A DNA stretch of 64,000 nucleotides, taken from positions 2,016,001-2,080,000 of the forward strand of contig OZ244799.1 in the NCBI GenBank assembly GCA_965219955.1. The letters run 5' to 3'. Positions within the stretch are counted from its first letter, which is position 1; the number at the start of each line of letters is the position of its first letter. A model generated the notes under the pieces. The model saw nothing but the letters and a program-made list of their open reading frames with translations, did no database searches and was not told the origin of the DNA. This stretch comes from a bacterium (GTDB lineage: Bacteria > UBA8248). Shown piece after piece: positions 1-64,000 of this stretch. Made by a program: the position numbers and the translations under genes.

Positions 1-880
1 CGAACGCCTGCTGGACGGGCAGGCCCGCGTAGTCCTCGATGGGGTGCGCGTTCCCGGTGGCGGGCGGCGCGGCCACGACGGGCGTGAGCGAGGAGACGTC
101 GAGAGCGATTCTCCTCGCGTATTCTGCGTCCTCATCCGGCGAGACGGGCGTGTTGAACCGCGCCCCGTGCGCCCGCGCCCAGTCGAGCGCCTTTTCGTCC
201 ACCTCCATGATCCCCGTCTTCGCCCCCATGTCGACCGACATGTTCGCGATAGTGAAGCGCGCGTCCATCGAGAGGTCCGCAAGTGCTGTGCCGCCGTATT
301 CCACCGCCATGTAGTTCGCGCCGTTCGCGCCCATCTCGCGCGCGAGGACGAGTTCCATGTCTTTCGAGAAAACGCCGTGGGCGAGCGCGCCGGTGAACTC
401 CACGCGGACGCTCTCGGGCGTCTTGAACCACAGCTTGCCGGTGGCGTAGGCCGAAGCGATCTCCACGCTCTCGACCGCCACGCCCATCGCGCCCAGCGCC
501 CCGTAGGTGCACACGTGGCTGTCGCCGCCTACCGCCAGCGCGCCCGGCCCCACGCGGCCCTCCTCCGTCACCACGGTGTGGCAAACGCCGGAGCCTGGTT
601 CAAAGACCTCGACGCCGTGCTCCTCGCCGAAGATTCTCAGCTTCTTGTGGTGGTTCGCCCAGAGGACGTCCTGGGCGGGCACGAAATGATCGATGACGAA
701 ATCCGTTTTTTTCGGGTCCATCCGGAACTCGAAGCCCGCCTCGCGGAAGATGTCGACCGCTTTCGGCCCCTTGGCGTCGCCGGCCATGACGTAGTCGAGC
801 TCGGCGATCACCAGATCGCCCGCCCTGGCCTCGCTGCCTGAGTGCGCGGAGAGGATTTTCTCCGCCATCGTCTGACCCAC
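1..880 (-). CDS. 3-isopropylmalate dehydratase/homoaconitase large subunit family, runs off the window edge
   Basis: Manual translation from GTG at 880 (GGAG upstream): VGQTMAEKILSAHSG...IDHFVPA...GVCH...GGDSHVCTYGALGA...TIANMSVDMGAK, typical LeuC/HacA motifs. Not in the ORF track. Confidence 0.85.
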   Translation of the reverse strand, partial: MGQTMAEKILSAHSGSEARAGDLVIAELDYVMAGDAKGPKAVDIFREAGFEFRMDPKKTDFVIDHFVPAQDVLWANHHKKLRIFGEEHGVEVFEPGSGVCHTVVTEEGRVGPGALAVGGDSHVCTYGALGAMGVAVESVEIASAYATGKLWFKTPESVRVEFTGALAHGVFSKDMELVLAREMGANGANYMAVEYGGTALADLSMDARFTIANMSVDMGAKTGIMEVDEKALDWARAHGARFNTPVSPDEDAEYARRIALDVSSLTPVVAAPPATGNAHPIEDYAGLPVQQAF

Positions 881-1092
881 GACTTTCTCCTTGTTGAATC
901 TTTCATATCGGGAACGCAAAGCCTTTGTATACACCAAAAACCGGGCGCGCGGAATTGTGAGGAGGCATGCGCCTCGCGGTGGATTTAAAGGAACAAGGCG
1001 ACGAGGAGCCGAACGCGCCTTCGCTTTGACTTATCCCGCGCCCTGGGCGAGACTGGATGGGCTACTCCACGAGATAAACTGGAGAAAAGCGA

Positions 1093-1542
1093 ATGACGGA
1101 ATACGAAGCCGCAAGCCTCGCCGTGCAACAAGACACGCTCGCACTGCAACAGGCCACTCTAGCCCTTCAACAAGCATCGCTTGCAGTGCAACGAGCTTCC
1201 GTGTGGGTCGCCGCCATCGTCGGGGCCGCGCAGTGCAGCCTCATCGGAGTCGGGCTCTACATCATGCGCCGGGCCGCGATTCAGCGCGACGCCCAGCACC
1301 GGGAAAACATGGCGCAGCATCGGGAGACCATGAAGGAGCTGGACAGCCGACATCAAGCAGCCATGGCGCAACATCAAGAAACCATGGCGGTGCTTAATCG
1401 TCAGCAAGAAGCGCAAAAAGAACAACACCAGGAAACCATGAAGGTGCTGGAAGGCCAGAACAAGGCCCTGGACAATCAACAAACGGCGATGATGGAACTC
1501 ATCCGCCGAACCTCGGGGACACCCGCTCAAGGGGACGGCTGA
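1093..1542 (+). CDS. Hypothetical membrane-anchored coiled-coil protein with HxxxM repeats, paralog of 50213-50842
   Basis: GGAG RBS; hydrophobic segment SVWVAAIVGAAQCSLIGVGLYI; QHRENM/QHRETM/QHQETM repeats; N- and C-termini shared with the second copy. Confidence 0.8.
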   Translation: MTEYEAASLAVQQDTLALQQATLALQQASLAVQRASVWVAAIVGAAQCSLIGVGLYIMRRAAIQRDAQHRENMAQHRETMKELDSRHQAAMAQHQETMAVLNRQQEAQKEQHQETMKVLEGQNKALDNQQTAMMELIRRTSGTPAQGDG

Positions 1543-1599
1543 GCGGGCGGGCTTCACCACCTCTAGTTCCTCTTCATATACGCTCCGGCAAGCGAGACG

Positions 1600-1806
1600 C
1601 TACCGGGCGGCTCTGGCCGCCGCCTGCTCGAAGTGACGGACAGCGGCCTCGAACCGGTCCCTGCAACCGGGATTGCGGAACCCGACGACCTTGCCGTCGT
1701 ACCCGGTCAGCGAGTCCGCCTGCACCGGCTCCCCGGACCAGGGGCGCCTCTCGTTGATGCAATCGGCGATATCGGGGTCCGTCATGGAAATCCTTGCCCG
1801 GCTCAT
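1600..1806 (-). CDS. Small YHS-like domain protein
   Basis: CINERRPWSGEPV...YDGKVVGFRNPGCRDRF resembles the YHS pattern CP.SG...Y.G..Y.FC...C...F. Confidence 0.6.
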   Translation of the reverse strand: MSRARISMTDPDIADCINERRPWSGEPVQADSLTGYDGKVVGFRNPGCRDRFEAAVRHFEQAAARAAR

Positions 1807-1807
1807 A

Positions 1808-1870
1808 CAGGGGGCGTTCGAGAACGCCCCACGTTCGCGAGCGCAGGCCGCTCACGAGCGGCCCCTACGG
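1808..1870. repeat. GTAG-type REP-like doublet
   Basis: ggggcgttcgagaacgcccc and ggccgctcacgagcggcccctacgg hairpins; relatives at 5347-5408 and 51089-51170. Confidence 0.6.
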
Positions 1871-2785
1871 ACGTTTGGCGCGGCGTTTCCGGGGTTTCGG
1901 CGCCGGGCGTTCGGCCAGGAACCAGTCGAGTATCTGCTCGCCGTCCCAGCACACCACCCCCGGTTTGGACAGGATATGCTCGAAAGTTTCGCGCACGTAT
2001 TTGATCCGGTGCGGCGAGCCCGAGAGATATGGGTGCATGGCGATCGACATCACCTTGGTGGATTCGTGGCTTTCGGCGTAAACGGTCTCGAAGTAATCAA
2101 TCGCGCGGTCGCGGAAGACCCGGGACTCATGGTACTGGATCGCCATGCTCACGATGTCGTGGAGCTCGTAGTTGTAGGGCAGCGCCACGACCGATTTGCC
2201 GACCGTCGTCTTCACGTGCACCGGCTGGTCGTCGAGCACCCAGTCGCCGATGTATTCGACCCCGGCTTCGGCGAGAAGATCCAGCGTCTGGTAGGTCTGC
2301 GTCAGCCCCGGACCGAACCAGCCGCGCGGCCTCTTGCCGCAGAATTCCGTGATGATGTCCATGCACTTGTCGATCGTCTCGCGTTCGTCGTCGAGCTTGT
2401 GCATGGGTATCTGCTCGTAGGAGTGGGCGTTGAACTCCCAACCCGCTTCCAGGCAGGCCCCGGCGACTTGCGGGTATTCCAGGCAGGTGCGGGCGTTCAG
2501 GGTCACCGTCGGGCGGACGCCCAGATCGTCGAGCATGCGCTTGATGCGCCACACGCCGACCCGCATCCCGTATTCATGCCAGCTCCAGTTGGGATGGTCG
2601 GGGAGCATCGGCACCCCCTGGGGCGGGGGTATCACCATGCGCGCCATGGGCCGGACGATGTCCCACACCTCCAGCGCCAGTACCGGCCAGAGCACCAGGC
2701 GTGCGCCTTCGGGAAGTTTGAGCGGCTTGCGATCGATGATGGCCGAATAGGGCAGGCGGTCTCCGGGCCTCATGCCTTCTTTCAT
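1865..2785 (-). CDS. Polysaccharide deacetylase family, PuuE/cyclic imide hydrolase-like
   Basis: SWHEYGMRVGVWR, HSYEQ, RPRGWFGPG, DDQP, LPY, MHPYLSG motifs. Confidence 0.85.
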   Translation of the reverse strand: MKEGMRPGDRLPYSAIIDRKPLKLPEGARLVLWPVLALEVWDIVRPMARMVIPPPQGVPMLPDHPNWSWHEYGMRVGVWRIKRMLDDLGVRPTVTLNARTCLEYPQVAGACLEAGWEFNAHSYEQIPMHKLDDERETIDKCMDIITEFCGKRPRGWFGPGLTQTYQTLDLLAEAGVEYIGDWVLDDQPVHVKTTVGKSVVALPYNYELHDIVSMAIQYHESRVFRDRAIDYFETVYAESHESTKVMSIAMHPYLSGSPHRIKYVRETFEHILSKPGVVCWDGEQILDWFLAERPAPKPRKRRAKRP

Positions 2786-2889
2786 GTCTTGTCTCCGAAT
2801 AGGTTGCGACCGGCCATGCAGGGCCGCGCGCGGTTTTTGTTTGCGTGACTATACCATAGTCAATAAGACGCGGCAGAGAGCCCTGCGCG

Positions 2890-3438
2890 TCAGTCGGCGG
2901 GGCGGTGGCGCGCCAGGGCATTGGCCAGGATATCGCGCGCCGGAGCCGATCCGTCGAGCGGGCGCAGCTTCCGGCTCTTGATCTTCCAGCCGCCGGGCGT
3001 GCGCGTGAGTTCCCAGCGGTTGGCGAGGACCCGGTGGATGCGGTAGCCGGTCGAGACGCCGTGATTGGGCAGCTCGCGCTCGTCGCCCTCGGCATCGGGA
3101 TGGATGAGCTGCAGGTAGGAAGTGACCCAGGCAGAATCGCCGTCGAGTTCGACGTGCGGCAGCCCGGCGAAGTGGGCGAGGCCGCCGTGGATCGCCTCTT
3201 GATGTTCGGGCCTCAGGGTGATGGCGGCGATGGCCTCGGCCCCGAGCGTGTAGTCGAGACTCTCCCCGCGGTCAAAGACGCCGTCTTCGGTGAAGATGGC
3301 GCGGGTGTAATAGTCCGCGCCGGTGTCGGCGCTCGGCGGGTGCGAAGCGATGAGGTTGTAGATTTCGAGCCTGTCCTCGATATCGCGCAGCCGCGCTTCG
3401 AGCGGCTCAGGCCCCGGCGTTCTTTCGGTTTCAGTCAT
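2890..3438 (-). CDS. SnoaL-like / NTF2-family protein
   Basis: RLRDIEDRLEIYNLIA...AIFTEDGVFD...LDGDSA...WKIKSR pattern; GGAGG RBS. Confidence 0.8.
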   Translation of the reverse strand: MTETERTPGPEPLEARLRDIEDRLEIYNLIASHPPSADTGADYYTRAIFTEDGVFDRGESLDYTLGAEAIAAITLRPEHQEAIHGGLAHFAGLPHVELDGDSAWVTSYLQLIHPDAEGDERELPNHGVSTGYRIHRVLANRWELTRTPGGWKIKSRKLRPLDGSAPARDILANALARHRPAD

Positions 3439-3540
3439 ATCGTTTCCTCCCTCCGGACAATCGAATGAAAATATCGCACGTTCCGGGGCGCGGTCGCTCT
3501 CTCAATTTTGCGATGAAGAACTTCGCCGGGATGGTTCGTT

Positions 3541-3951
3541 TCACACGTGCAGAACGACGAGGTCATCCTCCACCGTCACCCGAAAGGTTTCCACGGAAGG
3601 GTCTTCCTCCACGCTCTCCGGCCGTTCGACCGTCACTTTATACGCTCTTACGCGGGTGCGGTGCGGGTTGAAGACGGAGCGCCCCGTGAGGATGTCGAAT
3701 TCCCAGCAATGCCAGGGACAGACGATGATCTCGCCGTCTTTCACGTATTGGATCTCACGGGGGGCGTTCGCGTCCATGGTCCCGCGCACGGGCCCGATGC
3801 ATAACGGCGCTCCCTGGTGGGGGCAAATGTTTCTCAAGGCGAAATACGCCCCCTTGACGTTGAACACCCCGATGGAGCGATTGTCGAATTCGACGATTTT
3901 CCTTTCGCCGGGAGGCAAGTCCGACACCTTGCATACGATATGCTTTCCCAT
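3541..3951 (-). CDS. Rieske [2Fe-2S] ferredoxin
   Basis: CPHQGAPL and CPWHCWEFD motifs; start overlaps the upstream stop. Confidence 0.92.
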   Translation of the reverse strand: MGKHIVCKVSDLPPGERKIVEFDNRSIGVFNVKGAYFALRNICPHQGAPLCIGPVRGTMDANAPREIQYVKDGEIIVCPWHCWEFDILTGRSVFNPHRTRVRAYKVTVERPESVEEDPSVETFRVTVEDDLVVLHV

Positions 3952-5138
3952 CAGGCTTCCCCGTTTTCTCCCATCACGATTTTCTTGAGCTTCGGGTAGG
4001 TACCAAGCGCATTCTCATAGAAGATGCTCTTGCGCAGCTGCGGGTCGACGTTGGGGAAAACATACCGCGGATCGTCGAAGTCCCAATGCGGGTAGTCCGA
4101 TGAAAACTGAAGCGTGTCTTCCGCATAAATCATTCTCAGCATTTGCTCGTTGAATTCGGGCCTGGGCGGCTCCTCCACGGGCTGGCTCGTGAACCGAACG
4201 TGTTTTCGGATGACTTCGCTGGGCGGCTCCTTCACCCAGGGGACTTCCAGCCGCAGGGACCTCCACTCCTTGTCCAGGCGCCACATGAGGCCCGCGACCC
4301 ATGCGTAACCCATCTCCTGGACGATGAACTTGAGGTTCGGGAAGCGTGAGAACACCCCCTCGCATACCATGCTCGTCACGTGCATCCACCCCACCTGGGG
4401 CAAGCCGCTGTGCAGTTCGATGAAGTAAGACGGCATCCCCACGGCCAGCATCGGCGGGTTGACGCCGGCGGTTTCAGAGCCGCCGTGAATCGCGACGGGC
4501 AGATCGTGACGGGAGGCCGCTTCGTATATCGGCCACATGTACCGCTGTCCCAGGGGAATATCCATCGGACAGACCTGGACCGAGACGATATCGGGATGAC
4601 CCGCCAGCCGATCGATTTCCTCCGCCGCGAGATTCGGATCGCGCGGACTCACCCAGATGCACGCCTTGAAGCGGTGATCGGTGGAAGCCCACTCGGCGAG
4701 AACGAAATCGTTGTAGGCGGAAGCGTAGGCGGCGCTCAGGTCCGCATCCGGAATTCCGGAGACCCCCGTGGCGTCCTGCCCGACGATGATGGCGTAGTTG
4801 ATGTCGTGCTCGTCGAGAAGCTGCTTCGCCAGGAAGCCGATGTCCGATCCGATGGGTCCGCCTTCGGGCGGCCTGGCGTCCACTCGCCCGGACCCCCCGG
4901 GATGAGGATGGAAGAAAGCGCGCCTGGGAACGGAAAACGTATTTCGGGGATTGGCTTCGTCTTTCACCAGGGCGCCCTTCATCCCGAGCCGGGCCTGCCA
5001 CTTCTCGGGGAGATAGGGTTTTAAGGACTGCACCCCTTTCGGCATTCGGGGATGAATATCGCAATCGATGATGTTCAACTTTTTTCCGGTTGAGACGTCA
5101 ATCATGTCCGTGGTTTCCGCTTGATTCACCGGGTTCAT
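3951..5138 (-). CDS. Amidohydrolase_2 family protein, possible amidohydrolase-related dinuclear oxygenase
   Basis: IDCDIH, AIHG, QEMG, SQPVEE and FSSDYPHWDFD motifs; coupled to a Rieske gene. Confidence 0.85.
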   Translation of the reverse strand: MNPVNQAETTDMIDVSTGKKLNIIDCDIHPRMPKGVQSLKPYLPEKWQARLGMKGALVKDEANPRNTFSVPRRAFFHPHPGGSGRVDARPPEGGPIGSDIGFLAKQLLDEHDINYAIIVGQDATGVSGIPDADLSAAYASAYNDFVLAEWASTDHRFKACIWVSPRDPNLAAEEIDRLAGHPDIVSVQVCPMDIPLGQRYMWPIYEAASRHDLPVAIHGGSETAGVNPPMLAVGMPSYFIELHSGLPQVGWMHVTSMVCEGVFSRFPNLKFIVQEMGYAWVAGLMWRLDKEWRSLRLEVPWVKEPPSEVIRKHVRFTSQPVEEPPRPEFNEQMLRMIYAEDTLQFSSDYPHWDFDDPRYVFPNVDPQLRKSIFYENALGTYPKLKKIVMGENGEA

Positions 5139-5278
5139 GGGGAGGCCTCCAACTCAGATGTGAGATTGGCGTTTCACGAAATGTCCCTAATATGGTGTCT
5201 GGAGTGAAGCGAAGTCAAACAACACGCTGTGAAGACACTTCTGCAAAGAGATACGGAGCCATTGCATCCAGTTGACGT

Positions 5279-5749
5279 GGAGTTGTTGAACAAGCCCTTC
5301 CCAGGCAGGTTCGACTGCCGGAACAATGGAGCAATGTCTCGTTCCCCGTAGGGGCCGTTCGCGAACGACCCCCTGGAGAAACGGGTGCTTCACGAAGCGC
5401 CCCTACGGGAACGTCCCTTTGAGAGATCACAATGCCCGTCATTCCGGCGAAAGCCGGAATCCATTTTCGCCTTCGTCTTTTCGCCTCCTCGTTCGGACGT
5501 ATTCACTTCAGGGCGGGAAGGATCGGAATCGAACACGAAAAGCGAATTCTCTGGATTCCGCATCCGGACGCCGCGCAACAACGAGGTCGTGGTCACCCTG
5601 CCCGGTGAAAAGTCAAAATGGATTCCGGCTTTCGCCGGAATGACGGCTTCGTGGTGAACCGCATCAGCCGCCTCCGTAACGACGCCCGAATCCAAGCGGA
5701 CGCGAAACGCATCGTCAATTCCGACCGGGGAGGGCTTTTCAACAGCCCC
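5279..5749. mobile_element. Composite MITE-like element: outer GTTGAA-type inverted ends, a GTAG REP pair and an inner 207-bp GTCATT element
   Basis: Ends ggagttgttgaacaagccc / gggcttttcaacagcccc; inner 5438-5644 bounded by inverted GTCATTCCGGCGAAAGCCGGAATCCATTTT. Confidence 0.75.
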
Positions 5750-5951
5750 GTATGGTTCTCAAGTTCATGGCAAGCAGAGGATGAATTCCGGGTAGTTGAC
5801 ATGACCTGATGAGCGGGGGATATTTGATGGATCATCTGAATTTATGGAAACCGACAGCGCCATTCCCCGGTACGAAGGGGTTGGGAGGGAATACGTATAG
5901 ATACGGTTGTGTTCGCTCGCAGTGCCCGCCGGAAAACGGAGGAGATCCATA

Positions 5952-6359
5952 TTGGAACCCCGTGACCACGTCGCAAAGGCGCAAAGAATCGAAGCCTCTC
6001 TTCGGAAGCTGGATCCCGCCGACGACCCCGAGATGATCATCGAGACGTGCATGCTCGCCGCCACGCACTATTTCAACGCGGCTCTCCACGCGGAAGGGAT
6101 AACGAACCAGCTGATGGATCATGCCCACACCTTCCGCCCCACTCTGGACGGATACGTCAAGAAGCCCAGCGCGGCGCTTCAGGCGGCGATGGAGCCTCTG
6201 AAATTCATCGAGCAACTCCGCCCCGGGCATTGCCGGGGCACGGAACCGATCAGCCGGGCGATCATGGACGAATGCCTCCAAAGTCTGGAGGAGGCGAAAG
6301 CCGGTTTTCTGGGAATCGTCGGGGGCGCGGCCCGGTCCGCAGTCTGGAAAGTGATATGA
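5952..6359 (+). CDS. Hypothetical helical protein, paralog of the next gene
   Basis: TTG start after GGAGG; HVAKAQRIEASLRKLDPADD...NAALHAEG...HAHT...LRPGHCRG. Confidence 0.75.
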   Translation: MEPRDHVAKAQRIEASLRKLDPADDPEMIIETCMLAATHYFNAALHAEGITNQLMDHAHTFRPTLDGYVKKPSAALQAAMEPLKFIEQLRPGHCRGTEPISRAIMDECLQSLEEAKAGFLGIVGGAARSAVWKVI

Positions 6360-6381
6360 CCGGAAAATCTGGAGATACGCC

Positions 6382-6786
6382 GTGAAAATCGAAGAACATA
6401 TGGCCAAGGCTGAGCGGTTTGCGCGATCCGTGGAAAAACTGGACCCCGCAGAAGATTTCGAGGCGGTGATGTGGGGCCGCATGCACATCTGCTCGAACTG
6501 GATAAATGCCGCGCTCCATGCGAAAGGGGTCATTCCGGAAACGGATGACGTCGCCCATACCTGGTATCTGTTCGATTACGGGGACCATGATTTCCTGGAG
6601 GCCAGCATAGACCAAGAGACCCGGCGCGCCCTGACCGAATTGGCCGTATTCGAGAGCCTCAGAACAACGCACGTGCGGGGACCCGGCACCTACGGCTCCG
6701 AGGTGTGCAACCTTTCCGAAAGAGCCTACAACCACCTCAAGGAATTTACGGAGAAAGCGATTGCCGCAATAAGTCCGAGCGCTTAG
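6382..6786 (+). CDS. Hypothetical helical protein, paralog of the previous gene
   Basis: GTG start after GGAG; HMAKAERFARSVEKLDPAED...NAALHAKG...VAHT...LRTTHVRG. Confidence 0.78.
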   Translation: MKIEEHMAKAERFARSVEKLDPAEDFEAVMWGRMHICSNWINAALHAKGVIPETDDVAHTWYLFDYGDHDFLEASIDQETRRALTELAVFESLRTTHVRGPGTYGSEVCNLSERAYNHLKEFTEKAIAAISPSA

Positions 6787-6842
6787 ATAGTCGAGGCGTT
6801 GGTTAAATCATCCCGTTCAAGGATGCAAATCGTCCTGCTCTG

Positions 6843-7865
6843 ATGAGGGAGGGTAAATTGATGCTCAAAAAGACTTGTCGCCAGCACTCAGCACGGATTG
6901 TGGTCTGTATCACCTTGTTTGCCTTTGTGTTCGTGGCTCCACCCCAAGTCGAAGCCGCCAAGAAAGCGGTCAAACTGGGGGCCGCCACCGTCGCCAGCAC
7001 GCTCTATGTCATGGCGGGCGCCCTGGCGGACGTCTTCAACCGCAAGAACAAGGACTACTCCCTGAACGTCACCCTGGGCGGGGGAAAGTCCAACCCGCAA
7101 CTGGTGGGGGTGGGCAAGTCCGACATCGCGTACAGCTACACGTATTACGTGGGAAACGCCATTGCGGGCAAAAAACCATACAAGAAAAAGTACCCGAACT
7201 TGAGGGCCATGGTATGGCTCTACACGTCCGCCGTTCATTTCATGGCGGCGCCGGAACTGGTCGATAAAGGGATTCAATCGTTCGAGGATTTCGTGCAGAA
7301 GAAACCCAAGGCCGGGATAACCATCGGGAAGAAAGGGACGGGGACCTACAACATTGCGACCTACCTTTTGAAGGAGTACGGAACCTCGACCGCTGCGCTG
7401 AAAAAAGCGGGCGTGTCGGTCCGCCTCGGCGGAGGCCGCGCCATGATGCGCTTTTATCAGGACAAGCACGTGGATTTCGTCCTGTTCCACACGGGCCCCG
7501 GTAACGGGTTGATCAAGCAAGCGGCCCTGCGCCGCCCCATCAATTTCACCGGGGTTACGCCGGGCATGCGGCAGAGGCTGGAAAAGTTCGGCCTGGTGGA
7601 ATCCATTGTGGACGCGAATACCTATCCGGGCCAGAAGAAACCCCTCGATACCTACGGACTCCGAACGATCATTTTCACGAGAGGGGACCAATCACCCGAC
7701 CTGATCTACAAGGTGACGAAAACCGTTTTCGAGAACAAGGATTATCTGAAGGGCGCCCACAGACTTTACGGTTTCCTGGAACCCAAACGTTCCGTGAAGA
7801 ACATGAAAGGCGTTCCCATGCACCCCGGCGCAGCCCGTTATTACAAGGAAGTGGGAGCGATGTAA
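6843..7865 (+). CDS. TAXI-family TRAP transporter solute-binding subunit
   Basis: Signal peptide; GGGKSN, GKKGTGT, TYPGQ and PMHPGAARYYKEVG motifs. The start may be the second Met. Confidence 0.9.
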   Translation: MREGKLMLKKTCRQHSARIVVCITLFAFVFVAPPQVEAAKKAVKLGAATVASTLYVMAGALADVFNRKNKDYSLNVTLGGGKSNPQLVGVGKSDIAYSYTYYVGNAIAGKKPYKKKYPNLRAMVWLYTSAVHFMAAPELVDKGIQSFEDFVQKKPKAGITIGKKGTGTYNIATYLLKEYGTSTAALKKAGVSVRLGGGRAMMRFYQDKHVDFVLFHTGPGNGLIKQAALRRPINFTGVTPGMRQRLEKFGLVESIVDANTYPGQKKPLDTYGLRTIIFTRGDQSPDLIYKVTKTVFENKDYLKGAHRLYGFLEPKRSVKNMKGVPMHPGAARYYKEVGAM

Positions 7866-7969
7866 CCTGAGAAGGCGCAGTTATACCACGCTAGAGGAAT
7901 GAGCGGGCGCCGGGGATTCCCGCGATTATCCCGGCGCCCGTTTCCGCATAATTCCGGAAGGCGTTCTTC

Positions 7970-9964
7970 ATGGCCAGTCAAGGCGTAAATTTTCCTCCCA
8001 GGGGATTCGTCGGCTATCTCATCGCGCTGGTTGCGATCGGCATGTCCCTCACCGAGGTCTATCTCGCCGTTACGGGCGGGATGGATGCGATTTTCGAGCG
8101 GCCGATGTTTTATCTGGCCGCCGCCGCCATCATCTTTCTCACTCCTCCATCTGAAAAAGCCGGTGTCTTGCCGCCGGGGTGGCGCAAGGCGTTTGTCGCC
8201 TTTCTGGGCGTCCTGGCGGTGGTGTCCGTCATGTGGCTGCTCTGGGAGTTCGACCGGCTGCTCGAACGCACCCGGTATATAGACGATGTCCTGCTCCCGG
8301 ATATCGTTTTTGGGGTCGTCTGCATCGTTTTGGTTCTCGAGGCCACGCGCAGGGCGATCAATCTGACCCTGCCTTTGATTGCGCTTTTCTTCCTTGTCTA
8401 CACCTACTTCGGCCCCTGGATGCCGTGGGAGTTCAAGCACGGCGGCATCGGGTTCCTGGACATCATCGATCATTTCTACATGACCGACGGGGGCCTTTGG
8501 TCCGCCCCGATGTACGTTTTCGTCAATTACATGTTCCTGTTCATCCTGTTCGGGGCCGTGCTCGATGCTTCGGGCGCCGGGAAGATATACATCGACTTCG
8601 CGTTCCTGCTGACCGGCAGAATGCGGGGCGGGCCCGCCAAGGCGGCCGTGGTGGCCAGCGCCCTCTCGGGAACCATATCGGGAAGCGCCACCGCCAACAT
8701 CGTCACCACGGGAACCTTCACCATCCCCTTGATGAAAAAAATGGGGTACCGCCCCCACGTGGCGGGAGCGGTCGAGACGGCGGCTTCCACCGGAGGCCAG
8801 ATCATGCCTCCCATCATGGGAACGGCGGCGTTTCTGCTGGCCGAATTCACCGGGACTTCCTATTTCACTATCATCAAGATTTCGGTGATTCCGGCGCTGC
8901 TCTATTTCATGTCCGTTTTCGTGTTCGTGCATCTCGAGGCGGCCAAGAACGACATCCGGGGCCTGAGTTGGGAGGATCTTCCCAACATCCTGAATACGAT
9001 AGGTCGCGCATTCGTTTTTCTCATCCCGCCGGCCGTCCTGATTTATTTCATGGTGGTCGGGAGATCGGTCCAATATGCGGGCGTATCCGGAATCATCGCC
9101 ACGATTGTTTCAATGACATTGCTGGGAATGGTCGACTATCTCTACCAGGGATGGCGGGAACGAAGTTTTTCCGCGAGGCGCGCCCTCGATTATCTGACAA
9201 GCGGAGCGGGCAAACTCGTCCGGGCGCTGGTTCGAGGAGCGCAGCAGTGCGCCCCGATAGCCGCCGCATGCGCGACTGCGGGCATCATCATCGGAGCGAC
9301 GACGATTACGGGGCTGGGGCTCAAGTTCTCCTCCATCGTCGTTTCAGCCTCGGGGGGAAGTCTCTTTCTCGGAATCATTCTGGTCGGCGTGGCCTCCTTC
9401 GTTCTGGGGATGGGGCTTCCGAGCAGTTCCGCCTACATCGTTCTGGCGACGATGGCCGCGCCCGCTCTCATCGAGCTGGGCGGCATGAGCGCCGTCACGG
9501 CTCACATGATCATCTTCTGGTTCAGCCTGGATAGCTGTTACACGCCTCCCGTTTGCATTCCTGCCTACACCGCCGCCGCCATCGCCGAGGCGGACCCGAT
9601 GAAGACCGGCTGGACTTCCTTCAGGGCGGCGAAAGGCCTCTATGTGATCCCGTTTCTTTTCGCCTATTCCCCCGCCATTCTGTTGAACGGCAGTGTGGTT
9701 GAAATCATCCTGGTTACCTTGACGACCGGCATCGCGCTCGTCGCCGGAACGGCCGGCCTGAGTGGCTATCTGATCGGGAGGACAACCTGGGCCGAGAGAG
9801 GCGGCCTTCTCCTGGGGGGATTCATGATGCTATGGCCCACGCTTGCTTCTCAAGGGGCAGGATTCGTCTTGTTGACGATTCTCGTGATTTTCCAGGTCAC
9901 GCGCCACGGAGGCTGGTTTTTTCGAAAAGAACTCATCGAGGAAAGCCTCCCGAAAAGCGGATAA
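7970..9964 (+). CDS. TRAP transporter fused 4TM/12TM permease
   Basis: GGPAKAAVVAS, SGSATAN, ETAASTGGQIMPPIMG and GMGLPSSSAY motifs. Confidence 0.93.
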   Translation: MASQGVNFPPRGFVGYLIALVAIGMSLTEVYLAVTGGMDAIFERPMFYLAAAAIIFLTPPSEKAGVLPPGWRKAFVAFLGVLAVVSVMWLLWEFDRLLERTRYIDDVLLPDIVFGVVCIVLVLEATRRAINLTLPLIALFFLVYTYFGPWMPWEFKHGGIGFLDIIDHFYMTDGGLWSAPMYVFVNYMFLFILFGAVLDASGAGKIYIDFAFLLTGRMRGGPAKAAVVASALSGTISGSATANIVTTGTFTIPLMKKMGYRPHVAGAVETAASTGGQIMPPIMGTAAFLLAEFTGTSYFTIIKISVIPALLYFMSVFVFVHLEAAKNDIRGLSWEDLPNILNTIGRAFVFLIPPAVLIYFMVVGRSVQYAGVSGIIATIVSMTLLGMVDYLYQGWRERSFSARRALDYLTSGAGKLVRALVRGAQQCAPIAAACATAGIIIGATTITGLGLKFSSIVVSASGGSLFLGIILVGVASFVLGMGLPSSSAYIVLATMAAPALIELGGMSAVTAHMIIFWFSLDSCYTPPVCIPAYTAAAIAEADPMKTGWTSFRAAKGLYVIPFLFAYSPAILLNGSVVEIILVTLTTGIALVAGTAGLSGYLIGRTTWAERGGLLLGGFMMLWPTLASQGAGFVLLTILVIFQVTRHGGWFFRKELIEESLPKSG

Positions 9965-10024
9965 ATCTCGAGGGCCCAAAAGGCCCCGAGCGTCTCGAAA
10001 GCTTCCGGGCCGCTGATTTCCGCT

Positions 10025-12061
10025 TCAAGCGGAATGCGTCGATTGCGGGCTCATCCCCTCGGTGATTTCACGCACCCTGGCCTTAAGCCAGGATTCATCG
10101 ATCGGCTCCGCTCCCGACCGGTTCCCCTCCACGGCTCTCATCGCCTCGAAGCGTACGTGCTGCCGTATGGCGGGGGGGATGCCCTCCGTGGCCCGGTTGA
10201 CGGCCAGTTGCAACTCATCCGGCCAGAGCCGCTCGAACGCCTCCCGGGCGGCCCCGAACGTAAACGGAGCAGGCGGCGATGCGCCGTCATGCCCATCGGC
10301 AAGCAGCCGCCTGCGCTCGGCGGTTTCTCTTTCCAGGATTCGGCCGTCCCGGATGATCACGCCGTAGACCTCGCCGGCGCTCTCAGGCGTCACCAGCCCG
10401 TCCTCGACGTCGCGCAGCACCAGCGCGGGGTCGCGCTCCCGGGGCGGGCCGAACCCGCCTCCGCCGGCCGAGTGGGCGTGCACGACGCCGCCCGCCGGAA
10501 CATCGAGCACGTTTATCTTCGCAATCGGCTCGGGCTCCTCGCCCGGGGCTTGCAGGAACGCGCGTCCCGCCTCGCCCGGCCGGCCGTCTTCCCTGCCCCA
10601 GGGCTGAAAATGAAACCGCTCCATCCCCCGGGCCGTCACCACCCCGCCGGGCACGAGAAGCCTGAGAGAATAGTTCAGGCCGCACCCGCCGCGCAGGCGG
10701 CCCGCACCCCCGGAATCGGGGATGAGCGCGTAGCTCTCGACCAGGACGGGCATCTCCGATTCCAGCACCTCGTTGGGGATGTTCCGGTAGAAGCCCGTGG
10801 TGAAATCGACGCCTTCGGTGCCGTCGTCGAAGGGCCGCGCTCCCGACCCGCCCACGAGAGGCTGGACGGTGCTCACCAGGTTCGTCCCGGTGGTGAAGTC
10901 CGGCGCCGACACCAGCATGATGGAGCCCTGGCCGCAGCCCGCGGCCGGCATCCGCTCCCTCCAGGCGTGCGCCAGGGCGCCGAGAACGATATCGGCCACC
11001 TTGAAAAACGTGGCCTGCCGGGCTCCGCAGGGCGCCCCGGGTTCGGGATTGAGGAGGGACCCCCGTGGCGCGTTCACTCGTACGGCCCGGACAAGACCCG
11101 AGTTGTACACCGTGTCCGGCTTGACGCTCCGCATGAAGTTGACCACGCCCATGACCAGGAGGTAGTGGCCGTCCGTGCTGTAGGAGGGGATGTTGAACGC
11201 CGCCGCCACCTGCGGGTCCGTGCCCTCGAAGTCGAGGAGCATCTCATCCCCCTGGATCCTCAGCGTGAGGCGGATCCGGACGTGGCGGCCCTCGGGCATC
11301 AGATCCCCCTCGAGGTAGTCCCAGAACGCGTAGTCTCCGTCGGGAACCTCCCGTATCAGGGAGCGGGCCTGGGCTTCGGCGTAATCCAGAACGTCGTCGA
11401 GCGCCGTCCTCAAGAGGTCCCCGCCGAACTTCGCGGCCAGGCCCGTCACGCGCAATTCCGCGCGCTTGAGCGCTCCGAGCATCGCCAGCACGTCGCCCCG
11501 GTTCTTGTCCGGAACGCGGCAGTTCCGCAGGAAGATCCGCAAAACGTCTTCCCGCATCTCGTCTTCGGCGACGAGCCGGGTTACCGGAATGACCACGCCT
11601 TCCTGATGCTGGTCGACGGCGGAGGGCGCGATGGACCCGGGCGCGAGCCCGCCCACGTCCGTGCAATGGATGAAGGCGGCCGCGAAGCAGACGAGTTCAC
11701 CATCGTGGTAGATGGGACGCCAGCAGAAGACATCGAGCAGGTGGGTGACCAGGCCCCTGCTTTGCTCGGGATCGTTGGTGAACCAGACGTCGCCGGGCCG
11801 GTATGGCCCGCCGGCGTCGAATACGGCCTGAAAGTTCTGGCCGACCCCTATCCAGAGCCCGATATCCACGGAGCAGGCCGCCACTTCACCCCTGGGCGTC
11901 ACCAGGGCGACGATGAAATCCTGCGTTTCCTTGACGAAGACGGTATGCCCGCAGTGGGTCAGCAGTTCACCCATCTCCTCCACGACCCCCTGAAACTGGC
12001 ACCGGAGTATTTCGAAGAGAACCGGGTCGGACCTGGTTTTGGGCGTAAAAGTTTCGCTCAT
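10025..12061 (-). CDS. Hydantoinase B / oxoprolinase family subunit
   Basis: NDP...HLLD, HCTDVGG, DSGGAG..RGG and GGGGFGPP motifs. Confidence 0.92.
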   Translation of the reverse strand: MSETFTPKTRSDPVLFEILRCQFQGVVEEMGELLTHCGHTVFVKETQDFIVALVTPRGEVAACSVDIGLWIGVGQNFQAVFDAGGPYRPGDVWFTNDPEQSRGLVTHLLDVFCWRPIYHDGELVCFAAAFIHCTDVGGLAPGSIAPSAVDQHQEGVVIPVTRLVAEDEMREDVLRIFLRNCRVPDKNRGDVLAMLGALKRAELRVTGLAAKFGGDLLRTALDDVLDYAEAQARSLIREVPDGDYAFWDYLEGDLMPEGRHVRIRLTLRIQGDEMLLDFEGTDPQVAAAFNIPSYSTDGHYLLVMGVVNFMRSVKPDTVYNSGLVRAVRVNAPRGSLLNPEPGAPCGARQATFFKVADIVLGALAHAWRERMPAAGCGQGSIMLVSAPDFTTGTNLVSTVQPLVGGSGARPFDDGTEGVDFTTGFYRNIPNEVLESEMPVLVESYALIPDSGGAGRLRGGCGLNYSLRLLVPGGVVTARGMERFHFQPWGREDGRPGEAGRAFLQAPGEEPEPIAKINVLDVPAGGVVHAHSAGGGGFGPPRERDPALVLRDVEDGLVTPESAGEVYGVIIRDGRILERETAERRRLLADGHDGASPPAPFTFGAAREAFERLWPDELQLAVNRATEGIPPAIRQHVRFEAMRAVEGNRSGAEPIDESWLKARVREITEGMSPQSTHSA

Positions 12062-14079
12062 CCGGCCGCCTCCGCGTGAAGATTACCCGCCGCGTCGGCC
12101 CGGAAAACGAACCCGGGCGTGACGAAAACGGTCGTGTCGTACTGAAGAAGCACGGCAGGCCCGGAGAGCCGAAGGCCGACGGGAATTTGCGCTCTTTGGT
12201 AGACGGGAACCGCGAGCCGCCTCCCCTGATGCGTCACCTCGCGCGTCTCCACGGGTTCGGGCCGGTCCGACTCCCCGGGCATTGGGGAAGAGGCAGCGTC
12301 GACCATCCGGTTCGGCACCCTGGCGAGCATCCGGATTTGGAGCACCTCGATCCCGCTCTCGGGGTCGAGGTATCCGAAGGTCTCTTCATATCTGCGGTGG
12401 AAGGTTTCCTGGTAATCCCCGTTCCCGGTCAACCCCACCATGATCTCGAAGGATTGCCCCTTGTAGCGCATATCCGCACTCCGCTCGAACTCCGCCGACC
12501 CGGGTTCCAATCCCTGTTCGGCGAGCCACCTCCGGGCGGTTTCCTCCATCTCCGAGAACATCCCTTCCATCCCCTTCTCATCCAGCAAGTCGGTGCGGAC
12601 GCTGCGCACAAAATCCATCTGGACGTCCGCCACGGCCGCTCCCACCGCGCACATCGCGCCCGGCGCAGGGGGGATGACGATCTTCCGGATGCCGGCTTCC
12701 GCCGCCAGCAGGAAGGCATGGGTGGGCCCGGCGCCCCCGAAGGCCTGAAGGCTGAATTCGCGGTGGTCGACCCCGTAGCGCGCGATCATCGGCAGAAACG
12801 AGGCGACCATGTTCGCCGTCGCGACCCGCAGGACGGCTTCGGCCGCCTGGATCGTCTCCATCCCCAGGGCTTCGCCCAGGGAGCCTATGGCATCTTCCGC
12901 TCGCGCGCGGGAAAGCGTCATCCGGCCGCCGAGCAGGTCGTTCTCGCCCAGTATGCCCGTTACGAGGTAGGCGTCCGTGACGGTCGGCTCCCGGCCGCCG
13001 CGGCCGTAGCACGCAGGTCCGGGAACGGCCCCCGCCGAGCGCGGGCCCACCTTCAGCACTCCGTGCGGGTCGACCCACGCGATCGATCCGCCCCCAGCAC
13101 CAATGGTCTCGATGGCGACGGCGGGAAGGAAAAGCGGAAAATCCCCGATCGTGCTCTCCACGCTGACGCGGGGCCGGCCGTCGATGAGGGACATGTCCGC
13201 GCTGGTCCCTCCCATATCCAGGGTGAAGAGTTTCGCCTCGCCGTATTCACGCGCGGACTTGGCCGCCGCCATCACTCCCGAAGCAGGCCCCGAGAACATC
13301 GTGCGCACGGGTATCCGCGCCGCCTCATGGATGGAGACCGTCCCGCCGTTGGACTGGGTGATCTGAACCGGACAGCCGACGCCCATCGCCCGCAGGCCCT
13401 CCTCCAGCTTCCCGTAATAGGAGCGCATGGTGGCCCCGACGTAGGCGTTCATCACGCAGACGAGCGTCCGCTCGTATTCGCGCTGCTGGGGCCACGTCTC
13501 CCACGACGCGCAGACGAAGAGATCGGGCCATCGCCCGGCGATGACCGCCTGCGCCGCTTGCTCATGAACCGGATTGATATAGGTATGCAGAAAGCTGACC
13601 GCCACGGCCGTGACGCCGGCGCCAAGGAGTTCCTCGACCCCCTGCAGGACGGAATCCGTATCCAACGGGCGCAGGACGGTCCCGTCCGCGCCGACGCGCT
13701 CCCTCACCTCCCGGACGTGGGCCCGGCGGACGAGCGGCACGGGTCTTGCCGCCTCGAAGCTGGGCGCATCGGGAAGCCGGGTCCGGCGGATCTCCAGGAC
13801 GTCGCGGAATCCCTGCGTGACCAGGAGGCCTGTCGGCTCTCCTGAGCGCTGAATGATGGTGTTGACCGCAAGCGTGGAGCCCGCGCCGAAGTAGACGACG
13901 TCCCTGGGATCGAGGCCTTCGCCCCGCAGTCCTTCCCGCACCCCTTCCAGCACGCCGGAAACCGGCTCGCCGACAGACGTGGGCACCTTGTAGACGCCCG
14001 TCCGGCCCGTGGATTCCTCCACCAGGGCCACGTCCGTAAAGGTGCCTCCGACGTCCACGCCGATTCGCCAGCCGCTCAA
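12058..14079 (-). CDS. Hydantoinase A / oxoprolinase family subunit
   Basis: DVGGTFTD, SGPASG, DMGGTSAD, GAGGGS, PGPACYGRGG and FGGAG motifs; 4-bp overlap with subunit B. Confidence 0.93.
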   Translation of the reverse strand: MSGWRIGVDVGGTFTDVALVEESTGRTGVYKVPTSVGEPVSGVLEGVREGLRGEGLDPRDVVYFGAGSTLAVNTIIQRSGEPTGLLVTQGFRDVLEIRRTRLPDAPSFEAARPVPLVRRAHVREVRERVGADGTVLRPLDTDSVLQGVEELLGAGVTAVAVSFLHTYINPVHEQAAQAVIAGRWPDLFVCASWETWPQQREYERTLVCVMNAYVGATMRSYYGKLEEGLRAMGVGCPVQITQSNGGTVSIHEAARIPVRTMFSGPASGVMAAAKSAREYGEAKLFTLDMGGTSADMSLIDGRPRVSVESTIGDFPLFLPAVAIETIGAGGGSIAWVDPHGVLKVGPRSAGAVPGPACYGRGGREPTVTDAYLVTGILGENDLLGGRMTLSRARAEDAIGSLGEALGMETIQAAEAVLRVATANMVASFLPMIARYGVDHREFSLQAFGGAGPTHAFLLAAEAGIRKIVIPPAPGAMCAVGAAVADVQMDFVRSVRTDLLDEKGMEGMFSEMEETARRWLAEQGLEPGSAEFERSADMRYKGQSFEIMVGLTGNGDYQETFHRRYEETFGYLDPESGIEVLQIRMLARVPNRMVDAASSPMPGESDRPEPVETREVTHQGRRLAVPVYQRAQIPVGLRLSGPAVLLQYDTTVFVTPGFVFRADAAGNLHAEAAG

Positions 14080-14475
14080 TGGCGCCTCCTGCTTTCACTA
14101 TTGCCTAGAACTTGCCAGATGAAAAAGCAGTATATTCCATGCACGAGGCGGGAGAAACCGTGGTCCTAGGGCGAGCGCCTGATGTTTATGCGAGAGGTTC
14201 TGTCCGGGTAAGAGCAACATGGCATTGGGATAGCTGAAAGATAAGAGAATGAAGCCGGCCCGATTGCGCCACGATTTTAAGCTGCAAGAATTTATCCCCC
14301 ACAAACACATTCTTGCAACGTAATGCAATCCAGCTTTTTCAGTGTTTCAACATATTTCAGCATTTCCTGAAAATACCCATTAGAGTGAAATACGCGGTTG
14401 AATCCGGGGTGATCACGCCACGATTTCTTAGCCGCAGGAAACACTCCCCCATCGGTCGGCAATCTCTCCCTGATC

Positions 14476-14954
14476 GGGATTGTTGAAAAAGCCCCGCATG
14501 CGTCCCCTGGAAACCGCCAACGCTTCTTTCCTCACCCTGAGTAGCCGCCGAAGGTAAAACGCGACTGAGAAAGGAGCGTTTGTATCGAAGGGCGAGGGGC
14601 TCGCATCGGAACGAGAGCAACCGCTCATTCATCAATCGCGTTTGACCTTCGATACGCGGCTCCGCCGCTACTCAGGATGAGGCGGTGCGGTTTTGTTTCG
14701 TCATTCCGGCGAAAGCCGGAATCCATTTTGACTTTTCACCGGGCGGGGCGGCCACGGCCTTGTTGATACGCGGCGTCCGGATGCGGAATTGAGAAAATAC
14801 GCTTTCTTTTATGTGTTCGATTCCGATCTTCGCCGCCCGGGAGTAAAGACGTCCGAGCGAGTAGGTGAAAAAACGAAGGCGAAAATGGATTCCGGCTTTC
14901 GCCGGAATGACGGCGGTGGCCAATTCTGCACGGGAGAGCTTTTTCAACAGTCCC
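14476..14954. mobile_element. Composite MITE-like element with 5-bp target duplication TGATC
   Basis: Ends gggattgttgaaaaagc / gctttttcaacagtccc; TGATC at 14471-14475 and 14955-14959; contains a CTCACCCTGAGTAG-type element (about 14531-14681) and a GTCATT element (14700-14911). Confidence 0.8.
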
Positions 14955-14973
14955 TGATCGGTCGAGATTGACC

Positions 14974-15072
14974 TCAAATCGCCTTCAGCCTCCCCCCGTC
15001 GACGGCGAACACGCCGCCGGAGATGTAGCTCGCCTCGGACGAGGCGAGAAACGCGAACATCGCACCGAATTC
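14974..15072 (-). pseudogene. 3' remnant of a short-chain dehydrogenase (SDR) gene
   Basis: Manual translation EFGAMFAFLASSEASYISGGVFAVDGGRLKAI* is a typical SDR C-terminus; no SDR body upstream. Confidence 0.75.
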
Positions 15073-15361
15073 CGCTGAATGATGCGGCAGTAAATTTCAT
15101 GCCCAGCCCGTGAGAAACATGAGGCGCTCTCGTTTCAGGAGGCGGTATCGAAGAGCGTGTGGGTGGGCGAAATATTTTGCTGATTCATTTCTTCATGACA
15201 ACTCTATGAACGATAAGGACGATGAACGAAGCGATTACCTCTCAAATTGCCAGCTCATTCATACTCTGTTAGTTTTCTACTACCCAACTCACCCAGATTA
15301 TTTTCATCGAAATTTGTCTTCGCCTGCGGACTATGTTGATAACTGCAATCTTGAGGTTTTC

Positions 15362-15856
15362 ATGGAATCTCCAGCGAGCACCAATTACCTGAAAACCGCC
15401 GAAAAGAATATGCTTGACGGCAATTATGGAACTGCGATTGAAAACCTGACCAAGGAAATCGCGCGCGACCCCGAGTCGCTGATAGCCTACCGAAACCGGG
15501 GCGTGGCGAAAGGCATTCTGGGAGAATACGAGGCGGCCATGGAAGACCTCGATAAGGCGCTGCGGATAGATGCGAAAGACGTATACGCCTACTTCAACAG
15601 AGGCAACGTCAAAAAGGATATGGGACGCTACGAAGAAGCGATGGCCGACTACAACAAAGCGCGGCAAATAGATGAGAAATTTGCGCAGCCGCATTTTGGA
15701 TTGGGGGAGGTAAAATTAAAAACAGGCAAAGCCGATGAAGCCTTTGAGCATTTCATCGAAGCCGTGCATCTGGCGAAGAATTCCAACAACCGGAAATTCG
15801 TAGACCTCGCGCAGGAAAGAATAAAAGAGGTGATCCAATACAAAAAAGCTTCATGA
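15362..15856 (+). CDS. Tetratricopeptide repeat protein
   Basis: AYRNRGVAK..LGEYEAAMEDLDKAL and AYFNRGNVK..MGRYEEAMADYNKA repeats; ATG after GAGG. Confidence 0.88.
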   Translation: MESPASTNYLKTAEKNMLDGNYGTAIENLTKEIARDPESLIAYRNRGVAKGILGEYEAAMEDLDKALRIDAKDVYAYFNRGNVKKDMGRYEEAMADYNKARQIDEKFAQPHFGLGEVKLKTGKADEAFEHFIEAVHLAKNSNNRKFVDLAQERIKEVIQYKKAS

Positions 15857-15939
15857 CGTCCGGATGAAGCTGCTTACTCCCTTCCGCCGCGCGATTCTCG
15901 ACGCAATGGCCAAGGAAAAGTTCCCCTTGTGAATGAAAA

Positions 15940-16154
15940 ATGATGCTCAAATACGCGATCATTCTCTACTGGAGAGCGCGGACGACGCTTTCGTGGCCGA
16001 AGTTCCGGAGCTTCCCGGCTGCGCCGCGCACGGCCACTCACAGGAAAACGCTCTCAAGAACATCAACCAGGCGATTGCTATCTGGATTGATACGGCGAAA
16101 GAAGCCGGCGACCGGATACCCGAACCCGAGGGCGAGCGCCTGATGCTGGCGTAA
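15940..16154 (+). pseudogene. hicB: Frameshifted HicB-family antitoxin
   Basis: MLKYAIILYW in one frame continues as SADDAFVAEVPELPGCAAHGHSQENALKN...IPEP in another; extra AG in tggagagcgcg near 15973. Confidence 0.75.
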
Positions 16155-16213
16155 GGGGTTCCGGCACGATAAAAGAACGCGTCAATCGGAGAACAGAAAC
16201 AGGCTCGCCGCAC

Positions 16214-16638
16214 CGTCATTCCGGCGCACGCCGGAATCCAGGGCCGAGCGGAATGGCAATACTCCGGTTTTTCATCATCTCGTCATTGGCGGGAATCAAT
16301 CAGAAAATAAAACAAAGCAAAACAAATGGATTCCGTCGAATCCTCCCGCATTGGTCGGCTCCGACGCCGGAATGACGAACAAAGCCGCACCGCCTCGCAG
16401 TGACACGGTTCCTCCCTCTTCGGTCGGAATCGACCCCTTGGGGCTGCCCCGCAGGTTGCGACTTCTGACAGGCACGGGGCCTGTCTTTACGCAAGGATTG
16501 TGTCTTTGCAGGGGAGAACCTGCGTGTTCTCCCGTTTTTTTGTGCCCGCGTCCGGTTGACCGGGCGGACACACCGGTTCGCCCCTACGGGAAACGAGGTA
16601 TTCACATTCACCCCTTGAGGACTTTTTCAACAGCCCCT
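16214..16638. repeat. Degenerate cluster of GTCATT, GTAG-REP and GTTGAA-end repeats
   Basis: gtcattccggcgcacgccggaatcca near 16215, gccggaatgac near 16366, REP hairpins 16509-16588, gactttttcaacagcccc near 16620. Confidence 0.65.
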
Positions 16639-16691
16639 TCCTCAAGGTGGGAGTGTTAATGCCACATATGCCGTCCCGCGAGGTGCGGCGG

Positions 16692-16860
16692 CTACATCAT
16701 ACCCTCGGCCTTCAAGGCATTTCTCAGCGGAGCCAAGTCGAAGCCGTCCCCGTCCCGGTAGGTGCGCGTGCGCGGGAGCTTCTTCTCCTTCTTCAGGACC
16801 TTCGCCACGCCGACCAGCCACTTGCGGGCGGGGGCGTTTTCGGGAGAGCATCGAGAGCGG
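16692..16860 (-). pseudogene. Probable 3' gene fragment of unknown parent
   Basis: Protein-like stretch ENAPARKWLVGVAKVLKKEKKLPRTRTYRDGDGFDLAPLRNALKAEGMM* with GC-rich coding bias and no convincing start. Confidence 0.4.
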
Positions 16861-17182
16861 ACCAAGGGGACGGACGATGAGGCGAAGCGGCGATGATTTG
16901 AGGATTTCGAACAGGGCATCCCGAGCGAAGTTCGCAGTCGCAAAGATGCCGCCCGGAATTTCTGAAAAATTAGATAAAATCAGATAAATTCACGGGGTTT
17001 TTCGATAATTTGACGATGAATTTTTCCTGGGAAATGGCGCCGCGGAATCCGGGCGCAGGGGAATTCTGCCATGGCCCGCGCCTTTCGCGATGACAGCAAA
17101 TGCGGGGAGTTGCGGGGGGGGGTGGATGCACTTGTAGTGAAACATACGATAATCAGCATAACTATCTGAAAAGGAGAGCGTT

Positions 17183-17545
17183 TTGGACTGGATAGGGGCG
17201 GGACTTCTGGTATTGGGCGCTATCGTGGGCACCTTGAACGCAGCCACCGGCGTGGGCTGGGGCATCATCGTGGTGCCGACGCTGTTCCTCATCCCCTCGC
17301 TCACGCCCCAGCAGGCGGTGGCGGTCTCGATTCTCGCCTACCTGTTCAACTCGCTGGTCGCCTCGTTCGAGAACGTGCGAGGCGGGCTAATTGTCTGGAA
17401 TTACGCGGTTTACCTGAGCATCGGCGCGGTCGTGGGCGGCGTAGTGGGTGCGCATCTGCTCCAGACCTTCTCGGCCCTCACGCTCAAGAGAATCGTGGGC
17501 GTGGCGGTGATAGCAGCGGGCGCGCAACTGCTCATCAACCGCTGA
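17183..17545 (+). CDS. Half-size TauE/SafE (sulfite exporter/TSUP) family membrane protein
   Basis: TTG start after AGGAG; GVGWGIIVVPTL...PQQAVAVS...GGVVGA; about 4 TM segments. Confidence 0.8.
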   Translation: MDWIGAGLLVLGAIVGTLNAATGVGWGIIVVPTLFLIPSLTPQQAVAVSILAYLFNSLVASFENVRGGLIVWNYAVYLSIGAVVGGVVGAHLLQTFSALTLKRIVGVAVIAAGAQLLINR

Positions 17546-17822
17546 AACAAAACCCCCCGCTCCGGCGAGGGGTTTGATACCGCTTGCGCCTCATGAACTC
17601 ACGACTGCCCTGATAGAACAGATAAAATACGCGAAATCAAAGGATTACGGGATTTACCTCATATGATTCATCGATCGGCTATCCCAGCAGCTTCCTCTTC
17701 ATCCACATGAAAACCCGCGCCACGGCGGAGAACAACCCGACGGCTCAGGTGGGGCAGGCGTGTTGCTCGGGCGGCATTTCGTGCTTTTCATCCACCGGCT
17801 TCGGCGTGCGGGTCTCCAAGGT

Positions 17823-18176
17823 TCAGCCCTCTCTTTCTTCTGAGCTTCCGGCGCGCTCGGGAGCGATTTCGTAAAGATAATCAAACGAATAGATGCCAGC
17901 CCCGCACCCGCCCCGCCAGATGAAGTTGATGGCGTAGCGCCCCACCATCTCGACGTTCTCAAGCTCAGTCGGCCCACTCGGCCCCGAGAGAACGGTGAGG
18001 GGGTTTTTCTCGCGCGCCTTGCGCTCCTCCTTGCAATTCGCGCACGGGCAAAGGGCTGCGAGATAATCGAATCCGTAGGCGCTCTTCTCTCCGCTCGCCC
18101 ACTCGACGCGAAACTCGCGGGCGGGCTTGTCCACCGTGAGATCGACGGGATGGGCCTTGTCGTCCAGTCCGCTCAT
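17823..18176 (-). CDS. DUF971 / GBBH-like N-terminal domain protein
   Basis: LCPCANC, VGRYAI..W and GIYSFDYL motifs. Confidence 0.85.
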   Translation of the reverse strand: MSGLDDKAHPVDLTVDKPAREFRVEWASGEKSAYGFDYLAALCPCANCKEERKAREKNPLTVLSGPSGPTELENVEMVGRYAINFIWRGGCGAGIYSFDYLYEIAPERAGSSEEREG

Positions 18177-18205
18177 AAGCCGGTAACCTTTTGTTGTATT
18201 GGCGA

Positions 18206-18865
18206 TTATCTCGCCTTCATCCCGTATTTCTCGTACTTCTTGGACGAGGCGGTACCGAGCTTGGCGGATTGGGGCGTCTTGAGTTCGAGCAGCCAGGGCC
18301 GCTCGGCCGAGGTGGCCCGCACGGCGTCGAGGAGCCCCTGCTCATCGCCTTCGCTCTCCCAATCGCCCTCTTCGAGCTTCACGAAAACGGGTTTGCCCTC
18401 GCCGAAATCGAGCGTGGGAACGCCGAAAATGCCCTGCTCGGCCGCGTCCTCATGCTCTTGCGCGATGAGGGGGATGGTGGCGCCGCTTTTCATGTCCTCC
18501 TCCCAGCGTTCGACGTCCAAGCCCACTTCCACGGCGATATCGCGCAGAACCAGTTCACTGGTGATGTCCTTGCCGTCCTGGTGTCTCGCCCGGTGGAGCG
18601 CCACGTGGTATTTATCGAACTGCGTCTCGCCCTGCAAGGCAGCGCACTTGGCAGCCTGATGCGGGGGGAGATCCCTGCTCGGGAAGGTCTTGTCCTCCCA
18701 GGCCTTCCAGTCTTCGCCCCGCGAGGGGCCGAAATTCGCCTGCTCGAGCACGAAGGCCTTGTAATCCACTTTCAGATCGCTTCTTTTCTCCTGAAGACGA
18801 ACGAGCCACTCCATGGCTCTGTAGGCGTAGGGTCAGACGTAGCAGTTCCACATGGTGACGTTCAT
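18206..18865 (-). CDS. DsbA/FrnE-like thioredoxin-fold selenoprotein (Sec at codon 11, CYVU-PYA)
   Basis: AGGAG RBS + ATG 18865; MNVTMWNCYV-TGA-PYAYRAMEW is in frame with ORF 18206-18814; cis-Pro loop FGVPT; hairpin 13 nt after TGA. Confidence 0.82.
18803..18819 (-). promoter_or_regulatory. Putative bacterial SECIS hairpin
   Basis: GAGCCA-UGGAG-UGGCUC, 13 nt downstream of the in-frame UGA (18833-18835). Confidence 0.65.
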
Positions 18866-18973
18866 GATTTTCTCCTCAAGATGAGCCGTAAAGAGACATT
18901 GCGCGCCAATCATACACCACAAGAACACAGATGAAAAAGCAGCGCAAAATCTTTTGAAAACAGCCGAATTCCG

Positions 18974-19573
18974 CTAATTTTCCGGCGCGAGCGCCCTGTT
19001 CAACAGCGCCTCCGCACCCGCATCGAGAGAAAGCTCCCTGGCGGCCTCCTGCCCGCGCGCGGACATTTTTACCCAGGTTTTCCGCAAGATGCCGATGATT
19101 TTCTCCTCATCATGAAGCCGTGAAAAATCCCAGAAATAGCTTTCCAGAAACACCAGACAGGCGACGTCCTCGAGCATCTGGGTTTCCGGGCTTGATTTCA
19201 ATCTCTGTTTTTTCAACATCTTCCGCACCCGGGCTATCGTTTCCTCATCGTAACCCACCTCCTCAAGAATCCCGGCGGCTTTCTCCCCATGATAGTCGTA
19301 GAGGCGGGTCCGCCATTGGTGATACCCCTTTCGACCCAGAGGGTAATCCGAGCGAGGAATCTCCCATCTGCATATATGCTGGCTCCGAACAGCCAGACGA
19401 AGGGCCTCCGAGGCTTGCGGCTCGATGGTTTCGAGCCATCTCGTCATTCTCATCGAATACAAAAGCTCTTTGGGGTAATCCTCGCCCTCGAAACTCTCGG
19501 TATTCGGATCCTCGGAATTCGCTTCATCGATGAGACGCAGAGCATCTTCAAGACGTTTGGGATCTTCACTCAT
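18974..19573 (-). CDS. DUF4202 family protein
   Basis: IDEANSEDPN...LYSMRM...RSQHICRWEIPR..YP.GR.GY..WR...LEDVACLVFL. Confidence 0.85.
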   Translation of the reverse strand: MSEDPKRLEDALRLIDEANSEDPNTESFEGEDYPKELLYSMRMTRWLETIEPQASEALRLAVRSQHICRWEIPRSDYPLGRKGYHQWRTRLYDYHGEKAAGILEEVGYDEETIARVRKMLKKQRLKSSPETQMLEDVACLVFLESYFWDFSRLHDEEKIIGILRKTWVKMSARGQEAARELSLDAGAEALLNRALAPEN

Positions 19574-19690
19574 GATTTACACCTTCTCGGTTGCGATAAG
19601 CATCAACAGAATCATTCCAGACAAGATAACTCCAGAATAAACGCTTGCTTGGGTTGACAAAAGCAGGAGAGTAAAATATTTTTCTGAAAA

Positions 19691-19711
19691 TGTTAAGTGT
19701 TTTACTTAACA
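19691..19711. promoter_or_regulatory. Perfect 8-5-8 palindrome, candidate operator
   Basis: TGTTAAGT-GTTTT-ACTTAACA in the AT-rich divergent region before cobA; TTGACA at 19654-19659. Confidence 0.6.
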
Positions 19712-19749
19712 ATAAAAAGAAAAATTGATTTTTATACGGGAATCTCTAC

Positions 19750-20559
19750 ATGTATCAAGGAAAAGTTCAGATTGTGGGAGCAGGCCCTGGAGATCCGGAC
19801 TTGCTTACACTCAAGGCGGCAAAAGCTCTCTCAAATGCAGACTTGGTGGTTTATGATCGTCTTGTGAACCCCGAAGTTCTTGAACTTTGCCCGGAAAACT
19901 GCCAACTCATCAATGCGGGAAAATCCAGCGGTCGACACACCATGAGCCAAGATGACATCAACGCAGCTCTAATCCATTTCGCTCAGCGCGGTTATCAAGT
20001 GGTGCGTCTAAAAGGCGGGGACCCTTTCGTGTTCGGTCGTGGCGGCGAGGAAGCGCAGGCACTGGCAGATGCCGGTATTGATTTTGAAATCATACCAGGC
20101 ATCAGTTCCGCTTTAGCTGTGCCCGCCTATGCCGGAATACCCGTCACACACCGAAAGCTCGCCTCGTCGTTCACGGTCGTAACTGCACATGAAGACCCCG
20201 GAAAACCAGAAACGCAAGTGGATTACGCGTACTTGGCGAAGAACAGGGGGACGCTTGTTTTCCTCATGGGCGCGCGCTCCATCGGACGCATATCATCCGC
20301 TTTGATGGAAAACGGCATGTCGAAAGACACGCCCGCCGCCATCATTGAAAATGGAACCACAAACAGGCAGTTGGCCTACCGATGTTCTTTGGAAGAAGCA
20401 TCCAGCCTCGCGCAACGCGAAGAAATATCCCCCCCCGCTGTTTTTCTCGTCGGACCCGTCGCCGGTCTTGAAGACCTCGTTTGGTTCGAGGCCGACGAGA
20501 GTCAAGAAATCTCCTGGCGCTGTTCCACGGAAGACCCCCTGAGCAAAGTCATTTCGTAA
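19750..20559 (+). CDS. cobA: Uroporphyrinogen-III C-methyltransferase
   Basis: VGAGPGDPDLLTLKA, RLKGGDPFVFGRGGEE and GIPVTHR motifs. Confidence 0.95.
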   Translation: MYQGKVQIVGAGPGDPDLLTLKAAKALSNADLVVYDRLVNPEVLELCPENCQLINAGKSSGRHTMSQDDINAALIHFAQRGYQVVRLKGGDPFVFGRGGEEAQALADAGIDFEIIPGISSALAVPAYAGIPVTHRKLASSFTVVTAHEDPGKPETQVDYAYLAKNRGTLVFLMGARSIGRISSALMENGMSKDTPAAIIENGTTNRQLAYRCSLEEASSLAQREEISPPAVFLVGPVAGLEDLVWFEADESQEISWRCSTEDPLSKVIS

Positions 20560-20627
20560 ATGCCGGGCTTTAGCCCGGACCATCATTCATTATCCAACAT
20601 GTACGTAGCCGTTCACGTAAGGAGTAA

Positions 20628-22430
20628 GTGATGCACGAAGAATCACGAAAACCATTGTCTCGGGAAACAGGCGTCATTCCGGTGATTCCCGAAGAATTCG
20701 ATGATTTTGAAACACAAGCCACCAGATTCCGAAACGGGGAACTCGATAACAGCGAGTTTCTCCCCTATCGCTTAAGGCGCGGCGTATATGGCCAGCGCCA
20801 GGCGGACGCACAGATGGTGCGCGTGAAAATTCCTTTCGGCGGCCTGAGCGCTTCCCAACTCGAAGCCCTGGGGCGTGTATCGCGTGATTACGTGCCGTTG
20901 GGAAAAGGTCACGTGACGACACGGGAAAACGTGCAGTTTCATTTCGTTCCTCTCGACCAGTCCGCCGATGTCCTGAGGCTTCTGGGCGAAGTAGGACTGA
21001 CCACGCGGGAAGCATGTGGAAATTGCGTGAGAAACGTCACCGGTTGTCCCTATGCGGGCGTTTGCAAGGATCAGGTTTTCGACGCTACTCCCTATGCAGG
21101 CGCATTTGCGCGTTACTTCGTCCGCAGAGATTTCACACAGGACCTGCCGCGCAAATTCAAGGTGGCGTTCTCGAGTTGCGCTTCGGACTGCGTGGTCGGC
21201 GGAATTCATGACATCGGGTTCATCCCGGTTATCAAGGAGATGGAAGGAACTCCCGTGCATGGCTTCAAGATGCTTGTCGGAGGCGGACTCGCTACTTTCG
21301 CGCGTACCGCCGAGGTGCTTTACGAGTTCGTTCCGGTGTCCGATTTCCTGAGGGTGAGTGAAGCCCTCATCCGGGTTTTCGACCAGGCTGCTGAACTTCG
21401 CAAATCCCGCTTCAAGGCGCGCATCAAGTTCCTCGTAAGCTGGATAGGGATAGACGGGCTGCGAGAACGCGTCGAGGAAGAACTCAAAAAGGACTGGGCG
21501 AAAGATCCCGTCAGTCCCGAACCTTATCTTTGGAAAGATGATGAAGAAACCGACGCTCCACCCGTCTTGAATACCCTGAACGGGGCGGGAGCCAGCCCGA
21601 ATGGCGACGCTGCGGATTATCACGCCTGGAGAAAAACGAACGTCACCGCACAGAGGCAAGAAGGCTACTTCGCCGTCGATGTAAAACTCCCGTTGGGGAA
21701 CATCCATACGGATCAGTTCTTCGCCCTGGCCGACCTCACCCGGCGTTTCGCGAGAGGGCGCGCAAGAACGAGTTTCGAGCAAAACCTCGTGCTCAGGTGG
21801 GTGCGCGAAGGCGAACTTTACCCCCTCTGGAAAGAGCTTCAGAGAATCGGGCTCGCCGAAAAAGGGGCCAGAGAGATATCCGACGTGGTTTCCTGCCCGG
21901 GAACGGATTCATGCAAACTCGGCATCACCTCTTCCATGGGCCTGGCAAACGCCATTCGTGAAACACTTCATGAGATTGATCAGGATCCTCTTACGCGGGA
22001 GATGCACATCAAGATGAGCGGTTGCCCGAATTCCTGCGGGCAACACCACATCGCCAACATCGGGTTTCACGGGGGGACGCTCAAGGCGAACGGCGCGATG
22101 CTGCCCGCTTATGAAATTTTCCTCGGCGGTCAATACGATGGCACCGACGGAGAAATCCGCATCGGAAAACGCATCCAGGTTCGGATTCCGGCAAAACGCG
22201 TTCCTGCTGCACTCAAGAAAATGTTGTCCCACTACCAGGAAAACAGAAACGAGAGCGAGCGATTCAGCGAGTTTTTGGATCGTGTGGGGAGTGCGTCCTT
22301 TGAAGACTTGCTGCAGGAGTTTCACCTGGCCGGTCAGTTCAACGACGAGCCCGATTCCGATTTGTTCATCGACTGGAGTCAGGACAGGCAATACGTTCTG
22401 GAAAGAGGAGAAGGCGAATGCCTGGCCTAG
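20628..22430 (+). CDS. Siroheme-dependent sulfite/nitrite reductase (Sir/NirA type)
   Basis: GVYGQRQ, TTRENVQ, LPRKFK, SCPGTDSCKLG and SGCPNSCGQH motifs; C-terminal GEGECLA. Confidence 0.92.
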   Translation: MMHEESRKPLSRETGVIPVIPEEFDDFETQATRFRNGELDNSEFLPYRLRRGVYGQRQADAQMVRVKIPFGGLSASQLEALGRVSRDYVPLGKGHVTTRENVQFHFVPLDQSADVLRLLGEVGLTTREACGNCVRNVTGCPYAGVCKDQVFDATPYAGAFARYFVRRDFTQDLPRKFKVAFSSCASDCVVGGIHDIGFIPVIKEMEGTPVHGFKMLVGGGLATFARTAEVLYEFVPVSDFLRVSEALIRVFDQAAELRKSRFKARIKFLVSWIGIDGLRERVEEELKKDWAKDPVSPEPYLWKDDEETDAPPVLNTLNGAGASPNGDAADYHAWRKTNVTAQRQEGYFAVDVKLPLGNIHTDQFFALADLTRRFARGRARTSFEQNLVLRWVREGELYPLWKELQRIGLAEKGAREISDVVSCPGTDSCKLGITSSMGLANAIRETLHEIDQDPLTREMHIKMSGCPNSCGQHHIANIGFHGGTLKANGAMLPAYEIFLGGQYDGTDGEIRIGKRIQVRIPAKRVPAALKKMLSHYQENRNESERFSEFLDRVGSASFEDLLQEFHLAGQFNDEPDSDLFIDWSQDRQYVLERGEGECLA

Positions 22431-22870
22431 AAAAACAATTGGAATTTCTGGACGATACGCCCGAGGACCAGATAAAAACTGCTGTCTTGCTCATCGGTCA
22501 CGGCAGTCGCGCGCAAAACGCCAACGAAGCGCTGTTCCTCGTCGTGGAGCATTTTCAAAAAGCATGGCCGCATCGCATATTGAAAGCCGCTTTCCTGGAG
22601 ATCAGTTACCCCTCCATTCCAGAGGGAATCGACTTGTGCGTAGCGAAAGGGGCTGAGAGAATCATCGTCATCCCTTACTTTCTTTTCAGGGGCAATCACG
22701 TGAAAGTGGACTTGCCCGTCTTCATCAATGAAGGCCGGAGGAAATATCCGGATATCGACGTCATTTTGGGCCCGCATCTCGGCTTTCATCCCAAGATGAT
22801 CGAGATCGTCGATGAACGAATCCAACAGGTGTTGGACACGCTAAAATTCGAGGAGAATGTGCTCTCATGA
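22418..22870 (+). CDS. Sirohydrochlorin chelatase (CbiX/SirB, short form)
   Basis: LIGHGSR, AFLE...P and PYFLFRGNHVKVDLP motifs. Confidence 0.9.
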   Translation: MPGLEKQLEFLDDTPEDQIKTAVLLIGHGSRAQNANEALFLVVEHFQKAWPHRILKAAFLEISYPSIPEGIDLCVAKGAERIIVIPYFLFRGNHVKVDLPVFINEGRRKYPDIDVILGPHLGFHPKMIEIVDERIQQVLDTLKFEENVLS

Positions 22871-23841
22871 GTGGCCAAAACGGATCCGCCCGCCCCATCG
22901 CCATTTATTATGAACACCCCGAGTGGTTCAAAAAGCTCTTTGATGAACTCGACAGGCGAGATGTGGCATATGAAAAAATAGAAGCCCACAACCATCGCTT
23001 CGATCCGACCGAAACCGAATCGCCTTATTCTGTGATTGTGAACCGCATGAGTCCATCCGCATGGGCGCGCGGGCATACACATGCGATTCCCTACACGCTG
23101 GAATATTGCGCGCACCTCAAAGCGATTGGCGCCAACGTGATCAACGGTTATGAGGCCTATCTCCATGAATTCTCAAAAGTGCGGCAAACCCGTTTGCTCA
23201 AGAGTTTGGGCGTTAATCATCCGAGGTCACGGGTGATCAATCATCCCTCACAAGCTCCTGCAGCAGCCCAGGGATTGAGTTTCCCTGTTATTACGAAGGC
23301 GAACATTGGCGGAAGCGGTGCCGGTATACAAAAGTACGATACGCCTGAAGAACTCCAGAGAGCGGCGGATGAAGCGAGTATTGACTTCGGTATCGACAAT
23401 GTAGTGCTCGTGCAAGAATACATCCCGCCCCGTGGAGAACAAATTGTCCGCATCGAGGTTTTGAACAGCAAGTTTCTATATGCGATCCAATTGGCCTTGG
23501 TGGACCCGAATTCATTTAACCTATGCCCGGGCAGTTACTGCCGCCGCAACGAGGAGGTCGCGTGCGGGGTAAACGGCAGAAACGCCTTGATTGAGAAGGT
23601 CACGCCACCACGAGAGGTAATAGACACGGTCGAGAAAATCATGCAAACAGCGGGCATAGAGGTCGGCGGCATCGAATATCTGGTGAGCGATAAAGATGGG
23701 GAAATCTATTATTACGACATCAATGCGCTCTCGAATTTCGTGGACGATGCGCAAAATATGATCGGCTTCGACCCCTGGCCGCTGATGGCCGACTTCATCC
23801 TCGAACGCGCGCAGCACCCTTCTCCTGCGCTGAGCATTTAG
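22867..23841 (+). CDS. ATP-grasp ligase (RimK/glutathione synthase-like)
   Basis: FPVITKANIGGSGAGI, LVQEYI and YYDINALSNF motifs. Confidence 0.85.
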   Translation: MSGQNGSARPIAIYYEHPEWFKKLFDELDRRDVAYEKIEAHNHRFDPTETESPYSVIVNRMSPSAWARGHTHAIPYTLEYCAHLKAIGANVINGYEAYLHEFSKVRQTRLLKSLGVNHPRSRVINHPSQAPAAAQGLSFPVITKANIGGSGAGIQKYDTPEELQRAADEASIDFGIDNVVLVQEYIPPRGEQIVRIEVLNSKFLYAIQLALVDPNSFNLCPGSYCRRNEEVACGVNGRNALIEKVTPPREVIDTVEKIMQTAGIEVGGIEYLVSDKDGEIYYYDINALSNFVDDAQNMIGFDPWPLMADFILERAQHPSPALSI

Positions 23842-23893
23842 CGCTCAGGTCAAAGCGCCTTGATGGGCTCGTATACTTCTCTATAATCGAAGT

Positions 23894-24790
23894 GTGTTAG
23901 AGACAGCCGCCGTATACGCCCTCATATCAGCAGTTCTGCTTGCGCTAAGGGATATCTTCGGACGCTTCGCGATCCGGGGCATAGACCCCATCACCGGAAC
24001 GGCCTTCACCGCCATCATCGGCCTGCCCGTTCTTTGGATTGTATCCGCTGTGCGAGGAGATTTTTCGGACCCCTGGCCGGGCTTCGGCTGGCCTCTTCTT
24101 TTCATAGCCGTCGCAGGGATTTTCAGGGTCTGCGTTGCGCGCACCATGCTCTTCGCCGCCACGCAGCACATCGGGTCTGCTCGCACAAGCACCATCGTCG
24201 CGACGAATATGATATTCGCCGTATTCTTCGGCGTCGCCTTGCTGGGAGAGGCGCTCACTATCACCATCGGGCTGGGCGCCCTGCTCGTGTTTAGCGGTTA
24301 CATCTTCATCGCCAGGAGTCATCCCAATCATCAGGGGGGTGAATCTCCCAAAAGCCAGTATATCGGAATGGGATTGGCTCTTGGCTGCGCGCTGGCCTTC
24401 GGAGCGGCCGCGGTGCTTGTGCGACCCGCGGTCGGGTTCTTCACCTCAGCCAATGAAGCGAACTTTTATTCCAACATTTTCGCGGTAGCGGCTTTTTTGC
24501 CTTTGCTCTGCCGCAAAGGCAAAATAAGTGCAATCAAAAGCTGGACCCCGAGCAATTGGGGGTTTCTCGTTCTGGCCGGCCTATCCGCAAGCCTTGGCGT
24601 CACGTTTTTGTATCTTGCGCTGGCGAACGCGCCCGTCGTCTATTCCTTCCCTATCTCTCAGTCAAGGCCTTTGTTCGCCATCGCGATTTCATGGGCTTTT
24701 CTTCAGTCGGAAGAGAGAATGAACTGGCGCGTCGTGGCCGGCGCGATCGCAATTTTTACTGGCACGGTTACTCTGATTTTCAACGGATAA
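23894..24790 (+). CDS. DMT/EamA family transporter
   Basis: About 10 TM segments in two repeats; LLGE.LT and EERMNWR motifs. Confidence 0.85.
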   Translation: MLETAAVYALISAVLLALRDIFGRFAIRGIDPITGTAFTAIIGLPVLWIVSAVRGDFSDPWPGFGWPLLFIAVAGIFRVCVARTMLFAATQHIGSARTSTIVATNMIFAVFFGVALLGEALTITIGLGALLVFSGYIFIARSHPNHQGGESPKSQYIGMGLALGCALAFGAAAVLVRPAVGFFTSANEANFYSNIFAVAAFLPLLCRKGKISAIKSWTPSNWGFLVLAGLSASLGVTFLYLALANAPVVYSFPISQSRPLFAIAISWAFLQSEERMNWRVVAGAIAIFTGTVTLIFNG

Positions 24791-24959
24791 GGCAGCTTGG
24801 CAATTCCATGAAACACCTATGGAGTCAACTTTTCATTTCCATGTTTTAAAATCGTGCGCTGGTCTGGAAGAGGAAAAAACCAGTTGCGGAAGGTCAAACC
24901 TTGGGATACATTTGAATGAAATTACTAAGTTGCCCCTCCATCAAGGAGAACTCCACGAC

Positions 24960-25298
24960 ATGATGAACATCGGGGAAGAAAAAGCGGATTCTGTTGTCAT
25001 CGTTGCGATTGAAGGGCGCGTCGACGGTCTCACTGCACCGGAACTGGAAAACCGGATTTCGGAAATCGTCGACCGTGGTGATGCCCAGGTTCTACTTGAT
25101 TGCGCAGGAATGACATATGTCAGTAGCGCCGGTCTGCGCATATTTCTCACAGGCGCGAGAAAATGCCAGCAAAGCGGAGGCAATTTGATGATCTGCTCGT
25201 TACAGCCCGATTGCAAGTCAGTAATAGAAACCAGCGGTTTCCATACCGTAATCGATTGCCACGACACTCGAGAGGCAGCCCTCGCGGCTGCTTCATAA
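24960..25298 (+). CDS. STAS-domain anti-sigma-factor antagonist
   Basis: GRVD..TAPELE and YVSSAGLR motifs; AAGGAG RBS. Confidence 0.9.
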   Translation: MMNIGEEKADSVVIVAIEGRVDGLTAPELENRISEIVDRGDAQVLLDCAGMTYVSSAGLRIFLTGARKCQQSGGNLMICSLQPDCKSVIETSGFHTVIDCHDTREAALAAAS

Positions 25299-25309
25299 AG
25301 GAGCGCTCC

Positions 25310-25963
25310 ATGCTGACATTTGTCGATGAAATCCTGTTGCTGATGCTGGATGACGAAAAAGGCTCGTTCCTCCCCATCCGCGAAAGCACGATGGGATATG
25401 TGCTCGCGGGCGCCGTTCTCATGGATCTGGCCTTTGCAAACCGCATCGACACCGACCCCAACCAGTTGATGGTTCTGGACAAAACGCCGATTGGCCACTC
25501 GCCGCATGACCGGATTCTCGAAAATATCGCGTCTTCCAGCGAAACCAGGGATACGAAGGCCTGGATTGAAACGATCTCCCGTGAGGCCGGTGAAATCCGC
25601 GAGCAGTCACTCGCCAGCTTGGTAGATACCGGCATTTTAGAATCCCAGGAGGAAAAGTTTCTTTGGGTCTTCCGGGCGCGGAGATACCCGACGATCGACG
25701 GTCGCGCCGAGCGCGAAGTGAAGTTGCGCATCACCGGCGTCCTGCTATCGGATGAAACTCCGGATCCCAAAGATGTCGCTCTGATCTGCCTTGCCGATGC
25801 ATGCAATATTCTGCGCGACGTGTTTTCCGACAGGGAGATCAATCGCATCCGCCCTCGTATCGATCAGATTCGGAAGCTGGATCTCATCGGACGTGAAGTC
25901 AGTGGAGCGATTCAGGAAATCGAACAAGCGATCATGGCGGCGATGACGCATGCTCACCACTAG
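25310..25963 (+). CDS. GPP34/GOLPH3 family protein
   Basis: MLTFVDEILLLMLDDEKG...LAGAVLMDLA...LVDTGIL...RRYP; AAGGAG RBS. Confidence 0.85.
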   Translation: MLTFVDEILLLMLDDEKGSFLPIRESTMGYVLAGAVLMDLAFANRIDTDPNQLMVLDKTPIGHSPHDRILENIASSSETRDTKAWIETISREAGEIREQSLASLVDTGILESQEEKFLWVFRARRYPTIDGRAEREVKLRITGVLLSDETPDPKDVALICLADACNILRDVFSDREINRIRPRIDQIRKLDLIGREVSGAIQEIEQAIMAAMTHAHH

Positions 25964-26094
25964 AAATCGCGGATTTTGAGCACCTCTGAGGTGAAGAGCA
26001 TCAACAGCTTCCATTCATAGACGGTCGATTCGGAAAGGTTTTCCCATTTCCTTAGTCGCTAGCGTCATTTTCGAAAGCGCCATATGCCTTTTGC

Positions 26095-26553
26095 CTAAAT
26101 ATTTCCGCTATCCCGCCTGCGCACCAAATTCACGGACCGCATCGAGAGCACCAGTTCGTTTTCCTGGTTGTATGTCCTGAATTCCATGAGGACAATTCCT
26201 CGTCCAGCTTCCGAGCGGGACGCTCTCGTCTCGATGACTTCCGCTTCGACCCGCAATGTGTCTCCGGGACGAACGGGCTTTATCCAGCGGATGGAATCCA
26301 TGCCGGGCGATCCCATCCCCGTGGTCCCGATAACGCCCGTATCAAGAAACAGACGAAACGAAGTCCCTATCGTATGGAACCCACTGGCGATGATGCCGCC
26401 ATATGGAGACTCGGCCGCTGCGCTCTCATCGATATGGAACGGCTGCGGGTCGTACAACTCGGCAAATTCTATGATTTCTTCGGTCGAGAGCGTTTTCTCT
26501 TTCGTATGAAACTTCTCCCCAACCCTGAAATCCTCAAAATATTTTTCTCTCAT
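26095..26553 (-). CDS. MaoC family dehydratase
   Basis: YFEDF.VG, YDPQPFHIDE..A..SPYGGIIASG and PVRPGDTL motifs. Confidence 0.9.
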   Translation of the reverse strand: MREKYFEDFRVGEKFHTKEKTLSTEEIIEFAELYDPQPFHIDESAAAESPYGGIIASGFHTIGTSFRLFLDTGVIGTTGMGSPGMDSIRWIKPVRPGDTLRVEAEVIETRASRSEAGRGIVLMEFRTYNQENELVLSMRSVNLVRRRDSGNI

Positions 26554-26577
26554 CAAATTCAACCTTGAAATTCCATG

Positions 26578-26976
26578 TTATGCCGAGTCCCCGGGATATT
26601 TTTTCTCTGCTTCCTCGGCTCCTTGCGCCAAATTGTAATCCTCATCCAGCTCTCCCGTTCCAGCCGGAAACTTCACGGTGAAGAAAGTGGCTTCCCCATC
26701 GACAGCCCGGCTCCTGTGGTTCGTAAACCTGGGAATGTGGATCAAATCGCCACGCTCAACAATCTTGTCTTCTTCCCCAAGTATATAGTGCAGCTTGCCA
26801 TCCAGAATCAGCGTAAACTGCTCTTCGTTCGGGTGCATGTGCAGCGGAGGACCCTCTCCCTCCGGCTTCGTGACTATGCCAACCTTCATGAATTCGCCCG
26901 CAACGCTTTTCGCCCTGACTTTGGGATTCGTCTTGCTGTTGCTTTCTTTCATTCCTTCGATTTCATAAAAAGGCAT
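26578..26976 (-). CDS. Cupin domain protein
   Basis: HMHPNEEQF...GDLIHIP...H. Confidence 0.88.
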   Translation of the reverse strand: MPFYEIEGMKESNSKTNPKVRAKSVAGEFMKVGIVTKPEGEGPPLHMHPNEEQFTLILDGKLHYILGEEDKIVERGDLIHIPRFTNHRSRAVDGEATFFTVKFPAGTGELDEDYNLAQGAEEAEKKYPGDSA

Positions 26977-27005
26977 GCGTATTCCTTTCTGTTTCTTTGA
27001 AAGAC

Positions 27006-28127
27006 CTATAATTCCCCGTACTCACTGATAGACATGGGTAATGAGACCGGCTCTTTTCGTTGCGCGGAAACGTCCATCGCCATTGTGAGCAGGAGGTTTC
27101 TGTGACCATCCTGCACGGTGGCGTGCGGCGTCTCCAATCCTGTGTAGATGCGTCCGAACCAGGCGTTGGTTTCTTCGCGCATCGGGCCCCAGAGCTGTTC
27201 GAATACAACGTCGCCAGGCGGATAACTCGTCAGGAAATCCACGTTTCGCTTCACATCGGGCGTATAGCCTGCCGGCTGCGCATTTTCACTGGCAAGAACC
27301 AAGTCTCTATGGGTGTCGTCTATGGTGAGAACGCCCTCTGTGCCCACGATGCCGATTTCCAGACTATAGACGGATCCGGGCCAGACCGTCGGCAGGGCCC
27401 ATGAGATGTTCATGCTCCATATCGTGCCGTCATCAAAGGTGAAGATCCCCAGGGTCGCGTCCTTGGTTCCATAGGACGCGCCAAGCGCCTTATCCATCGA
27501 GCGCGCATAAATCTCTACGGGCGTCTTGCCTTCCATCAGCCACATGCAGACATCCAAGCTGTGCGTCCCCGAGACGACCATCGGCGTGAGGATGCCGCGG
27601 TATTCCGTTTTCTCCACCGTGGCGATGGGCACCAGCCGGTTCATAAAGGCTCTCGTGACGACAGTGGTGACATCTCCCAGTTGCCCTGTGCGAATCTTTT
27701 CCTTGGCGACCAGAAACCGCCTCCTGAAACGCTGGGTATAGCCAATAACCGCATCCAGACCTGCGTCTTCGATGGCATTGAGAACCCGGGCCGAATCGGC
27801 CGCATTCGTCGCCAGCGGCTTTTCGATGAACATATCGTGGCCCCCATCCACAGAAGCCAATATGGGGCCTACATGTTCGTTTTCCTCTGTGGCGATGATG
27901 GATGCCGTCACCTCCGGTCGGGCCAACAGCTCTTTGTAGTCCGTGGTGAAAAAATCGGCATTCGTTTCTTCGGCGAGTTTTCTGCCTACTTTCTCGTTGA
28001 TGTCACAAAGGCCCAGCCATTCGACGCCCGGATAATCACGGGCGAATTCAGCACGTATTTTGCCGATCGTTCCGCAACCTATGATGGCCAAGCCGATGGG
28101 TGCTCTTTTTCCATTTTCGGTGTTCAT
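27006..28127 (-). CDS. Gfo/Idh/MocA family oxidoreductase
   Basis: IIGCGTIG, IEKPLA, GYTQRF and H.LD motifs. Confidence 0.9.
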   Translation of the reverse strand: MNTENGKRAPIGLAIIGCGTIGKIRAEFARDYPGVEWLGLCDINEKVGRKLAEETNADFFTTDYKELLARPEVTASIIATEENEHVGPILASVDGGHDMFIEKPLATNAADSARVLNAIEDAGLDAVIGYTQRFRRRFLVAKEKIRTGQLGDVTTVVTRAFMNRLVPIATVEKTEYRGILTPMVVSGTHSLDVCMWLMEGKTPVEIYARSMDKALGASYGTKDATLGIFTFDDGTIWSMNISWALPTVWPGSVYSLEIGIVGTEGVLTIDDTHRDLVLASENAQPAGYTPDVKRNVDFLTSYPPGDVVFEQLWGPMREETNAWFGRIYTGLETPHATVQDGHRNLLLTMAMDVSAQRKEPVSLPMSISEYGEL

Positions 28128-28237
28128 TCATGACTCCCTGATAAGTACGATGAAATGCTCATAAGAAACGCGTCGGGCTAACTTCCCTCTACGACGAGGT
28201 ATTATGCCTGGCGCGTAAAATCGCCAAGTACTCAAAA

Positions 28238-28600
28238 CTAGTCTTTGATCTCGACGCGAATTGCTTTGAGGGGTTTGTCTCCGTGATTCTCCACAGCATG
28301 CAGGCCCTCCCTCCCCAGCCAGAAAGGAACGCCTTCTTTGCGGTCTTCGCTGATGGCGCAAGCCTCGCCCTTCTCGTTGTAATAGGTGAGTTTCGGGAAA
28401 CTCATGATGGTGAACACGCTCTCCCATTTATGCGTGTGCTCTTTTTCCAGTTCACCCGGCTGAATCGTCACCCGCAAAACGCGGACCCTTTCATTTTCGA
28501 AAATAATTTCGTGATTGTCGGGAGCCGCGATTACGGCATCCAACTCATCAGGCGTTCCGGGAATATATGGAGGCCTGCTTCCTGTAGCATTTTCGCTCAT
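28238..28600 (-). CDS. Cupin-like protein
   Basis: AAPDNH..IFENERVRVL...HTH...HAVEN.G...IRVEIK. Confidence 0.8.
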   Translation of the reverse strand: MSENATGSRPPYIPGTPDELDAVIAAPDNHEIIFENERVRVLRVTIQPGELEKEHTHKWESVFTIMSFPKLTYYNEKGEACAISEDRKEGVPFWLGREGLHAVENHGDKPLKAIRVEIKD

Positions 28601-28634
28601 TTTCTAACACTCCTATGAGATAAAAACACGTAAA

Positions 28635-29576
28635 TCACGAAAATAAGGATTTCGGCAACATGGCGTGAACCCCTTTTACCCCATTTACGATTTGAGTCAC
28701 TCGCAGATCCACGGCAAGGCTGCAAAGCGTATATGCGTCATCCCTGCTCATGCCGCGCAACTCTCCCAGAAATTTTATCGTCTCACGCAGCGCCATCTTG
28801 GCCGCGTTATCGAGAATGGGATCAAAACCCATCAGGATATAATGCGTGTCGGTTTCCGCCCGGGGATTTTCGAGGCGCATATCCTTTCTGACGATGATTT
28901 CCATCGTCCCCGAGAGACCCGTTTCGATGGCCGTCAAACAGGCCTCCCCGTCGCCCTGGCAACCATGCCCATCGCCTACGGAGAACAACGCGCCCTCGTT
29001 GAAAATCGGGAAGTAGGCGACAGAACCTGATATGAGTTCCTTGTTGTCCAGATTCCCGCCCCAGGCGCTTGGGGGATAGCTCCCCACACGGCCCATGGCA
29101 GGCGGGGGCGCCACGCCGAAGTTTCCGAAATAAGGCCTGAGAGGCACCCTGACGCCCGCGCCCCAGTCCCCCGTTTGCGCTTCCAGGTCGAGGTCCACGA
29201 TGACGGCGCGCGTATACGGGAAATCCTCCGGCAATCCCCCCATCATCGGCCTGATGGCGTTATATCCCCAGTCATAGCGCGTCTTGACCTCGTGGATGCG
29301 GACTTCCAGCACATCTCCGGGTTGTGCGTCTTCTACAGCCACAGGGCCCGTCATGATGTGGGGGCCAAGTTCCTGGGGAACTTGCGCGATGATGTCCCTT
29401 AAATTCCGGGACGCCCGGTCTCCGAGTTCCGCCAGATATTCCTCCCGGCCCGATTCCGTATGAACTTCTAGCGTGTCGCCCGAGCGAATCCTCATTACAG
29501 GCTCCAGGGAGGCGTCATAAAAACCCCAATGGACGGTATCCGGATTCGCAATCAATTCATGAGTCGCCATCAACAC
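28635..29576 (-). CDS. Acetamidase/formamidase family protein (copy 3)
   Basis: HWGFYD, HIMTGPV, GGNLDNKEL and GDGHGCQGDGE motifs. Confidence 0.92.
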   Translation of the reverse strand: MLMATHELIANPDTVHWGFYDASLEPVMRIRSGDTLEVHTESGREEYLAELGDRASRNLRDIIAQVPQELGPHIMTGPVAVEDAQPGDVLEVRIHEVKTRYDWGYNAIRPMMGGLPEDFPYTRAVIVDLDLEAQTGDWGAGVRVPLRPYFGNFGVAPPPAMGRVGSYPPSAWGGNLDNKELISGSVAYFPIFNEGALFSVGDGHGCQGDGEACLTAIETGLSGTMEIIVRKDMRLENPRAETDTHYILMGFDPILDNAAKMALRETIKFLGELRGMSRDDAYTLCSLAVDLRVTQIVNGVKGVHAMLPKSLFS

Positions 29577-30526
29577 TCTCCTCCATCAAAAATTTCTTTT
29601 GGCAGCATCGCATGAACCCCTTTGACCCCGTTCACAATCTGCGTGATGCGCAAATCCACCGCCAGGCTGCACAGCGTATAGGCGTCATCTTTGCTCATGC
29701 CGCGCAATTCCCCCAAAAACCGGATCGTCTCCCTGAGCGCCATTTTGGCCGCATTGTCGAGAATCGGGTCGAACCCCATGAGGATATGATGAGTCGGTGT
29801 CTCGGCGCGGGGCATTTTCAAACCCAAATCCTTTCGGACGATGAGTTCGATTTTCGCGGACATGCCGCATTCCAGGGCCGAGAGACAGCTTTCCCCGTCT
29901 CCCTGACATCCGTGCCCGTCACCTATGGCGAACATAGCCCCATCCTGGAATACGGAAAGGTAGACGCGAGAACCTGCGATAAATTCCTTGTTGTCCATGT
30001 TTCCGCCCCAGATTCCCGGCGGAGTGGATGGAACACGACCAAAATCGCTGGGCGGAGCTACGCCGAAGTTGCCGAAATAAGGCCTGAGCGGCACTTTCAC
30101 GCCCGCGTTCCAATCCCCCGTATTCGCTTCTTTGTCTATTTCCACGATTACCGTTCTCGAATACGGAAAATCCTCGGGCAAGCCACCCGCCAGGGGCCGG
30201 ATGACGTTAAAACCCCAATCGTAGCGCGGCCGGATATCCAGAAATCTCACTTCCAAAACATCTCCCGCCACGGCTCCTTCGACAGCGATGGGTCCGGTGA
30301 GGATATGGCCGCCCAGGTCCCTCTTGCCGCGCTCGGCGATGTCCCGCAGATTGTCAGAAGCTCTTTCCCGTATCGGAGATTCAAGAGTCCGGATCCCCGG
30401 TTCGGTGTGAATTTCGAGCACATCGCCTGAAGCGACGGTGAGAACCGGGGAAAGCCCGGCGTCATAATAGCCCCACTGGATGTTGTCGGGGTTTTGCGCA
30501 ATCACATGTTCGGCCAAGGATGACAC
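29570..30526 (-). CDS. Acetamidase/formamidase family protein (copy 2)
   Basis: HILTGPI, GGNMDNKEF and GDGHGCQGDGE motifs. Confidence 0.92.
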   Translation of the reverse strand: MSSLAEHVIAQNPDNIQWGYYDAGLSPVLTVASGDVLEIHTEPGIRTLESPIRERASDNLRDIAERGKRDLGGHILTGPIAVEGAVAGDVLEVRFLDIRPRYDWGFNVIRPLAGGLPEDFPYSRTVIVEIDKEANTGDWNAGVKVPLRPYFGNFGVAPPSDFGRVPSTPPGIWGGNMDNKEFIAGSRVYLSVFQDGAMFAIGDGHGCQGDGESCLSALECGMSAKIELIVRKDLGLKMPRAETPTHHILMGFDPILDNAAKMALRETIRFLGELRGMSKDDAYTLCSLAVDLRITQIVNGVKGVHAMLPKEIFDGGEC

Positions 30527-30542
30527 CTTATAAATATGAAAC

Positions 30543-31478
30543 TTATTCGAATAAAGATTTGGGCACCATGGCGTGAACGCCCTTGGTGCCGTTCACGATT
30601 TGGGTCACGCGCAGGTCGACCGCCAGGCTGCACAACCTGTACGCGTCATCACGGCTCATGCCCCGAAGCTCACCCAGGAACTGAATCGTCTCCCGCAAAG
30701 CCATCTTCGCCGCATTGTCGAGAATCGGGTCAAAACCCATCAATATATAGTGCGATTCCGTCTCCGCGCGCGGGGTCTTGATATCCATGTCCTTTCGGAC
30801 GGTCATCTCGAAAGTGCCGATGAGGCCCATCTCGATTCCGTTGATGTTCGCCTCCCCATCCCCCTGGCAACCGTGCCCGTCACCCACGGAGAACAAGGCG
30901 CCTTCGCTGAAAACAGGCAGATAAATCGTCGAGCCGGCCGTGAATTCCTTACAATCCGTATTGCCGCCCCACTCTCCCGGAGGAGACGACGGCACGCGCC
31001 CAAGCGCCGGAGCGGGCGCTACCCCGAAATTTCCGAAAAAAGGCCCGAGCGGCACCTTGACTCCCGCGCCCCAGTCGCCCGTTCCACTCTCCTCGTCCAC
31101 CTCGACAATCACAACCCTCGTATAAGGGAAATCCTCCGGCAGCCCACCCATCAGGGGTCTGAAGCCGTTGTAGCCCCAATCATACCGGGGTCTGATATCA
31201 CGAATCTTGATCTCCAGAACATCGCCGGGTTCGGCGCCTTCGACCGCCACCGGACCCGTCATGATGTGCGCACCGGGCCCCTGTTCCATCGTCTCCAGGA
31301 TTCGCCTCAGATTATCCGAGACTCTCTCGGGATGTTTTTGCAGAAAATCCTTGCGCCCAGACTCGGTTTTCACGACAAGCGTATCGCCGGAAGCGATCGT
31401 CATAACGGGAGCAAGAGCTGAGTCATAAAAGCCCCAATGGCTGGTATCGACGGTGGTATCCAGTTCATGCGTGGCCAA
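30543..31478 (-). CDS. Acetamidase/formamidase family protein (copy 1)
   Basis: HIMTGPV, GGNTDCKEF and GDGHGCQGDGE motifs. Confidence 0.92.
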   Translation of the reverse strand: MATHELDTTVDTSHWGFYDSALAPVMTIASGDTLVVKTESGRKDFLQKHPERVSDNLRRILETMEQGPGAHIMTGPVAVEGAEPGDVLEIKIRDIRPRYDWGYNGFRPLMGGLPEDFPYTRVVIVEVDEESGTGDWGAGVKVPLGPFFGNFGVAPAPALGRVPSSPPGEWGGNTDCKEFTAGSTIYLPVFSEGALFSVGDGHGCQGDGEANINGIEMGLIGTFEMTVRKDMDIKTPRAETESHYILMGFDPILDNAAKMALRETIQFLGELRGMSRDDAYRLCSLAVDLRVTQIVNGTKGVHAMVPKSLFE

Positions 31479-31640
31479 AGCCCTTCCTCCTCTTGACTGT
31501 TACAGCCACAGAATATCCATAGGGACATCGTCGGCATCTATGGAACCTTTGGAAGATAAAACCTGATTATCGATTGCGGATTCGCAATGGACTTTATCAC
31601 CCGCAGGTTCGAAGATCAAAAATACGCCTGTTGAATATGT

Positions 31641-32414
31641 TCAAGCAAGAACCACATCGACGAGCGCGGGCAATACATCGCCCGTTTTTCCTTGAATGCG
31701 TATGTCCGCTCTGGCGTCAAAACGGGTGGGGCCTTCGTTCACGATGATGAGGCGCGCCCCCGCTCTTCGGGCGCGCTCGGGCAAGCCGCCTGCAGGCCTG
31801 ACCGCCAATGAGGAGCCGGCGACCAGGAAAACACCGGCCTCTTTTGATGCCTCAACGGCCCGGGACAATTTTTCCGGGGATAACCCTTCCCCGAAGAAAA
31901 CGGCATCCGGCTTCAGCAGGCATCCGCAATCCTCACATTTTGGAATCACTTCACCTCCCTGAACCCGCGCGTGCACCTCGGAGCGAGGCAATTTGCTCCC
32001 ACAACCCACACAAACGCATACATGACTCGTTCCGTGCAACTCCACGATCTTGTCCGGGTCATGGCCCGCTTTCTGGTGAAGTCCATCCGTATTTTGCGTC
32101 ACCAGCAATTTCAGGTGACCGTGAAGGGACAACTGCGCCAAAGCGAAATGTCCTTTTGAAGGAGTGGCGTTTCGCACCAGATCGTACCCGTCTTGAGCCA
32201 CTTCCCAGTAACGCCTTCGTATGTCCTCCGAAGCGAGCCACCGACGAATTTCAAAATCCTTCGGGTCGAACCGATCCCAGATTCCGCCTTTGGACCTGAA
32301 ATCGGGAATACCGCTCTCGGTACTTATGCCGGCTCCGGTAAGGCATACGGTAGAGCGAGATTCCAAAACCCATGCCGCCGCTTGCTCGATGAGTTTTCGC
32401 TGGGAATCACTCAA
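31641..32414 (-). CDS. cobB: Sir2-family NAD-dependent protein deacylase
   Basis: TGAGISTESGIPDFR, TQNTDGLHQKAG, ELHG, two CxxC pairs and GSSL motifs. Confidence 0.93.
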   Translation of the reverse strand: MSDSQRKLIEQAAAWVLESRSTVCLTGAGISTESGIPDFRSKGGIWDRFDPKDFEIRRWLASEDIRRRYWEVAQDGYDLVRNATPSKGHFALAQLSLHGHLKLLVTQNTDGLHQKAGHDPDKIVELHGTSHVCVCVGCGSKLPRSEVHARVQGGEVIPKCEDCGCLLKPDAVFFGEGLSPEKLSRAVEASKEAGVFLVAGSSLAVRPAGGLPERARRAGARLIIVNEGPTRFDARADIRIQGKTGDVLPALVDVVLA

Positions 32415-32547
32415 TCTTCATCCCCGGGTTAAAATATATAATGGCAATAACAACAATGAGATGTGAAAATCAGTCGTCAGTTGATGTATGGTACGTAAGA
32501 ATGGAGCGCGTGCAAACAATAAGTGATGACTCGTGAGGGTATGACAA

Positions 32548-33816
32548 TTGTCTGACACGAAAACGCACTTGTTCAAATTCATATCGCTCTCCATCCTGTT
32601 CGCCTTCGGGATAAGCCTTTCCGGCTGCGCTGATTCCCTGCTCCCGAAGGTGAAAGAAAGCTCCGTCAAAATCCTGAAAAACGCCATTGAAGTGGAATTC
32701 ACCCAACTGACCCGTGGATTCGACCAACTCGACCAAACAGGCGACCTGGGACTTTGCGCTCCTGTGCTCTTCGGGGTGGCGCGTTATGCCGTTTATCAGG
32801 CGGTGGAGGAGAAAAGATCCGCCACCATGGCGCAACTGACCCGGTTCATCATGAGGGCGCGGGCGGCCATCAAGCGCGCGGAAGAGAAGATGCAACAAAA
32901 AAAATGTGTCGATACGGATGGCGATGGTCTCACAGACATAGCGGAATTCCGCAAGTACAAAACAAAACCAGACAATCCTGATACAGATGGGGATAAAGTA
33001 TCCGACTCTTTGGAAATCCGCCGGTACCGGACCAATCCGCTCAAAGCGGATACGGACGGCGACCTGCTCGACGATGGGGATGAAATATCACGCGGCCTGA
33101 ATCCCCTCCTCGCCGACAGCGATGGAGACGGATTCATCGACGGCATAGAAATCGCCCACCGCTCGAACGCGCGCGATCCGTGTTCTCAGCCCCTGGATGC
33201 GCAAAATCTCGACCGTATGCGCGAATGCGGGCCGAACCAGATTCACGCCAAACCGGTTCAAGTTCAATCACCGCAACAACGAACTCCGGCGCCCGAGCCA
33301 AAAATAAAACGATTCGCGAGGGAAAAAAGAAGACCCAAGGCCGTAAAGCCAAAAACGAGGCCTTCTCCCAAACCGCCGGCCGCAAGAATCCGAAACATAG
33401 AAAAAGCCAATTTCGAAAAGAAAAAACCGAAATCGGCACTTGACCGCAACGGCTCGCATCCTGCCAAAAAAAACCAGGCGATTCGAACGCGCCAGGCAAA
33501 TGCGGCTATTCCTGCAGCAAAAGAACCTCTAAAAGAAATCACCCATACGAAAAGAAATCATCTCCCCGCGAAGCCGCAGGATACGAATCAACACATCGCG
33601 AAGAAAATGAATACCGAGGGAGTAAAAATAAAATCGAACCCCGGAGAATCACCGAGCCGCGCATCTGTTACGGCTTCTCTCGTGGATAATTCTGAAAAAA
33701 CGGAAAACCCCACTACAGTTCCTTCGAAACCCGTATCTCCAAAGCCAGCGAAGAAAAAAGTGTTTCCTTCTAGACCTGAGAACTTCCCTTCCGCGATTTT
33801 CATGAGGTTGTGGTAG
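32548..33816 (+). CDS. Putative lipoprotein with Ca-binding TSP3-like repeats and a Lys/Pro-rich tail
   Basis: Lipobox LSGC; four D(T/S)DGD repeats followed by T/L-(K/N)P; low-complexity C-terminus. Confidence 0.75.
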   Translation: MSDTKTHLFKFISLSILFAFGISLSGCADSLLPKVKESSVKILKNAIEVEFTQLTRGFDQLDQTGDLGLCAPVLFGVARYAVYQAVEEKRSATMAQLTRFIMRARAAIKRAEEKMQQKKCVDTDGDGLTDIAEFRKYKTKPDNPDTDGDKVSDSLEIRRYRTNPLKADTDGDLLDDGDEISRGLNPLLADSDGDGFIDGIEIAHRSNARDPCSQPLDAQNLDRMRECGPNQIHAKPVQVQSPQQRTPAPEPKIKRFAREKRRPKAVKPKTRPSPKPPAARIRNIEKANFEKKKPKSALDRNGSHPAKKNQAIRTRQANAAIPAAKEPLKEITHTKRNHLPAKPQDTNQHIAKKMNTEGVKIKSNPGESPSRASVTASLVDNSEKTENPTTVPSKPVSPKPAKKKVFPSRPENFPSAIFMRLW

Positions 33817-33961
33817 AGTCGCTCATGATGCCCTTGGTATACAGATATGCCAGAAACTGTGCGACTATCTGGTAAGGGTGCTTCCGCCTCAAACGCAAAA
33901 TCATCGCGACGCGATTTGAATCGTTTTTCACAGCAGGAAAAGAAGAGAACAGGAGAAAATA

Positions 33962-35653
33962 ATGATAGAGCAGAAAACAGCCCTGAACCGATTTAGCCGG
34001 CGCATCACCCAACCGCCCTCACAGGCCGCCTCACAGGCCATGCTCTACGGCGCGGGGCTGGATGAAATCGACATGAAAAACCCCCAGGTCGGCATCGCCA
34101 GCATGTGGTGGGAGGGAAATTCCTGCAATTTTCACCTCAACCGGCTGGCCGAATACATCAAACAAAGCGTGAACGCCGAAAAGAAAATGGTCGGCCTCAT
34201 TTTCAACACCATCGGCGTGAGCGACGGCATCTCCATGGGAACGGAGGGCATGAAATACTCCTTACAATCCCGGGACCTCATCGCCGATTCGATCGAGACC
34301 GTCGTCGGCGCGCAATGGTATGACGCCCTGGTCACGCTCCCCGGATGCGACAAGAACATGCCCGGCTCCATCATGGCTATGGCACGGCTCAACCGGCCCA
34401 GCCTGATGGTTTACGGCGGCACCATAAGCCCGGGATTCCTCAATGGAGACAAGCTGGACGTGGTTTCCGCCTTCCAGGCCTACGGCGAATATTTCTCGGA
34501 TAAAATTGACGAAGAGCGCTTTCAGTCGGTCATCCGGCATGCCTGCCCGAGCGGCGGCGCCTGCGGGGGGATGTATACGGCGAACACGATGTCCTCATCC
34601 ATCGAAACGCTGGGCATGAGCCTGCCTTACAGTTCATCGAATCCCGCCATGAGCGAGGATAAGAAAAACGAGTGTCTCGATGTGGGAAAAGCCATTTATC
34701 ATCTTCTCGAAAACGACATCAAACCCAGCGACATCATGACGAGAGAAGCATTCGAGAACGCGATCACCATCATCATGGCACTCGGCGGCTCGACAAACGC
34801 CGTCCTCCACTACATCGCCATCGCCAAGGCTGTCGGGATTGAATTCACAATCGACGATTTTCAGGAAATCAGCGACAATACGCCTTACATCGCGGATCTG
34901 AAGCCCAGCGGCAAATTCGTCATGGAAGACCTCCACGACGTGGGCGGCGTGCCAGCCGTTCAAAAACTTCTCTTGAAAGAAGGTCTGCTCCATGGCGATT
35001 GCCTCACCGTCACGGGCAAGACGCTCGGAGAGAACATCGAGGCCTTGCCTGACCTCCATGCCAGCCAGAAAGTTATCGTACCGCTCTCGTCTCCCATCAA
35101 GAAAACGGGACACCTCCAGATCCTCTACGGAAACCTCGCGAGCGAGGGTGCCGTCGCCAAGATCACGGGAAAAGAAGGAGAACGTTTCGAAGGCCCTGCG
35201 CGATGCTTCGATTCCGAGGAAGACGCCCTAAAAGGACTGGAAGAAAACAGGGTTCAAAAGGGAGACGTCGTCATCATCCGCTATGAAGGCCCCAAAGGAG
35301 GCCCCGGGATGCGGGAGATGCTGACGGTTACTTCCGCAATCATGGGGGCCGGCCTCGGGAATGACCTGGCCCTCATCACGGACGGCAGATTCTCGGGTGG
35401 CACGCATGGGTTCGTCGTCGGACACGTTACGCCTGAAGCCCAAAGCGGCGGCCTCCTCGCGCTCATCGAAGACGATGACACCGTTTTGATCGATGCCCAA
35501 AAACGCGTCATGGAACTCAAAGTACCCGAGGAAGAGATAGAGCGGCGGCGGCAAAACTGGAGCGCACCACCGCTTAAGTTCACCAAGGGCACGCTCTACA
35601 AGTACGCCAAGTGCGTATCTTCGGCATCGGAGGGCTGCGTGACGGACGAATAG
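33962..35653 (+). CDS. ilvD: Dihydroxy-acid dehydratase
   Basis: [50 protein letters not shown] and TDGRFSGG motifs. Confidence 0.97.
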
Positions 35654-35665
35654 AGGTTGACCACG

Positions 35666-35701
35666 AAAAAAAGAGGGGAGTCGTTTGCTCCCCTCTTTTT
35701 T
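35666..35701. terminator. Bidirectional rho-independent terminator
   Basis: aaaaaaagaggggag-tcgtttg-ctcccctctttttt between convergent genes. Confidence 0.85.
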
Positions 35702-35718
35702 GTGGCTGCGGCGCCAGT

Positions 35719-36183
35719 CTACGATGCGCCGGTTTTCTTTTTACGGTCGGTGTATTCCTTGAAATATCCCGCGATAGAGGAAGCCTCCCAGTCAAAATCA
35801 ATGTCGCGCGCTTTTTGAAGCACTTCGTCTCCGCTCAGGCCTTCTTCTTCGGCCAGATGAACAAGCGAGCAAATCCCGGCTCGCCTCACGCCTTTTCAGT
35901 GAACGTAAACCAGTCCGTCTTTCCTGGCTTCACTGAGTTTTTGGTGGATTTCCGCCGATAACTCATCGCTTATGTTGTCGGCAGTCGCAGGTACATGCAA
36001 GAAGTTCATACCCAGTTCATGCGCCGCCTCTCTCTCCGCATCGGGCGGAAGTTCCGGTTCTTCCTCATCTGCGGAACGAACATTCACCAGGGTTTTTATC
36101 CCTTTATTCGCCAGACTCTCCATATCCTTCCGCCCCGGCTGGCTACCGAACACGAGATTATCCGCCAATTCGATGTAGTCCAT
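35719..36183 (-). CDS. DUF442/Blh-type (PTP-like) sulfurtransferase/phosphatase selenoprotein, Sec at codon 96
   Basis: Track ORF stops at VYVH-TGA, but the frame continues UKGVRRAGICSLVHLAEEEGLSGDEVLQKARDIDFDW...KKKTGAS-TAG (154 aa) and ends at the terminator; hairpin follows the TGA. Confidence 0.85.
35863..35886 (-). promoter_or_regulatory. Putative bacterial SECIS hairpin
   Basis: AGGCGAGC-CGGGAUUU-GCUCGCUU starting 9 nt after the UGA (35896-35898). Confidence 0.65.
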
Positions 36184-36206
36184 ACCCTTTTTCCTCGACG
36201 ATAGTT

Positions 36207-37049
36207 TCAGACTCGTTGCACCAGCTCCCGACAGCGAAGCAGGCAGGTTACTTTTTCATCTTCTCCATCACGCTTATAAATTCCAAGCAAATTGTTGAGC
36301 ATTCTCTCCAAGATACGGCGAGGAGGGGTTTCCTGTAAGAACCGCATATCGAAATGATACCCGAGTCCACGCAGAATCGCCGCGCAATCCCCCACGCTCA
36401 GGCGTTTCCCCCTATCGAAGGGGTCCAGAAAAATGGGCTCCTCATCACCTTGGTACTTCACGATAAAATGTCCCGGCATTCCGACTCCGTGAAACGGAAG
36501 TCCCAACCGTGCGCCAAGAATCAAATACAAAGCGGAAAGTGATATTGGAATGCCCCGTCTGCGCTCCAGCACACGATCCATAAAGCTGTTCTGCGCATCA
36601 TAGTAATTGTCCCGTTCGCCATCGAAGCGAAGCTCCCCGTGTAGATATTCGACGACTTCGGTGACAATGGCGTCGGCTTTATTTATACCCACCAAACGTC
36701 CACGCAAATGATTCTCCATCTTCAGCAAATCGTCTTTTTTCGTCTCCATGTTTTCGAGAGGATGGCCGAAAGACGCCAGCAAGAAGCAAGCATCCTCCAG
36801 ATCCACATCTTCAACCGAGGAAAGAGACCAGTCCGAAAAAGCGATTTCGATCTGTCTGTAATGGAACTCCATAAGCGATGACGGCAGCATGACATCGCTT
36901 ACCTCACGATTTTTCAGCATGTGCAGGAGTCTTTTCTGCTCTTTGGTCGAGAATTCCGAAACCTGTCGGTCCAAGGCCGACACCACCCGCGGTGAACCAT
37001 CATCCAACAAGCGGCAAACGGCCTCTAATTGCGAGTCACTCAACGACAA
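36207..37049 (-). CDS. SirB1 / transglutaminase-like family protein
   Basis: F.G...NYYDAQNSF...VLERRRGIPISLS, GMPGHF, FLDPF and RMLNNL motifs. Confidence 0.9.
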   Translation of the reverse strand: MSLSDSQLEAVCRLLDDGSPRVVSALDRQVSEFSTKEQKRLLHMLKNREVSDVMLPSSLMEFHYRQIEIAFSDWSLSSVEDVDLEDACFLLASFGHPLENMETKKDDLLKMENHLRGRLVGINKADAIVTEVVEYLHGELRFDGERDNYYDAQNSFMDRVLERRRGIPISLSALYLILGARLGLPFHGVGMPGHFIVKYQGDEEPIFLDPFDRGKRLSVGDCAAILRGLGYHFDMRFLQETPPRRILERMLNNLLGIYKRDGEDEKVTCLLRCRELVQRV

Positions 37050-37153
37050 AATGCCACTCCCCGGTTAGTGAGCGTCTTCCCCTATCTCAGCCATTGAAAT
37101 ATGGTATTATCATTCGAACTAATCCACAATCCGCGCTCGCCAGGAGGAATTGC

Positions 37154-38779
37154 ATGTCTACGTATGCCGACGTTGTGGCGGAAGTCCTTCAAGACGCGGG
37201 CATCGAACTCATTTTCGGGGTTCCTGGAAGTTTAAGTTCCGTCGAACTCATCGAAGCAGCGAGAAAGCGCGGCATTCGCTACATCCTCTGCAGCAACGAG
37301 AGCAGCGCGGCCGTGAAGGCGGGAACGTATGGCATCATGACGGGACGACCGGGGGTCGTGAGTACGGGCGTCGGTCCGGGGGCGGCTGCCGTTCTCCATG
37401 GCGTAGCGAACAATTTTCTCGAGCGAGCGCCGTGCCTCATTTTGACCGATCGCTTCTCCGACGAGCAGTTTCGCCGTCAAGGACGGCAAAAACTCGATCA
37501 GGATCGTTTATTTCTTCCAATCACGAAAGGTACGATCAAGCTCGCGAAAGACAACGCTTCGGTAGCCATCAGGCGGGCACTGGCTCTGGCCGTAGAAGGG
37601 AGGCCGGGCCCCGTGCATGTAGACCTCCCCTACGACGTCATGCTGGCAAACGCCGAAGAAAGCGATTTTCCACCCAAGTCAAACCCCAAAAAGTATGTTG
37701 GCCGCACCGGTTCCGCCCACCCGGGCATTACGGCAACTCTCAACGCAGTCTCGGAGTCGAAAAACCCGATAGTCATAGCGGGACTCCAGGTAAACCGCTC
37801 AGGGCGAGAGGCGGAAAAGGAGTTCGTATCTTTCGCCGAGAAACTCGGAGCGCCTGTTCTCGCCGCACCATCAGCGAAGGGCGTCTTGCCGGAACAGCAT
37901 CCCCTCGCCATGGGAACCTTCAGAGGCGCGCCTTCCGAGCGGGAATTGATAGACAAGTCGGACTTATTTCTTTTGGTAGGCTTCGATACGGTGGAAGTAT
38001 TCGCTCCCGGATTTTGGGACTACCCCCAAAAGGTGATCAATCTGGATGAAGTGCCGCATCTCGATGATTTGATTCGGCCGGAAATTGAAGTCGTCGGCCA
38101 CCTTGCCGACATCCTCAGAGAGTTGAGCGCCTCCGTCTCTTCCAGCCATGCCTGGAACACCGAGGAGATGGATTCTTACAAAAAAATGAGGCAATCCGCG
38201 TTGTTCCCTACCGGGGAAGGCTTGATGCCCGGCGCCGTTATCCGAATCGCACGGGAATACCTCCCCGATAACGGCATCATGACCGCGGATGCAGGAAGCC
38301 ACAAAGTCCTGGCCAACGACATCTGGGAGACGCGACGCCCTCTGGGTTACCTGACCTCCAGCGGACTGGGTTCGATGGCCGTTGCCACGCCGGCCGCCAT
38401 GGCCGCCAAATTAACTGAACCAGACACTCCTGTCGTTTGCCTCACCGGGGACGGGGGGTTTCTCATGCGGATTGGCGATATGGAAGTCGCCGTTCGCGAA
38501 AACATCCCCTTCGTCACCGTCGTATTCAACGACCGCTACCTGAACCTGATCAAAATCAAACAGGACAACCGCTCTTTCCCGCGTCTTGGCACCGAGTTCT
38601 GTGATTCCGACTATGCATCCGTGGCGAAAGGACTGGGTTGTGAGGGCGAGAGAGTTTCTACAGAAGAGGAATTGAAAGACGTACTCAAGCGCGCATTCTT
38701 GTCTGCAAAACCCTGGGTCATCGACGCCGTCATCAATCCCGATGGCTATGTAGGCTCAAAAGATGTTCGTGCGGAATAA
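37154..38779 (+). CDS. Thiamine-pyrophosphate-binding enzyme (acetolactate synthase-like)
   Basis: IFGVPG, GRPGPVHVDLP, GLGSM and GDGGF...FND motifs; AGGAGG RBS. Confidence 0.9.
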   Translation: MSTYADVVAEVLQDAGIELIFGVPGSLSSVELIEAARKRGIRYILCSNESSAAVKAGTYGIMTGRPGVVSTGVGPGAAAVLHGVANNFLERAPCLILTDRFSDEQFRRQGRQKLDQDRLFLPITKGTIKLAKDNASVAIRRALALAVEGRPGPVHVDLPYDVMLANAEESDFPPKSNPKKYVGRTGSAHPGITATLNAVSESKNPIVIAGLQVNRSGREAEKEFVSFAEKLGAPVLAAPSAKGVLPEQHPLAMGTFRGAPSERELIDKSDLFLLVGFDTVEVFAPGFWDYPQKVINLDEVPHLDDLIRPEIEVVGHLADILRELSASVSSSHAWNTEEMDSYKKMRQSALFPTGEGLMPGAVIRIAREYLPDNGIMTADAGSHKVLANDIWETRRPLGYLTSSGLGSMAVATPAAMAAKLTEPDTPVVCLTGDGGFLMRIGDMEVAVRENIPFVTVVFNDRYLNLIKIKQDNRSFPRLGTEFCDSDYASVAKGLGCEGERVSTEEELKDVLKRAFLSAKPWVIDAVINPDGYVGSKDVRAE

Positions 38780-38944
38780 TGAAAATTTTTTGCTTGACAC
38801 AAACCTCTCAACAACGCATGTTATACTCTATCTCGTTCGTATAGCTTAGGGGGATTGTTCATTTCCCTGTGAATCAGAGCCCAGGCAGGGGCTGGGCATG
38901 ATATCCTCGACCTCATGAGGGGTCTCCGCGCGGGAGGATTGTAG

Positions 38945-39151
38945 GTGCCAGAGGGAACAGTCAAGTGGTTTAGCGACAAAAAGGGGTATGGCTTCATTTC
39001 TCGGGAAGATGGTGACGACATCTTCGTTCACTTCTCAGCCATCGTTGCGGATGGATTCAAATCACTGAAAGAAGGTGAAAAGGTCACATTCGAGATCACC
39101 CAAGGTCCCAAAGGGCTTCAGGCGGCGAATGTAACCAAACTGGAAGAATAA
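38945..39151 (+). CDS. cspA: Cold-shock protein
   Basis: [22 protein letters not shown] and [10 protein letters not shown]; extended -10 (TG-T-TATACT at 38819-38827) implies a long 5' UTR. Confidence 0.95.
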
Positions 39152-39189
39152 CGTTCCTCTCTATCATCGTACCTCTCGACTGGGAAAAG

Positions 39190-40545
39190 CTACGCGCTTT
39201 CTCGAACATACTCTAAAACCGTCTCTGCGGCTTTATCCCCGCTTCGCACCGCTCCTTCTACGGTGGCCGGCAAACCTGTGCGAGTCCAATCTCCAGCAAG
39301 AAAAAAACCCTCAATCGGTGTTCTGGTATCTAACCGGTAATTTTGCTCCGCCACCCCGTTCGCCCAGGTAGCGGCGCGCTCCCGCACCACCAAAATATCT
39401 CGAATACGGTTACGGGGAATCATGCGATTCAAGCAATCCCTCGCAGACGACTCGATGATCGACCGCTTCTCAGATGCGATGGAATCCTCCGCCCCGGCCA
39501 ATAGACATACCAGGTTTTCCGCACATTTCCCGCCAGTTTCAAGTCGAAACAACCAGTCCCACTCCTCACCCACTATTGCCTCAAAAGGAGGCCCCTCATC
39601 CGGTTCTTCAAGCCAGAAATATGCGCTGGCGATAGGCCCGGGGCGTAGTTTTCCCAGATTCGAAAAAAGTGATTGCTGACCGAGTTCGCTGCCTAGCAAT
39701 CTGCCCAAAACGTCGGGTGGCACGGCGGAAATGACTGCGGCTGCGGGTAAAGTCTCTCGCTCCCTTACCATCACACCGTTCATTTTTGAATCATTGACCT
39801 CAAAACCGACTGCGGGTTGCTGAAGCCTCACCTCTCCACCAAGGTGCCGGATGCGTTGGGCCGCTCTGTTCGCCCACAGCGTACCCAATGCCTTCATCGG
39901 CACCCCCAAGGCGGCTCCCTTCGGCCCATCGGCAAAGGCTTCCCGAATCACCGCCTTGAACAATTCCGCACTCCCCAGTTCCAAAGGCAAGTTCAACACC
40001 GCGCGTGCAAACGGCTCCCAAAACCAGCGCACCGCCTCATTCTTCTGGCCAAGGTCCTCCAGCATGTCACTCATGGATTCATCCGGGTTCTCATCGCCCG
40101 ATTTGGAAACAATCTTCGAAAGACCTCTCAAAAGATTTATTTTTTCCAAAAAGCGGGGTCCACGCCATTTGAGCAAGCCTTGAAGTTGCGCAAAAACCCC
40201 TCCTCCCTCTGGAAATGACAACTGCGTCCGTCGGGTCGACCCCGCTTTCCGAATACGGTAGCCCACTTCCAGGGAAGGGGAGAAAAAAATATCATCGGCG
40301 GCGCCCACTCTTTCCAACAATGAGCGCAATGCCGGATTGGCCGCCATGAACAAATGCGGGCCCCAGTCCAACTCCATGTCCGTGGATGAATGCTTGAAAC
40401 TGCGCGCCCGGCCACCGAGAAACTTCCCGGCCTCGAGCACCACAACCTTGACGCCAGATTCGGCGAGGCGCAAAGCGGCGGACAGGCCCGCTGCGCCGGC
40501 TCCGATAATGATGACCGGCCTCTCGGATCCGCCCAGCTCAGACAT
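39190..40545 (-). CDS. hpnE: Hydroxysqualene dehydroxylase (FAD-dependent)
   Basis: IIGAGAAGLSAA, LGGRARSF, ERAAT and LAGDWT.TGLPATVEGAVRSG; directly after hpnCD. Confidence 0.85.
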   Translation of the reverse strand: MSELGGSERPVIIIGAGAAGLSAALRLAESGVKVVVLEAGKFLGGRARSFKHSSTDMELDWGPHLFMAANPALRSLLERVGAADDIFFSPSLEVGYRIRKAGSTRRTQLSFPEGGGVFAQLQGLLKWRGPRFLEKINLLRGLSKIVSKSGDENPDESMSDMLEDLGQKNEAVRWFWEPFARAVLNLPLELGSAELFKAVIREAFADGPKGAALGVPMKALGTLWANRAAQRIRHLGGEVRLQQPAVGFEVNDSKMNGVMVRERETLPAAAVISAVPPDVLGRLLGSELGQQSLFSNLGKLRPGPIASAYFWLEEPDEGPPFEAIVGEEWDWLFRLETGGKCAENLVCLLAGAEDSIASEKRSIIESSARDCLNRMIPRNRIRDILVVRERAATWANGVAEQNYRLDTRTPIEGFFLAGDWTRTGLPATVEGAVRSGDKAAETVLEYVRESA

Positions 40546-42705
40546 CTACGCTTCCAGAAAACAGCGAAGCGCTTCTAGTAGTTTTTCCCTGGACTTCAAA
40601 GAGGGGCGATAATCCATGTGCCGAAAATCATTCTTCTCCATCTCACTCAGAAGTCTCCGATAAATTCGGCCCATGATTCTCGCGGGAAGAAGGTTCCCTG
40701 TCTTCTCGTGACTCAAGGCTTCGTTCGCTCCCTCGTAGTATTCACGCGCTCGATGCGCCAAGGACCGAAGAAGGCTTAAAACCTCGGAAGTATCGTTTTT
40801 ATATCTCAAATCGGAGACCGTTACGCCATATTTCTCCATTTCGCTTCCGGGAATATAAATGCGCCCTTCCTCGGCATCTTCCCAAACGTCTCTCAAAATG
40901 TTCGTCATCTGCAGCGCCCTGCCCAAACAAACGGCGTAGTCGTTGGCGAATTCCGATTTCGCCTCGAAGATGCCCAGGCACGCCAGCCCTACTGCGGAAG
41001 CCACCTTGTCACAATAATTTTCAAGGTCTGACAAATTTTCAAATCGACTATCCTCCAGATCCATCGCCACCCCGTCACAAATCGCCCGGAAATGTTCCGG
41101 CGGCAAGTCGTATTTTCTCGACGCCCATGCGAGTTCCCCGATTATCGGGTGGGATGGACTCTCCTCGCCCAACTGATCCAGCGCCTCTTTCCATTCGCGC
41201 AACGTGGTTTTCTTGCCGGATATCTCACCCGGCTCATCGGCGATGTCGTCGGCCATGCGGCAATACGCGTAAACCGCCGTGATGGCGCGCCTTTTCTCCG
41301 CCGGCAGGCTGAAAAAAGACAGATAAAAATTCGACCGGCTCGCGCGAATGAACCAGCGGCAGTATGCGCGGTTCAACCCTTCTTCGGCATGCCGATCCAC
41401 ATTGGATTCGAGTCGATAGACCGGGCGAAACACCGCGAGCAACGATTTGGCCTTATCCCGGCCATTCAAAAGCGGAGATCCCGCGCAGACGTTCCATTCC
41501 GCACGGGAAATGGCGTCAAGCGCCGCAATGCCGCCGCGCCAAATCGCGCGAAGCTCACGGCCCAATGCGCCGCGGGTGCGGTACAAAAGAGGCAGGCCCT
41601 GCCTGAAGAGGCGCTTCGTCCTTTTTATCTGAAAAACCAGGAACGCTCGAAGCTGAGGCGTCGCCGCGTCGGCAAGCAAATCATCCTCGGAGACGGAGAA
41701 TCTTTTCATCTCATCCTGAGGCATATAGATAATGCCTCGCTCGGCGTCTTCTTTCACATCTTGCAAGTGATTCGCAATCTGCAAGGCCGTGCAGATGGCA
41801 TCTGACGCGCGAAGGGCCTCTTCATCACGTATCCCGTGCAGCATGAGAACGATTCGCCCGACGGGATCCGCCGATCGGCGACAATAATCGAGCAAGGCTT
41901 CATAGTTCGGATACCGGAGGACTGTGACGTCCTGTTTGAATGCCGACAGCAAATCCCGAAAAGGCTGCAAGGGCAAATCGAATTGCTGAATCGTGTCGGA
42001 GAGCGCAATGAAAACGGCTGTTTCCGCAACTCCTTGCTGGGCCAATACGAGTTTTTCTTCCCACTCATCAAGGCGCGCAAGTCGCTCCCGGGCGGGCTCT
42101 GTCGAATCCGCGATATCATCCGCACCCCTGGCGAACGCATATACCGCGGCAACGTGCGGTCTTATCTTCGCCGGAAGCAACTTCGAGGCGACGGGAAAAT
42201 TCTCGTAGTGGCCGACTACGATTTTCATGCACTCATCATAAGCGGCGCTTAAATCAGCCTCTGAAACATTTTTTGCCTCTTTGTCTGAATCCCGTGTCTC
42301 CTCGCCATTCATGAGAGATTCTATCAACTGCGCATCCGCGGGCAGGAAATCAAACTCCCCCAATGAGGCAGGATGCACCCACTCGTGTTCCGCTACCCCC
42401 AAATTCTCCGCCACTCCGCTTTCCCACTCACAATCATAAAAGCGAAGGTGGACGTCCCTGTCTGGATAACGGTGTCGTGTCTCCCAATGAAGACGGCCAA
42501 CGCGCACATCGATCCCTAATTCTTCGCAAATTTCCCTTTGCAATGCTTCCCGGGGATTCTCGCCGTACTCAATTTTGCCGCCGGGAAACTCCCAGAAGCC
42601 CGGCATATGTCCGCCCTCCGGGCGCTGGCAGATGAGAATGCGTCCCTCGCTCCGGACAATCCCGGCAACGACGCTTAGCTCTAAAACGGCAACTTCGTCC
42701 TTCAT
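40546..42705 (-). CDS. Triple fusion: NUDIX hydrolase (MutT/NudG-like) + HpnC + HpnD squalene synthesis domains
   Basis: Nudix box GGKIEYGENPREALQREICEELG; HYENFPVAS..ADDIAD..ANHLQD (HpnC); SNFYLSF..ADDIAD..TNILRDV.ED..GRIYIP (HpnD). Confidence 0.85.
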   Translation of the reverse strand: MKDEVAVLELSVVAGIVRSEGRILICQRPEGGHMPGFWEFPGGKIEYGENPREALQREICEELGIDVRVGRLHWETRHRYPDRDVHLRFYDCEWESGVAENLGVAEHEWVHPASLGEFDFLPADAQLIESLMNGEETRDSDKEAKNVSEADLSAAYDECMKIVVGHYENFPVASKLLPAKIRPHVAAVYAFARGADDIADSTEPARERLARLDEWEEKLVLAQQGVAETAVFIALSDTIQQFDLPLQPFRDLLSAFKQDVTVLRYPNYEALLDYCRRSADPVGRIVLMLHGIRDEEALRASDAICTALQIANHLQDVKEDAERGIIYMPQDEMKRFSVSEDDLLADAATPQLRAFLVFQIKRTKRLFRQGLPLLYRTRGALGRELRAIWRGGIAALDAISRAEWNVCAGSPLLNGRDKAKSLLAVFRPVYRLESNVDRHAEEGLNRAYCRWFIRASRSNFYLSFFSLPAEKRRAITAVYAYCRMADDIADEPGEISGKKTTLREWKEALDQLGEESPSHPIIGELAWASRKYDLPPEHFRAICDGVAMDLEDSRFENLSDLENYCDKVASAVGLACLGIFEAKSEFANDYAVCLGRALQMTNILRDVWEDAEEGRIYIPGSEMEKYGVTVSDLRYKNDTSEVLSLLRSLAHRAREYYEGANEALSHEKTGNLLPARIMGRIYRRLLSEMEKNDFRHMDYRPSLKSREKLLEALRCFLEA

Positions 42706-42720
42706 CCCATCTCCATGAGC

Positions 42721-43518
42721 TTAACCCTGCGCAGCCTCAGGCTCCATATCATCCGGCAACCGTCTCAAGACACTGGAAAACACGATGGGTTCCGCCATGG
42801 GTACCGCCTTGGACAGTTCTTTTTCATCTGCAAAATACTCGCCCGGCAGGACCAATCCCGGCATCCGCAACTCGACCGAATCCTTTGAGAACGGCCATGG
42901 GGATATTTCCAGATCATCGGTGTTTGCGGTTTTCACTTTCAACCCACCCTGAATCAAGGGGTGGACTGCGGCATCGGGCGGGGTAATTTCCGGCGCCCGG
43001 CACGCCAACAGGGATAATGTATCGCAAACCCCGAGCAAAGACACGGAATTTTCGATCGCATCTACGTGCTTCGGCTCAATCAGGGCGTCCAACTCTTTCT
43101 GCCGTTTCGATTCAGCGTGAATGAACCCGTTCAGCACCTTGGAAACTTCCAGCGGGGCGCCTCTTCTCCCACCTGCTGCGAGCGAAGAGAAGTGGAGGCT
43201 GACCAAATATCCGGAAAACGGATGGAAGGAAGCGCAAGAATCGATACCCTTCGACCATATTTCCACCGCTTTGTCCGCCGTGATGCCGAAAAAACTGTAA
43301 GGCAGTTTCGTCAGCGCATCCCACCTCGGGGTGGCGTCCGAGCGGCACCACCCGACGTCATGATTGTCGATGGCGAACAAGACTTTCTCTGTGAGTTCAT
43401 CCGGCGGTGAGGGTAGCGATTCAATGCCTATCCAATTTCGCGCAATCGTACCCGCGGCCCGGGCGTGGTCATGTTGAGAGATGAGACGAACATGGTTATC
43501 TCGCGGACAAACAATCAT
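42721..43518 (-). CDS. DUF3891 family protein
   Basis: MIV...LISQHDHARAAG.IA..W, HDVGW, LVSLH, CDTLSL and PWPF motifs. Confidence 0.82.
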   Translation of the reverse strand: MIVCPRDNHVRLISQHDHARAAGTIARNWIGIESLPSPPDELTEKVLFAIDNHDVGWCRSDATPRWDALTKLPYSFFGITADKAVEIWSKGIDSCASFHPFSGYLVSLHFSSLAAGGRRGAPLEVSKVLNGFIHAESKRQKELDALIEPKHVDAIENSVSLLGVCDTLSLLACRAPEITPPDAAVHPLIQGGLKVKTANTDDLEISPWPFSKDSVELRMPGLVLPGEYFADEKELSKAVPMAEPIVFSSVLRRLPDDMEPEAAQG

Positions 43519-43737
43519 TTGAAACACCAAAAAACGGCGGAGAATACTTTCCAAAACCGAAGAATCTCCAGGTCCAAGCCTGAAAGTATTTTATTTCGCC
43601 GATGAAAAATGTAACAACCGCCATTGCGGCAAACAAGAAAATTCAACATCCACTTGAACAAACGTGTGCAAAACACATAATTTTGCTACAAGTCAGTATA
43701 TATTCTTGTCCTGGAAATAAGGAAATCGCGCCAAATC

Positions 43738-45174
43738 ATGAATCGAAAAAATTTCCCTCAGGATCCCGGTTCAGTCGGCCTCACGAAAACACGGACCATC
43801 AAGCTTCCGGAGCCGTTTCGGACCGATTCCGGCGAAACATTGCCTGAAATCCAGGTGGCATATGAGACATACGGCGAACTCTCCCCAAATGCCGATAATG
43901 CCGTTTTGGTCATCCATGCGCTTACGGGCGACGCGCACGCAGCCGGCTTCCACAGCCCCGACGATCCGCGTCCGGGCTGGTGGGACCCGATGATCGGCCC
44001 CGGCAAGGCCATCGATACCCGAAAATACTTCGTCGTCTCCTCAAACAACCTGGGGGGATGCTCGGGCACCACGGGGCCCGCTTCGATCAACCCCGCTACG
44101 GGCAGAGCGTACAACACCGGCTTTCCCGTCACCACGGTGGAGGACACCGTTCGCGTCCACAAGCTGCTTCTCGATCATCTGGGCGTAAAACGCCTCAAAA
44201 CGGTCATCGGCGGCTCGCTCGCCGGGATGCAGACCCTGGAATGGGGCCTGCGCTACAGCGATATCTGCGACTCCGTCATTCCGGTCGCGGGCGCCGCCCG
44301 CCTGGATCCGATGGGCATCGCATGGGACAAAATCGCCCGCAGGGCCATCACGGCGGACGGCGACTGGAATGACGGCGACTACGCCGCCGGCCAGGGACCA
44401 CGCAAGGGCCTCAGCGCGGCGCGCATGCTGGCCCACATCACCTACCTGAGCCGGGGAATCATGTGGGAGAAATTCGGCCGCGAGATCAGGGACAAGGACA
44501 AAATGCTGGAGGATATCGCCTCGCGCTTCGAGGTGGAGAGTTACCTCGATCACCAGGGGGACAAATTCGTCGATCGCTTCGACGCGAACTCGTATCTGTA
44601 TATCTCCCGCATGATGGACTTATACGACGCCTCCCTGGGCTTCGAGAGCCTCGAGGCCTCGCTGTCCCGGCTGAAAACCAAATGCCTGCTCGTATGCTTC
44701 ATATCCGATTGGCTCTTCCCGCCGGAGAGAAGCATGGAGATCGCCCAGATTCTCCAGAAACTCAGGCATGAAGTGGAGTTGCACACGGTGGAGTCCACCT
44801 ACGGGCACGACGCGTTTCTGGTCCAATACGACAAGCTCACCGAGATCGTCGGCGGCTTTCTCGAAAGACTCGAAAACGGCGGCCCGATCGGCATCAACGC
44901 GGCTCCCATACCCCGGGGCTGCAAGCGGCTGGTTCTTTCCGTGCCGGGTCATCTCGTTGAGAAACCCGTTTTGTGGGAACTCGGCCGTAAATACTCGTTT
45001 TCCATCAACATCATGAGGAGCGAGCTGGACGCCCAATCGGGGTGGCAGGTTTGCGAATTCGACGGAAGCGAGGAGGAGATCGCACAGGCCGTGACGGAAC
45101 TCCGGGATATGGGCGTGTGGGTCGACCCCGGAGGGCATGACGCCATCGACCACGACCGCGCCGAAGTGGTATAA
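43738..45174 (+). CDS. metX: Homoserine O-acetyltransferase with C-terminal NIL domain
   Basis: HALTGD, PGWWD, IGGSLAG, RFDANSY, SDWLFPP and GHDAFL; tail PVLWELGRKY...INIM...G..EEI..AV..L...GV.V. Confidence 0.9.
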   Translation: MNRKNFPQDPGSVGLTKTRTIKLPEPFRTDSGETLPEIQVAYETYGELSPNADNAVLVIHALTGDAHAAGFHSPDDPRPGWWDPMIGPGKAIDTRKYFVVSSNNLGGCSGTTGPASINPATGRAYNTGFPVTTVEDTVRVHKLLLDHLGVKRLKTVIGGSLAGMQTLEWGLRYSDICDSVIPVAGAARLDPMGIAWDKIARRAITADGDWNDGDYAAGQGPRKGLSAARMLAHITYLSRGIMWEKFGREIRDKDKMLEDIASRFEVESYLDHQGDKFVDRFDANSYLYISRMMDLYDASLGFESLEASLSRLKTKCLLVCFISDWLFPPERSMEIAQILQKLRHEVELHTVESTYGHDAFLVQYDKLTEIVGGFLERLENGGPIGINAAPIPRGCKRLVLSVPGHLVEKPVLWELGRKYSFSINIMRSELDAQSGWQVCEFDGSEEEIAQAVTELRDMGVWVDPGGHDAIDHDRAEVV

Positions 45175-45248
45175 ACCAGAAAATTGCCGCGCACGTATAT
45201 TCACAGGTACATTCAAGAGATTCGATACAAACCAGACGGAGGCACGCC

Positions 45249-45881
45249 ATGAGTGAGTTGAAAGAACCGATCGTTGTGGTGAAATACTCGGACTACACCT
45301 GACCATTTTGCTATGTCGCCACCGTGGGTGGCACGCCCGTGATCGAAGAAGACCCCGACGTCGTCGTCGAGTGGGTCAGTTGGGAGGGGAGACCCCCCGG
45401 CCAGGAGTTCGCCGGCTACTCGCCGGAGCAGAAACAGGAAAGTTACGAGAACAACCACAAACCTCTCGCCGAGAAGTACGACGTGCCCATCCGGGTGGCG
45501 GGTGGCGACTACCGCACCACGAACCTCCACATGGCCACCTATTACGCCCGCGACAAGGGGAAGTTCAAGGAATTCCGGAATCGCTGCTACAAGGCCCGCT
45601 GGGAGGACGACCTGAATCTCGAGGATTTGGACGTCATCGCCGGTCTCGGTCAGGATGTCGGCCTGGACGGTGAGGAAATCAAGGCCGTCATCGCCGAGGG
45701 ACGCTACATCGGCGCGCTCCACAGCCAGCGCGCCCAGGGAAAAGGGTTGGGCATCTTCGGCATCCCCACGTTCGTGGTGGAGGGGAAGCTCTTCTGGGGC
45801 AAAGACGTCATCGACGACGTCAAGGACGAGGTCGCGCGCGTGAAGCAGGAGCGCATCGAGAAGGAAAAAGAAGAGAGCTAG
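45249..45881 (+). CDS. DsbA/FrnE-like selenoprotein (Sec at codon 18, UxxC)
   Basis: GGAGG RBS + ATG 45249; KYSDYT-TGA-PFCY is in frame with ORF 45324-45881; FGIPTF cis-Pro loop and FWG.D. Confidence 0.88.
45315..45334 (+). promoter_or_regulatory. Putative bacterial SECIS hairpin
   Basis: GU-c-GCCACC-GUG-GGUGGC-AC, 12 nt after the UGA (45300-45302). Confidence 0.65.
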
Positions 45882-46497
45882 CCTTCGCCTCATCCGCATG
45901 AACCGGGCGTCCGCTCCCGCGGGGTCGCCGGACCACCCCGTTCCGGGGCCGGGCGGCCCGGGCGGATGGGTTCGCCTCGCGGGGAAACGCGGGCAATTGC
46001 GCGCAAATGCGGGGCTGCGAAAAAACTTTTTCATTCGATGAATTTCGATAAATCATTCACTACCTGCTTTATGTTATCCCGGTAACTGTTTGAATAAATA
46101 TAAAATATCATTTTTCGTCCTGTTCGATAAATTTGCAGGAATTTATCGAAAAATACCTTGAATTTATCCAATTTTACGGGAAATATCATTATTTCCATTT
46201 CCCCGCCCGCCCCGGCGTCCATGAGCGCCGTGGCCCGGGCCGGGTGAAGAACGCGGACAGACGCCCCTATCCTCTCTCGAATGCCCGGTGCCATGAGAAA
46301 ACCTCCTCTCGCCTCCGCGTCGGCCCGCAAGCGGGAGAGCTTTCCCCCGCGCGGCGCGCACGATACACCGCTTCGGGGTCCGGGGGAGAACGGCAAATGC
46401 GCGCAAATGCGCAGACGCCCGGCCCCCTCGCCGAACCTCCCTTGTCAGAAGGGCTTTTTTGTCCCCCGTCGGGAGTGTCGCCTTTTCCCCCTGACAA

Positions 46498-47165
46498 GGA
46501 GTTGTTGAAAAATTCCTAATTTCGTGATTCCACATATAGAGCCGACCATGGAGGGATGAAACTTTACTCCTCCCTTGTGGAGCGCCAATCAATCACTCCC
46601 CCCTTGAGGGGGCTGTTGAAAAACCCCGATGAGGGAGGGTTTGTTGTAGGGGCCGCATACATGCGGCCCATTGTTGGAACGGGAAAAACCAGGGTCGCAT
46701 ATATGCGACCCCTACAATCTCCGCACAAGGTGTTGGTGCAGGGGTACCATACACGCGGCCCTACGGGTTCATCTTGCGTCGGGTGAAGGGCATCCTTCGA
46801 TACGCGGTTTCACCGCTACTCAGGATGAAGGAGATGTGAGGACTTTTTCAACAGCCCCTTGAGGGGGGGGAGTCGAAGAGGTCGAGCCTTGGCGAAGGCC
46901 GATTCGGTGGGGGGTGAATCGCGTTTTACCCGCTCCGAATTATACCCCCCACCAGTTCGCTTTCGGGCTTACGCCCTCAGCTCACTGACTCCCCCTCAAG
47001 GGGGGAGTGGTTCCTTTCTTCTCGGTTGCCGATGACACTCAAGGGGGGAGGGAATCCCGATCATCGAATTGTTCGCCGTAGGGACAACCCTCCGTGGTTG
47101 TCCTTCGTCGGGGCGTCAGGACGACAGGCGCGGAGGCCTGCCCCTGCAAAACCAACCCCCTACAA
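46498..47165. mobile_element. Nested MITE/REP cluster
   Basis: CACTCCCCCTTGAGGGGG-type element 46594-47009 interrupted by a GGGGCTGTTGAAAAA-ended element 46609-46858 with TTGAG duplication; GTAG REPs inside and at 47077-47163. Confidence 0.8.
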
Positions 47166-47290
47166 CCCTCCGTCAGGGGCGCTTTCAGCCCTCCCCTGCG
47201 CCAAGGTGTTTCTCGTTCGCCTTTTTGCCCTTTCATCCCCGATTCGATAAGCTGTTTCATCTGCATCCACTATCTTGAGGAGAGAACCCG

Positions 47291-48883
47291 ATGGCGCAGT
47301 TCGATGGTGTTGTGATCGGCGCGGGACATAACGGCCTGGTGTGCGCGGCGTATCTCGCCCGGGCGGGGCTGAAAATCGCCGTTCTGGACAGCGAACCCGA
47401 AATCGGCGGCGGCTCGAGCACCAGGGAATTCCTGCTGCCCGGCTACCAGTCCAACATGCACGCGAATTTCTTCATCGGTCTGGACGATTTTCCAATCGTC
47501 AAGGACCTGGAACTGAATAAATACGGGTTCAAGTGGCTCACCCCCGACGTGCAGCACGCCGCGCTGTACCGCGACGGCACGGCGGTTCTGCTTCACCGGG
47601 ATGCTGAGAAAAGCGCAGCTTCCATCTCGCGATTTTCGAAAAAAGACGCAGAATCATACGCCTACCTTCACCGGCGATTCGCCGTGGAACTCGCCCCTCT
47701 CATGCGCAGTTTCCTGTTTCATCCACCGCTGCCTCCGGAGGAAATCGTCTCCCGGATGGAGGGCGACGCAGGCCGGGAGATCCTGAGCTTTGCGAAAATG
47801 TCGATTTTCGAGGCCATCGAATCGCATTTCGAGCATCCCAAAATGCGGGCCTTGTTCTTCCTGTTCTCCCACGCCATCACGGTGGAGAACGCGCCGGGCA
47901 CGGGTATCTTTCTCCCGAGCCTGTTCTCCACCCACACGACGCTCGGCCTCCCGGTGGGGGGCGCCATCCAACTGCCCCTGGCGCTCGAGCGCATCGTCAC
48001 CCAGAACGGAGGCGTCGTCCTGAGAAGCACCCACGTGCGCGAGGTGATTCGGGAAAACGGCCGCGCGACGGGCGTGATGCTCGATGGCGGAGAGAAGATG
48101 ATGGCGACGCAATTCGTCGCTTCGAGTCTCAACGCGCCGGCATCCATCAAAATGGCGGGAGAAGACGCGTTCCCCGATGAGGTCAACGAGAAGGTGCGAA
48201 ACTGGGACTGGGGCTTCCATTCCCTGAGCACGCTGCATCTCGCCCTGGCTGAAATCCCGCGATATGCCGCGGAGGATTTCGACCCCGACGTAGGCGAGGC
48301 CTACAACATCATCTTCGGGGCGGACTCCGGCGAGGAGATGGCCGAGAACACCGAAGAGCGCAGAAACGGCCTCATCCCGTCGAACCCGATGGGCAACGGT
48401 TCATGCAACAGCCAGCACGACCCCTCCTATGCGCCCCCGGGCGGCCACGTCGCTTTCTGGTGGCCGGGCGCGCCCTATGAGCTCAAGGACGGCGGCCCCC
48501 GGAAGTGGGATGAGATAAAAGAGGAATACACCGAACGCCTCGTGGACGTATGGCGGGGCTACGCTCCGAACCTCACGCCGGACAACGTCCGCGCGGCGAA
48601 GCTCTACACGCCGCTCGACGTGGAACGCGGGAACAAGAACATGATCCGCGGCGGCGTGCGCATGGGGGCGTACATTCCCGAACAGTTGGGGATCAACAGG
48701 CCCCATCCCCTGCTCTCCGGCATGCGGACGCCTCTGGAGGGGTTCTATCTGTGCAGTTCGAGCTGCCAGGGGGGTGGTCTGAACGGGGCGCCCGGCTACA
48801 ACGCCGCCGGCGTGATCGCGGATGATTTGGGCGTCGAGAAATGGTGGGAGCCGCTTCCTGCGCCTGCGGCGCCCGCAGGCTAG
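47291..48883 (+). CDS. Phytoene-desaturase-like NAD(P)/FAD-dependent oxidoreductase
   Basis: IGAGHNGLVCAAYLARAG, PVGG, TPLD.E and YLCSS...GGG..GAPGYNAA motifs. Confidence 0.88.
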   Translation: MAQFDGVVIGAGHNGLVCAAYLARAGLKIAVLDSEPEIGGGSSTREFLLPGYQSNMHANFFIGLDDFPIVKDLELNKYGFKWLTPDVQHAALYRDGTAVLLHRDAEKSAASISRFSKKDAESYAYLHRRFAVELAPLMRSFLFHPPLPPEEIVSRMEGDAGREILSFAKMSIFEAIESHFEHPKMRALFFLFSHAITVENAPGTGIFLPSLFSTHTTLGLPVGGAIQLPLALERIVTQNGGVVLRSTHVREVIRENGRATGVMLDGGEKMMATQFVASSLNAPASIKMAGEDAFPDEVNEKVRNWDWGFHSLSTLHLALAEIPRYAAEDFDPDVGEAYNIIFGADSGEEMAENTEERRNGLIPSNPMGNGSCNSQHDPSYAPPGGHVAFWWPGAPYELKDGGPRKWDEIKEEYTERLVDVWRGYAPNLTPDNVRAAKLYTPLDVERGNKNMIRGGVRMGAYIPEQLGINRPHPLLSGMRTPLEGFYLCSSSCQGGGLNGAPGYNAAGVIADDLGVEKWWEPLPAPAAPAG

Positions 48884-49281
48884 GTCTCCGCGCCGGGGAT
48901 CATCACCACCGCTTCGATTTCCACGATGTCGTCCTGGTTCAGCCTGCTCACTTCCACGATGGTGCGCGTGGGCAGGTTCGGCCCGAAGTATTCCTCATAC
49001 AGCCGGTTGATTGTCGGGCGGTGGGCATCCATGTCCCGCACGTAGACGACGGTGGAAACGAACGTGGCGAGCGACCCGCCCGCCGCCTCCGCAATGGCTT
49101 TCAGGTTCTCGAAAGTTCTTCTGGTACGCGCCTCGATGGTTCGCTCGACGAGTTCCCCGGAATCCGGGTCGATGCCGCGCTGGCCGGCGATGAACAACAG
49201 GTTCCCCACGCGGCGCGCCTGGACGAAGGGTCCGGTGGGCGAAGGGGCCTGCTCTGTCTGGATGGTTTGAGGCGACTCCAA
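48880..49281 (-). CDS. RidA/YjgF family protein
   Basis: AP.PTGPFVQA, LFIAGQ, PTRTIVEV..L and VEIEAV motifs; TTG start after GGAG. Confidence 0.88.
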   Translation of the reverse strand: MESPQTIQTEQAPSPTGPFVQARRVGNLLFIAGQRGIDPDSGELVERTIEARTRRTFENLKAIAEAAGGSLATFVSTVVYVRDMDAHRPTINRLYEEYFGPNLPTRTIVEVSRLNQDDIVEIEAVVMIPGAET

Positions 49282-49349
49282 GGCGTCTCCCCGGTTTGCA
49301 AGCAGGGAATAAGCTGCGCGATTGGTTTTCCTGCCGCGTGGCGCCGCTA

Positions 49350-49571
49350 TTATTTCTTGCCTTTCGGCAACTCCGCCGGAAAAGCGATTTTGAGCCATTG
49401 CTGCGTCAGTATGGTCGCGGCGTTCTCGTCTCTTCCGGGAATGAACGCGATGGGTTCTTTGGGCTGAGCGCCCTCCTGATCGAGCATATAGACGTCGACG
49501 CCGAACCCGTACAGGTCATGATCGCGGGTTTCGAGATTGTACTTCACCCCATTGTTCGTCAGTTGATTCAT
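49350..49571 (-). CDS. Small hypothetical protein
   Basis: AAAGGA RBS, coding-like composition, double TAA stop. Confidence 0.6.
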   Translation of the reverse strand: MNQLTNNGVKYNLETRDHDLYGFGVDVYMLDQEGAQPKEPIAFIPGRDENAATILTQQWLKIAFPAELPKGKK

Positions 49572-49695
49572 CTGGGATCATCCTTTCAAGCTCACTGGCG
49601 AAAAACTCGACGATGAGAGTTCCAACTCCCGCTATCATAGCCGATGGCTTGAGCCCCCGTAAAGTTTGGAGGCAGTCTCAAACGCATCCGTTCTT

Positions 49696-50226
49696 GGGGT
49701 TGTTGGAAAAGCCTGGATAAACGAGGGTTTGACTCGTCCGATAAATGAGCAAGATTCACTCCCCCTTGAGGGTCTGGCTTCCCGAGGGGAAAGCCAGACG
49801 GTGAGGTAAGGGCGCAAGCCCGCAAGCGAACCGGTGGGGGGTATAATTCGGAATGGCGATAAAACGCATTTTACCCCCCACCGCATCAGCCTTCGCAAAA
49901 AACGCTCGGCTTCTTCGTCTGGCTTTCCCCTCGGGAAGCCAGACCCTCAAGGGGGGAGTGATTCTTCTCTCTCGTTGGTTGGCAATGTTGTTCAAGGGCA
50001 ATGTCCGCAGCCGCGCAGATGAGCTGAATTCCGAGCGAGAAGCCTTTTTCAACAGCCCCGACAAGGGGGGTAGGGGAGTTGGTTTTCGGGGTGAGCGGGC
50101 GGGAGACGCAAAAGAACCTCATCCCGAGTAGGCCCGAAGGGCCGTATCGAGGGAGCGCCCCTTCGACAGGCTCAGGACAGGCCCTTCGATACGCCCTTCG
50201 ACAAGCTCAGGACTACTCAGGGTGAG
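49696..50226. mobile_element. Composite MITE/REP cluster
   Basis: Ends ggggttgttggaaaagcc / gcctttttcaacagcccc (49696-50059) enclose a CACTCCCCC element (49757-49960); followed by CTCATCCCGAGTAG...CTACTCAGGGTGAG with CCCTTCGACA(G/A)GCTCAGG repeats. Confidence 0.75.
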
Positions 50227-50842
50227 GGGTATCGGGCGGCGCGGCGGTGCGGCGGATGAGTTCCTTGAGCGCCTCCATGTTCTCGCGGTGCTGATCTTTG
50301 TGCTCCTCGCGCTGGGTGGCGAGCGCGTTCATGGTCGCGACGTGCTGAGCTTTTTGATCCTCGCGTTGCGCGGCGAGCGCGTTCATGGTCGCGATGTGCT
50401 GATCTTTTTGGTCCTCGCGCTGGGCGGCGAGCGAACTCATAGTGGCGCGGTGTTGATCTTTGTGCTCCTCGCGCTGTGTGGCGAGCGCGTTCATGTTCTC
50501 GCGGTGCGCGCGTTCCATCGCTTCCATGGTTGCGCGGTGCTGGTCTTTTTGCGCCTCGCGCTCGGCGGCGAGTGCCTCCATGTTCTCACGGTGCGTGCGC
50601 TCCATCGCCTCCATGGTTTCGCGGTGGCGGCTGTCGAGCGCCTTCATGGTTTCGCGGTGCTGGGCGTCGCGGTGGCGCGCGGCCTGGCGCATGAAGTAGA
50701 GGCCGTAGGCGATCAGGGAGCACTGCGCGGCCCCCACGAGCGCGGCGACCCACACCGAGGCCTGCTGCGCTACGAGGGAGGCTTTCTGGATGGCCAGGGA
50801 TGATTCCTGGATGGCGAGACTTGCGGCTTCGTATTCCGTCAT
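50213..50842 (-). CDS. Hypothetical membrane-anchored coiled-coil protein with expanded HxxxM repeats
   Basis: MTEYEAASLA...SVWVAALVGAAQCSLI...nine H-x3-M units...ELIRRT; paralog of 1093-1542. Confidence 0.82.
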   Translation of the reverse strand: MTEYEAASLAIQESSLAIQKASLVAQQASVWVAALVGAAQCSLIAYGLYFMRQAARHRDAQHRETMKALDSRHRETMEAMERTHRENMEALAAEREAQKDQHRATMEAMERAHRENMNALATQREEHKDQHRATMSSLAAQREDQKDQHIATMNALAAQREDQKAQHVATMNALATQREEHKDQHRENMEALKELIRRTAAPPDTPHPE

Positions 50843-51048
50843 TTGGTTTTCCCCCACGTTAGTGGGTCCTCATACGCGTAACTCTAATGCGCCGCCGCGC
50901 GCTTCGTCAAGGCGGATTCCGGGTGGCGGGGGAGGGTATTTGATCATCATTCCGGCAATCAATGCCGACCGGGGAGGGAGGGATTGCCGGAATGACGGCG
51001 GGCGGTTTGCGGTTTTCGAGGCGAGCGGGGAGAAGGGCGTTTCACTCG

Positions 51049-51480
51049 GGGGTTGTTGAAAAAAGCTCCGATAAAGGAGAGGTTTGTTCCGTAGGGGCCG
51101 TTCTCGTGAACGGCCCACGTTCGTGAACGGCCCTTGCCGGAGAAACGGGCGCTTCACGAAGCGCCCCTACGACACTCTTCCGGAGAGATCACAACACCCG
51201 TCATTCCGGCGAAAGCCGGAATCCATTTTGACTTTTCACCAGGCGGGGTGGCCACGACCTTGTTCTTACGCGGCGTCCGGATGCGGAATCCAAAGAATTC
51301 GCCTTTCGTTTTTGTATTCGATTCCGCTCCTCCCCGCTCGGGAGCAAAGACGTCCGAGCGAGGGGGCGAAAAGGCAAAGGCGAAAATGGATTCCGGCTTT
51401 CGCCGGAATGACGGCCAAAACCAAAAACCGGGCGGAGGCGCAGGCATCACTTTCTCCTCCAGGACTTTTTCAACAACCCC
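51049..51480. mobile_element. Composite MITE-like element related to 5279-5749
   Basis: Ends ggggttgttgaaaaagc / gactttttcaacaacccc; GTAG REP 51089-51170; GTCATT element 51200-51412. Confidence 0.78.
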
Positions 51481-51522
51481 GTTCTTGACCCTGTTTGGGG
51501 CCTATGATAAACGCAAAACCCT

Positions 51523-51597
51523 GGGCCGTTAGCTCAGTGGCAGAGCGCTGCCTTCACACGGCAGAAGTCACTGGTTCAAATCCAGTACGGCCCACCA
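51523..51597 (+). tRNA. tRNA-Val (anticodon CAC)
   Basis: GGGCCGT acceptor stem, AGCTCAGTGGCAGAGC D arm, CTGCC-TTCACAC-GGCAG anticodon arm, GGTTCAAATCC T arm, encoded CCA. Confidence 0.97.
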
Positions 51598-51636
51598 GCC
51601 AAATCTTCTTCGGGCGCTTGAAGAAACCCGGCAGTC

Positions 51637-52689
51637 CTAGACGTCGATCCCTTCCAGAAGCTCCGTCATCCGTATCTTTCTTCCCGCTTCCGCCGAGCGG
51701 CACGAACCCTCCACCTGCGCGAGGGCATGGACGGCCTCCCGGGGGCCGGTTTCGGGCGCATCGCCCGTGCGGGCGCAATCGGCGAACTCCTCCACCTCGT
51801 CGATTATCATGTCCGCCATTTCGGGCACGGGCACGTCCGTCCAGCCGGCTTCGCCCGCCTTTTGAATCTTTAAGCTAGTTTCATCGTTCGTCCGGTGCGC
51901 CAGGGTGATGTTTTCGCGGACCATCTCGAGAGAGACCACCGCCTGGGTGCCGTGCAGCCTGAGCGTGAAAATGCCCGGCGTCACGAAACTCGTCATCAGG
52001 GTGGAGACGGGGCCGCCTTCGTGCTCGGTGATCGTCATCGTCACGTCGTCTATCTCCGCCGGCGTGGCCAGCTTTTTGTGCACCCCGGTGACGCTCACGG
52101 GCTCGCCCAGCAGGTAGTTCAGCGTGTCGCAGTGGTGGATCCCCATCTGCATGAGGGGGCCGCCCGGACACTCATCCCGGAAATAACGCCACCGATTGGG
52201 AGTGAAGAACTGACCCATGTGGTTTGAAAAAACAGCCTCCGCCCAAAGCGGCCTGCCGATGGTGCCGTCTCCTATCAGCGCGCGGATTTTCCGGTGCCCC
52301 GCCGCGCGCCGGTAGCAGTGCCCCACCGCCAGCGTCTTGCAGGACGCCCGCCAGGCTCTGAGCACCTCGGGCGCTTCGGCCAGGACGTTCGTTATCGGCT
52401 TTTCCACCCAGACGTGCTTGCCCGCCTCGAGCGCGGCGATGATCTGGGCCGCATGCACCTTGTTCGGCGTGGTGAGCAGAACCCCCTCCACGTCCGGATT
52501 CCCTAATATCGCCTCATAGCTCACCGCCGCCTCGCATCCATGCTCCTCAGCGAAGGAGGCGCGCTTTTCTTCGTTGCGCGTGTAGCAGGTGATGAGGTCT
52601 ATCTTCCCGCTTCTGCGGAGGGCGTCTCCTATCGGCGTCGCCCACCACCCGAGGCCCACGAGGGCCGTTCTGAATTTTTCCTGAGACAT
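51637..52689 (-). CDS. Gfo/Idh/MocA family oxidoreductase
   Basis: LVGLGWW, GKHVWVEKP and GIHHCD motifs. Confidence 0.9.
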   Translation of the reverse strand: MSQEKFRTALVGLGWWATPIGDALRRSGKIDLITCYTRNEEKRASFAEEHGCEAAVSYEAILGNPDVEGVLLTTPNKVHAAQIIAALEAGKHVWVEKPITNVLAEAPEVLRAWRASCKTLAVGHCYRRAAGHRKIRALIGDGTIGRPLWAEAVFSNHMGQFFTPNRWRYFRDECPGGPLMQMGIHHCDTLNYLLGEPVSVTGVHKKLATPAEIDDVTMTITEHEGGPVSTLMTSFVTPGIFTLRLHGTQAVVSLEMVRENITLAHRTNDETSLKIQKAGEAGWTDVPVPEMADMIIDEVEEFADCARTGDAPETGPREAVHALAQVEGSCRSAEAGRKIRMTELLEGIDV

Positions 52690-52753
52690 ATGAACTCCCC
52701 GTTCTGAAGTATCTGGTTTCTGTGAAATATGGCTCCTTCGAGGATGGGTATCC

Positions 52754-55327
52754 TCACATCAAACTCAACGGGTCTACGTCCACCGCCAGGCGAACGGAAG
52801 AGAAAGCCGCCTGCCCGCCGAATTCCGCCGTCAGCGAATCGAGCGCCTCGCCCAGGCGCTTCGACCCCCTGGCCTTCAGGATCATGTGATACCGCCATAC
52901 GCCGCGAATCCTCACGAGCGGCGCCGGCGCGGGGCCCAGATATTCGACCCCGCCGGGATCGGCGGCGCGCCCGGCGGCGGCAGCGCCATGTTTGCGCAGA
53001 TACGAGGCCATCCATTCTGCGGCTTTCGCGGCGAGGTGCTTCTCCTTCGACTCGAAACGCAGCCTGGCCAGGCGTCGATAGGGCGGGTAGCCCATCCGCT
53101 CCCGCGCCAGAGCTTCTCTCTTGTAGAAACCGGCGTAATCATGCGTCTGCGCGCACTGAACCGCGAAATGGTCCGGCCTGAACGTCTGGATGATGACTTC
53201 ACCGGGCAAATCGGCGCGGCCCGCCCGGCCCGCCACCTGCGTCAACAGCTGGAAAGTGCGCTCGCTCGCCCTGAAATCGGGCAGATGAAGCCCGACGTCG
53301 GCCACCACGACGCCCACGAGCGTCAGTTTCGGGAAATCATGGCCTTTCGCCACCATCTGCGTCCCGATGAGGATGTCGATTTCCCCGCTTCGCATGGCGC
53401 CGAATATGCTCTCGTACGCGCCTGCCCGGCGGGCCGTGTCGCGATCCAGACGCTGGACGCGCGCCTCCGGGAATCGCGCCTTGACGGCCTGCTCGACGCG
53501 CTCGGTTCCAACGCCGAAGTACCCCACCCTGTCGCCCCTGCAGGAGGAGCACCTGTTGGGCGGATGCGCGCTGTAATCGCACCAGTGGCACTGCACCCTG
53601 CCCCCGCCTTCGCGGTGAAACGTGAGCGGGATGGAGCAGTGAGGACACTGGAGCGCCTCGCCGCAATCGCGGCACAGGATCACCGAAGAGAACCCGCGCC
53701 GGTTCAGGAACAACAGCGTCTGCTCGCCTCGCTCCAGACGCTCGCCGACGGCCTTCGCCAAATCGCGCGTGAGAAGCTCGGGCGTCCTGGGGTCGGAGCC
53801 GGCCTCTTTTCTCAAATCCACCAGGCGCACCTGAGGCAAGGCCCCTCCGGTGGGCCGACCCGACAGCGAGCGCAGGCGGTAGCGGCCGCTTCTCGCGCTC
53901 GTATAGCTTTCAATCGACGGCGTCGCCGAACCCAGCACGACGGGAACCCCCAGATTCCTGGCGCGCACGATGCCCGTATCCCGCGCGTGGTAGCGAGGGG
54001 ATTCCTCTTGCTTGTAGGAGCCGTCGTGCTCCTCATCCACCGCAATCATCCCGAGATTCGGGACCGGGGCGAAGACGGCGGACCTCGTCCCCACGACGAT
54101 GGGCGCCTCCCCGTTCTTGATGCGCCGCCATTCCGAGATGCGCTTTTTGTCCGAATAGGCGCTGTGCAGACAGGCCACCGAACCCCCGAAGCGCTCCTGA
54201 AAGCGCCCCAGGAGCTGGGGGGTCAGCCCGATTTCCGGCACCAGAATCAACGCGCCCAACCCGTTTTCGAGGGCTTCTTGCGCAAGCCGGATGTAGACTT
54301 CCGTCTTCCCGCTTCCGGTGACGCCGTGAAGAAGCGTGACCGAAAAATTCTTTTTCTCGATATCCTCCTTCACCAGTTCGAACGATTCTTTCTGCTCATC
54401 CGTAAGATCCATAGCGGGTGCACCGACCCCTGGACTCGGCTCGCTCACATCCTCCGCATCCGGGAGGAGATATTCTACTACTTCGACCCACCCTTTTCTC
54501 TCCAAAGCGGCGCAGGCGGCGCGCGCGCCTTTCGAGAGGATTTCCAGTTCCCCCAGCCGCATCCGCCCGTCAGCCGCCTGATCCAACAGGCCCAGGATTT
54601 CCGCCTGCCGCTTCGCGCGTTTCGCCAGAGACTCCAGTTCACCTTCCGGGGGCATCTTGAGAAGGCGCGCGTACTTGGCCTTCCGCTGTTTCGAGCCACC
54701 CACCTCGTCGACGAATTTCTCCACGAAGCCCGCATCGAGAAGACGTTCGATCTCCGGGCGCGTCCCTCGCCCGAACGACGCCGCAAGAGAACCGATGGTT
54801 CTCGGACTCTTTCGCAGCGCGACCAGGATGCGCGCCTTGTGGCTTCCCTTCGCCTCCGAGGGCTTGAGGCCGGGCAGGCCCAGGCCGCCTTCCTCGAATG
54901 CAGCCTCCACCCGCCCTTTCTCACTGAGGCGGTAACGCTCTACCGTTTTCTTCTCCCTGTGGGACGGCAGCGCGAATTTGAGCGCCTCCCCCCAGCCGCA
55001 ACAATAGTAATCCGCCACCCATCTGGTGAGTTCCAGAAGTTCCGGCGTGAGCAGCGGCTCATCGTCAAGCATCTCCAGAACGGGTTTGATGGAACCGGGC
55101 TCGACCCCGGGGGGCGGGCTCATGCCCGGCGGGTGGACGACGTATCCCGTCACTTTCCGCCTGCCCAGCGGCACCAGCACGCGCAGTCCGGGCGACAGCC
55201 TCTCCGCTAGCTCATGGCTTGCCCGGTAGGTAAGAGGCTTTAGCTGCGGGACGCTGAGCGCGACCTCGACATACGCGCTTCCCGCTTCATGCGCTCGCGC
55301 GGCCTCTTTCTTGATGGTGTATTTCAC
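52754..55327 (-). CDS. priA: Primosomal protein N' (replication restart helicase)
   Basis: GVTGSGKTEVY, VPEIGLTPQ, DEEHD, four CxxC pairs and QVAGRAGR; start placed at the GTG overlapping the upstream stop. Confidence 0.95.
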   Translation of the reverse strand: MKYTIKKEAARAHEAGSAYVEVALSVPQLKPLTYRASHELAERLSPGLRVLVPLGRRKVTGYVVHPPGMSPPPGVEPGSIKPVLEMLDDEPLLTPELLELTRWVADYYCCGWGEALKFALPSHREKKTVERYRLSEKGRVEAAFEEGGLGLPGLKPSEAKGSHKARILVALRKSPRTIGSLAASFGRGTRPEIERLLDAGFVEKFVDEVGGSKQRKAKYARLLKMPPEGELESLAKRAKRQAEILGLLDQAADGRMRLGELEILSKGARAACAALERKGWVEVVEYLLPDAEDVSEPSPGVGAPAMDLTDEQKESFELVKEDIEKKNFSVTLLHGVTGSGKTEVYIRLAQEALENGLGALILVPEIGLTPQLLGRFQERFGGSVACLHSAYSDKKRISEWRRIKNGEAPIVVGTRSAVFAPVPNLGMIAVDEEHDGSYKQEESPRYHARDTGIVRARNLGVPVVLGSATPSIESYTSARSGRYRLRSLSGRPTGGALPQVRLVDLRKEAGSDPRTPELLTRDLAKAVGERLERGEQTLLFLNRRGFSSVILCRDCGEALQCPHCSIPLTFHREGGGRVQCHWCDYSAHPPNRCSSCRGDRVGYFGVGTERVEQAVKARFPEARVQRLDRDTARRAGAYESIFGAMRSGEIDILIGTQMVAKGHDFPKLTLVGVVVADVGLHLPDFRASERTFQLLTQVAGRAGRADLPGEVIIQTFRPDHFAVQCAQTHDYAGFYKREALARERMGYPPYRRLARLRFESKEKHLAAKAAEWMASYLRKHGAAAAGRAADPGGVEYLGPAPAPLVRIRGVWRYHMILKARGSKRLGEALDSLTAEFGGQAAFSSVRLAVDVDPLSLM

Positions 55328-56292
55328 GGACGAGGCGTCCCGCCGCCGAGGATGATATCGAGGTGTTCGCTGGTGAGGTTGCGCCCGCTCAGGATTCCGG
55401 CGACCCGCTTGCCCTTCAGGTCCATCTTCATGGCGGCCGCCGTCGGGGCGGCGCCCGCGCCCTCGGCGATGACGTGCACGTCCGAAACAAGCAGGCGGAT
55501 GGCGTCGCACATCTCCTCCTCGCTCACGGTCACGATTTCATCCACGTATCGCCTGATCATCGAAAACGTCAGTTCAAAGGGCACCCGGGTGGCGAGTCCG
55601 TCCGCGAAGGTGTCCGCCGAAGGCTGGGGCTGCAATTCCCCGGCGTAGAAGCTCTTGTAGAAGGCGGGAGCCTTTTCCGCCTGGACTCCCACCACGTGGA
55701 CCTTGGGGTTGACTTGTTTGGCGGCGAGGCCCGCGCCGCATACCCCGCTTCCCCCGCCGAGGGGCACGATGACGACTTCGATATCCGGCTCGGACTCCAT
55801 GATCTCGAGCGTCTGGGTCGCCACGCCCGCGATGAGGTGCGGCTCGTTGGCCGAGTGAACGTAGCGCATGCCGCGCGCTTCGCATTGCTCCTCGCACCAC
55901 ACCCTGGCGTCGTCGAAATCCTTTCCCACGAACGCGACTTCCGCACCGAGTCTCTCGATGGCCGAGATTTTATCCGCGTTCGCCCCGTTCGGGGCCGCTA
56001 TCAGCGCTTTGACCCCGAAGATCCGCGCGGCGTAGGCGATGGACTGGCCGTGGTTGCCGGTCGAGGCCGTGATGAGGCCCGCCTGCTTCTCCTCCGGCCC
56101 GAGCCTGGAGACGAGATTCACGCCGCCGCGCACCTTGAACGCGCCGACGGGCTGCATGGACTCGAACTTCATGAAATACCGGCACCCGATGCGTTCCGAG
56201 AGCACCGGCACCTCGTGAAAAGGCGTGGGCTGCAGGTAGTCGGCGACCCGTTTTTGCGCCTCGAGAACATCATCAAACGTAGGCTCGCGCAT
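55324..56292 (-). CDS. PLP-dependent threonine/serine dehydratase
   Basis: KFESMQPVGAFKVRG, ASTGNHG, PLGGGSG, EGAGA and SGRN motifs. Confidence 0.9.
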   Translation of the reverse strand: MREPTFDDVLEAQKRVADYLQPTPFHEVPVLSERIGCRYFMKFESMQPVGAFKVRGGVNLVSRLGPEEKQAGLITASTGNHGQSIAYAARIFGVKALIAAPNGANADKISAIERLGAEVAFVGKDFDDARVWCEEQCEARGMRYVHSANEPHLIAGVATQTLEIMESEPDIEVVIVPLGGGSGVCGAGLAAKQVNPKVHVVGVQAEKAPAFYKSFYAGELQPQPSADTFADGLATRVPFELTFSMIRRYVDEIVTVSEEEMCDAIRLLVSDVHVIAEGAGAAPTAAAMKMDLKGKRVAGILSGRNLTSEHLDIILGGGTPRP

Positions 56293-56409
56293 GGTTCCTC
56301 CAGAGGTGGGCGTATCAAGACTTCTTATATCAAAATTTCCGTTTCAGAGAGTCCCCGCAAGATAAGCAGCCCGTGGTTTTCGCTATCCGCCTGAAAACCT
56401 GCACATTAC

Positions 56410-56820
56410 GGGGCTGTTGGAAAAGCCCCCGGGAAGCGATTTCGGGAATTGAGGCAACCGACGAGAGAGGAAAATCACTCCCCCTTGAGGGTCATCGCTA
56501 GGGAAGCAGGAAGTGGATTCACTCCCCCCTTGAGGGGGAGTCGAAGAGGCCGAGCGTTTTTTGCGAAGGCCGATTCGGTGGGGGGGAATGCGTTTTATCG
56601 CCACCCGAATTATCCCCCCACCGATTCGCTTGCGGGCTTACGCCCTTAGCTCATCGACTCCCCCTCAAGGGGGGAGTGGTTGATTAGCACTCTGCAAGGG
56701 AGGAGTAAAGTTTCATCCCTTCATGGTCGGCTACATACGCCGAATCACGGAATCAGGGCTTTTTCAACAATCCCCTCAAGGGGGGAGTGATTCCTCTCTC
56801 CTCGGGCTTTTTCAGCAGGC
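56410..56820. mobile_element. Composite MITE cluster
   Basis: ggggctgttggaaaagcccc ... gggctttttcaacaatccc; intact 159-bp CACTCCCCC element 56520-56678; arm 56679-56774 is an inverted homolog of 46498-46593. Confidence 0.75.
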
Positions 56821-56957
56821 GCATTAGGCCCTCATTACGCGTCGCGGAAGAATGCGGCGCCCGCCTGAATCTCGCTCAAAGACGCGGATGTTGACCCCCT
56901 TCTTCGCGCAACCTAGAATGCCTTCGAGCATAAAACTTTACACTGCCGTGGAGGGTC

Positions 56958-57290
56958 ATGATGAAGAGCGCCCTGGAAATTGCGATGGAGAAAACTTCCG
57001 CCATCGGCGAGCAAGCGCGCCAGGAACTGGAAAAACTCACTCCTGAGCAAAGGGACAAGATTGAGGGAATCAAAAAGGTATACGAGGGGAAAATCGCCGA
57101 AAAAGACGTCCTTCACCAGCAGGAATTGATGAAAATGACGGGCGGCGCTCCCATTGAAGCCGTCGAGGCGCAACTCGAACCCGAGGCCAGAGACGCGCTG
57201 AACGCGTTCCGCCAGAAATTCAGGAGCGAGCGCGAGGCGCTCGAAGCGGAGCGCGACGAGAAAATAGAAGCCATCAAAAATGAGAGTTAA
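56958..57290 (+). CDS. Hypothetical helical protein
   Basis: GGAGG RBS; MKSALEIAMEKT N-terminus; charged helical composition; operonic with the next gene. Confidence 0.78.
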   Translation: MMKSALEIAMEKTSAIGEQARQELEKLTPEQRDKIEGIKKVYEGKIAEKDVLHQQELMKMTGGAPIEAVEAQLEPEARDALNAFRQKFRSEREALEAERDEKIEAIKNES

Positions 57291-57296
57291 AAATCC

Positions 57297-58268
57297 ATGA
57301 GCCGCGTAGCGATTGTCCGTTGCGAAGACTATGAGCGGGAGCGCGTGAGCGACGCCGTCGCCGAGGCTCTGGAAGCCCTGGGCGGCGCGGCGCAATTCGC
57401 CTCTGAAACCGACGAGATACTGCTCAAACCCAACATCCTTAAAGGCGCACCGCCTGAGAGCGCGCTCACGACCCACCCCGAAATACTCCGGGCGGTGGCG
57501 GAGCAACTCCAGAATTCGGCTACGCCGCCCGGAACGCTTTCCATGGGCGACAGCCCCGCCTGGGGGAGTCTCGCCTCTTGCGCCGAGCAAGCCGGCCTGT
57601 CGAGCGTATGCGAGGAACTCGGGCTCCCCCTCGTCTCCTTCCGGAAAGGGGTGAAGGTTCCCAATCCCGAAGGCGTCGTTTATGCGCACCTCACCATGGC
57701 GAAAGAGGCGATGGACGCGGACGGGATCATCAACCTGCCGAAGCTCAAGACCCATTGCCAGCTCTACATGACGGGCGCGGTCAAGAACCTCTTCGGCTGC
57801 GTGGCGGGCAAAAGAAAGGCGTGGTGGCATTTCAAGGCCGGGACATTCGAGGATTATTTCCCGCTCATGCTCGTCGAAACGGCGCGATTGCTCAAGACGA
57901 GGCTCTCCGTTCTGGACGCCGTCTACGCGATGGAGGGCCAGGGGCCGGCCCAGGGGACTCCCCGGCAGGTGGGCCTCATCATCGCCAGCGCCGACCCGGT
58001 GGCGCTCGACCGCGTGGCTTGTGAGGTCACGGGACTCTCGCCCGGGAAACTGAGAACCCTGGAAGCCGCCCGCGTGACGGGCTTCGGCGAGACGGATTTG
58101 GACAAGATCGACGTGGTGGGACTGCCCATCGAGGAGGCTGGATTATCCAAGCCCCTCGTCGAGCCGAGGATGATACCGATTGGCTTCAGCATCCCGCGCG
58201 TCGTCAAGAGCACGCTGAAACAGCAGTGGCTCACGCGCGTGCGCGAACCCCTCCGGAAAGTGTCGTGA
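57297..58268 (+). CDS. DUF362 domain protein
   Basis: LLKPN, TTHP, GDSP, INLPKLKTH, GAVKNLFGC, MEGQGP and DPVALD motifs. Confidence 0.9.
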   Translation: MSRVAIVRCEDYERERVSDAVAEALEALGGAAQFASETDEILLKPNILKGAPPESALTTHPEILRAVAEQLQNSATPPGTLSMGDSPAWGSLASCAEQAGLSSVCEELGLPLVSFRKGVKVPNPEGVVYAHLTMAKEAMDADGIINLPKLKTHCQLYMTGAVKNLFGCVAGKRKAWWHFKAGTFEDYFPLMLVETARLLKTRLSVLDAVYAMEGQGPAQGTPRQVGLIIASADPVALDRVACEVTGLSPGKLRTLEAARVTGFGETDLDKIDVVGLPIEEAGLSKPLVEPRMIPIGFSIPRVVKSTLKQQWLTRVREPLRKVS

Positions 58269-58281
58269 ATCTCGGCAGGAT

Positions 58282-59055
58282 TTAGATATTCGAGCGGCTC
58301 TGCGAGCCGTCCACGTTCCAGCAGGCCCCGTGCACGAGGCTCGCCCTCGGGCTCACCATGAAGACGGCCACGGCGGAGAGTTCCTCGGGGCGGCCGAACC
58401 GGCCCAGCGGCATCTCCGCGTCGACGAAGCCCTTCAGGCCGTCGGGCGCCTCGTTCACCCGCCGCTCCCAGACCCCGCCGGGGAAAATGATGCTGCCCGG
58501 CGCAATCGAGTTCACGCGAATGTTGTCTTGCGCCGTCTGCTGGGCGAGCCCCTTGGAGAAGCTGATGAGCGCCGCCTTGGAGGCGTTGTAGGTCATCGCG
58601 CCCCTCGACTCGCGTCCGTAGATGGAGGCGACGTTTAGAATAGAGCCGCCGCCCCTTTTTTTCATCTCCGGTATCACGAGGCGCGAGAGCGTCACCGCGT
58701 GATAGAGGTTGAAGCCGAACCCTTCGCGCCATTCCTCGTCCGTGATGTCCAAAAACGCCTTGGGATTGCTGCCGCCCACGTTGTTCACGAGGATGTCGAC
58801 GCCGCCGAACGCATCGAGCGTCTGATTGAGAAAAGCATCGGGTACGCCATCCCGGGTCACGTCGCCCGCCAAACCCGCCGCGCGTCCGCAGCCCAGCGCG
58901 TTCAACTCATCGACGGCCTGGTTCAGGCGCTCCTCGCCCCGCGCGCTGATCGCCACGTGGCAGCCCTCGCCCACCAGGTCCTTCGCGATATGGAAGCCGA
59001 GCCCCCGGCTGCCGCCGGAGATCATCGCTACTTTGTCGGTGAGCATCAAATCCAT
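58282..59055 (-). CDS. SDR family oxidoreductase
   Basis: SGGSRGLG, LVNNVG, YNASK and VDG motifs; start re-set to ATG 59055. Confidence 0.92.
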   Translation of the reverse strand: MDLMLTDKVAMISGGSRGLGFHIAKDLVGEGCHVAISARGEERLNQAVDELNALGCGRAAGLAGDVTRDGVPDAFLNQTLDAFGGVDILVNNVGGSNPKAFLDITDEEWREGFGFNLYHAVTLSRLVIPEMKKRGGGSILNVASIYGRESRGAMTYNASKAALISFSKGLAQQTAQDNIRVNSIAPGSIIFPGGVWERRVNEAPDGLKGFVDAEMPLGRFGRPEELSAVAVFMVSPRASLVHGACWNVDGSQSRSNI

Positions 59056-59099
59056 CGTTTCCCTCCCCAAATTCGGAGAATGAGGGCCTCGCGACGCCC

Positions 59100-60284
59100 T
59101 TATGCGGGCTCGTCCAGCGTCTGGGCGGCGCGCAGCAGCGTCATCGAGTCCGTCCCGTCGCCGTGCAGGAAGGTGAGGAGGTCGCGCATCATCTTCTCCG
59201 TCGGCGTCTCCTTCATGATGCCGATGCCGCCGAGAATGTCCGTGGCGAAGGCTATCGTCTTGAGCGCCACCTGATCGCTGAACACCTTGCCGTACCGCGT
59301 GAAGCGCGTGTTGTAGCTCTCGTCGTTCTCCACGCCCCAGCAGATGCGCCACATGAACTGCTCGGCCACCTCGATGTTCATCAGCATCTCGGCGAGCATG
59401 TGCTGTATCGTCTGGTGCTCGATGATGGGCTTGCCGCCCTGGATGCGCTCTTTCGCGTGCTGGAGGCAGAAGTTGTAGATGCCGCGCGCGATGCCCGTGT
59501 TGCACGCCGGGAGCTCGGCGCTGCCCCGGAACACCGTGGCGAACGTCTGAAAGCCCTTGTCGACCTCGCCCAGGATGTCGTCCTTGTGGACGCGCACGTT
59601 GTCGTAGTAACTCTCGGCGTTGGGATACAGCCTGTAGCCGAGCTTGTCGTGCACGTTGCCGTAGGTGACGCCCTCCTGGTCGCCGTGCACGAGAAAGCAG
59701 GTGGTTCCCTGATGAAGCGGAACGTCGGGGTTCGTTCTCGCGAAGACCAGCAGAATCTTCGCCCAACTCGTGAGCGACGTGAAGCGTTTCGCCCCGTTGA
59801 GCACGAAATAATCACCGTCCCGGACGGCCGAGGTTTTGAGGCCCAGCGCGGGGTCGCTCTGCCGGTAGATGTTGTCCGAGCCATAATCCGGTTCGGTGAT
59901 CACGAACGAGCCGACGCAATCGTCGTCTTCCACGAACATCTTGCCCCACTTCTCGAGCACCGCCTCCGAACCGCATTTGAAGATCGCGTTCGACACCTTC
60001 CAGCACTGGCTCAGGCACTTGATGACGCCGATCTCGATTTGCGCCCCCGTCCAGAGGCAGAGGGCCTTGGTCGTCGTGTCGGCCCCGATGCCGCCATGCT
60101 CCTCGGGAACCGCCATGGTGCGGAGACCGACCTGCGACGCCTTGTTCAGGAGCTCGCCCGGGTAGCAATCCTTGGGGTCGGGCCGCCTGTCCATCTCCGC
60201 GGCGACGGGCGCGACCTCACGCTCCATGAAATCCCGGGTGAGATCGGCCAGCGCCAGTTGTTCATCGGTGAATGGGTATTGCAT
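59100..60284 (-). CDS. Acyl-CoA dehydrogenase family protein
   Basis: ITEPDYGSD, LNGAKRF, KLGYR, RIQGGKPI..HQ and LGGIG motifs. Confidence 0.9.
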   Translation of the reverse strand: MQYPFTDEQLALADLTRDFMEREVAPVAAEMDRRPDPKDCYPGELLNKASQVGLRTMAVPEEHGGIGADTTTKALCLWTGAQIEIGVIKCLSQCWKVSNAIFKCGSEAVLEKWGKMFVEDDDCVGSFVITEPDYGSDNIYRQSDPALGLKTSAVRDGDYFVLNGAKRFTSLTSWAKILLVFARTNPDVPLHQGTTCFLVHGDQEGVTYGNVHDKLGYRLYPNAESYYDNVRVHKDDILGEVDKGFQTFATVFRGSAELPACNTGIARGIYNFCLQHAKERIQGGKPIIEHQTIQHMLAEMLMNIEVAEQFMWRICWGVENDESYNTRFTRYGKVFSDQVALKTIAFATDILGGIGIMKETPTEKMMRDLLTFLHGDGTDSMTLLRAAQTLDEPA

Positions 60285-60397
60285 AACTCCTCCAGAGCCT
60301 TGAGAAGAATTCTCTTCGAAAGTGATTGTGTATCCCTTGGTTATCCTCCAGCGCCTGTTATGGTGTCAACTTCAAACCGGAATTGCGCTCACATCTC

Positions 60398-62080
60398 TCA
60401 GGCGCCCGCATGGCGCGCCGCCGCCTCGCGCAATTCACCGGATATGGGAACCTTCTCGTGCACCGGCGCTCCGTCAGACCCCAGCGACACGTGGATATTC
60501 GCCAGCCAGTTCTCATCGTCCCGCTCGGGGAAATCCGATCTCGCATGCGCCCCCCGGCTTTCGGCGCGCATGGACATCGCGCCCAGCATCGCCTCCGCCG
60601 TCAGGCACATGAGCCTCGCCTGCGCGTGGCGCGAGACGAGCGAAGCGGCGGGCGTCATCGCCTCTATCCTCTCTTTTTGAGCGGCGATTCTCTGGGCTCC
60701 ATCCTGCAACGCATCTGAAGCCCGCTCGATGCCGCCTGCGGAGAACATGACGTCTCGAATCCCTTTCTCGATTTTATCGAGCTGCGCTTCACCCGCCTCA
60801 TCAACACCCCGCGCGCCCCCTTCATTCTCTTCGGGCGGCCCGCCCTCTCCTTCCACATGAGCCGCGGCCCGGCCCGCCCGGTCGCCCATGACGGCGCACA
60901 CGGTGAGGCCCCCGCTCGCCAGGCGATTCGCCCCGTGCAGGCCGCCGCCGTTCTCACCGGCGGCGAAGAGGCCTTCCACGTCCGTCCGCCCGTACGCGTC
61001 GATGAGCGCGCCGCCCATGCACGAGTGCGCGGCGGGAGCGATTTCTATCGGTTCCTTTCGCACGTCGAGACCCGCCGCCTCGAAATCATCGAGGATCTCG
61101 CCCATCACGTCTCTCAGCCCGCCATAGGACACCTTGGTCAAATCGAGATACAGGCCGCCGTTTTCCGTTCCGCGTCCCTCGACGATCTCGCGGTGCATCG
61201 CGCGGGAGAGAACGTCGCGCTTGGCGTGTTCCATATCATCCGGCGCATAGCGGGCCATGAACCGTTCGTCCAGGCTGTTCCGCAACCGCACTTCAGGAAA
61301 GGAAAGCGCCATGCCGCCCGAGTTCCTGCCCCGGAGCTGCGGCGGATGGGCCATCGCCGTCGGCGTGAACTGCACGAACTCCATGTCCCGCAACCGCGCC
61401 CCGGCGTCGAGCGCCGCCCCGTAGCCGACGCCGGCGACGCCCGGCGCGTTCGTGGTGATGGGGAACATCCCCCCCAAGCCGCCCATCGCGAGAACCGTGG
61501 CGCGCGCATGCGCCCGAAGAAGGGCTCCACTCCCCTCTTCCTGAAAATCCGCGCCCACGACCCTGCCGCCGCCGTCGCGCAGCACCCCGATGAAGGACAA
61601 ATCCTCCAGCACCCGCGCGCCGCACTGCGCGAGCCGCGCGCCCAGCACCATCATCATCCGGGGGCCTCCGCCCGGCACGCGCGCTCCCCGGGGGTAGGTG
61701 TGGCCGGGGAGTTTCGTGGGCGTCATCCGCCCGTTTTTCTCTAAAAAGGGAACCACGTAATCACGCAGACGCTCTATCGCCGCGCCCGACTCGGCCGCGA
61801 CCGCCCGCACCAGCGCGGGGTCGGACATGAACCACCCGCTGCGGAAATTATCCGCCACCATGGTTTCCACGGAATCTTCCGGCAGGGAGAAACCCTCCAG
61901 AATCGTTGCGAAAACGCCGCCCGCGCGCGCGGAATTGCCCGTCAGGCCGGCCTCGCCCTTCATGGCGATGCAGACGTCCGCCCCCTCCTCTCGCGCGGCC
62001 AGAGCGGCCAGCGTTCCGGCCAGCCCTCCGCCGACGACCAGCACGTCCGTTCGTATCTCTTCCACGATTCCTCCGAACAT
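60398..62080 (-). CDS. FAD-dependent oxidoreductase, SdhA/FrdA/NadB flavoprotein family
   Basis: VVGGGLAG, DMEFVQF.PT, H.CMGG, GLFAAGE, HGANRL and ESRGAH.R.DFP motifs. Confidence 0.88.
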   Translation of the reverse strand: MFGGIVEEIRTDVLVVGGGLAGTLAALAAREEGADVCIAMKGEAGLTGNSARAGGVFATILEGFSLPEDSVETMVADNFRSGWFMSDPALVRAVAAESGAAIERLRDYVVPFLEKNGRMTPTKLPGHTYPRGARVPGGGPRMMMVLGARLAQCGARVLEDLSFIGVLRDGGGRVVGADFQEEGSGALLRAHARATVLAMGGLGGMFPITTNAPGVAGVGYGAALDAGARLRDMEFVQFTPTAMAHPPQLRGRNSGGMALSFPEVRLRNSLDERFMARYAPDDMEHAKRDVLSRAMHREIVEGRGTENGGLYLDLTKVSYGGLRDVMGEILDDFEAAGLDVRKEPIEIAPAAHSCMGGALIDAYGRTDVEGLFAAGENGGGLHGANRLASGGLTVCAVMGDRAGRAAAHVEGEGGPPEENEGGARGVDEAGEAQLDKIEKGIRDVMFSAGGIERASDALQDGAQRIAAQKERIEAMTPAASLVSRHAQARLMCLTAEAMLGAMSMRAESRGAHARSDFPERDDENWLANIHVSLGSDGAPVHEKVPISGELREAAARHAGA

Positions 62081-62769
62081 CAGGCAGCGGGATAAGGGAG
62101 CGGGTCGCGCTCCCCGATTTCCTCGAACCCCTTGCGCCTCAGGATGCAGGCGTCGCACGTACCGCAGGGCCGCCCGTCATCCAGCGGGTCGTAACAGGTG
62201 TGGGTGAGGGAAAAATCCACCCCCAGTTCCAGACCCTTGCGCGCGATGTCGGACTTCCGCATCGCGCTGAGCGGCGTATGAATCTCGAGCGGCGCGCCGC
62301 CCACGCCGGATTTCGTCGCCAGGCGCGCCATGTGCGCGTAGGCGTCTATGTATTCGGGGCGGCAGTCGGGATAACCCGAATAATCGAGCGCGTTCACCCC
62401 GATGAAGATGTCGTCAGCACCCTTCACCTCGGCCAGGGCAAGCGCATAGCTCAGGAAAATCGTGTTCCGCGCAGGAACGTAGGTTACCGGTATGCCTTCC
62501 CCGATGTCGTCGCGCTCCTTGGGCACTTCGATGTCGTCCGTGAGCGCGCTCCCGCCGATGGGGCGCATGTCGATGGACAAGACGGTGTGGCCGGACGCGC
62601 CGATTTGCTTCGCCACTTTCCGGGCGGCCTCCAGTTCGCAGCGATGCCTCTGCCCATAGTCGAAACTGAGCGCCTCGCAGGCGAATCCCTCCCCTTTCGC
62701 GATGGCCAGAACGACGGCGGAGTCCATGCCGCCGCTCAGGAGGACGACCGCCACTTTTTTCCCGTCCAT
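62080..62769 (-). CDS. queC: 7-cyano-7-deazaguanine synthase
   Basis: [30 protein letters not shown] and CY...CGTCDAC motifs. Confidence 0.96.
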
Positions 62770-63624
62770 GCGCTGATTCCCGTCAATGAGCCGAGCGGAT
62801 GAGCCGTTCTGCGAAAAACCGCATAATAGGGTATTCTAGCGGTTCGGCAAAGGCGAAAGGCGTATTTCTCATGTGCAGAAATGAAACTGACACGAAACAC
62901 CAAGTCCGGTATTTTCTCTATCTCTAAACCTCTAAATGTTGAGAAATCCATTGTGGGGTCCTTATTGGCCGAAGAATTCCTTTGACACCCGGTATTATCG
63001 CCATATAAATTTAGTTAAGAAATCTTGAGGCAGGAAAAAGGGAGTTGCATAAACAAATTTTTATCTTGGAAAATTTATCTGCCAAAGGAAATTCATCATG
63101 TCTGTTTTGTCTATTTTGTTACTTGTGGCATTCGTAATCATGATTTTCTCAGCACTACACAAAATTGACCGTAAGAATTTCGAAGTGGCCGAATGCAAGG
63201 TGTCGGATAGTGCTCAAGAAGCCAATTGTTCCGCATTTCAAGGTAATCACCCTCAAAAATCTGAGCCAAATGAGTCCGAGAAAGCCGAAAAGAAAAAAAA
63301 GAAAGACTCGGACTTCAGTTACTATCATGCCATGCACGACACGAGTTCGAGCGCGCACCATGATTATGGCTCAAGCACCGTAGATTTGATCAATAGTTCC
63401 GACTGGTAGTGCCGTACATTCACGCCGCAAACTGGTATGCTCTGATCAAGTAGTCTTGATGAAGATGCGCCTCATTTAAGTGAGTAAATGCGCTAATTCA
63501 ACTCATCACTTTTTCCCGTCCATGCGCGAATTCCCGTCAATGAGCCGAGCGGATGAGCCGTTCTGCGAAAAACCGCATAATAGGGTATTCTAGCGGTTCG
63601 GCAAAGGCGAAAGGCGTATTTCTC
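62752..63624. repeat. ~118-bp direct repeat (62752-62870 and 63507-63624) flanking a 636-bp AT-rich insert
   Basis: Near-identical copies; differences are one T in a run and ctga versus cgaa. Confidence 0.92.
63098..63409 (+). CDS. Small hypothetical protein with N-terminal TM/signal segment
   Basis: AAAGGA RBS, TTGACA-16-TATAAA upstream (62982-63009), hydrophobic N-terminus, low-complexity tail. Confidence 0.65.
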   Translation: MSVLSILLLVAFVIMIFSALHKIDRKNFEVAECKVSDSAQEANCSAFQGNHPQKSEPNESEKAEKKKKKDSDFSYYHAMHDTSSSAHHDYGSSTVDLINSSDW

Positions 63625-63643
63625 TCAACCGGAGGAGCGGACA

Positions 63644-64000
63644 ATGCCGGTGGCGACGGTGAACGGCGTGAACCTCACATATACCGTGAATGGAGGCGGC
63701 GCGCCCCTGGTCGCGATGCACGGATTCGCCAACTCCATCTATACCTGGGAGCCGGTGATGGATGCGCTCGCCGGGCGCTTTCAGACTTTCGCGTACGATC
63801 ACCGCGGCCACGGGGGGTCGAGCAAGCGCCAGGGGCCCTTCGGGGTCGAGACTCTGGCCGGGGACCTGCTCGCGCTCTTGAACTTCTGGGGACTCGACAG
63901 GGTCCACCTCATGGGGCACAGCATGGGCGGACGGACCGCCCTGTTATTCGCCCTCGAGCACCCCGAGAGGGTCGACAGCCTGATGCTCGTCGCCTCATCC
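63644..64000 (+). CDS. Alpha/beta hydrolase (PcaD-like), runs off the window edge
   Basis: Manual translation from ATG 63644 after GGAGGAG: MHGF...YDHRGHGGS...GHSMGG. Not in the ORF track. Confidence 0.9.
   Translation, partial: MPVATVNGVNLTYTVNGGGAPLVAMHGFANSIYTWEPVMDALAGRFQTFAYDHRGHGGSSKRQGPFGVETLAGDLLALLNFWGLDRVHLMGHSMGGRTALLFALEHPERVDSLMLVASS

What the first reader, a model, noticed from the sequence alone, without database searches (positions are those of the whole stretch)
18206..18865. DsbA/FrnE-like selenoprotein with a rearranged active site: C-x-x-U-P-Y-A
Seen: RBS-ATG then MNVTMWN-C-Y-V-TGA-P-Y-A-Y, in frame with a 202-aa DsbA-like ORF that otherwise lacks a redox motif; a 6-bp hairpin with a G-containing loop starts 13 nt after the TGA. 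Known: the family motif is D-x-x-C-P-x-C, and bacterial Sec insertion uses a hairpin just 3' of UGA. Here Sec takes the attacking Cys position, the resolving Cys is Ala, and a Cys replaces the conserved Asp. Inference: a peroxiredoxin-like CxxU register on a DsbA scaffold, probably co-transcribed with DUF971.
Basis: partly seen in the sequence, partly recalled or inferred. Interest (0 to 1): 0.75.

Follow-up and report, generated by a model that had tools for sequence, protein, structure and literature searches.

The report
DsbA-like selenoprotein with shifted CxxU site
This is a real, previously mis-annotated selenocysteine-containing enzyme of the DsbA (thioredoxin-fold) type whose redox pair has moved one turn along the chain, and it is almost always encoded next to a small protein linked to iron-sulfur cluster upkeep.

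Summary
On the minus strand (18865..18206) a 219-codon DSBA-domain gene carries an in-frame TGA at codon 11, giving C8-Y-V-U11-P-Y-A14. The genome has tRNA-Sec, selA, selB and selD. The TGA sits at the same codon in 33 of 41 related genomes, in 49 of 49 genome-collection loci and in 71 of 80 metagenome loci. The other 9 metagenome loci have TGT or TGC, which is the classic Sec/Cys pair.

A 7-bp hairpin with a GGA loop starts 13 nt after the UGA. It is held at synonymous sites and is eroded in every Cys form.

Gapless alignment with a sister clade (D-x-x-U-P-W-C), FrnE (D-x-x-C-P-W-C) and DR2335 (D-x-x-C-P-Y-A) puts Sec at the attacking-Cys position. It puts Ala at the resolving position and Cys in place of the Asp. 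An AlphaFold model (pLDDT 90.5) places U11 at the N-cap of helix 1.

The Ala is shared with a large single-Cys branch of the family; the −3 Cys and the Sec are specific to this clade. A DUF971 gene follows 17-47 nt downstream in most loci.

Best reading: a cytoplasmic selenol/thiol oxidoreductase that uses a relocated C8–U11 couple. It is a new variant of the known DsbA-like selenoproteins. Public protein records truncate it at Met18.

The parts
18909..18937 (-). Weak sigma-70-like promoter match (TTTTCA-17-TATGAT) in the 108-nt gap after the upstream DUF4202 gene
   Evidence: 9 of 12 matches. This is a consensus match only, not evidence of function.
18872..18877 (-). Shine-Dalgarno GAGGAG, 6 nt before the ATG
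   Evidence: Read directly.
18206..18865 (-). Full selenoprotein CDS: 219 codons plus TAA, DSBA-like thioredoxin domain
   Evidence: PF01323, 68.2 bits. AlphaFold model with pLDDT 90.5. Best PDB fold match is DR2335, 7dk9, TM 0.76-0.80. Relatives have stop codons directly upstream of the Met1 codon, which fixes the start.
18842..18844 (-). Codon 8, TGC: Cys at −3 from Sec, replacing the family's conserved Asp; proposed resolving thiol
   Evidence: Cys in 30 of 30 loci and 49 of 49 loci. Asp, or Asn/Glu in one row each, in all 55 rows outside the clade in the tree set.
18833..18835 (-). Codon 11, TGA: selenocysteine, at the position of the attacking Cys of C-P-x-C
   Evidence: The model puts strand 1 at residues 2-7 and the start of helix 1 at residue 12.
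18824..18826 (-). Codon 14, GCC: Ala at the position of the resolving Cys
   Evidence: Alignments.
18803..18819 (-). bSECIS-like hairpin GAGCCAU-GGA-GUGGCUC, overlapping codons R16-A-M-E-W-L21
18644..18646 (-). Codon 74, Cys in the AAKCAALQGE motif. It is shared with the D-x-x-U-P-W-C sister clade but is not universal in the CxxU clade.
   Evidence: Nearly invariant in A2. It is Ser in L099 and in the soil-type subclade.
18416..18418 (-). Codon 150, Pro of the G-V-P-T loop (the cis-Pro loop position of thioredoxin folds)
   Evidence: Invariant in the 46-row alignment A2. The cis conformation itself was not tested.
17823..18176 (-). DUF971 / GBBH-like_N gene (117 aa, C-P-C-A-x-C ... C), 29 nt downstream on the same strand; the only DUF971 in the genome
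   Evidence: PF06155 at 64.4 bits. Adjacency. Single genomic copy.

Best explanation
The gene encodes a cytoplasmic thioredoxin-fold (DsbA-like) selenoenzyme with no signal peptide. UGA at codon 11 is decoded as selenocysteine by SelB and tRNA-Sec, guided by the hairpin 13 nt downstream. Sec11 sits at the N-cap of helix 1, the place of the nucleophilic Cys in C-P-x-C, and attacks an oxidised substrate such as a disulfide, mixed disulfide, sulfenate or peroxide. The canonical resolving Cys (+3) is Ala, as in the single-Cys DR2335-like branch. Instead, Cys8 at −3, in the strand-1/helix-1 loop, closes an intramolecular selenenylsulfide, giving a C-x-x-U couple shifted one turn toward the N-terminus. 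The couple is then re-reduced by a cellular reductant. The enzyme works together with the co-encoded DUF971 protein, a Cys-rich protein tied by others' fitness data to Fe-S cluster maintenance, probably as its substrate or partner. What is shown: the gene, the Sec codon, the hairpin, the fold, the motif register and the gene linkage. What is inferred: the C8-U11 bond, the substrate and the link to DUF971 function.
For: Sec decoding:
- tRNA-Sec at 75.9 bits, anticodon TCA.
- selB 390 bits, selA 578 bits, selD 332.7 bits.
- Orthologues with the in-frame TGA in 33 of 41 genomes, down to 49% identity.
- Same codon in 30 of 30 loci and 49 of 49 loci; these two sets overlap in genomes.
- In a metagenome scan that allowed TGN at codon 11, 80 loci were read out of 98 matches: 71 TGA, 8 TGT, 1 TGC.

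Hairpin:
- 99% of 301 cells are paired; the Ala17 codon is GCC in 43 of 43 sequences while the Ala14 codon varies GCC/GCT/GCA.
- 37 of 39 distinct TGA forms keep all 7 pairs, against 0 of 6 distinct Cys forms.

TGA is not reassigned: 10 of the 49 loci end this same gene with TGA.

Register: gapless alignment with D-Y-x-U-P-W-C, FrnE and DR2335; helix 1 starts at residue 12.

Cys8:
- Present in every clade member seen, including the Cys-form fragments P0074 and P0134.
- Absent from all 55 rows outside the clade in the tree set.
- The other conserved Cys (C74) is Ser in a large subclade, leaving C8 as the only universal partner.

DUF971:
- Follows at 17-47 nt in 39 of 49 genome loci and in 43 of the 55 metagenome loci with room to judge.
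- It is the sole copy in the genome.
- The Fe-S maintenance inference comes from cofitness data (bioRxiv 10.1101/072470, passage read).
Against: - No coordinates of the model were available, so the C8-U11 distance and geometry are unmeasured.
- The relocation of the Cys is a single evolutionary event, so its coupling to Ala14 cannot be tested statistically.
- The closest solved relative (DR2335) and the whole single-Cys branch have no known function (PMC8945050, passage read).
- 10 of 49 genome loci and 12 of 55 metagenome loci lack DUF971 downstream. These include 7 of the 8 Cys-form loci that had room to judge.
- The single-sequence hairpin energy is not unusual.
- There is no direct evidence of selenium incorporation or of the protein itself. 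The RNA-library contigs do not prove transcription.
Confidence: 0.58

Rival explanations
1. Mono-selenol enzyme. Sec11 is the only catalytic residue, as the lone Cys presumably is in DR2335-type relatives (or Ser in kappa-GST/HCCA isomerase). The selenenylsulfide formed with substrate is resolved by an external low-molecular-weight thiol or a partner protein. Cys8 has a structural, pKa-tuning or regulatory role.
For: The family branch it belongs to works without a second active-site Cys: D-x-x-C-P-x-[AVST] in the 45 full-length Cys-type rows I picked from the 150 listed hits, and DR2335. Fold matches include GSH-dependent DsbM, HCCA isomerase and kappa GST.
Against: Cys8 is invariant in all clade members, including the Cys forms (*). 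It replaces an otherwise near-universal Asp only in this clade. (*The pattern required Cys8, so that scan adds nothing on this point.)
Confidence: 0.22
2. Metal or Fe-S site. Cys8 and Sec11, at a strand-loop-helix junction, ligate a metal ion or an Fe-S cluster. They hand it to, or receive it from, the Cys-rich DUF971 protein, so the protein is a selenium-containing chaperone rather than an oxidoreductase.
For: There is a conserved operon with the genome's only DUF971. DUF971 carries invariant C-P-C-A-x-C plus a fourth near-invariant Cys. [quoted passage not shown] Weak N-terminal profile matches to copper-resistance DsbA-like chains (6nen, 6mhh).
Against: No metal-binding family is matched. 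The Sec/Cys exchange and the C-P-x motif are typical of redox sites. No binding test could be run.
Confidence: 0.12
3. Not a selenoprotein. TGA terminates a 10-codon leader peptide and the real product is the 202-aa ORF from Met18 (as public annotations have it), or the gene is a pseudogene or sequencing error.
For: All 38 database homologues are annotated from Met18 or later.
Against: The 17 upstream codons are conserved as protein with synonymous changes. They supply strand 1 and the active-site turn of the fold. The same TGA recurs in dozens of independent assemblies. Cys-codon relatives read straight through. An RNA-library contig 96% alike (503 nt, all 19 of its differences listed) keeps TGA.
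Confidence: 0.03

Closest known systems
DsbA-like selenoprotein 'form 1' (UxxC): Sargasso Sea family (PMC1088965, Table 3 read; PMC13188914, Table 1 read)
   Same: Same Pfam domain (PF01323), with Sec at the first position of the C-P-x-C site followed by Pro, and a SECIS hairpin just 3' of UGA. The window's own genome carries such a canonical paralogue, D-F-L-U-P-W-C (L221).
   Different: This protein has Ala instead of the +3 Cys and Cys instead of the −3 Asp. It also has an extra about 30-residue C-terminal tail (…LLELKTP…) and a roughly 20-residue deletion in the helical domain. It is linked to DUF971, which the paralogue is not.
DsbA-like selenoprotein 'form 2' (DxxUP, crotonase fusion): PMC13188914, Table 1
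   Same: PF01323 domain and a U-P dipeptide. The motif as listed names no +3 Cys.
   Different: This protein has Cys, not Asp, at −3. It is a single 219-aa domain with no crotonase/enoyl-CoA hydratase part. I did not see a form 2 sequence, so its +3 residue is unknown to me.
DR2335 of Deinococcus radiodurans (PDB 7dk9/7dka) and the single-Cys DsbA-like branch
   Same: Best fold match (TM 0.76-0.80, 25-26% identity) and best sequence match (E=2.4e-20). It shares the C/U-P-Y-A-[WY]-R motif and the E-[IL]-K-x-P tail. It is cytoplasmic.
   Different: DR2335 has Cys rather than Sec, and Asp at −3, so it has no second active-site thiol. No function or expression data have been reported for it (PMC8945050 and PMC6300522, passages read).
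FrnE / Rv2466c / DsbM cytoplasmic DsbA-like reductases
   Same: Same fold and the same D-x-x-C-P-[WF]-C frame (FrnE alignment; fold hits).
   Different: They are dithiol C-P-x-C enzymes. FrnE has an extra C-terminal CxxxxC relay (PMC8945050). They contain no Sec.
Peroxiredoxin TxxC/TxxU register
   Same: The nucleophile sits at a helix N-cap with a functional residue at −3. Sec forms listed as TxxU, and a CxxU 'Prx-SUH', appear in PMC13188914 Table 1.
   Different: No peroxiredoxin family (PF00578) appears among the Pfam hits at E≤0.01. The fold subclass differs (DsbA type with a helical insert). Peroxidase activity is untested.

Membership tests
Bacterial selenoprotein gene (SelB/SECIS-dependent UGA decoding) | In-frame UGA conserved among orthologues | tested here: met
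   33 of 41 genomes; 30 of 30 loci; 49 of 49 loci; 71 of 80 metagenome loci.
Bacterial selenoprotein gene (SelB/SECIS-dependent UGA decoding) | Cys-codon homologues at the Sec position | tested here: met
   9 of 80 metagenome loci have TGT or TGC. Cys-form fragments P0074 and P0134. L111 is the Cys form of the sister clade.
Bacterial selenoprotein gene (SelB/SECIS-dependent UGA decoding) | Stem-loop immediately 3' of UGA with a small apical loop containing G (criterion as worded in PMC1088965; the numeric spacing limits of bSECISearch are recalled, not seen) | tested here: met
   A 7-bp stem with a GGA loop, 13 nt after UGA. It is conserved with covariation and degraded in Cys forms. bSECISearch itself was not available.
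Bacterial selenoprotein gene (SelB/SECIS-dependent UGA decoding) | selA, selB, selC and selD in the genome | tested here: met
   all are above their curated cut-offs.
Bacterial selenoprotein gene (SelB/SECIS-dependent UGA decoding) | Selenium actually incorporated into the protein | not testable with these tools
   This needs 75Se labelling or mass spectrometry.
DSBA-like thioredoxin domain (PF01323) | Profile match above the gathering score | tested here: met
   68.2 bits against 25.6.
DSBA-like thioredoxin domain (PF01323) | Thioredoxin fold with an inserted helical domain | tested here: met
   Model at pLDDT 90.5. Foldseek hits to DR2335, Rv2466c, FrnE and DsbA at E from 2.4e-12 to 1e-5.
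DSBA-like thioredoxin domain (PF01323) | C-P-x-C dithiol active site at the start of helix 1 | tested here: not met
   The site reads U-P-Y-A. The second thiol lies at −3 instead.
DsbA-like selenoprotein form 1 (UxxC) | Sec at position 1 and Cys at +3 | tested here: not met
   Sec is present, but +3 is Ala in 49 of 49 loci.
DsbA-like selenoprotein form 2 (DxxUP, crotonase fusion) | Asp at −3 and fusion to a crotonase-family domain | tested here: not met
   Cys at −3. The protein is 219 aa with only DSBA/thioredoxin-type Pfam hits.
Single-Cys DR2335-like DsbA branch | [C]-P-[YFW]-[AVST] with no +3 Cys, plus the E-[IL]-K-x-P C-terminal tail | tested here: met
   This holds with Sec in place of the Cys. 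In the tree, however, the clade pairs with the U/C-P-W-C clade (SH-aLRT 90, quick search, midpoint root), so its exact placement is unsettled.
Single-Cys DR2335-like DsbA branch | Asp at −3 and a single active-site Cys | tested here: not met
   Cys at −3.
Peroxiredoxin | AhpC/TSA-type domain (PF00578) with PxxxTxxC | tested here: not met
   No peroxiredoxin family appears among the Pfam hits at E≤0.01.

The most novel reading that the evidence does not exclude
The C8/U11 pair is not primarily a redox couple. It is a selenolate/thiolate ligand pair that, together with the four conserved cysteines of the co-encoded DUF971, holds or repairs an Fe-S cluster or a metal ion. That would make it a selenium-dependent Fe-S maintenance module, functionally analogous to the monothiol glutaredoxin-BolA pair, and it would give DUF971 its first biochemical partner.
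Probability: 0.12. Interest if true: 0.75.

Novelty: new variant of a known kind. Interest (0 to 1): 0.5.

Why it matters
It adds a third active-site architecture, C-x-x-U-P-x-A, to the known DsbA-like selenoproteins. It is also a natural example of a thioredoxin-fold redox pair being rebuilt in a different register after the canonical resolving Cys was lost.

The family is widespread: sponge, marine, groundwater and soil metagenomes, with 98 metagenome matches. Yet all 38 public protein entries found are truncated at or after Met18, so the active site is missing from the databases.

The tight linkage to DUF971 gives a concrete, testable handle on two proteins of unknown biochemistry: DR2335-type DsbA-like proteins and DUF971.

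The paired Sec and Cys forms, with an intact hairpin in one and a decayed hairpin in the other, make a clean teaching case of SECIS constraint inside a coding sequence.

Tried and rejected
Whether the two proteins bind therefore stays untested.
- An Rfam scan of 18600..18950 gave only sub-threshold chance hits. None of the hits was a SECIS family, so this says nothing either way.
- Single-sequence folding of the 71 nt after the TGA: z=0.42. This is not informative on its own.
- A longer lower stem (A14-U35, C15-G34 with a bulged A16; centroid) is not kept in relatives, judged by eye from alignment A3. Rejected.
- C74 as the resolving partner. It is Ser in L099 and in the large soil-type subclade, whose sequence reads …HEAVKSVLA…. 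Rejected as a universal partner.
- General TGA reassignment (to Trp or Gly). Rejected, because 10 of 49 loci terminate this same gene with TGA and the Sec machinery is complete.
- The search of earlier findings by place and by sequence returned nothing.
- BSepDB (PMC13326102). Its held supplement is only a genome list, so I could not see whether this gene is already filed there. Its tblastn Sec/TGA method could well have caught it under 'DsbA-like'.
- Paper searches for prior description: 'DsbA-like'+selenoprotein+selenocysteine, Nitrospin*+selenoprotein, DR2335, selenoprotein+DxxUP and DUF971. None describes a C-x-x-U-P DsbA-like form. Subscription-only literature was not searched.
- RNA-library runs X15, X16 and X18 are contigs only, so depth, transcript ends and strand could not be read.
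Full report
**1. What is in the sequence**

The feature lies on the minus strand. A GAGGAG Shine-Dalgarno (18877..18872) is followed after 6 nt by ATG (18865..18863). The reading is M-N-V-T-M-W-N-C-Y-V-TGA-P-Y-A-Y-R-A-M-E-W-L…, in frame to TAA at 18208..18206. Under table 11 only the 202-aa ORF from Met18 is listed.

With TGA read through, the 219-aa product matches Pfam DSBA (PF01323) over residues 3-154 at E=1.1e-18, 68.2 bits against a cut-off of 25.6. NCBIfam gives only a weak sub-threshold hit to a thioredoxin-like (seleno)lipoprotein model (29.3 bits against a cut-off of 190).

The hairpin GAGCCAU-GGA-GUGGCUC (18819..18803) begins 13 nt after the UGA.

**2. Is the TGA a selenocysteine codon?**

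The window's genome (one 4.28-Mb contig) has all four parts of the machinery:
- tRNA-Sec, 75.9 bits against a cut-off of 47, called tRNA-SeC with anticodon TCA by ARAGORN.
- selB, 390 bits.
- selA, 578 bits.
- selD, 332.7 bits, itself with one in-frame TGA.

In 41 genomes of the same genus-to-domain neighbourhood, 33 hold a full-length orthologue with the in-frame TGA, down to 49% identity. In the 30 loci fetched, the TGA is at the same codon in 30 of 30, within an invariant C-Y-V-U-P-[YF]-A-Y-R.

A scan of one genome per species gave 49 orthologous loci (L053-L101). Their records are labelled Nitrospinota, Nitrospinaceae, Tectomicrobia and a few 'Deltaproteobacteria/Thermodesulfobacteriota' MAGs. 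All 49 have TGA there. This set overlaps the previous one in genomes.

TGA is not generally reassigned, because 10 of these 49 loci terminate the same gene with TGA.

A metagenome scan used a pattern that fixed Cys8, Pro12, Ala14 and E-W but left codon 11 as TGN. It matched 98 stretches. Of the 80 fetched, 71 have TGA, 8 TGT, 1 TGC and none TGG. These Sec/Cys pairs occur among close relatives, for example …WNCYVUPYAWRAAEWL… beside …WSCYVCPYAWRGAEWL…. That is the classical signature of a true selenoprotein. Because the pattern demanded C8 and A14, this scan is informative only about codon 11.

**3. The hairpin**

In 43 distinct sequences (the window plus 42 from L053-L101) the seven proposed pairs are formed in 99.0% of 301 cells.
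- Pair 23-27 is C-G 18, U-G 14 and U-A 11, never C·A.
- Pair 18-32 alternates G-U and A-U.
- 1 of 500 column shuffles reaches the observed pairing or covariation. Sliding the partner by ±1-3 drops pairing to 38-48%.
- Four of the seven pairs never vary, so they say nothing by themselves.

Synonymous sites are more telling. The Ala17 codon inside the stem is GCC in 43 of 43 sequences, whereas the Ala14 codon three codons earlier varies GCC/GCT/GCA. The Arg16 codon always ends in a purine, which pairs with U32.

Among the metagenome loci, 37 of 39 distinct TGA forms keep 7 of 7 pairs. None of the 6 distinct Cys forms does (five have 6 of 7, one has 5 of 7). The Cys forms also show Arg codons ending in C or T, Ala17→Gly, and loss of the first loop G. 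So the structure is maintained only where UGA must be decoded.

By itself, the window's 71-nt fold is not unusually stable (z=0.42). Rfam returned nothing relevant.

**4. Expression hints**

Contigs assembled from three metatranscriptomic libraries lie on the region at 90-99% identity.
- One 1278-nt contig covers 17844..18865, that is DUF971 and the whole selenoprotein gene up to its ATG.
- A 503-nt contig covers 18423..18925. All 19 of its differences are listed and none touches 18833..18835, so the TGA is kept in that relative.
- Shorter contigs bridge the intergenic gap.

The tool warns that DNA can be present in RNA libraries and that a contig across two genes does not show a single transcript. 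This is consistent with expression and co-transcription but does not prove either.

**5. Register of the motif**

A 46-row alignment (A2) places the clade's W-N-C-Y-V-U-P-Y-A-Y-R-A without gaps against a sister clade reading Y-S-D-Y-L-U-P-W-C-Y-P-A. That sister clade comprises 11 loci with TGA and one, L111, with TGT. Y9, U11 and P12 are invariant across both clades.

A profile search of PDB sequences aligns the same columns to FrnE (…IWSDIACPWCY…) and to DR2335 (…LYFDFLCPYAWRG…).

The AlphaFold2 model built on A2 (pLDDT 90.5, pTM 0.85) has strand 1 at residues 2-7 and helix 1 starting at residue 12. U11 is therefore the helix N-cap residue, the place of the nucleophilic Cys of thioredoxin-fold C-x-x-C sites (this last point is established knowledge). 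C8 is in the preceding loop.

**6. Where the protein belongs**

Foldseek's best PDB matches are the DsbA-like protein DR2335 of Deinococcus radiodurans (7dk9/7dka; TM 0.76-0.80, 25-26% identity, E≈1e-12). After it come Rv2466c, FrnE, YjbH, DsbM, HCCA isomerase, classical DsbAs and kappa GST.

An exhaustive search of 1.84 billion representatives found 514 relatives at E≤0.001. I fetched the 59 of the 150 listed hits whose match starts near the query's N-terminus. Nearly all read D-[YF]-x-C-P-[YFW]-[AVST] with an E-[IL]-K-R-P tail. This is a large single-Cys branch to which DR2335 belongs. Reviews state that no functional data exist for it (PMC8945050 and PMC6300522, passages read). The missing resolving Cys is therefore not a peculiarity of this protein.

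I built a quick maximum-likelihood tree of 76 rows:
- 31 rows came from the window and the loci.
- 45 rows were full-length Cys-type representatives.
- Fragments and the other listed hits were left out.
- The root is at the midpoint only.

The tree shows the C-x-x-U clade as monophyletic (SH-aLRT 90). It is sister to the D-x-x-U/C-P-W-C clade (joint support 90), and both lie among D-x-x-C-P-x-A lineages. Cys at −3 occurs in all 21 rows of the clade and in none of the 55 others.

Features are mixed. The L-E-Q-x-N, W-K-x-W-E and tail motifs are shared with the single-Cys branch. AAKCAALQGE (C74) is shared with the C-P-W-C clade. Whether Ala14 was inherited or re-evolved is therefore open.

C74 is Ser in L099 and throughout the large soil-type subclade. 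That leaves C8 as the only universally conserved potential partner of U11.

**7. Genomic context**

A 117-aa DUF971/GBBH-like_N gene (PF06155, 64.4 bits) follows 29 nt downstream on the same strand.
- It follows at 17-47 nt in 39 of 49 genome loci.
- It follows in 43 of the 55 metagenome loci that have enough downstream sequence. A further 25 had no room and 12 have something else.
- It is retained even where the DUF971 is only 26-32% identical.
- It is the only PF06155 match in the window's genome.
- Its alignment keeps C-P-C-A-x-C invariant and a fourth Cys nearly invariant.

Of the 8 Cys-form loci with room to judge, only 1 has DUF971 downstream. This is a small sample and is left unexplained.

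Loci lacking DUF971 show other neighbours: a full-length TauE/SafE permease in L097, and a HugZ-like gene and a transposase-like ORF in L091.

The canonical paralogue of the selenoprotein in the same genome (D-F-L-U-P-W-C; L221) has no DUF971 beside it.

**8. Mechanism**

What is shown: Sec decoding signals, the fold, the nucleophile position, the invariant −3 Cys, the absent +3 Cys and the linkage to DUF971.

What is inferred: Sec11 attacks an oxidised substrate, and Cys8 resolves the adduct as an intramolecular selenenylsulfide, a C-x-x-U ring shifted by three residues from the canonical C-P-x-C. An external reductant then recycles it. DUF971, or Fe-S client proteins, are the likely substrates.

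I put about 0.95 on 'true selenoprotein at the attacking position'. I put about 0.55-0.6 on the relocated couple and about 0.4 on a functional tie to Fe-S maintenance. The rivals are a mono-selenol mechanism with external resolution (0.22), a metal or cluster ligand pair (0.12), and no Sec at all (0.03).

**9. Novelty**

DsbA-like selenoproteins have been known since the Sargasso Sea study (UXXC, nine sequences; PMC1088965, Tables 1-3 read). A 2026 review lists form 1 (UxxC) and form 2 (DxxUP, crotonase fusion) and no C-x-x-U-P form (PMC13188914, Table 1 passages read).

BSepDB reports that MAGs of GTDB phylum UBA8248 labelled Nitrospinota/Nitrospinae carry 48-54 selenoprotein genes each. One of the MAGs it names bears the same isolate label as the record behind L078 (PMC13326102, Table 2 passage). 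Its tblastn Sec/TGA method may already have captured this gene under 'DsbA-like'. I could not check, because the held supplement is only a genome list.

All 38 homologues in the 5.8-billion-protein collection begin at Met18 or later, and those that carry a name are called hypothetical or 'protein-disulfide isomerase-like'. No NCBIfam model covers the family.

I rate it a new variant of a known kind. It is interesting for the register shift, the clean Sec/Cys-with-SECIS-decay contrast and the DUF971 linkage. It is not a new principle.

Noticed in passing
own genome, L221:2152-2808 (+) = G000:C1 about 1217651-1218307: A second DsbA-like selenoprotein gene of the canonical type (M-D-N-A-P-V-R-F-T-V-Y-S-D-F-L-U-P-W-C-F…). 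It is annotatable under table 11 only from a later GTG. PF01323 scores 80.9 bits. Both active-site architectures therefore coexist in one genome.
   Followed up: partly
own genome, L019 = G000:C1:2942487-2943449 (−): The selD match carries one in-frame TGA, so this is probably a Sec-containing selenophosphate synthetase.
   Followed up: no
related genomes, e.g. G013:C4:3654998-3655537, G018:C140:15969-16508, G014:C1:2100889-2101431: A third, weakly similar DsbA-like frame (about 230 aa open frame, 1 in-frame TGA, 28-31% identity) lies about 45-50 kb from the orthologue in several same-genus genomes. It was not found with this query in the window's genome.
   Followed up: no
window 17183..17545 (+): A half-size TauE/SafE-family ORF (120 aa, matching profile positions 1-110 of 237), convergent with the DUF971 gene. 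Reading through its TGA stop gives no further similarity. A full-length TauE gene sits directly downstream of the selenoprotein in L097.
   Followed up: partly
window 18974..19573 (−), 19750..20559 (+), 20628..22430 (+): The neighbours are DUF4202 (256.6 bits), a tetrapyrrole methylase (PF00590) and a nitrite/sulfite reductase with 4Fe-4S/sirohaem domains (PF01077, PF03460). DUF4202 and the methylase travel with the selenoprotein gene in most same-genus loci.
   Followed up: partly
metagenome loci L123, L136, L140, L146, L164, L169, L177 against L195: Cys forms of the protein mostly lack the downstream DUF971: 7 of the 8 with room to judge. Two of them (L164, L169) go out of frame after about residue 65.
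   Followed up: no
L090-L094, L101, L148-L150: One subclade has an extra Cys three residues further upstream (T-C-Y-V-C-Y-V-U, a C-x-x-C-x-x-U ladder). It lacks DUF971 downstream.
   Followed up: no

Follow-up and report, generated by a model that had tools for sequence, protein, structure and literature searches.

The window, a 64-kb stretch of bacterial DNA analysed over its whole length, appears to hold three genuine selenoprotein genes, in which UGA would be read as selenocysteine (Sec, U) in place of a nucleophilic cysteine. From the sequence, we put the probability of this reading at about 0.88. Genes 1 and 3 are of known selenoprotein kinds, and gene 2 is of a sulfur-transferase-like type absent from the latest catalogue. 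Overall, the finding is real and mostly of known character, with one likely new family.

An in-frame TGA was confirmed at 18833-18835 (minus strand), 35896-35898 (minus strand) and 45300-45302 (plus strand), and each ORF was open on both sides of it. These positions and open frames had been given correctly for all three genes in an earlier, sequence-only reading of this DNA. That reading had also placed each TGA at a catalytic Cys, and alignments bore this out: all three U positions fell in the active-site Cys column of solved homologues (PDB 7dk9 for gene 1, 2f46 for gene 2 and FrnE, 5cnw, for gene 3). Its core claim was that these are selenoprotein genes, reflecting neither nonsense mutations nor an altered code. 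We found this claim supported, strongly for genes 2 and 3 and moderately for gene 1. For genes 2 and 3, the TGA, the flanking frames and the hairpin were kept in 17/17 and 16/16 related genomes, respectively, a strong sequence-based indication of selenoprotein status. For gene 1, the evidence is at the protein level, and its selenoprotein status has moderate support.

The DsbA-like genes 1 and 3

Gene 3 (45249..45881, plus strand) encodes a putative FrnE-type DsbA-like selenoprotein of 210 aa with the motif U-P-F-C, as indicated by Pfam DSBA, the FrnE alignment and synteny. Its Sec codon would be codon 18. Read-through gave a Pfam DSBA match of 95.9 bits over profile positions 2-190, compared with 75.3 bits over positions 60-190 for the truncated ORF. 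In FrnE, the U position corresponds to the leading Cys of C-P-W-C, and in a comparison with the protein P0084 the UGA likewise fell at a Cys (or Sec). All 16 syntenic orthologues had TGA at codon 18. Upstream of it, in codons 2-17, variable sites at the first, second and third codon positions numbered 3, 0 and 11, and variation was biased towards third positions both upstream and downstream of the TGA. A GGAGG before the ATG was conserved in the relatives.

DsbA-like selenoprotein form 1, defined by PF01323 and U-x-x-C and of the COG2761/FrnE type, goes back to a 2005 description from the Sargasso Sea (PMC1088965) and is listed in a 2026 review. Gene 3 has both defining features and belongs to this form. 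The two share the DSBA domain, the U-P-F-C at the position of FrnE C-P-W-C and a SECIS loop that begins with G; they differ in nothing essential, and gene 3 is a further orthologue. In public records, its relatives either lack the N-terminus or have W in place of the U.

Gene 1 (18206..18865, minus strand) encodes a DsbA-like protein of the DR2335 type, 219 aa long, with the motif C-Y-V-U-P-Y-A and a candidate Sec codon at codon 11. Pfam DSBA, the 7dk9 alignment and an AF2 model support it. Here, read-through raised the DSBA match from 51.9 bits (profile 22-172, truncated ORF) to 68.2 bits (profile 2-172). In both genes, read-through recovered the N-terminal portion of the DSBA profile that the truncated ORF failed to match. 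The closest folds were 7dk9 and 7dka, which are DR2335 of Deinococcus radiodurans and its C24S mutant (Foldseek E 8e-12, TM 0.75-0.81). Gene 1 and DR2335 have in common the fold and the active-site stretch x-x-[C/U]-P-Y-A, and they differ in that gene 1 has U for Cys24. The 2026 review also lists a DsbA-like protein form 2 (PF01323, motif D-x-x-U-P), with which gene 1 shares the domain and the U-P part of the motif. The one U-P-Y-A site of gene 1 has a Cys at the third residue before the U, where both form 2 and DR2335 (D-F-L-C-P) have Asp. Judging from the sequence, C-Y-V-U-P is possibly a C-x-x-U pair.

Gene 1 taken by itself might be no selenoprotein gene, if translation began at an internal ATG (Met18, 18814) and the upstream TGA-bearing stretch stayed untranslated. 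All 16 aligned public homologues begin at Met18 or further in, the TGA is preceded by merely 10 codons, and the case for the upstream frame is made at the protein level. We nevertheless regard an internal start as improbable, because its product would be without strand 1 and the entire thioredoxin-fold active-site motif. The upstream residues extend the DSBA match to profile position 2 and correspond to D-F-L-C-P-Y-A-W of DR2335, whose Cys aligns with the U and was the residue mutated by the depositors. Although the N-terminal 17 residues were covered by zero alignment rows, AF2 folded them confidently: residues 2-7 formed strand 1, U11 opened the helix at 12-27, and mean pLDDT was 89 over residues 1-10. 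A GAGGAG ribosome-binding site precedes the upstream ATG, the hairpin downstream of the TGA satisfies the bacterial SECIS model, and gene callers likewise truncated genes 2 and 3. We therefore continue to read gene 1 from the upstream ATG, as a probable selenoprotein gene.

Gene 2 and the DUF442 family

Gene 2 (35719..36183, minus strand) encodes a stand-alone homologue, 154 aa long, of the DUF442/TIGR01244-type sulfur transferases with a protein-tyrosine-phosphatase (PTP) fold. Its assignment draws on Pfam, conservation and AF2. The putative Sec is encoded by codon 96 and lies in an H-U-x4-R loop. The TGA was present in 17/17 related loci and was followed in all of them by a conserved open frame. 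The protein scored 32.5 bits against Pfam PF04273, above the cut-off of 26.1, and 49.1 bits against TIGR01244 and 62.9 bits against the Blh model NF040641, both under the NCBIfam cut-offs (85.85 and 625). At the U column, 14/14 full-length homologues had Cys. In the family alignment (n = 28 sequences), the H, the U/C and the R at +5 were invariant.

The AF2 model had a pLDDT of 90.9, with a strand at residues 90-95 and a helix from residue 99. Its best fold matches were the DUF442 structures 3gxh and 2f46 (TM 0.75-0.81), plus Tk-PTP. In this model, the gene 2 product has a PTP-like fold, and its predicted nucleophile sits just past the central strand, within a [C]-x4-R loop. The active-site loop of tyrosine phosphatases is C-x5-R, so that the [C/U]-x4-R loop of gene 2 is one residue shorter; x4 instead of x5 may be a mark of sulfur transferases. 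A phosphatase activity may be an alternative, as Tk-PTP matches the fold equally well.

Gene 2 shares the PTP fold with the DUF442 family (PF04273/TIGR01244), including Blh of Xylella fastidiosa and NMA1982 (PDB 2f46), but would have Sec where these have the catalytic Cys. It also stands alone, without a dioxygenase domain. In Blh, the DUF442 domain is reported to take sulfane sulfur from thiosulfate and pass it on to cyanide or GSH (PMC5823870). The rhodanese-like selenoproteins (PF00581, forms 1-5 of the 2026 review) resemble gene 2 in their Sec nucleophile and short sulfur-transferase loop, whereas their rhodanese fold and Pfam family are distinct from PTP-like DUF442. No Sec-containing DUF442 protein was found in the 2026 table of 119 families. 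We give even odds that gene 2 is the founder of an uncatalogued selenoprotein family. It would be the first Sec enzyme on the protein-tyrosine-phosphatase fold: a sulfur (or selenium) transferase of the DUF442 type whose nucleophile is Sec and which, together with its SECIS, is conserved in a lineage labelled Nitrospinota.

The protein P0125, at 44% identity to gene 2, forms a natural Sec/Cys pair with it. Two clusters more distant from gene 2, P0153 (38% identity) and P0244 (34% identity), terminate exactly at the Sec position, so Sec forms of the family may reach further. One relative, L010, had a second in-frame TGA in gene 2, at a Trp position; in-frame TGAs are therefore not strictly limited to Cys positions in this lineage.

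Hairpins and the decoding of UGA

Each TGA was followed by a short hairpin on the same strand. For gene 1, the candidate SECIS (18803..18819) had a 7-bp stem, the loop GGA, a UGA-to-loop distance of 20 nt and a dG of -8.8 kcal/mol. The gene 2 hairpin (35863..35886) had an 8-bp stem, the loop CGGGAUUU, a distance of 17 nt and -11.2 kcal/mol. That of gene 3 (45318..45332) had a 6-bp stem, a G-U-N loop (GUG here), a distance of 21 nt and -8.9 kcal/mol. The published bacterial SECIS model allows a loop of 3-9 nt, a stem of at least 4 bp, a G at loop position 1 or 2, a UGA-to-loop distance of 16-37 nt and dG <= -7.5 kcal/mol. The hairpins at 3/3 sites fit it, against a background of 131/2003 (6.5%) for TGA triplets across the window.

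GC-rich hairpins with a G in the loop had been described 9-13 nt past each TGA. The hairpins themselves and the loop G, which lies within the first two positions in all three, agree with our results; the spacing needs correction, as the distance from TGA to stem is 13, 9 and 15 nt for genes 1, 2 and 3. A 65-nt folding-energy comparison with shuffled sequences gave no gain in stability (z -0.26, -0.74 and +0.98 for genes 1, 2 and 3), so the hairpins on their own are weak evidence. In gene 2, third codon positions were invariant at 6/8 sites within the hairpin vs 20/142 elsewhere (Fisher p=3.5e-4), a sequence pattern that points to constraint at the nucleotide level beyond the needs of the protein. 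In the same hairpin, 92.5% of cells paired, compared with 32-50% when the partner was slid. Among the relatives, changes in this hairpin were one-sided, from A-U to G.U, and compensatory (two-sided) changes were absent. The gene 3 stem was retained in 17/17 sequences, a single pair having changed from G-C to G.U, and all four letters occurred at its third loop base; third-position invariance in this hairpin was not significant (3/5 vs 60/204, p=0.16).

No Rfam family reached its gathering score at the three sites. The three hairpins fitted the bSECISearch-type consensus but had no sequence in common and no lineage-specific feature, and the orthologue sets were nearly invariant. The suggestion that they could seed a SECIS covariance model for the lineage was not upheld: they fit the general bacterial model and share nothing particular to the lineage, which makes them a poor seed.

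In each mRNA, the UGA precedes a bacterial SECIS, a short GC-rich stem-loop whose apical loop lies 17-21 nt on. By the established bacterial mechanism, which is inferred to operate here, SelB-GTP-Sec-tRNA(Sec) would bind this stem-loop, and Sec would be inserted at the UGA with no termination. Ordinary genes on the same DNA continue to stop at TGA. In all three products, Sec would stand in for the nucleophilic Cys. The gene 3 product would then be a FrnE-type thiol-disulfide oxidoreductase whose redox pair is U-x-x-C, and that of gene 1 a DR2335-type protein with one U-P-Y-A site and a Cys at -3. In the gene 2 product, a sulfur transferase by predicted activity, the Sec of the H-U-x4-R loop would carry sulfane sulfur as an Se-S intermediate, if its chemistry follows that of the Cys family.

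The 64-kb window contained no tRNA-Sec, and its sole Rfam match at gathering thresholds was a tRNA-Val. A scan of 144 window ORFs (table 11) gave zero matches to the selA, selB and selD families, and no tRNA genes were found across the loci of 17 relatives. As none of it was seen in the window or these loci, the Sec machinery is assumed. The relatives of the window are MAGs labelled Nitrospinota. For MAGs with similar labels (GTDB UBA8248), a 2026 study reported a selenoprotein gene count of 48-54, along with the Sec pathway (PMC13326102, Table 2). Going by these labels, the lineage of the window probably matches the one reported there. The idea of a selenoprotein-rich organism, which the sequence-only reading had put forward, fits that study and is for this reason not new; it is already published for similarly labelled genomes.

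In some bacteria, SelB-compatible tRNAs are reported to be charged with Cys, and the same SECIS/SelB route could insert Cys instead of Sec at the three UGAs. The sequence features are common to both kinds of insertion, and the tRNA-Sec was missing from the window and the 17 loci; a SelB-compatible Cys tRNA was equally unseen. The Sec pathway reported for the similarly labelled MAGs, and the place of DsbA-like U-x-x-C proteins as an accepted selenoprotein family, make Cys insertion very unlikely in our view.

Stop codons, public annotation and significance

A genome-wide reading of TGA as a sense codon (NCBI tables 4 or 25) would be compatible with some public gene 3 homologues, whose full-length records show W in place of the U. 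These W forms share one cluster with N-truncated members and would fit a gene caller that picked table 4 on short contigs. The stops of the 46 Pfam-supported genes in the window were 18 TGA, 16 TAG and 12 TAA, and the gene terminating 23 nt before gene 2 uses TGA. The earlier statements that many genes here end in TGA, and that there is no genome-wide recoding, both stand on this count. In the syntenic 20.8 kb, merely two of 670 TGA triplets, those of genes 2 and 3, were conserved in a sense frame with two-sided coding periodicity. We consider such recoding practically negligible.

Sequencing errors or nonsense mutations that inactivate the genes (pseudogenes), of which the extra L010 TGA may be a case, have an equally negligible chance of explaining the three sites, since in genes 2 and 3 the identical codon recurs across independent assemblies (17/17 and 16/16) and protein-level conservation and third-position-biased change continue downstream of it, and the catalytic Cys was struck all three times.

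Other TGA candidates were rejected. The extra hits of the codon-periodicity scan (31693+, 36709+, 39821+ and 44949-) were antisense to Pfam-supported genes. A scan of base composition, run over the entire window, picked up genes 1 and 3 and missed gene 2, so its sensitivity is limited; eight of its other candidates were antisense to Pfam-annotated ORFs, and 5205+ was repeat-bearing intergenic DNA with a GC3 below that of its neighbours. Read-through candidates at 50213-51166(-) and 46164-46760(-) had junk 5' of the TGA. The TauE ORF at 17183-17542 is truncated, yet it offers no read-through case, with 7 TGAs in its extension. A tblastn search of read-through frames against the relatives' loci was uninformative, with alignments in all six frames owing to the closeness of the relatives.

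The sequence-only reading had also proposed under-annotation, and this holds. Among public homologues of gene 2, 23/25 terminate at the TGA, and nearly all of those of genes 1 and 3 begin 3' of it. Public records are truncated because gene calling cuts each of the three genes at the TGA or beyond it. Databases thus carry gene 2 as a 95-aa remnant, and versions of genes 1 and 3 that have lost the N-terminus and with it the active site. Functional or comparative studies on the lineage inherit this error. If true, a Sec-containing DUF442 protein would be a new fold among selenoenzymes, and the pair formed by gene 2 and P0125 would offer a way to ask what Sec gains a sulfur transferase.

Three reading frames with an internal TGA

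In-frame TGA triplets were found at 18833-18835 (minus strand), 35896-35898 (minus strand) and 45300-45302 (plus strand), and reading TGA as selenocysteine (U) gave one continuous ORF at each. Gene 1 (18206-18865, minus strand) starts with the ATG at 18865 and encodes 219 aa, U being residue 11. Gene 2 (35719-36183, minus strand) encodes 154 aa, with U as residue 96, and gene 3 (45249-45881, plus strand) 210 aa, with U as residue 18. All three have a purine-rich ribosome-binding site 5' of the start codon. The sequence-only reading had proposed them as hidden selenoprotein genes with TGA at the catalytic Cys. This was right: the U of each protein matched an active-site Cys of a solved structure, the TGA and its frame were kept in relatives (genes 2 and 3), and the hairpins comply with the bacterial SECIS model. 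Genome-wide recoding, already discounted in that reading, is contradicted by TGA being the stop of 18 of 46 Pfam-supported genes, including the transglutaminase-like gene before gene 2.

A genome scan with the gene 2 alignment yielded 17 loci; five carry Nitrospinota or Nitrospinaceae in their titles, the others only "bacterium". In all 17, codon 96 of gene 2 was TGA, followed by a conserved frame to an ordinary stop. Between ~26 and 46 kb of the window, 14-17 loci were syntenic, which places gene 3 in 16 of the 17 (locus L002 ends before it), each time with TGA as codon 18. In codons 2-17 of gene 3, 5' of the TGA, there were 3, 0 and 11 variable sites at codon positions 1, 2 and 3. GGAGG before the ATG was conserved, and the sequences diverged further upstream. 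Together, these patterns argue that translation of gene 3 begins upstream of the TGA and continues across it. Protein searches with each of the three genes also yielded relatives cut at the TGA. Few public homologues were named ("sulfur transferase domain-containing protein", "DsbA family protein", "thioredoxin domain-containing protein"), and the named records came from MAGs labelled Nitrospinae, Nitrospinota or Nitrospinaceae.

Further cases were sought by two scans. A periodicity scan of the syntenic region (25.5-46.3 kb; 670 TGA triplets) detected six that were conserved with coding-like variation on either side; two were genes 2 and 3, and four were rejected because they lie antisense to annotated genes. 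Screening the entire window by composition brought no further sense-frame case; this screen missed gene 2 and is thus not exhaustive. Two other read-through ORFs were rejected as junk.

The window holds several other features. An intergenic element of ~220 nt, present in at least three copies (5421-5647, 14683-14914 and 51183-51417, also 16198-16244) of 86-96% identity, has inverted-repeat ends built on a short palindrome, gives spurious conserved "peptides" in several frames, and looks like a MITE/REP-type repeat. A second intergenic set, 80-100% alike in direct and inverted orientation (46486-47012, 49761-49998, 56482-56786), includes a perfect 40-nt inverted pair (49761-49800 / 49916-49955). 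Paralogous ORFs at 1093-1539 (plus strand) and ~50216-50840 (minus strand), neither with a Pfam match, start M-T-E-Y-E-A-A-S-L-A and continue with a hydrophobic stretch and a repetitive His/Arg/Glu-rich coiled-coil tail; the latter contains a 54-nt tandem repeat at 50267-50623. Three tandem FmdA_AmdA (acetamidase/formamidase) paralogues, ~950 nt apart and 70-75% identical in DNA, occupy 28638-31478 (minus strand). The cluster at 39193-43554 (minus strand) encodes an amine-oxidase-type flavoprotein, a DUF3891 protein and a 719-aa fusion of NUDIX with two squalene/phytoene-synthase domains, and is presumably a squalene-synthesis type of cluster. At 25163-25960 (plus strand), a gene for a bacterial GPP34 protein (E 4e-48), homologous to Golgi phosphoprotein 3, overlaps a STAS-domain ORF at that ORF's end.

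The DsbA-like genes 1 and 3

The read-through proteins of genes 1 and 3 fell into the Pfam DSBA family (68.2 and 95.9 bits). With read-through both matches began at profile position 2, vs positions 22 (gene 1) and 60 (gene 3) without it. The U of gene 1 aligned with the Cys of D-F-L-C-P-Y-A-W in 7dk9, the structure of Deinococcus radiodurans DR2335, for which a C24S mutant is also deposited; DR2335 was also its top structural match (E 8e-12). Another Cys lies three residues N-terminal to U (C-Y-V-U-P). Gene 1 lay outside the fetched flanks of the 17 loci and was compared at the protein level, where all 16 homologues aligned, from 38 matches, began at Met18 or later. Its AF2 input was an alignment of truncated homologues with no rows over residues 1-17; the model formed strand 1 from residues 2-7 and helix 1 from residue 12, with a mean pLDDT of 89 over the first ten residues. 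U11 is thereby placed where the active site of a thioredoxin fold classically lies.

In gene 3, U aligned with the first Cys of C-P-W-C in the DsbA-like protein FrnE. Of 12 homologues aligned from 55 matches, 10 began past the U column; at that column P0084 (28% identity) has C-P-F-C and P0059 has W. P0059 belongs to a cluster with P0274-P0287 (58% identity), in which many proteins are recorded as complete, with W in place of Sec, and others are N-truncated after this position. The W is probably TGA taken as Trp by a gene caller using table 4 on short contigs.

A DUF971 (GBBH-like_N) gene (17826-18176, minus strand), 29 nt downstream of gene 1, is its likely operon partner, as is an alpha/beta-hydrolase+NIL gene for gene 3, which follows it by 77 nt. 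A TauE/SafE sulfite-exporter ORF (17183-17545, plus strand) adjoins gene 1, with a CobA / sulfite-or-nitrite reductase / CbiX cluster nearby at 19750-22867. Of the 237 profile positions, the exporter ORF matches 1-110 only, and its stop is TGA; seven further TGAs in frame beyond this stop ruled out read-through and point to a truncated or remnant gene.

Hairpins downstream of the TGA triplets

The bacterial SECIS model, as given in the available part of PMC13188914, requires a stem of 4 bp or more, a loop of 3-9 nt with a G among its first two positions, a UGA-to-loop distance of 16-37 nt, and a dG no higher than -7.5 kcal/mol. The proposed hairpins 3' of all three TGAs satisfied it: gene 1 with a 7-bp stem, loop GGA, 20 nt and -8.8 kcal/mol; gene 2 with an 8-bp stem, loop CGGGAUUU, 17 nt and -11.2 kcal/mol; gene 3 with a 6-bp stem, loop GUG, 21 nt and -8.9 kcal/mol. 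Under a strict no-bulge implementation, the window's 2003 TGA triplets included only 131 that complied. The 65-nt stretches at the three sites folded no better than shuffles, and Rfam reported nothing there.

Among gene 2 orthologues, third codon positions were invariant at 6/8 sites in the hairpin vs 20/142 elsewhere (Fisher p=3.5e-4). Observed changes kept pairing (A-U to G.U), and 92.5% of cells paired vs 32-50% with the partner strand slid. No pair was changed on both sides, so compensatory evidence is absent for this hairpin. In gene 3 the stem was kept in orthologues, with all four letters at the third loop base; the third-position test was not significant (p=0.16).

A DUF442-type protein with predicted selenocysteine

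Pfam assigned gene 2 to BLH_phosphatase/DUF442 (32.5 bits vs a cut-off of 26.1); its NCBIfam matches, to the models for Blh and for TIGR01244 sulfur transferase, were sub-threshold. In the alignment with 2f46, a DUF442 protein, its U coincided with the loop Cys. A HMMER search of 1.84 billion representative proteins gave 960 matches at E <=0.001; among 17 of the best 150 that were aligned, all 14 full-length homologues had Cys at the U column, within V-H-C-x-x-G-x-R-A-G, and the closest of these was P0125 (44% identity). Sec replaces the Cys of Cys-type homologues and of 2f46. His, U/C and the Arg five residues on were invariant in 28 sequences.

In the protein search, 23 of 25 homologues had as their last residue the His immediately preceding the U column, and one stopped earlier. 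The remaining one, P0029 (94 aa, on a 229-kb contig), lacks the Sec region through an internal deletion that fuses its N-terminal part in frame with the post-TGA part, which shows that in this case the sequence beyond the TGA is translated. Among the 17 aligned HMMER matches, P0153 and P0244 (38% and 34% identity) stopped just short of the U column, and P0211 is the post-TGA part called as its own 53-aa ORF. At locus L010 the orthologue carries a second in-frame TGA at codon 132 (L010:10394-10396), in place of the Trp of every other relative, which may reflect a mutation, a misassembly or an incipient pseudogene. A transglutaminase-like gene (36210-37049, minus strand) ends 23 nt upstream of gene 2 and is its likely operon partner.

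The DUF442 domain of Xylella Blh is described, in the available part of PMC5823870, as a sulfur transferase with thiosulfate as donor and cyanide or GSH as acceptor, and on this basis we read gene 2 as a predicted Sec-dependent sulfur transferase. A phosphatase role is conceivable: the confident AF2 model (pLDDT 90.9) matched Tk-PTP, an archaeal phosphatase, and two DUF442 structures, 3gxh and 2f46, at TM 0.75-0.81.

DsbA-like U-x-x-C selenoproteins were described in 2005 from the Sargasso Sea (PMC1088965, in part) and are within the top 20 bacterial selenoprotein families (PMC5029168, in part). Table 1 of a 2026 review (PMC13188914) lists 119 families, including DsbA-like form 1 (U-x-x-C), form 2 (D-x-x-U-P) and five rhodanese-like forms; PF04273, TIGR01244, DUF442 or a phosphatase fold are absent from it. 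We found no literature pairing DUF442 with selenocysteine or on a bacterial tyrosine phosphatase-like selenoprotein, and, by titles and abstract openings, no selenoprotein work among the matches listed for TIGR01244/PF04273. Novelty is likely confined to the Sec-containing DUF442 family of gene 2. According to the available part of the BSepDB paper (PMC13326102), the ten bacteria richest in selenoprotein genes include three MAGs, with 54, 50 and 48, named Nitrospinota, Nitrospinaceae and Nitrospinae by NCBI and UBA8248 by GTDB. That the organism studied here is rich in selenoproteins is plausible, and the same claim is already in print for these similarly labelled genomes.

Follow-up and report, generated by a model that had tools for sequence, protein, structure and literature searches.

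The gene at 36183..35719 on the minus strand of the window, as we call the whole 64,000-nucleotide stretch of DNA analysed here, likely encodes a selenoprotein of 154 residues whose probable activity is a rhodanese-like transfer of sulfur or selenium. An in-frame TGA at codon 96 would specify selenocysteine (Sec, U) at the position that homologs occupy with their catalytic cysteine, a reading that draws on sequence comparison and on analogy with characterised proteins. The features on which the argument depends are the following.

35719..36183, minus strand: predicted full selenoprotein coding sequence, 154 codons plus TAG, a single PTP-fold domain of the DUF442 type with U at codon 96
35896..35898, minus strand: in-frame TGA at codon 96, the proposed Sec codon, aligned with the catalytic Cys of homologs
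35875..35901, minus strand: P-loop H95-U-K-G-V-R-R-A-G103, of the H-C-x4-R-A-G type
35869..35871, minus strand: codon of Cys105, the sole Cys of the protein, invariant in the Sec clade
35863..35886, minus strand: candidate bacterial SECIS hairpin, with an 8-bp stem in the window and a 7-bp conserved core at 35864..35885
35719..35721, minus strand: TAG, read as the true stop; the 17 related loci have TAG (13) or TAA (4)
36185..36196, minus strand: Shine-Dalgarno-like purine-rich stretch GAGGAAAAAGGG just 5' of the ATG, read from the sequence
35661..35705, no strand assigned: what looks like a bidirectional intrinsic terminator, a hairpin between A and T runs that separates the gene from the convergent ilvD
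33962..35653: ilvD, convergent
36207..37049, minus strand: transglutaminase-like gene (Transglut_core2, SirB1-like), upstream and co-oriented

Reading frame, fold and activity of the predicted protein

In the ORF listing, the ATG at 36183 opens a 95-codon ORF (35896..36183) that ends in ...KDGLVYVH followed by TGA. When the TGA is read as U, the same frame runs on for 58 codons to a TAG, giving a product of 154 residues with the loop H95-U96-K-G-V-R-R-A-G103. The sequence-only reading had described a 95-residue ORF ending in VYVH-TGA and carrying GSQP, GIKTLVNVR and FLHVP, a 58-residue continuation through H-U-K-G-V-R-R-A to a TAG beside a terminator, and an 8-bp hairpin with one G-U pair starting 9 nt past the TGA; all of these were recovered, the hairpin at 35886..35863 and the terminator at 35661..35705 with a folding energy of -28.5 kcal/mol (z -4.5, equalled by 0 of 200 shuffles). 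A simple pattern scanner did not pick up the terminator hairpin. An open frame of 58 codons past a stop is by itself unremarkable; the comparative evidence presented below, which is drawn from sequences, raises the observation of a TGA, an open frame and a hairpin above chance.

Profile and fold comparison showed that the predicted product consists of one PTP-fold domain, of the DUF442 or BLH_phosphatase type, that stands alone. The read-through protein matched Pfam PF04273 (BLH_phosphatase, formerly DUF442) with 32.5 bits against a gathering cut-off of 26.1, and the match, which spans residues 6-86 without read-through of the TGA, extends over residues 6-101 with it. Two NCBIfam models gave scores below their cut-offs, namely the sulfur transferase family TIGR01244 (49.1 bits against 85.85) and the Blh model NF040641 (62.9 against 625, covering only profile positions 2-131 of 423), and no selenoprotein-specific or dedicated model for the family was present in NCBIfam release 20. 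The AlphaFold2 model of the read-through protein, built from a 76-sequence alignment, is one compact domain (pLDDT 93, pTM 0.89) in which the residues behind the TGA form the integral helices 100-114, 118-127 and 138-152. When this model was compared with the PDB using Foldseek, the DUF442 structures 2f46 (TM 0.75/0.80) and 3gxh ranked first, both with TM of 0.72-0.80, followed by Tk-PTP and the dual-specificity phosphatases, and a sequence-profile search of the PDB likewise returned 2f46 (3.4e-19) and 3gxg (6.5e-15).

The activity of the predicted enzyme can be approached through its characterised relatives. The DUF442 domain of Xylella Blh is reported to act as a sulfurtransferase that moves sulfane sulfur from thiosulfate to cyanide (thiosulfate:cyanide) or to GSH (thiosulfate:GSH) (PMC5823870), and the DUF442 domain fused to the Cupriavidus SQR is described as a rhodanese that works through Cys94 (PMC9163753). 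Since the DUF442 domains characterised in these studies are rhodanese-like sulfurtransferases rather than phosphatases, transfer of sulfane sulfur or selenium is the most likely chemistry, and a transferase is also preferred because the C-x4-R loop has the length found in the DUF442 domains of Blh and SQR and not that of the C-x5-R phosphatases. By this analogy, we somewhat favour a sulfur or selenium transferase over a phosphatase.

An unlikely alternative, although the one that survives best, is that the gene encodes a real selenoprotein acting as a phosphatase or an arsenate-reductase-like P-loop enzyme, with a phospho- or arseno-intermediate on Sec. The fold is that of PTP and DSP enzymes, and active phosphatases, namely Tk-PTP, TpbA and VHR, are found among the structural neighbours; the Cys-based members Tk-PTP (5z5a), VHR/DUSP3, TpbA and PTPMT1 share this fold with the window protein (TM 0.6-0.78) and, like it, have a His before the nucleophile, an Arg that closes the P-loop and then a helix. 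Besides, there are weak Pfam matches to DSPc, PTP-NADK and PTP-SAK, the depositors of the DUF442 structures in the PDB labelled them 'putative phosphatase', and genes of sulfur metabolism are absent next door. However, the P-loop of the window protein is one residue shorter than theirs (C-x4-R, not C-x5-R), and PF04273 is the only one of these Pfam families to pass its cut-off: the four DSP-type families stay below theirs, DSPc with 24.2 against 33.5 and PTP-NADK, PTP-SAK and Tc-R-P all with scores under 27. Moreover, both DUF442 domains whose biochemistry is described in the sources consulted are sulfurtransferases (PMC5823870, PMC9163753), which argues against the phosphatase reading. No conserved general-acid Asp is evident; in the alignment the loop residue D69 varies within the clade, and D73, kept in at least 90% of the sequences, sits at the start of a helix in the AlphaFold2 model.

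Catalytic position in homologs and conservation of the TGA

Distant homologs were sought by running HMMER exhaustively against 1.84 billion representatives, which gave 960 matches at E<=1e-3, and the best 150 of these 960 were aligned. Most of them are about 150 residues long, align over residues 1-150 and are 25-44% identical to the window protein, indicating that the segment behind the TGA, whose alignment with homologs had been proposed as a check, does align with the ~150-residue Cys proteins, in agreement with the extension of the PF04273 match. Among these best 150, the residue aligned with U96 is Cys in 131 and Ser in 7; another 9 have other residues or gaps, and the remaining 3 end just before this column: P0020, which represents the clade of the window, P0055 and P0146. 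In the 131 Cys forms, H95 is present in 130 and R101 in 127, and the loop reads H-C-x4-R-[AS]-G (H-C-x-x-G-x-R-[AS]-G); U96 thus falls on the Cys of H-C-x4-R, as the sequence-only reading had assumed in naming a C-x4-R loop. The nearest Cys form among the best 150 is P0027, a protein of 162 residues that is 44% identical over residues 1-153, and another entry, P0113, is a 53-residue C-terminal piece called as a separate protein. None of eight key homolog clusters that were looked up bears a name.

The entry P0055 is 38% identical to the window protein and, together with its six closest relatives (69-85% identical to P0055), is exactly 95 residues long in seven of seven cases. Judged by its proteins, this group appears to be another Sec clade, further removed from the window protein. 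One of its members is annotated as hypothetical and comes from a 'Nitrospinae bacterium'. In an alignment of 34 sequences, a two-residue insert ahead of the P-loop strand was found in the window clade, P0027, P0055 and P0146 only, and position 105 is a Cys in each of the 18 Sec forms compared with 2 of 131 Cys forms, P0027 being one of these two, with mostly F, L or M in that column.

Close relatives were collected by searching a word index of 5.8 billion proteins, which returned 25 proteins at 58-98% identity. Of these, 23 terminate at ...V[YF]VH, the residue preceding the TGA, and 21 are exactly 95 residues long; no full-length form occurs among the 25 close proteins drawn from the 5.8 billion searched. 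The 94-residue P0026 has an in-frame deletion that fuses residues ~1-55 to the C-terminus behind the TGA, so that ordinary gene calling picks up the C-terminal frame in this genome. One truncated database copy is named 'sulfur transferase domain-containing protein'.

Scanning a single genome for each GTDB species yielded 17 related loci, six of them from records labelled Nitrospinota or Nitrospinaceae and 11 labelled 'bacterium' only, and together with the window these provided 18 sequences. The window and all 17 species-level genomes have TGA as codon 96, a result that answers the concern, raised with the initial proposal, that reads might show a Cys codon there. Behind the TGA, the frames stay open to 150-154 residues and U-K-G-[VL]-[GR]-R-A-G-I-C-S-L is kept across the 17 loci. 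One relative, L010, has a second TGA at a position that is Trp in the others. The 17 loci have the gene order of the window in every case and their ilvD genes are 94-99% identical; being close syntenic relatives, they are of limited independence as observations.

The substitution pattern in these 18 sequences resembles that of a coding frame on both sides of the TGA. Variable sites in the three codon positions numbered 40/32/80 in codons 1-95 and 20/18/44 in the 54 codons from 97 to 150, while the median Nei-Gojobori dN/dS was 0.11 in codons 1-95, 0.21 in codons 97-150 and 0.17 in codons 109-150. These values indicate that the frame behind the TGA is under purifying selection at the protein level, and it is very probable that the UGA is decoded to yield a functional full-length protein of the DUF442 type. 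An alternative genetic code was considered and rejected, given that TGA is the ordinary stop of 11 of the 28 family-supported genes of the 64-kb window. With regard to other selenoprotein candidates in the window, 35 of 155 TGA read-through candidates were scanned with Pfam and showed no domain spanning a TGA.

Candidate SECIS hairpin and decoding of the UGA

The hairpin behind the TGA consists of the arms AGGCGAGC (35886..35879) and GCUCGCUU (35870..35863), which form 8 bp including one G-U pair, and of the 8-nt loop CGGGAUUU at 35871..35878. Across the 18 sequences, RNAalifold predicted a 7-bp stem (GGCGAGC / GCUCGCU) that starts 10 nt past the UGA, in which all 126 of 126 stem cells are paired. 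Five of the seven pairs are invariant, and the other two vary on one side only with pairing kept, from A-U to G-U in four sequences and from G-C to G-U in one. A compensatory double change was seen in none of the seven pairs in the 18 sequences, and the column-shuffle control (500/500) was uninformative. The stability of the hairpin does not exceed that of shuffled sequences, neither in one folding (-12.4 kcal/mol, z -0.6, 48 of 200 shuffles fold as well) nor in another (z -0.2, 80 of 200 as stable). Part of the conservation of the hairpin reflects shared ancestry, because all 18 sequences are syntenic close relatives.

Synonymous sites provided a further view of the same region. Of 145 degenerate codon columns, 26 hold a single codon in all 18 sequences, and five of these are consecutive, at codons 102-106, which cover the loop and the 3' arm (18/18; permutation P 0.016). 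In codons 97-108 such columns make up 8 of 12, compared with 18 of 133 elsewhere (Fisher P 1.2e-4), and the median dS falls from 0.99 upstream of the TGA to 0.51 downstream. This freezing of synonymous sites is evidence, at the level of aligned sequences, of an RNA-level constraint over the hairpin. A review describes the bacterial SECIS as a stem-loop that follows the UGA directly on its 3' side (PMC9312934), and the position of the candidate hairpin fits that published description. An Rfam scan of the whole window at gathering cut-offs found a tRNA-Val only and no SECIS family, and an E-value scan of 35700-36000 gave two weak irrelevant matches and again no SECIS family.

Taken together, the data make it probable that the residue inserted at the UGA is Sec. 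It is very improbable that the UGA is instead read through without selenium, by a near-cognate Trp or Cys tRNA or a suppressor tRNA, with the hairpin stimulating read-through rather than binding SelB. Comparative data can prove translation past the UGA and are silent on which residue enters there, and the hairpin has neither covariation nor a match to known SECIS models, both of which leave room for such read-through. On the other hand, the position is that of the catalytic Cys in 131 of the best 150 of 960 homologs, the classical Sec/Cys pattern, a pairing that defines selenoprotein genes according to the method descriptions in two reports (PMC13326102, PMC12013277). Trp at position 96 would kill the enzyme, and UGA is kept in 18 of 18 sequences where TGC or TGT would serve, which is hard to explain without Sec. 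The placement of the hairpin where a bacterial SECIS is expected from the published description (PMC9312934) also speaks against selenium-free read-through.

The least probable explanation is that the TGA is a true stop, which would leave a decaying or split gene or a 95-residue fragment whose C-terminal part is untranslated or started at codon 99: all gene callers end there, as do 23 of the 25 database entries, P0113 was called on its own, and 16 of 18 sequences have GTG or TTG as codon 99. Against this, the break would coincide exactly with the catalytic nucleophile in a conserved P-loop that is intact in all other respects, and all 18 sequences retain both the TGA and the 58-codon frame, with dN/dS of 0.17-0.21. 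The other 2 of the 18 have GTA or GTT as codon 99, the AlphaFold2 domain is incomplete without the helices behind the TGA, and a conserved hairpin with frozen synonymous sites lies at the place of a SECIS.

Returning to the selenoprotein reading, a sequence of events can be proposed for the gene. It would be co-transcribed with the upstream transglutaminase-like gene, and the UGA at codon 96 would be read as selenocysteine during translation, as its conservation suggests, with the stem-loop 10 nt downstream (the 7-bp GC-rich stem and its loop) acting as a SECIS that recruits SelB with Sec-tRNA(Sec). The P-loop nucleophile in H-U-K-G-V-R-R-A-G would then be a selenolate in place of a thiolate, and, by analogy, sulfane sulfur or selenium may be transferred while bound covalently to U96 in a Se-S or Se-Se intermediate. 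The clade-invariant Cys105 may resolve or protect U96, with which it could form a selenenylsulfide.

Relation to known families, neighbourhood and lineage

The DUF442 domains of Xylella and Agrobacterium Blh, of the Cupriavidus pinatubonensis SQR and of the structures 2f46 (NMA1982) and 3gxh have the same PTP-like fold and H-C-x4-R-[AS] loop as the window protein and give its best profile and fold matches, and the nucleophile stands at a nearly equal residue number in SQRCp (Cys94) and here (U96). The window protein differs from these domains in its UGA-encoded nucleophile, predicted to be Sec where theirs is Cys, as well as in the two-residue insert of its clade before the P-loop strand and the invariant Cys105. 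Unlike Blh and SQR, it is a stand-alone protein, without fusion to ETHE1 or SQR, and lies outside any sqr-pdo operon. The predicted rhodanese-type selenoproteins listed in Table 1 of PMC9312934 (pfam00581; COG0607 forms 1 and 2; COG2897) follow the same logic of Sec in place of a persulfide-forming Cys together with a SECIS, but their fold is unrelated (rhodanese compared with PTP/DSP) and a sequence relationship was not detected.

The sequence-only reading did not place the protein among commonly listed selenoprotein families, and it is absent from the lists consulted. Table 1 of PMC9312934, presented in 2022 as a 'complete list' of 87 families or subfamilies, has four rhodanese-type entries but no PF04273, COG3453, DUF442 or PTP fold, nor is the family among the nine that deep-Sep contributed (PMC12013277). 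These two lists contain no natural Sec-containing member of the PTP/DSP group, and a literature search on Sec-containing bacterial tyrosine phosphatases gave only reviews that treat PTPs as redox targets. Full-text searches brought up no paper in which DUF442, TIGR01244, COG3453 or PF04273 is connected with selenoprotein or selenocysteine; the BSepDB 111-family table, Haft & Gwadz 2023 and Haft & Tolstoy 2025 may list the family.

As the recoding mechanism and the swap of Cys for Sec are conventional, the gene would represent a new bacterial selenoprotein family and not a new mechanism. A far-reaching version of this proposal is that the protein is the first natural PTP-fold enzyme with a Sec P-loop nucleophile, that it belongs to an unlisted family in at least two clades labelled Nitrospinota or Nitrospinae, that a selenenyl-sulfide or perselenide on U96 is resolved by Cys105, and that the enzyme is a dedicated relay of sulfane sulfur or selenium, possibly feeding the large selenoproteomes of the lineage; in its entirety we regard this version as improbable. 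If the assignment is confirmed, the bacterial selenoproteome would gain a fold class, that is, a PTP-type P-loop domain with a Sec nucleophile, and the systematic mis-annotation of the protein as a 95-residue stump would be corrected. In addition, the window protein and the 44%-identical P0027 would provide a natural Sec/Cys pair to probe the benefit of selenium in persulfide and P-loop chemistry, and the lineage would be marked as a Sec user, with hints at sulfur and selenium trafficking in relatives of marine nitrite oxidisers.

The genomic neighbourhood is conserved, and all 17 loci share the arrangement of the transglutaminase-like gene and the predicted selenoprotein gene. The stop of the transglutaminase-like gene lies 23 nt before the ATG, making it a probable operon partner. 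No sqr or pdo genes, which would point to sulfur oxidation, are adjacent to the gene. With respect to the Sec machinery, selA, selB and selD were not found among the 59 ORFs scanned in the 64-kb window, nor was a tRNA-Sec found there, the sole tRNA of the window being the tRNA-Val.

Two published reports offer indirect support for Sec decoding. Table 2 of BSepDB gives 54, 50 and 48 selenoprotein genes for three MAGs (GTDB UBA8248) that bear the label Nitrospinota, Nitrospinaceae or Nitrospinae, a lineage to which the organism of the window may belong (PMC13326102), and Slaby et al. describe SelA and SelB in most of their symbiont bins (PMC5649159). The GC content of the organism of the window is 58.3%.

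Variant homologs of the selenoprotein gene

Among the 25 close database relatives of the selenoprotein, P0026 (94 aa, encoded on a 229-kb contig) is an in-frame deletion variant in which residues ~1-55 run straight into the post-TGA C-terminus. Since the entire active site is thereby missing, this relative is a degenerate gene copy found in a single genome. An additional in-frame TGA was observed at codon 132 (L010:6391-6399) of the homolog in L010, one of the 17 related species-level loci. This codon is TGG (Trp) in the window and in the 16 other loci, TGA being confined to L010. A sequencing error could account for it, as could incipient decay of the gene or recoding at a second site.

Overlapping, tandem and repetitive ORFs

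35611-35961 (+): 116-aa ORF, antisense to the selenoprotein gene and overlapping its 3' half
28635-31478 (-): three paralogous genes in tandem (313, 318 and 311 aa)
50213-50857 (-): repetitive ORF with an internal 54-nt (18-aa) tandem repeat

The antisense ORF is without support, and owing to its presence overlap-based ORF filters can miss the selenoprotein gene. The tandem paralogs share 70-75% DNA identity and showed weak formamidase/acetamidase-like matches. No family match was obtained for the product of the repetitive ORF, a 'HRENMEAL...QREEHKDQHRATM' protein whose 54-nt repeat occurs as five overlapping register copies at 50267-50623.

Metabolic clusters

39190-42705 (-): hopanoid/squalene cluster, hpnE followed by a 719-aa fusion ORF
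19750-22870 (+): siroheme-related gene row

The 719-aa product combines a Nudix (MutT-like) domain, HpnC and HpnD in a single ORF. The siroheme-related row, located 13 kb from the selenoprotein gene, comprises a cobA/cysG-type methyltransferase, a NirA/sulfite-reductase-like hemoprotein and a CbiX-type chelatase.

Intergenic repeats

5421-5647, 14683-14914 and 51183-51417, with a partial copy at 16198-16244: ~220-nt intergenic element
46486-47012, 49761-49998 and 56482-56786: second intergenic repeat family

Copies of the ~220-nt element are 86-96% identical and have inverted termini (CGTCATTCCGGCGAAAGCCGGAATCC...), and the element looks MITE- or REP-like. Spurious ORFs also arise from it, yielding the peptides 'IPAKAGIHF' and 'WIPAFAGMT'. 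The second family contains internal 40-nt inverted arms that match perfectly (49761-49800 / 49916-49955).
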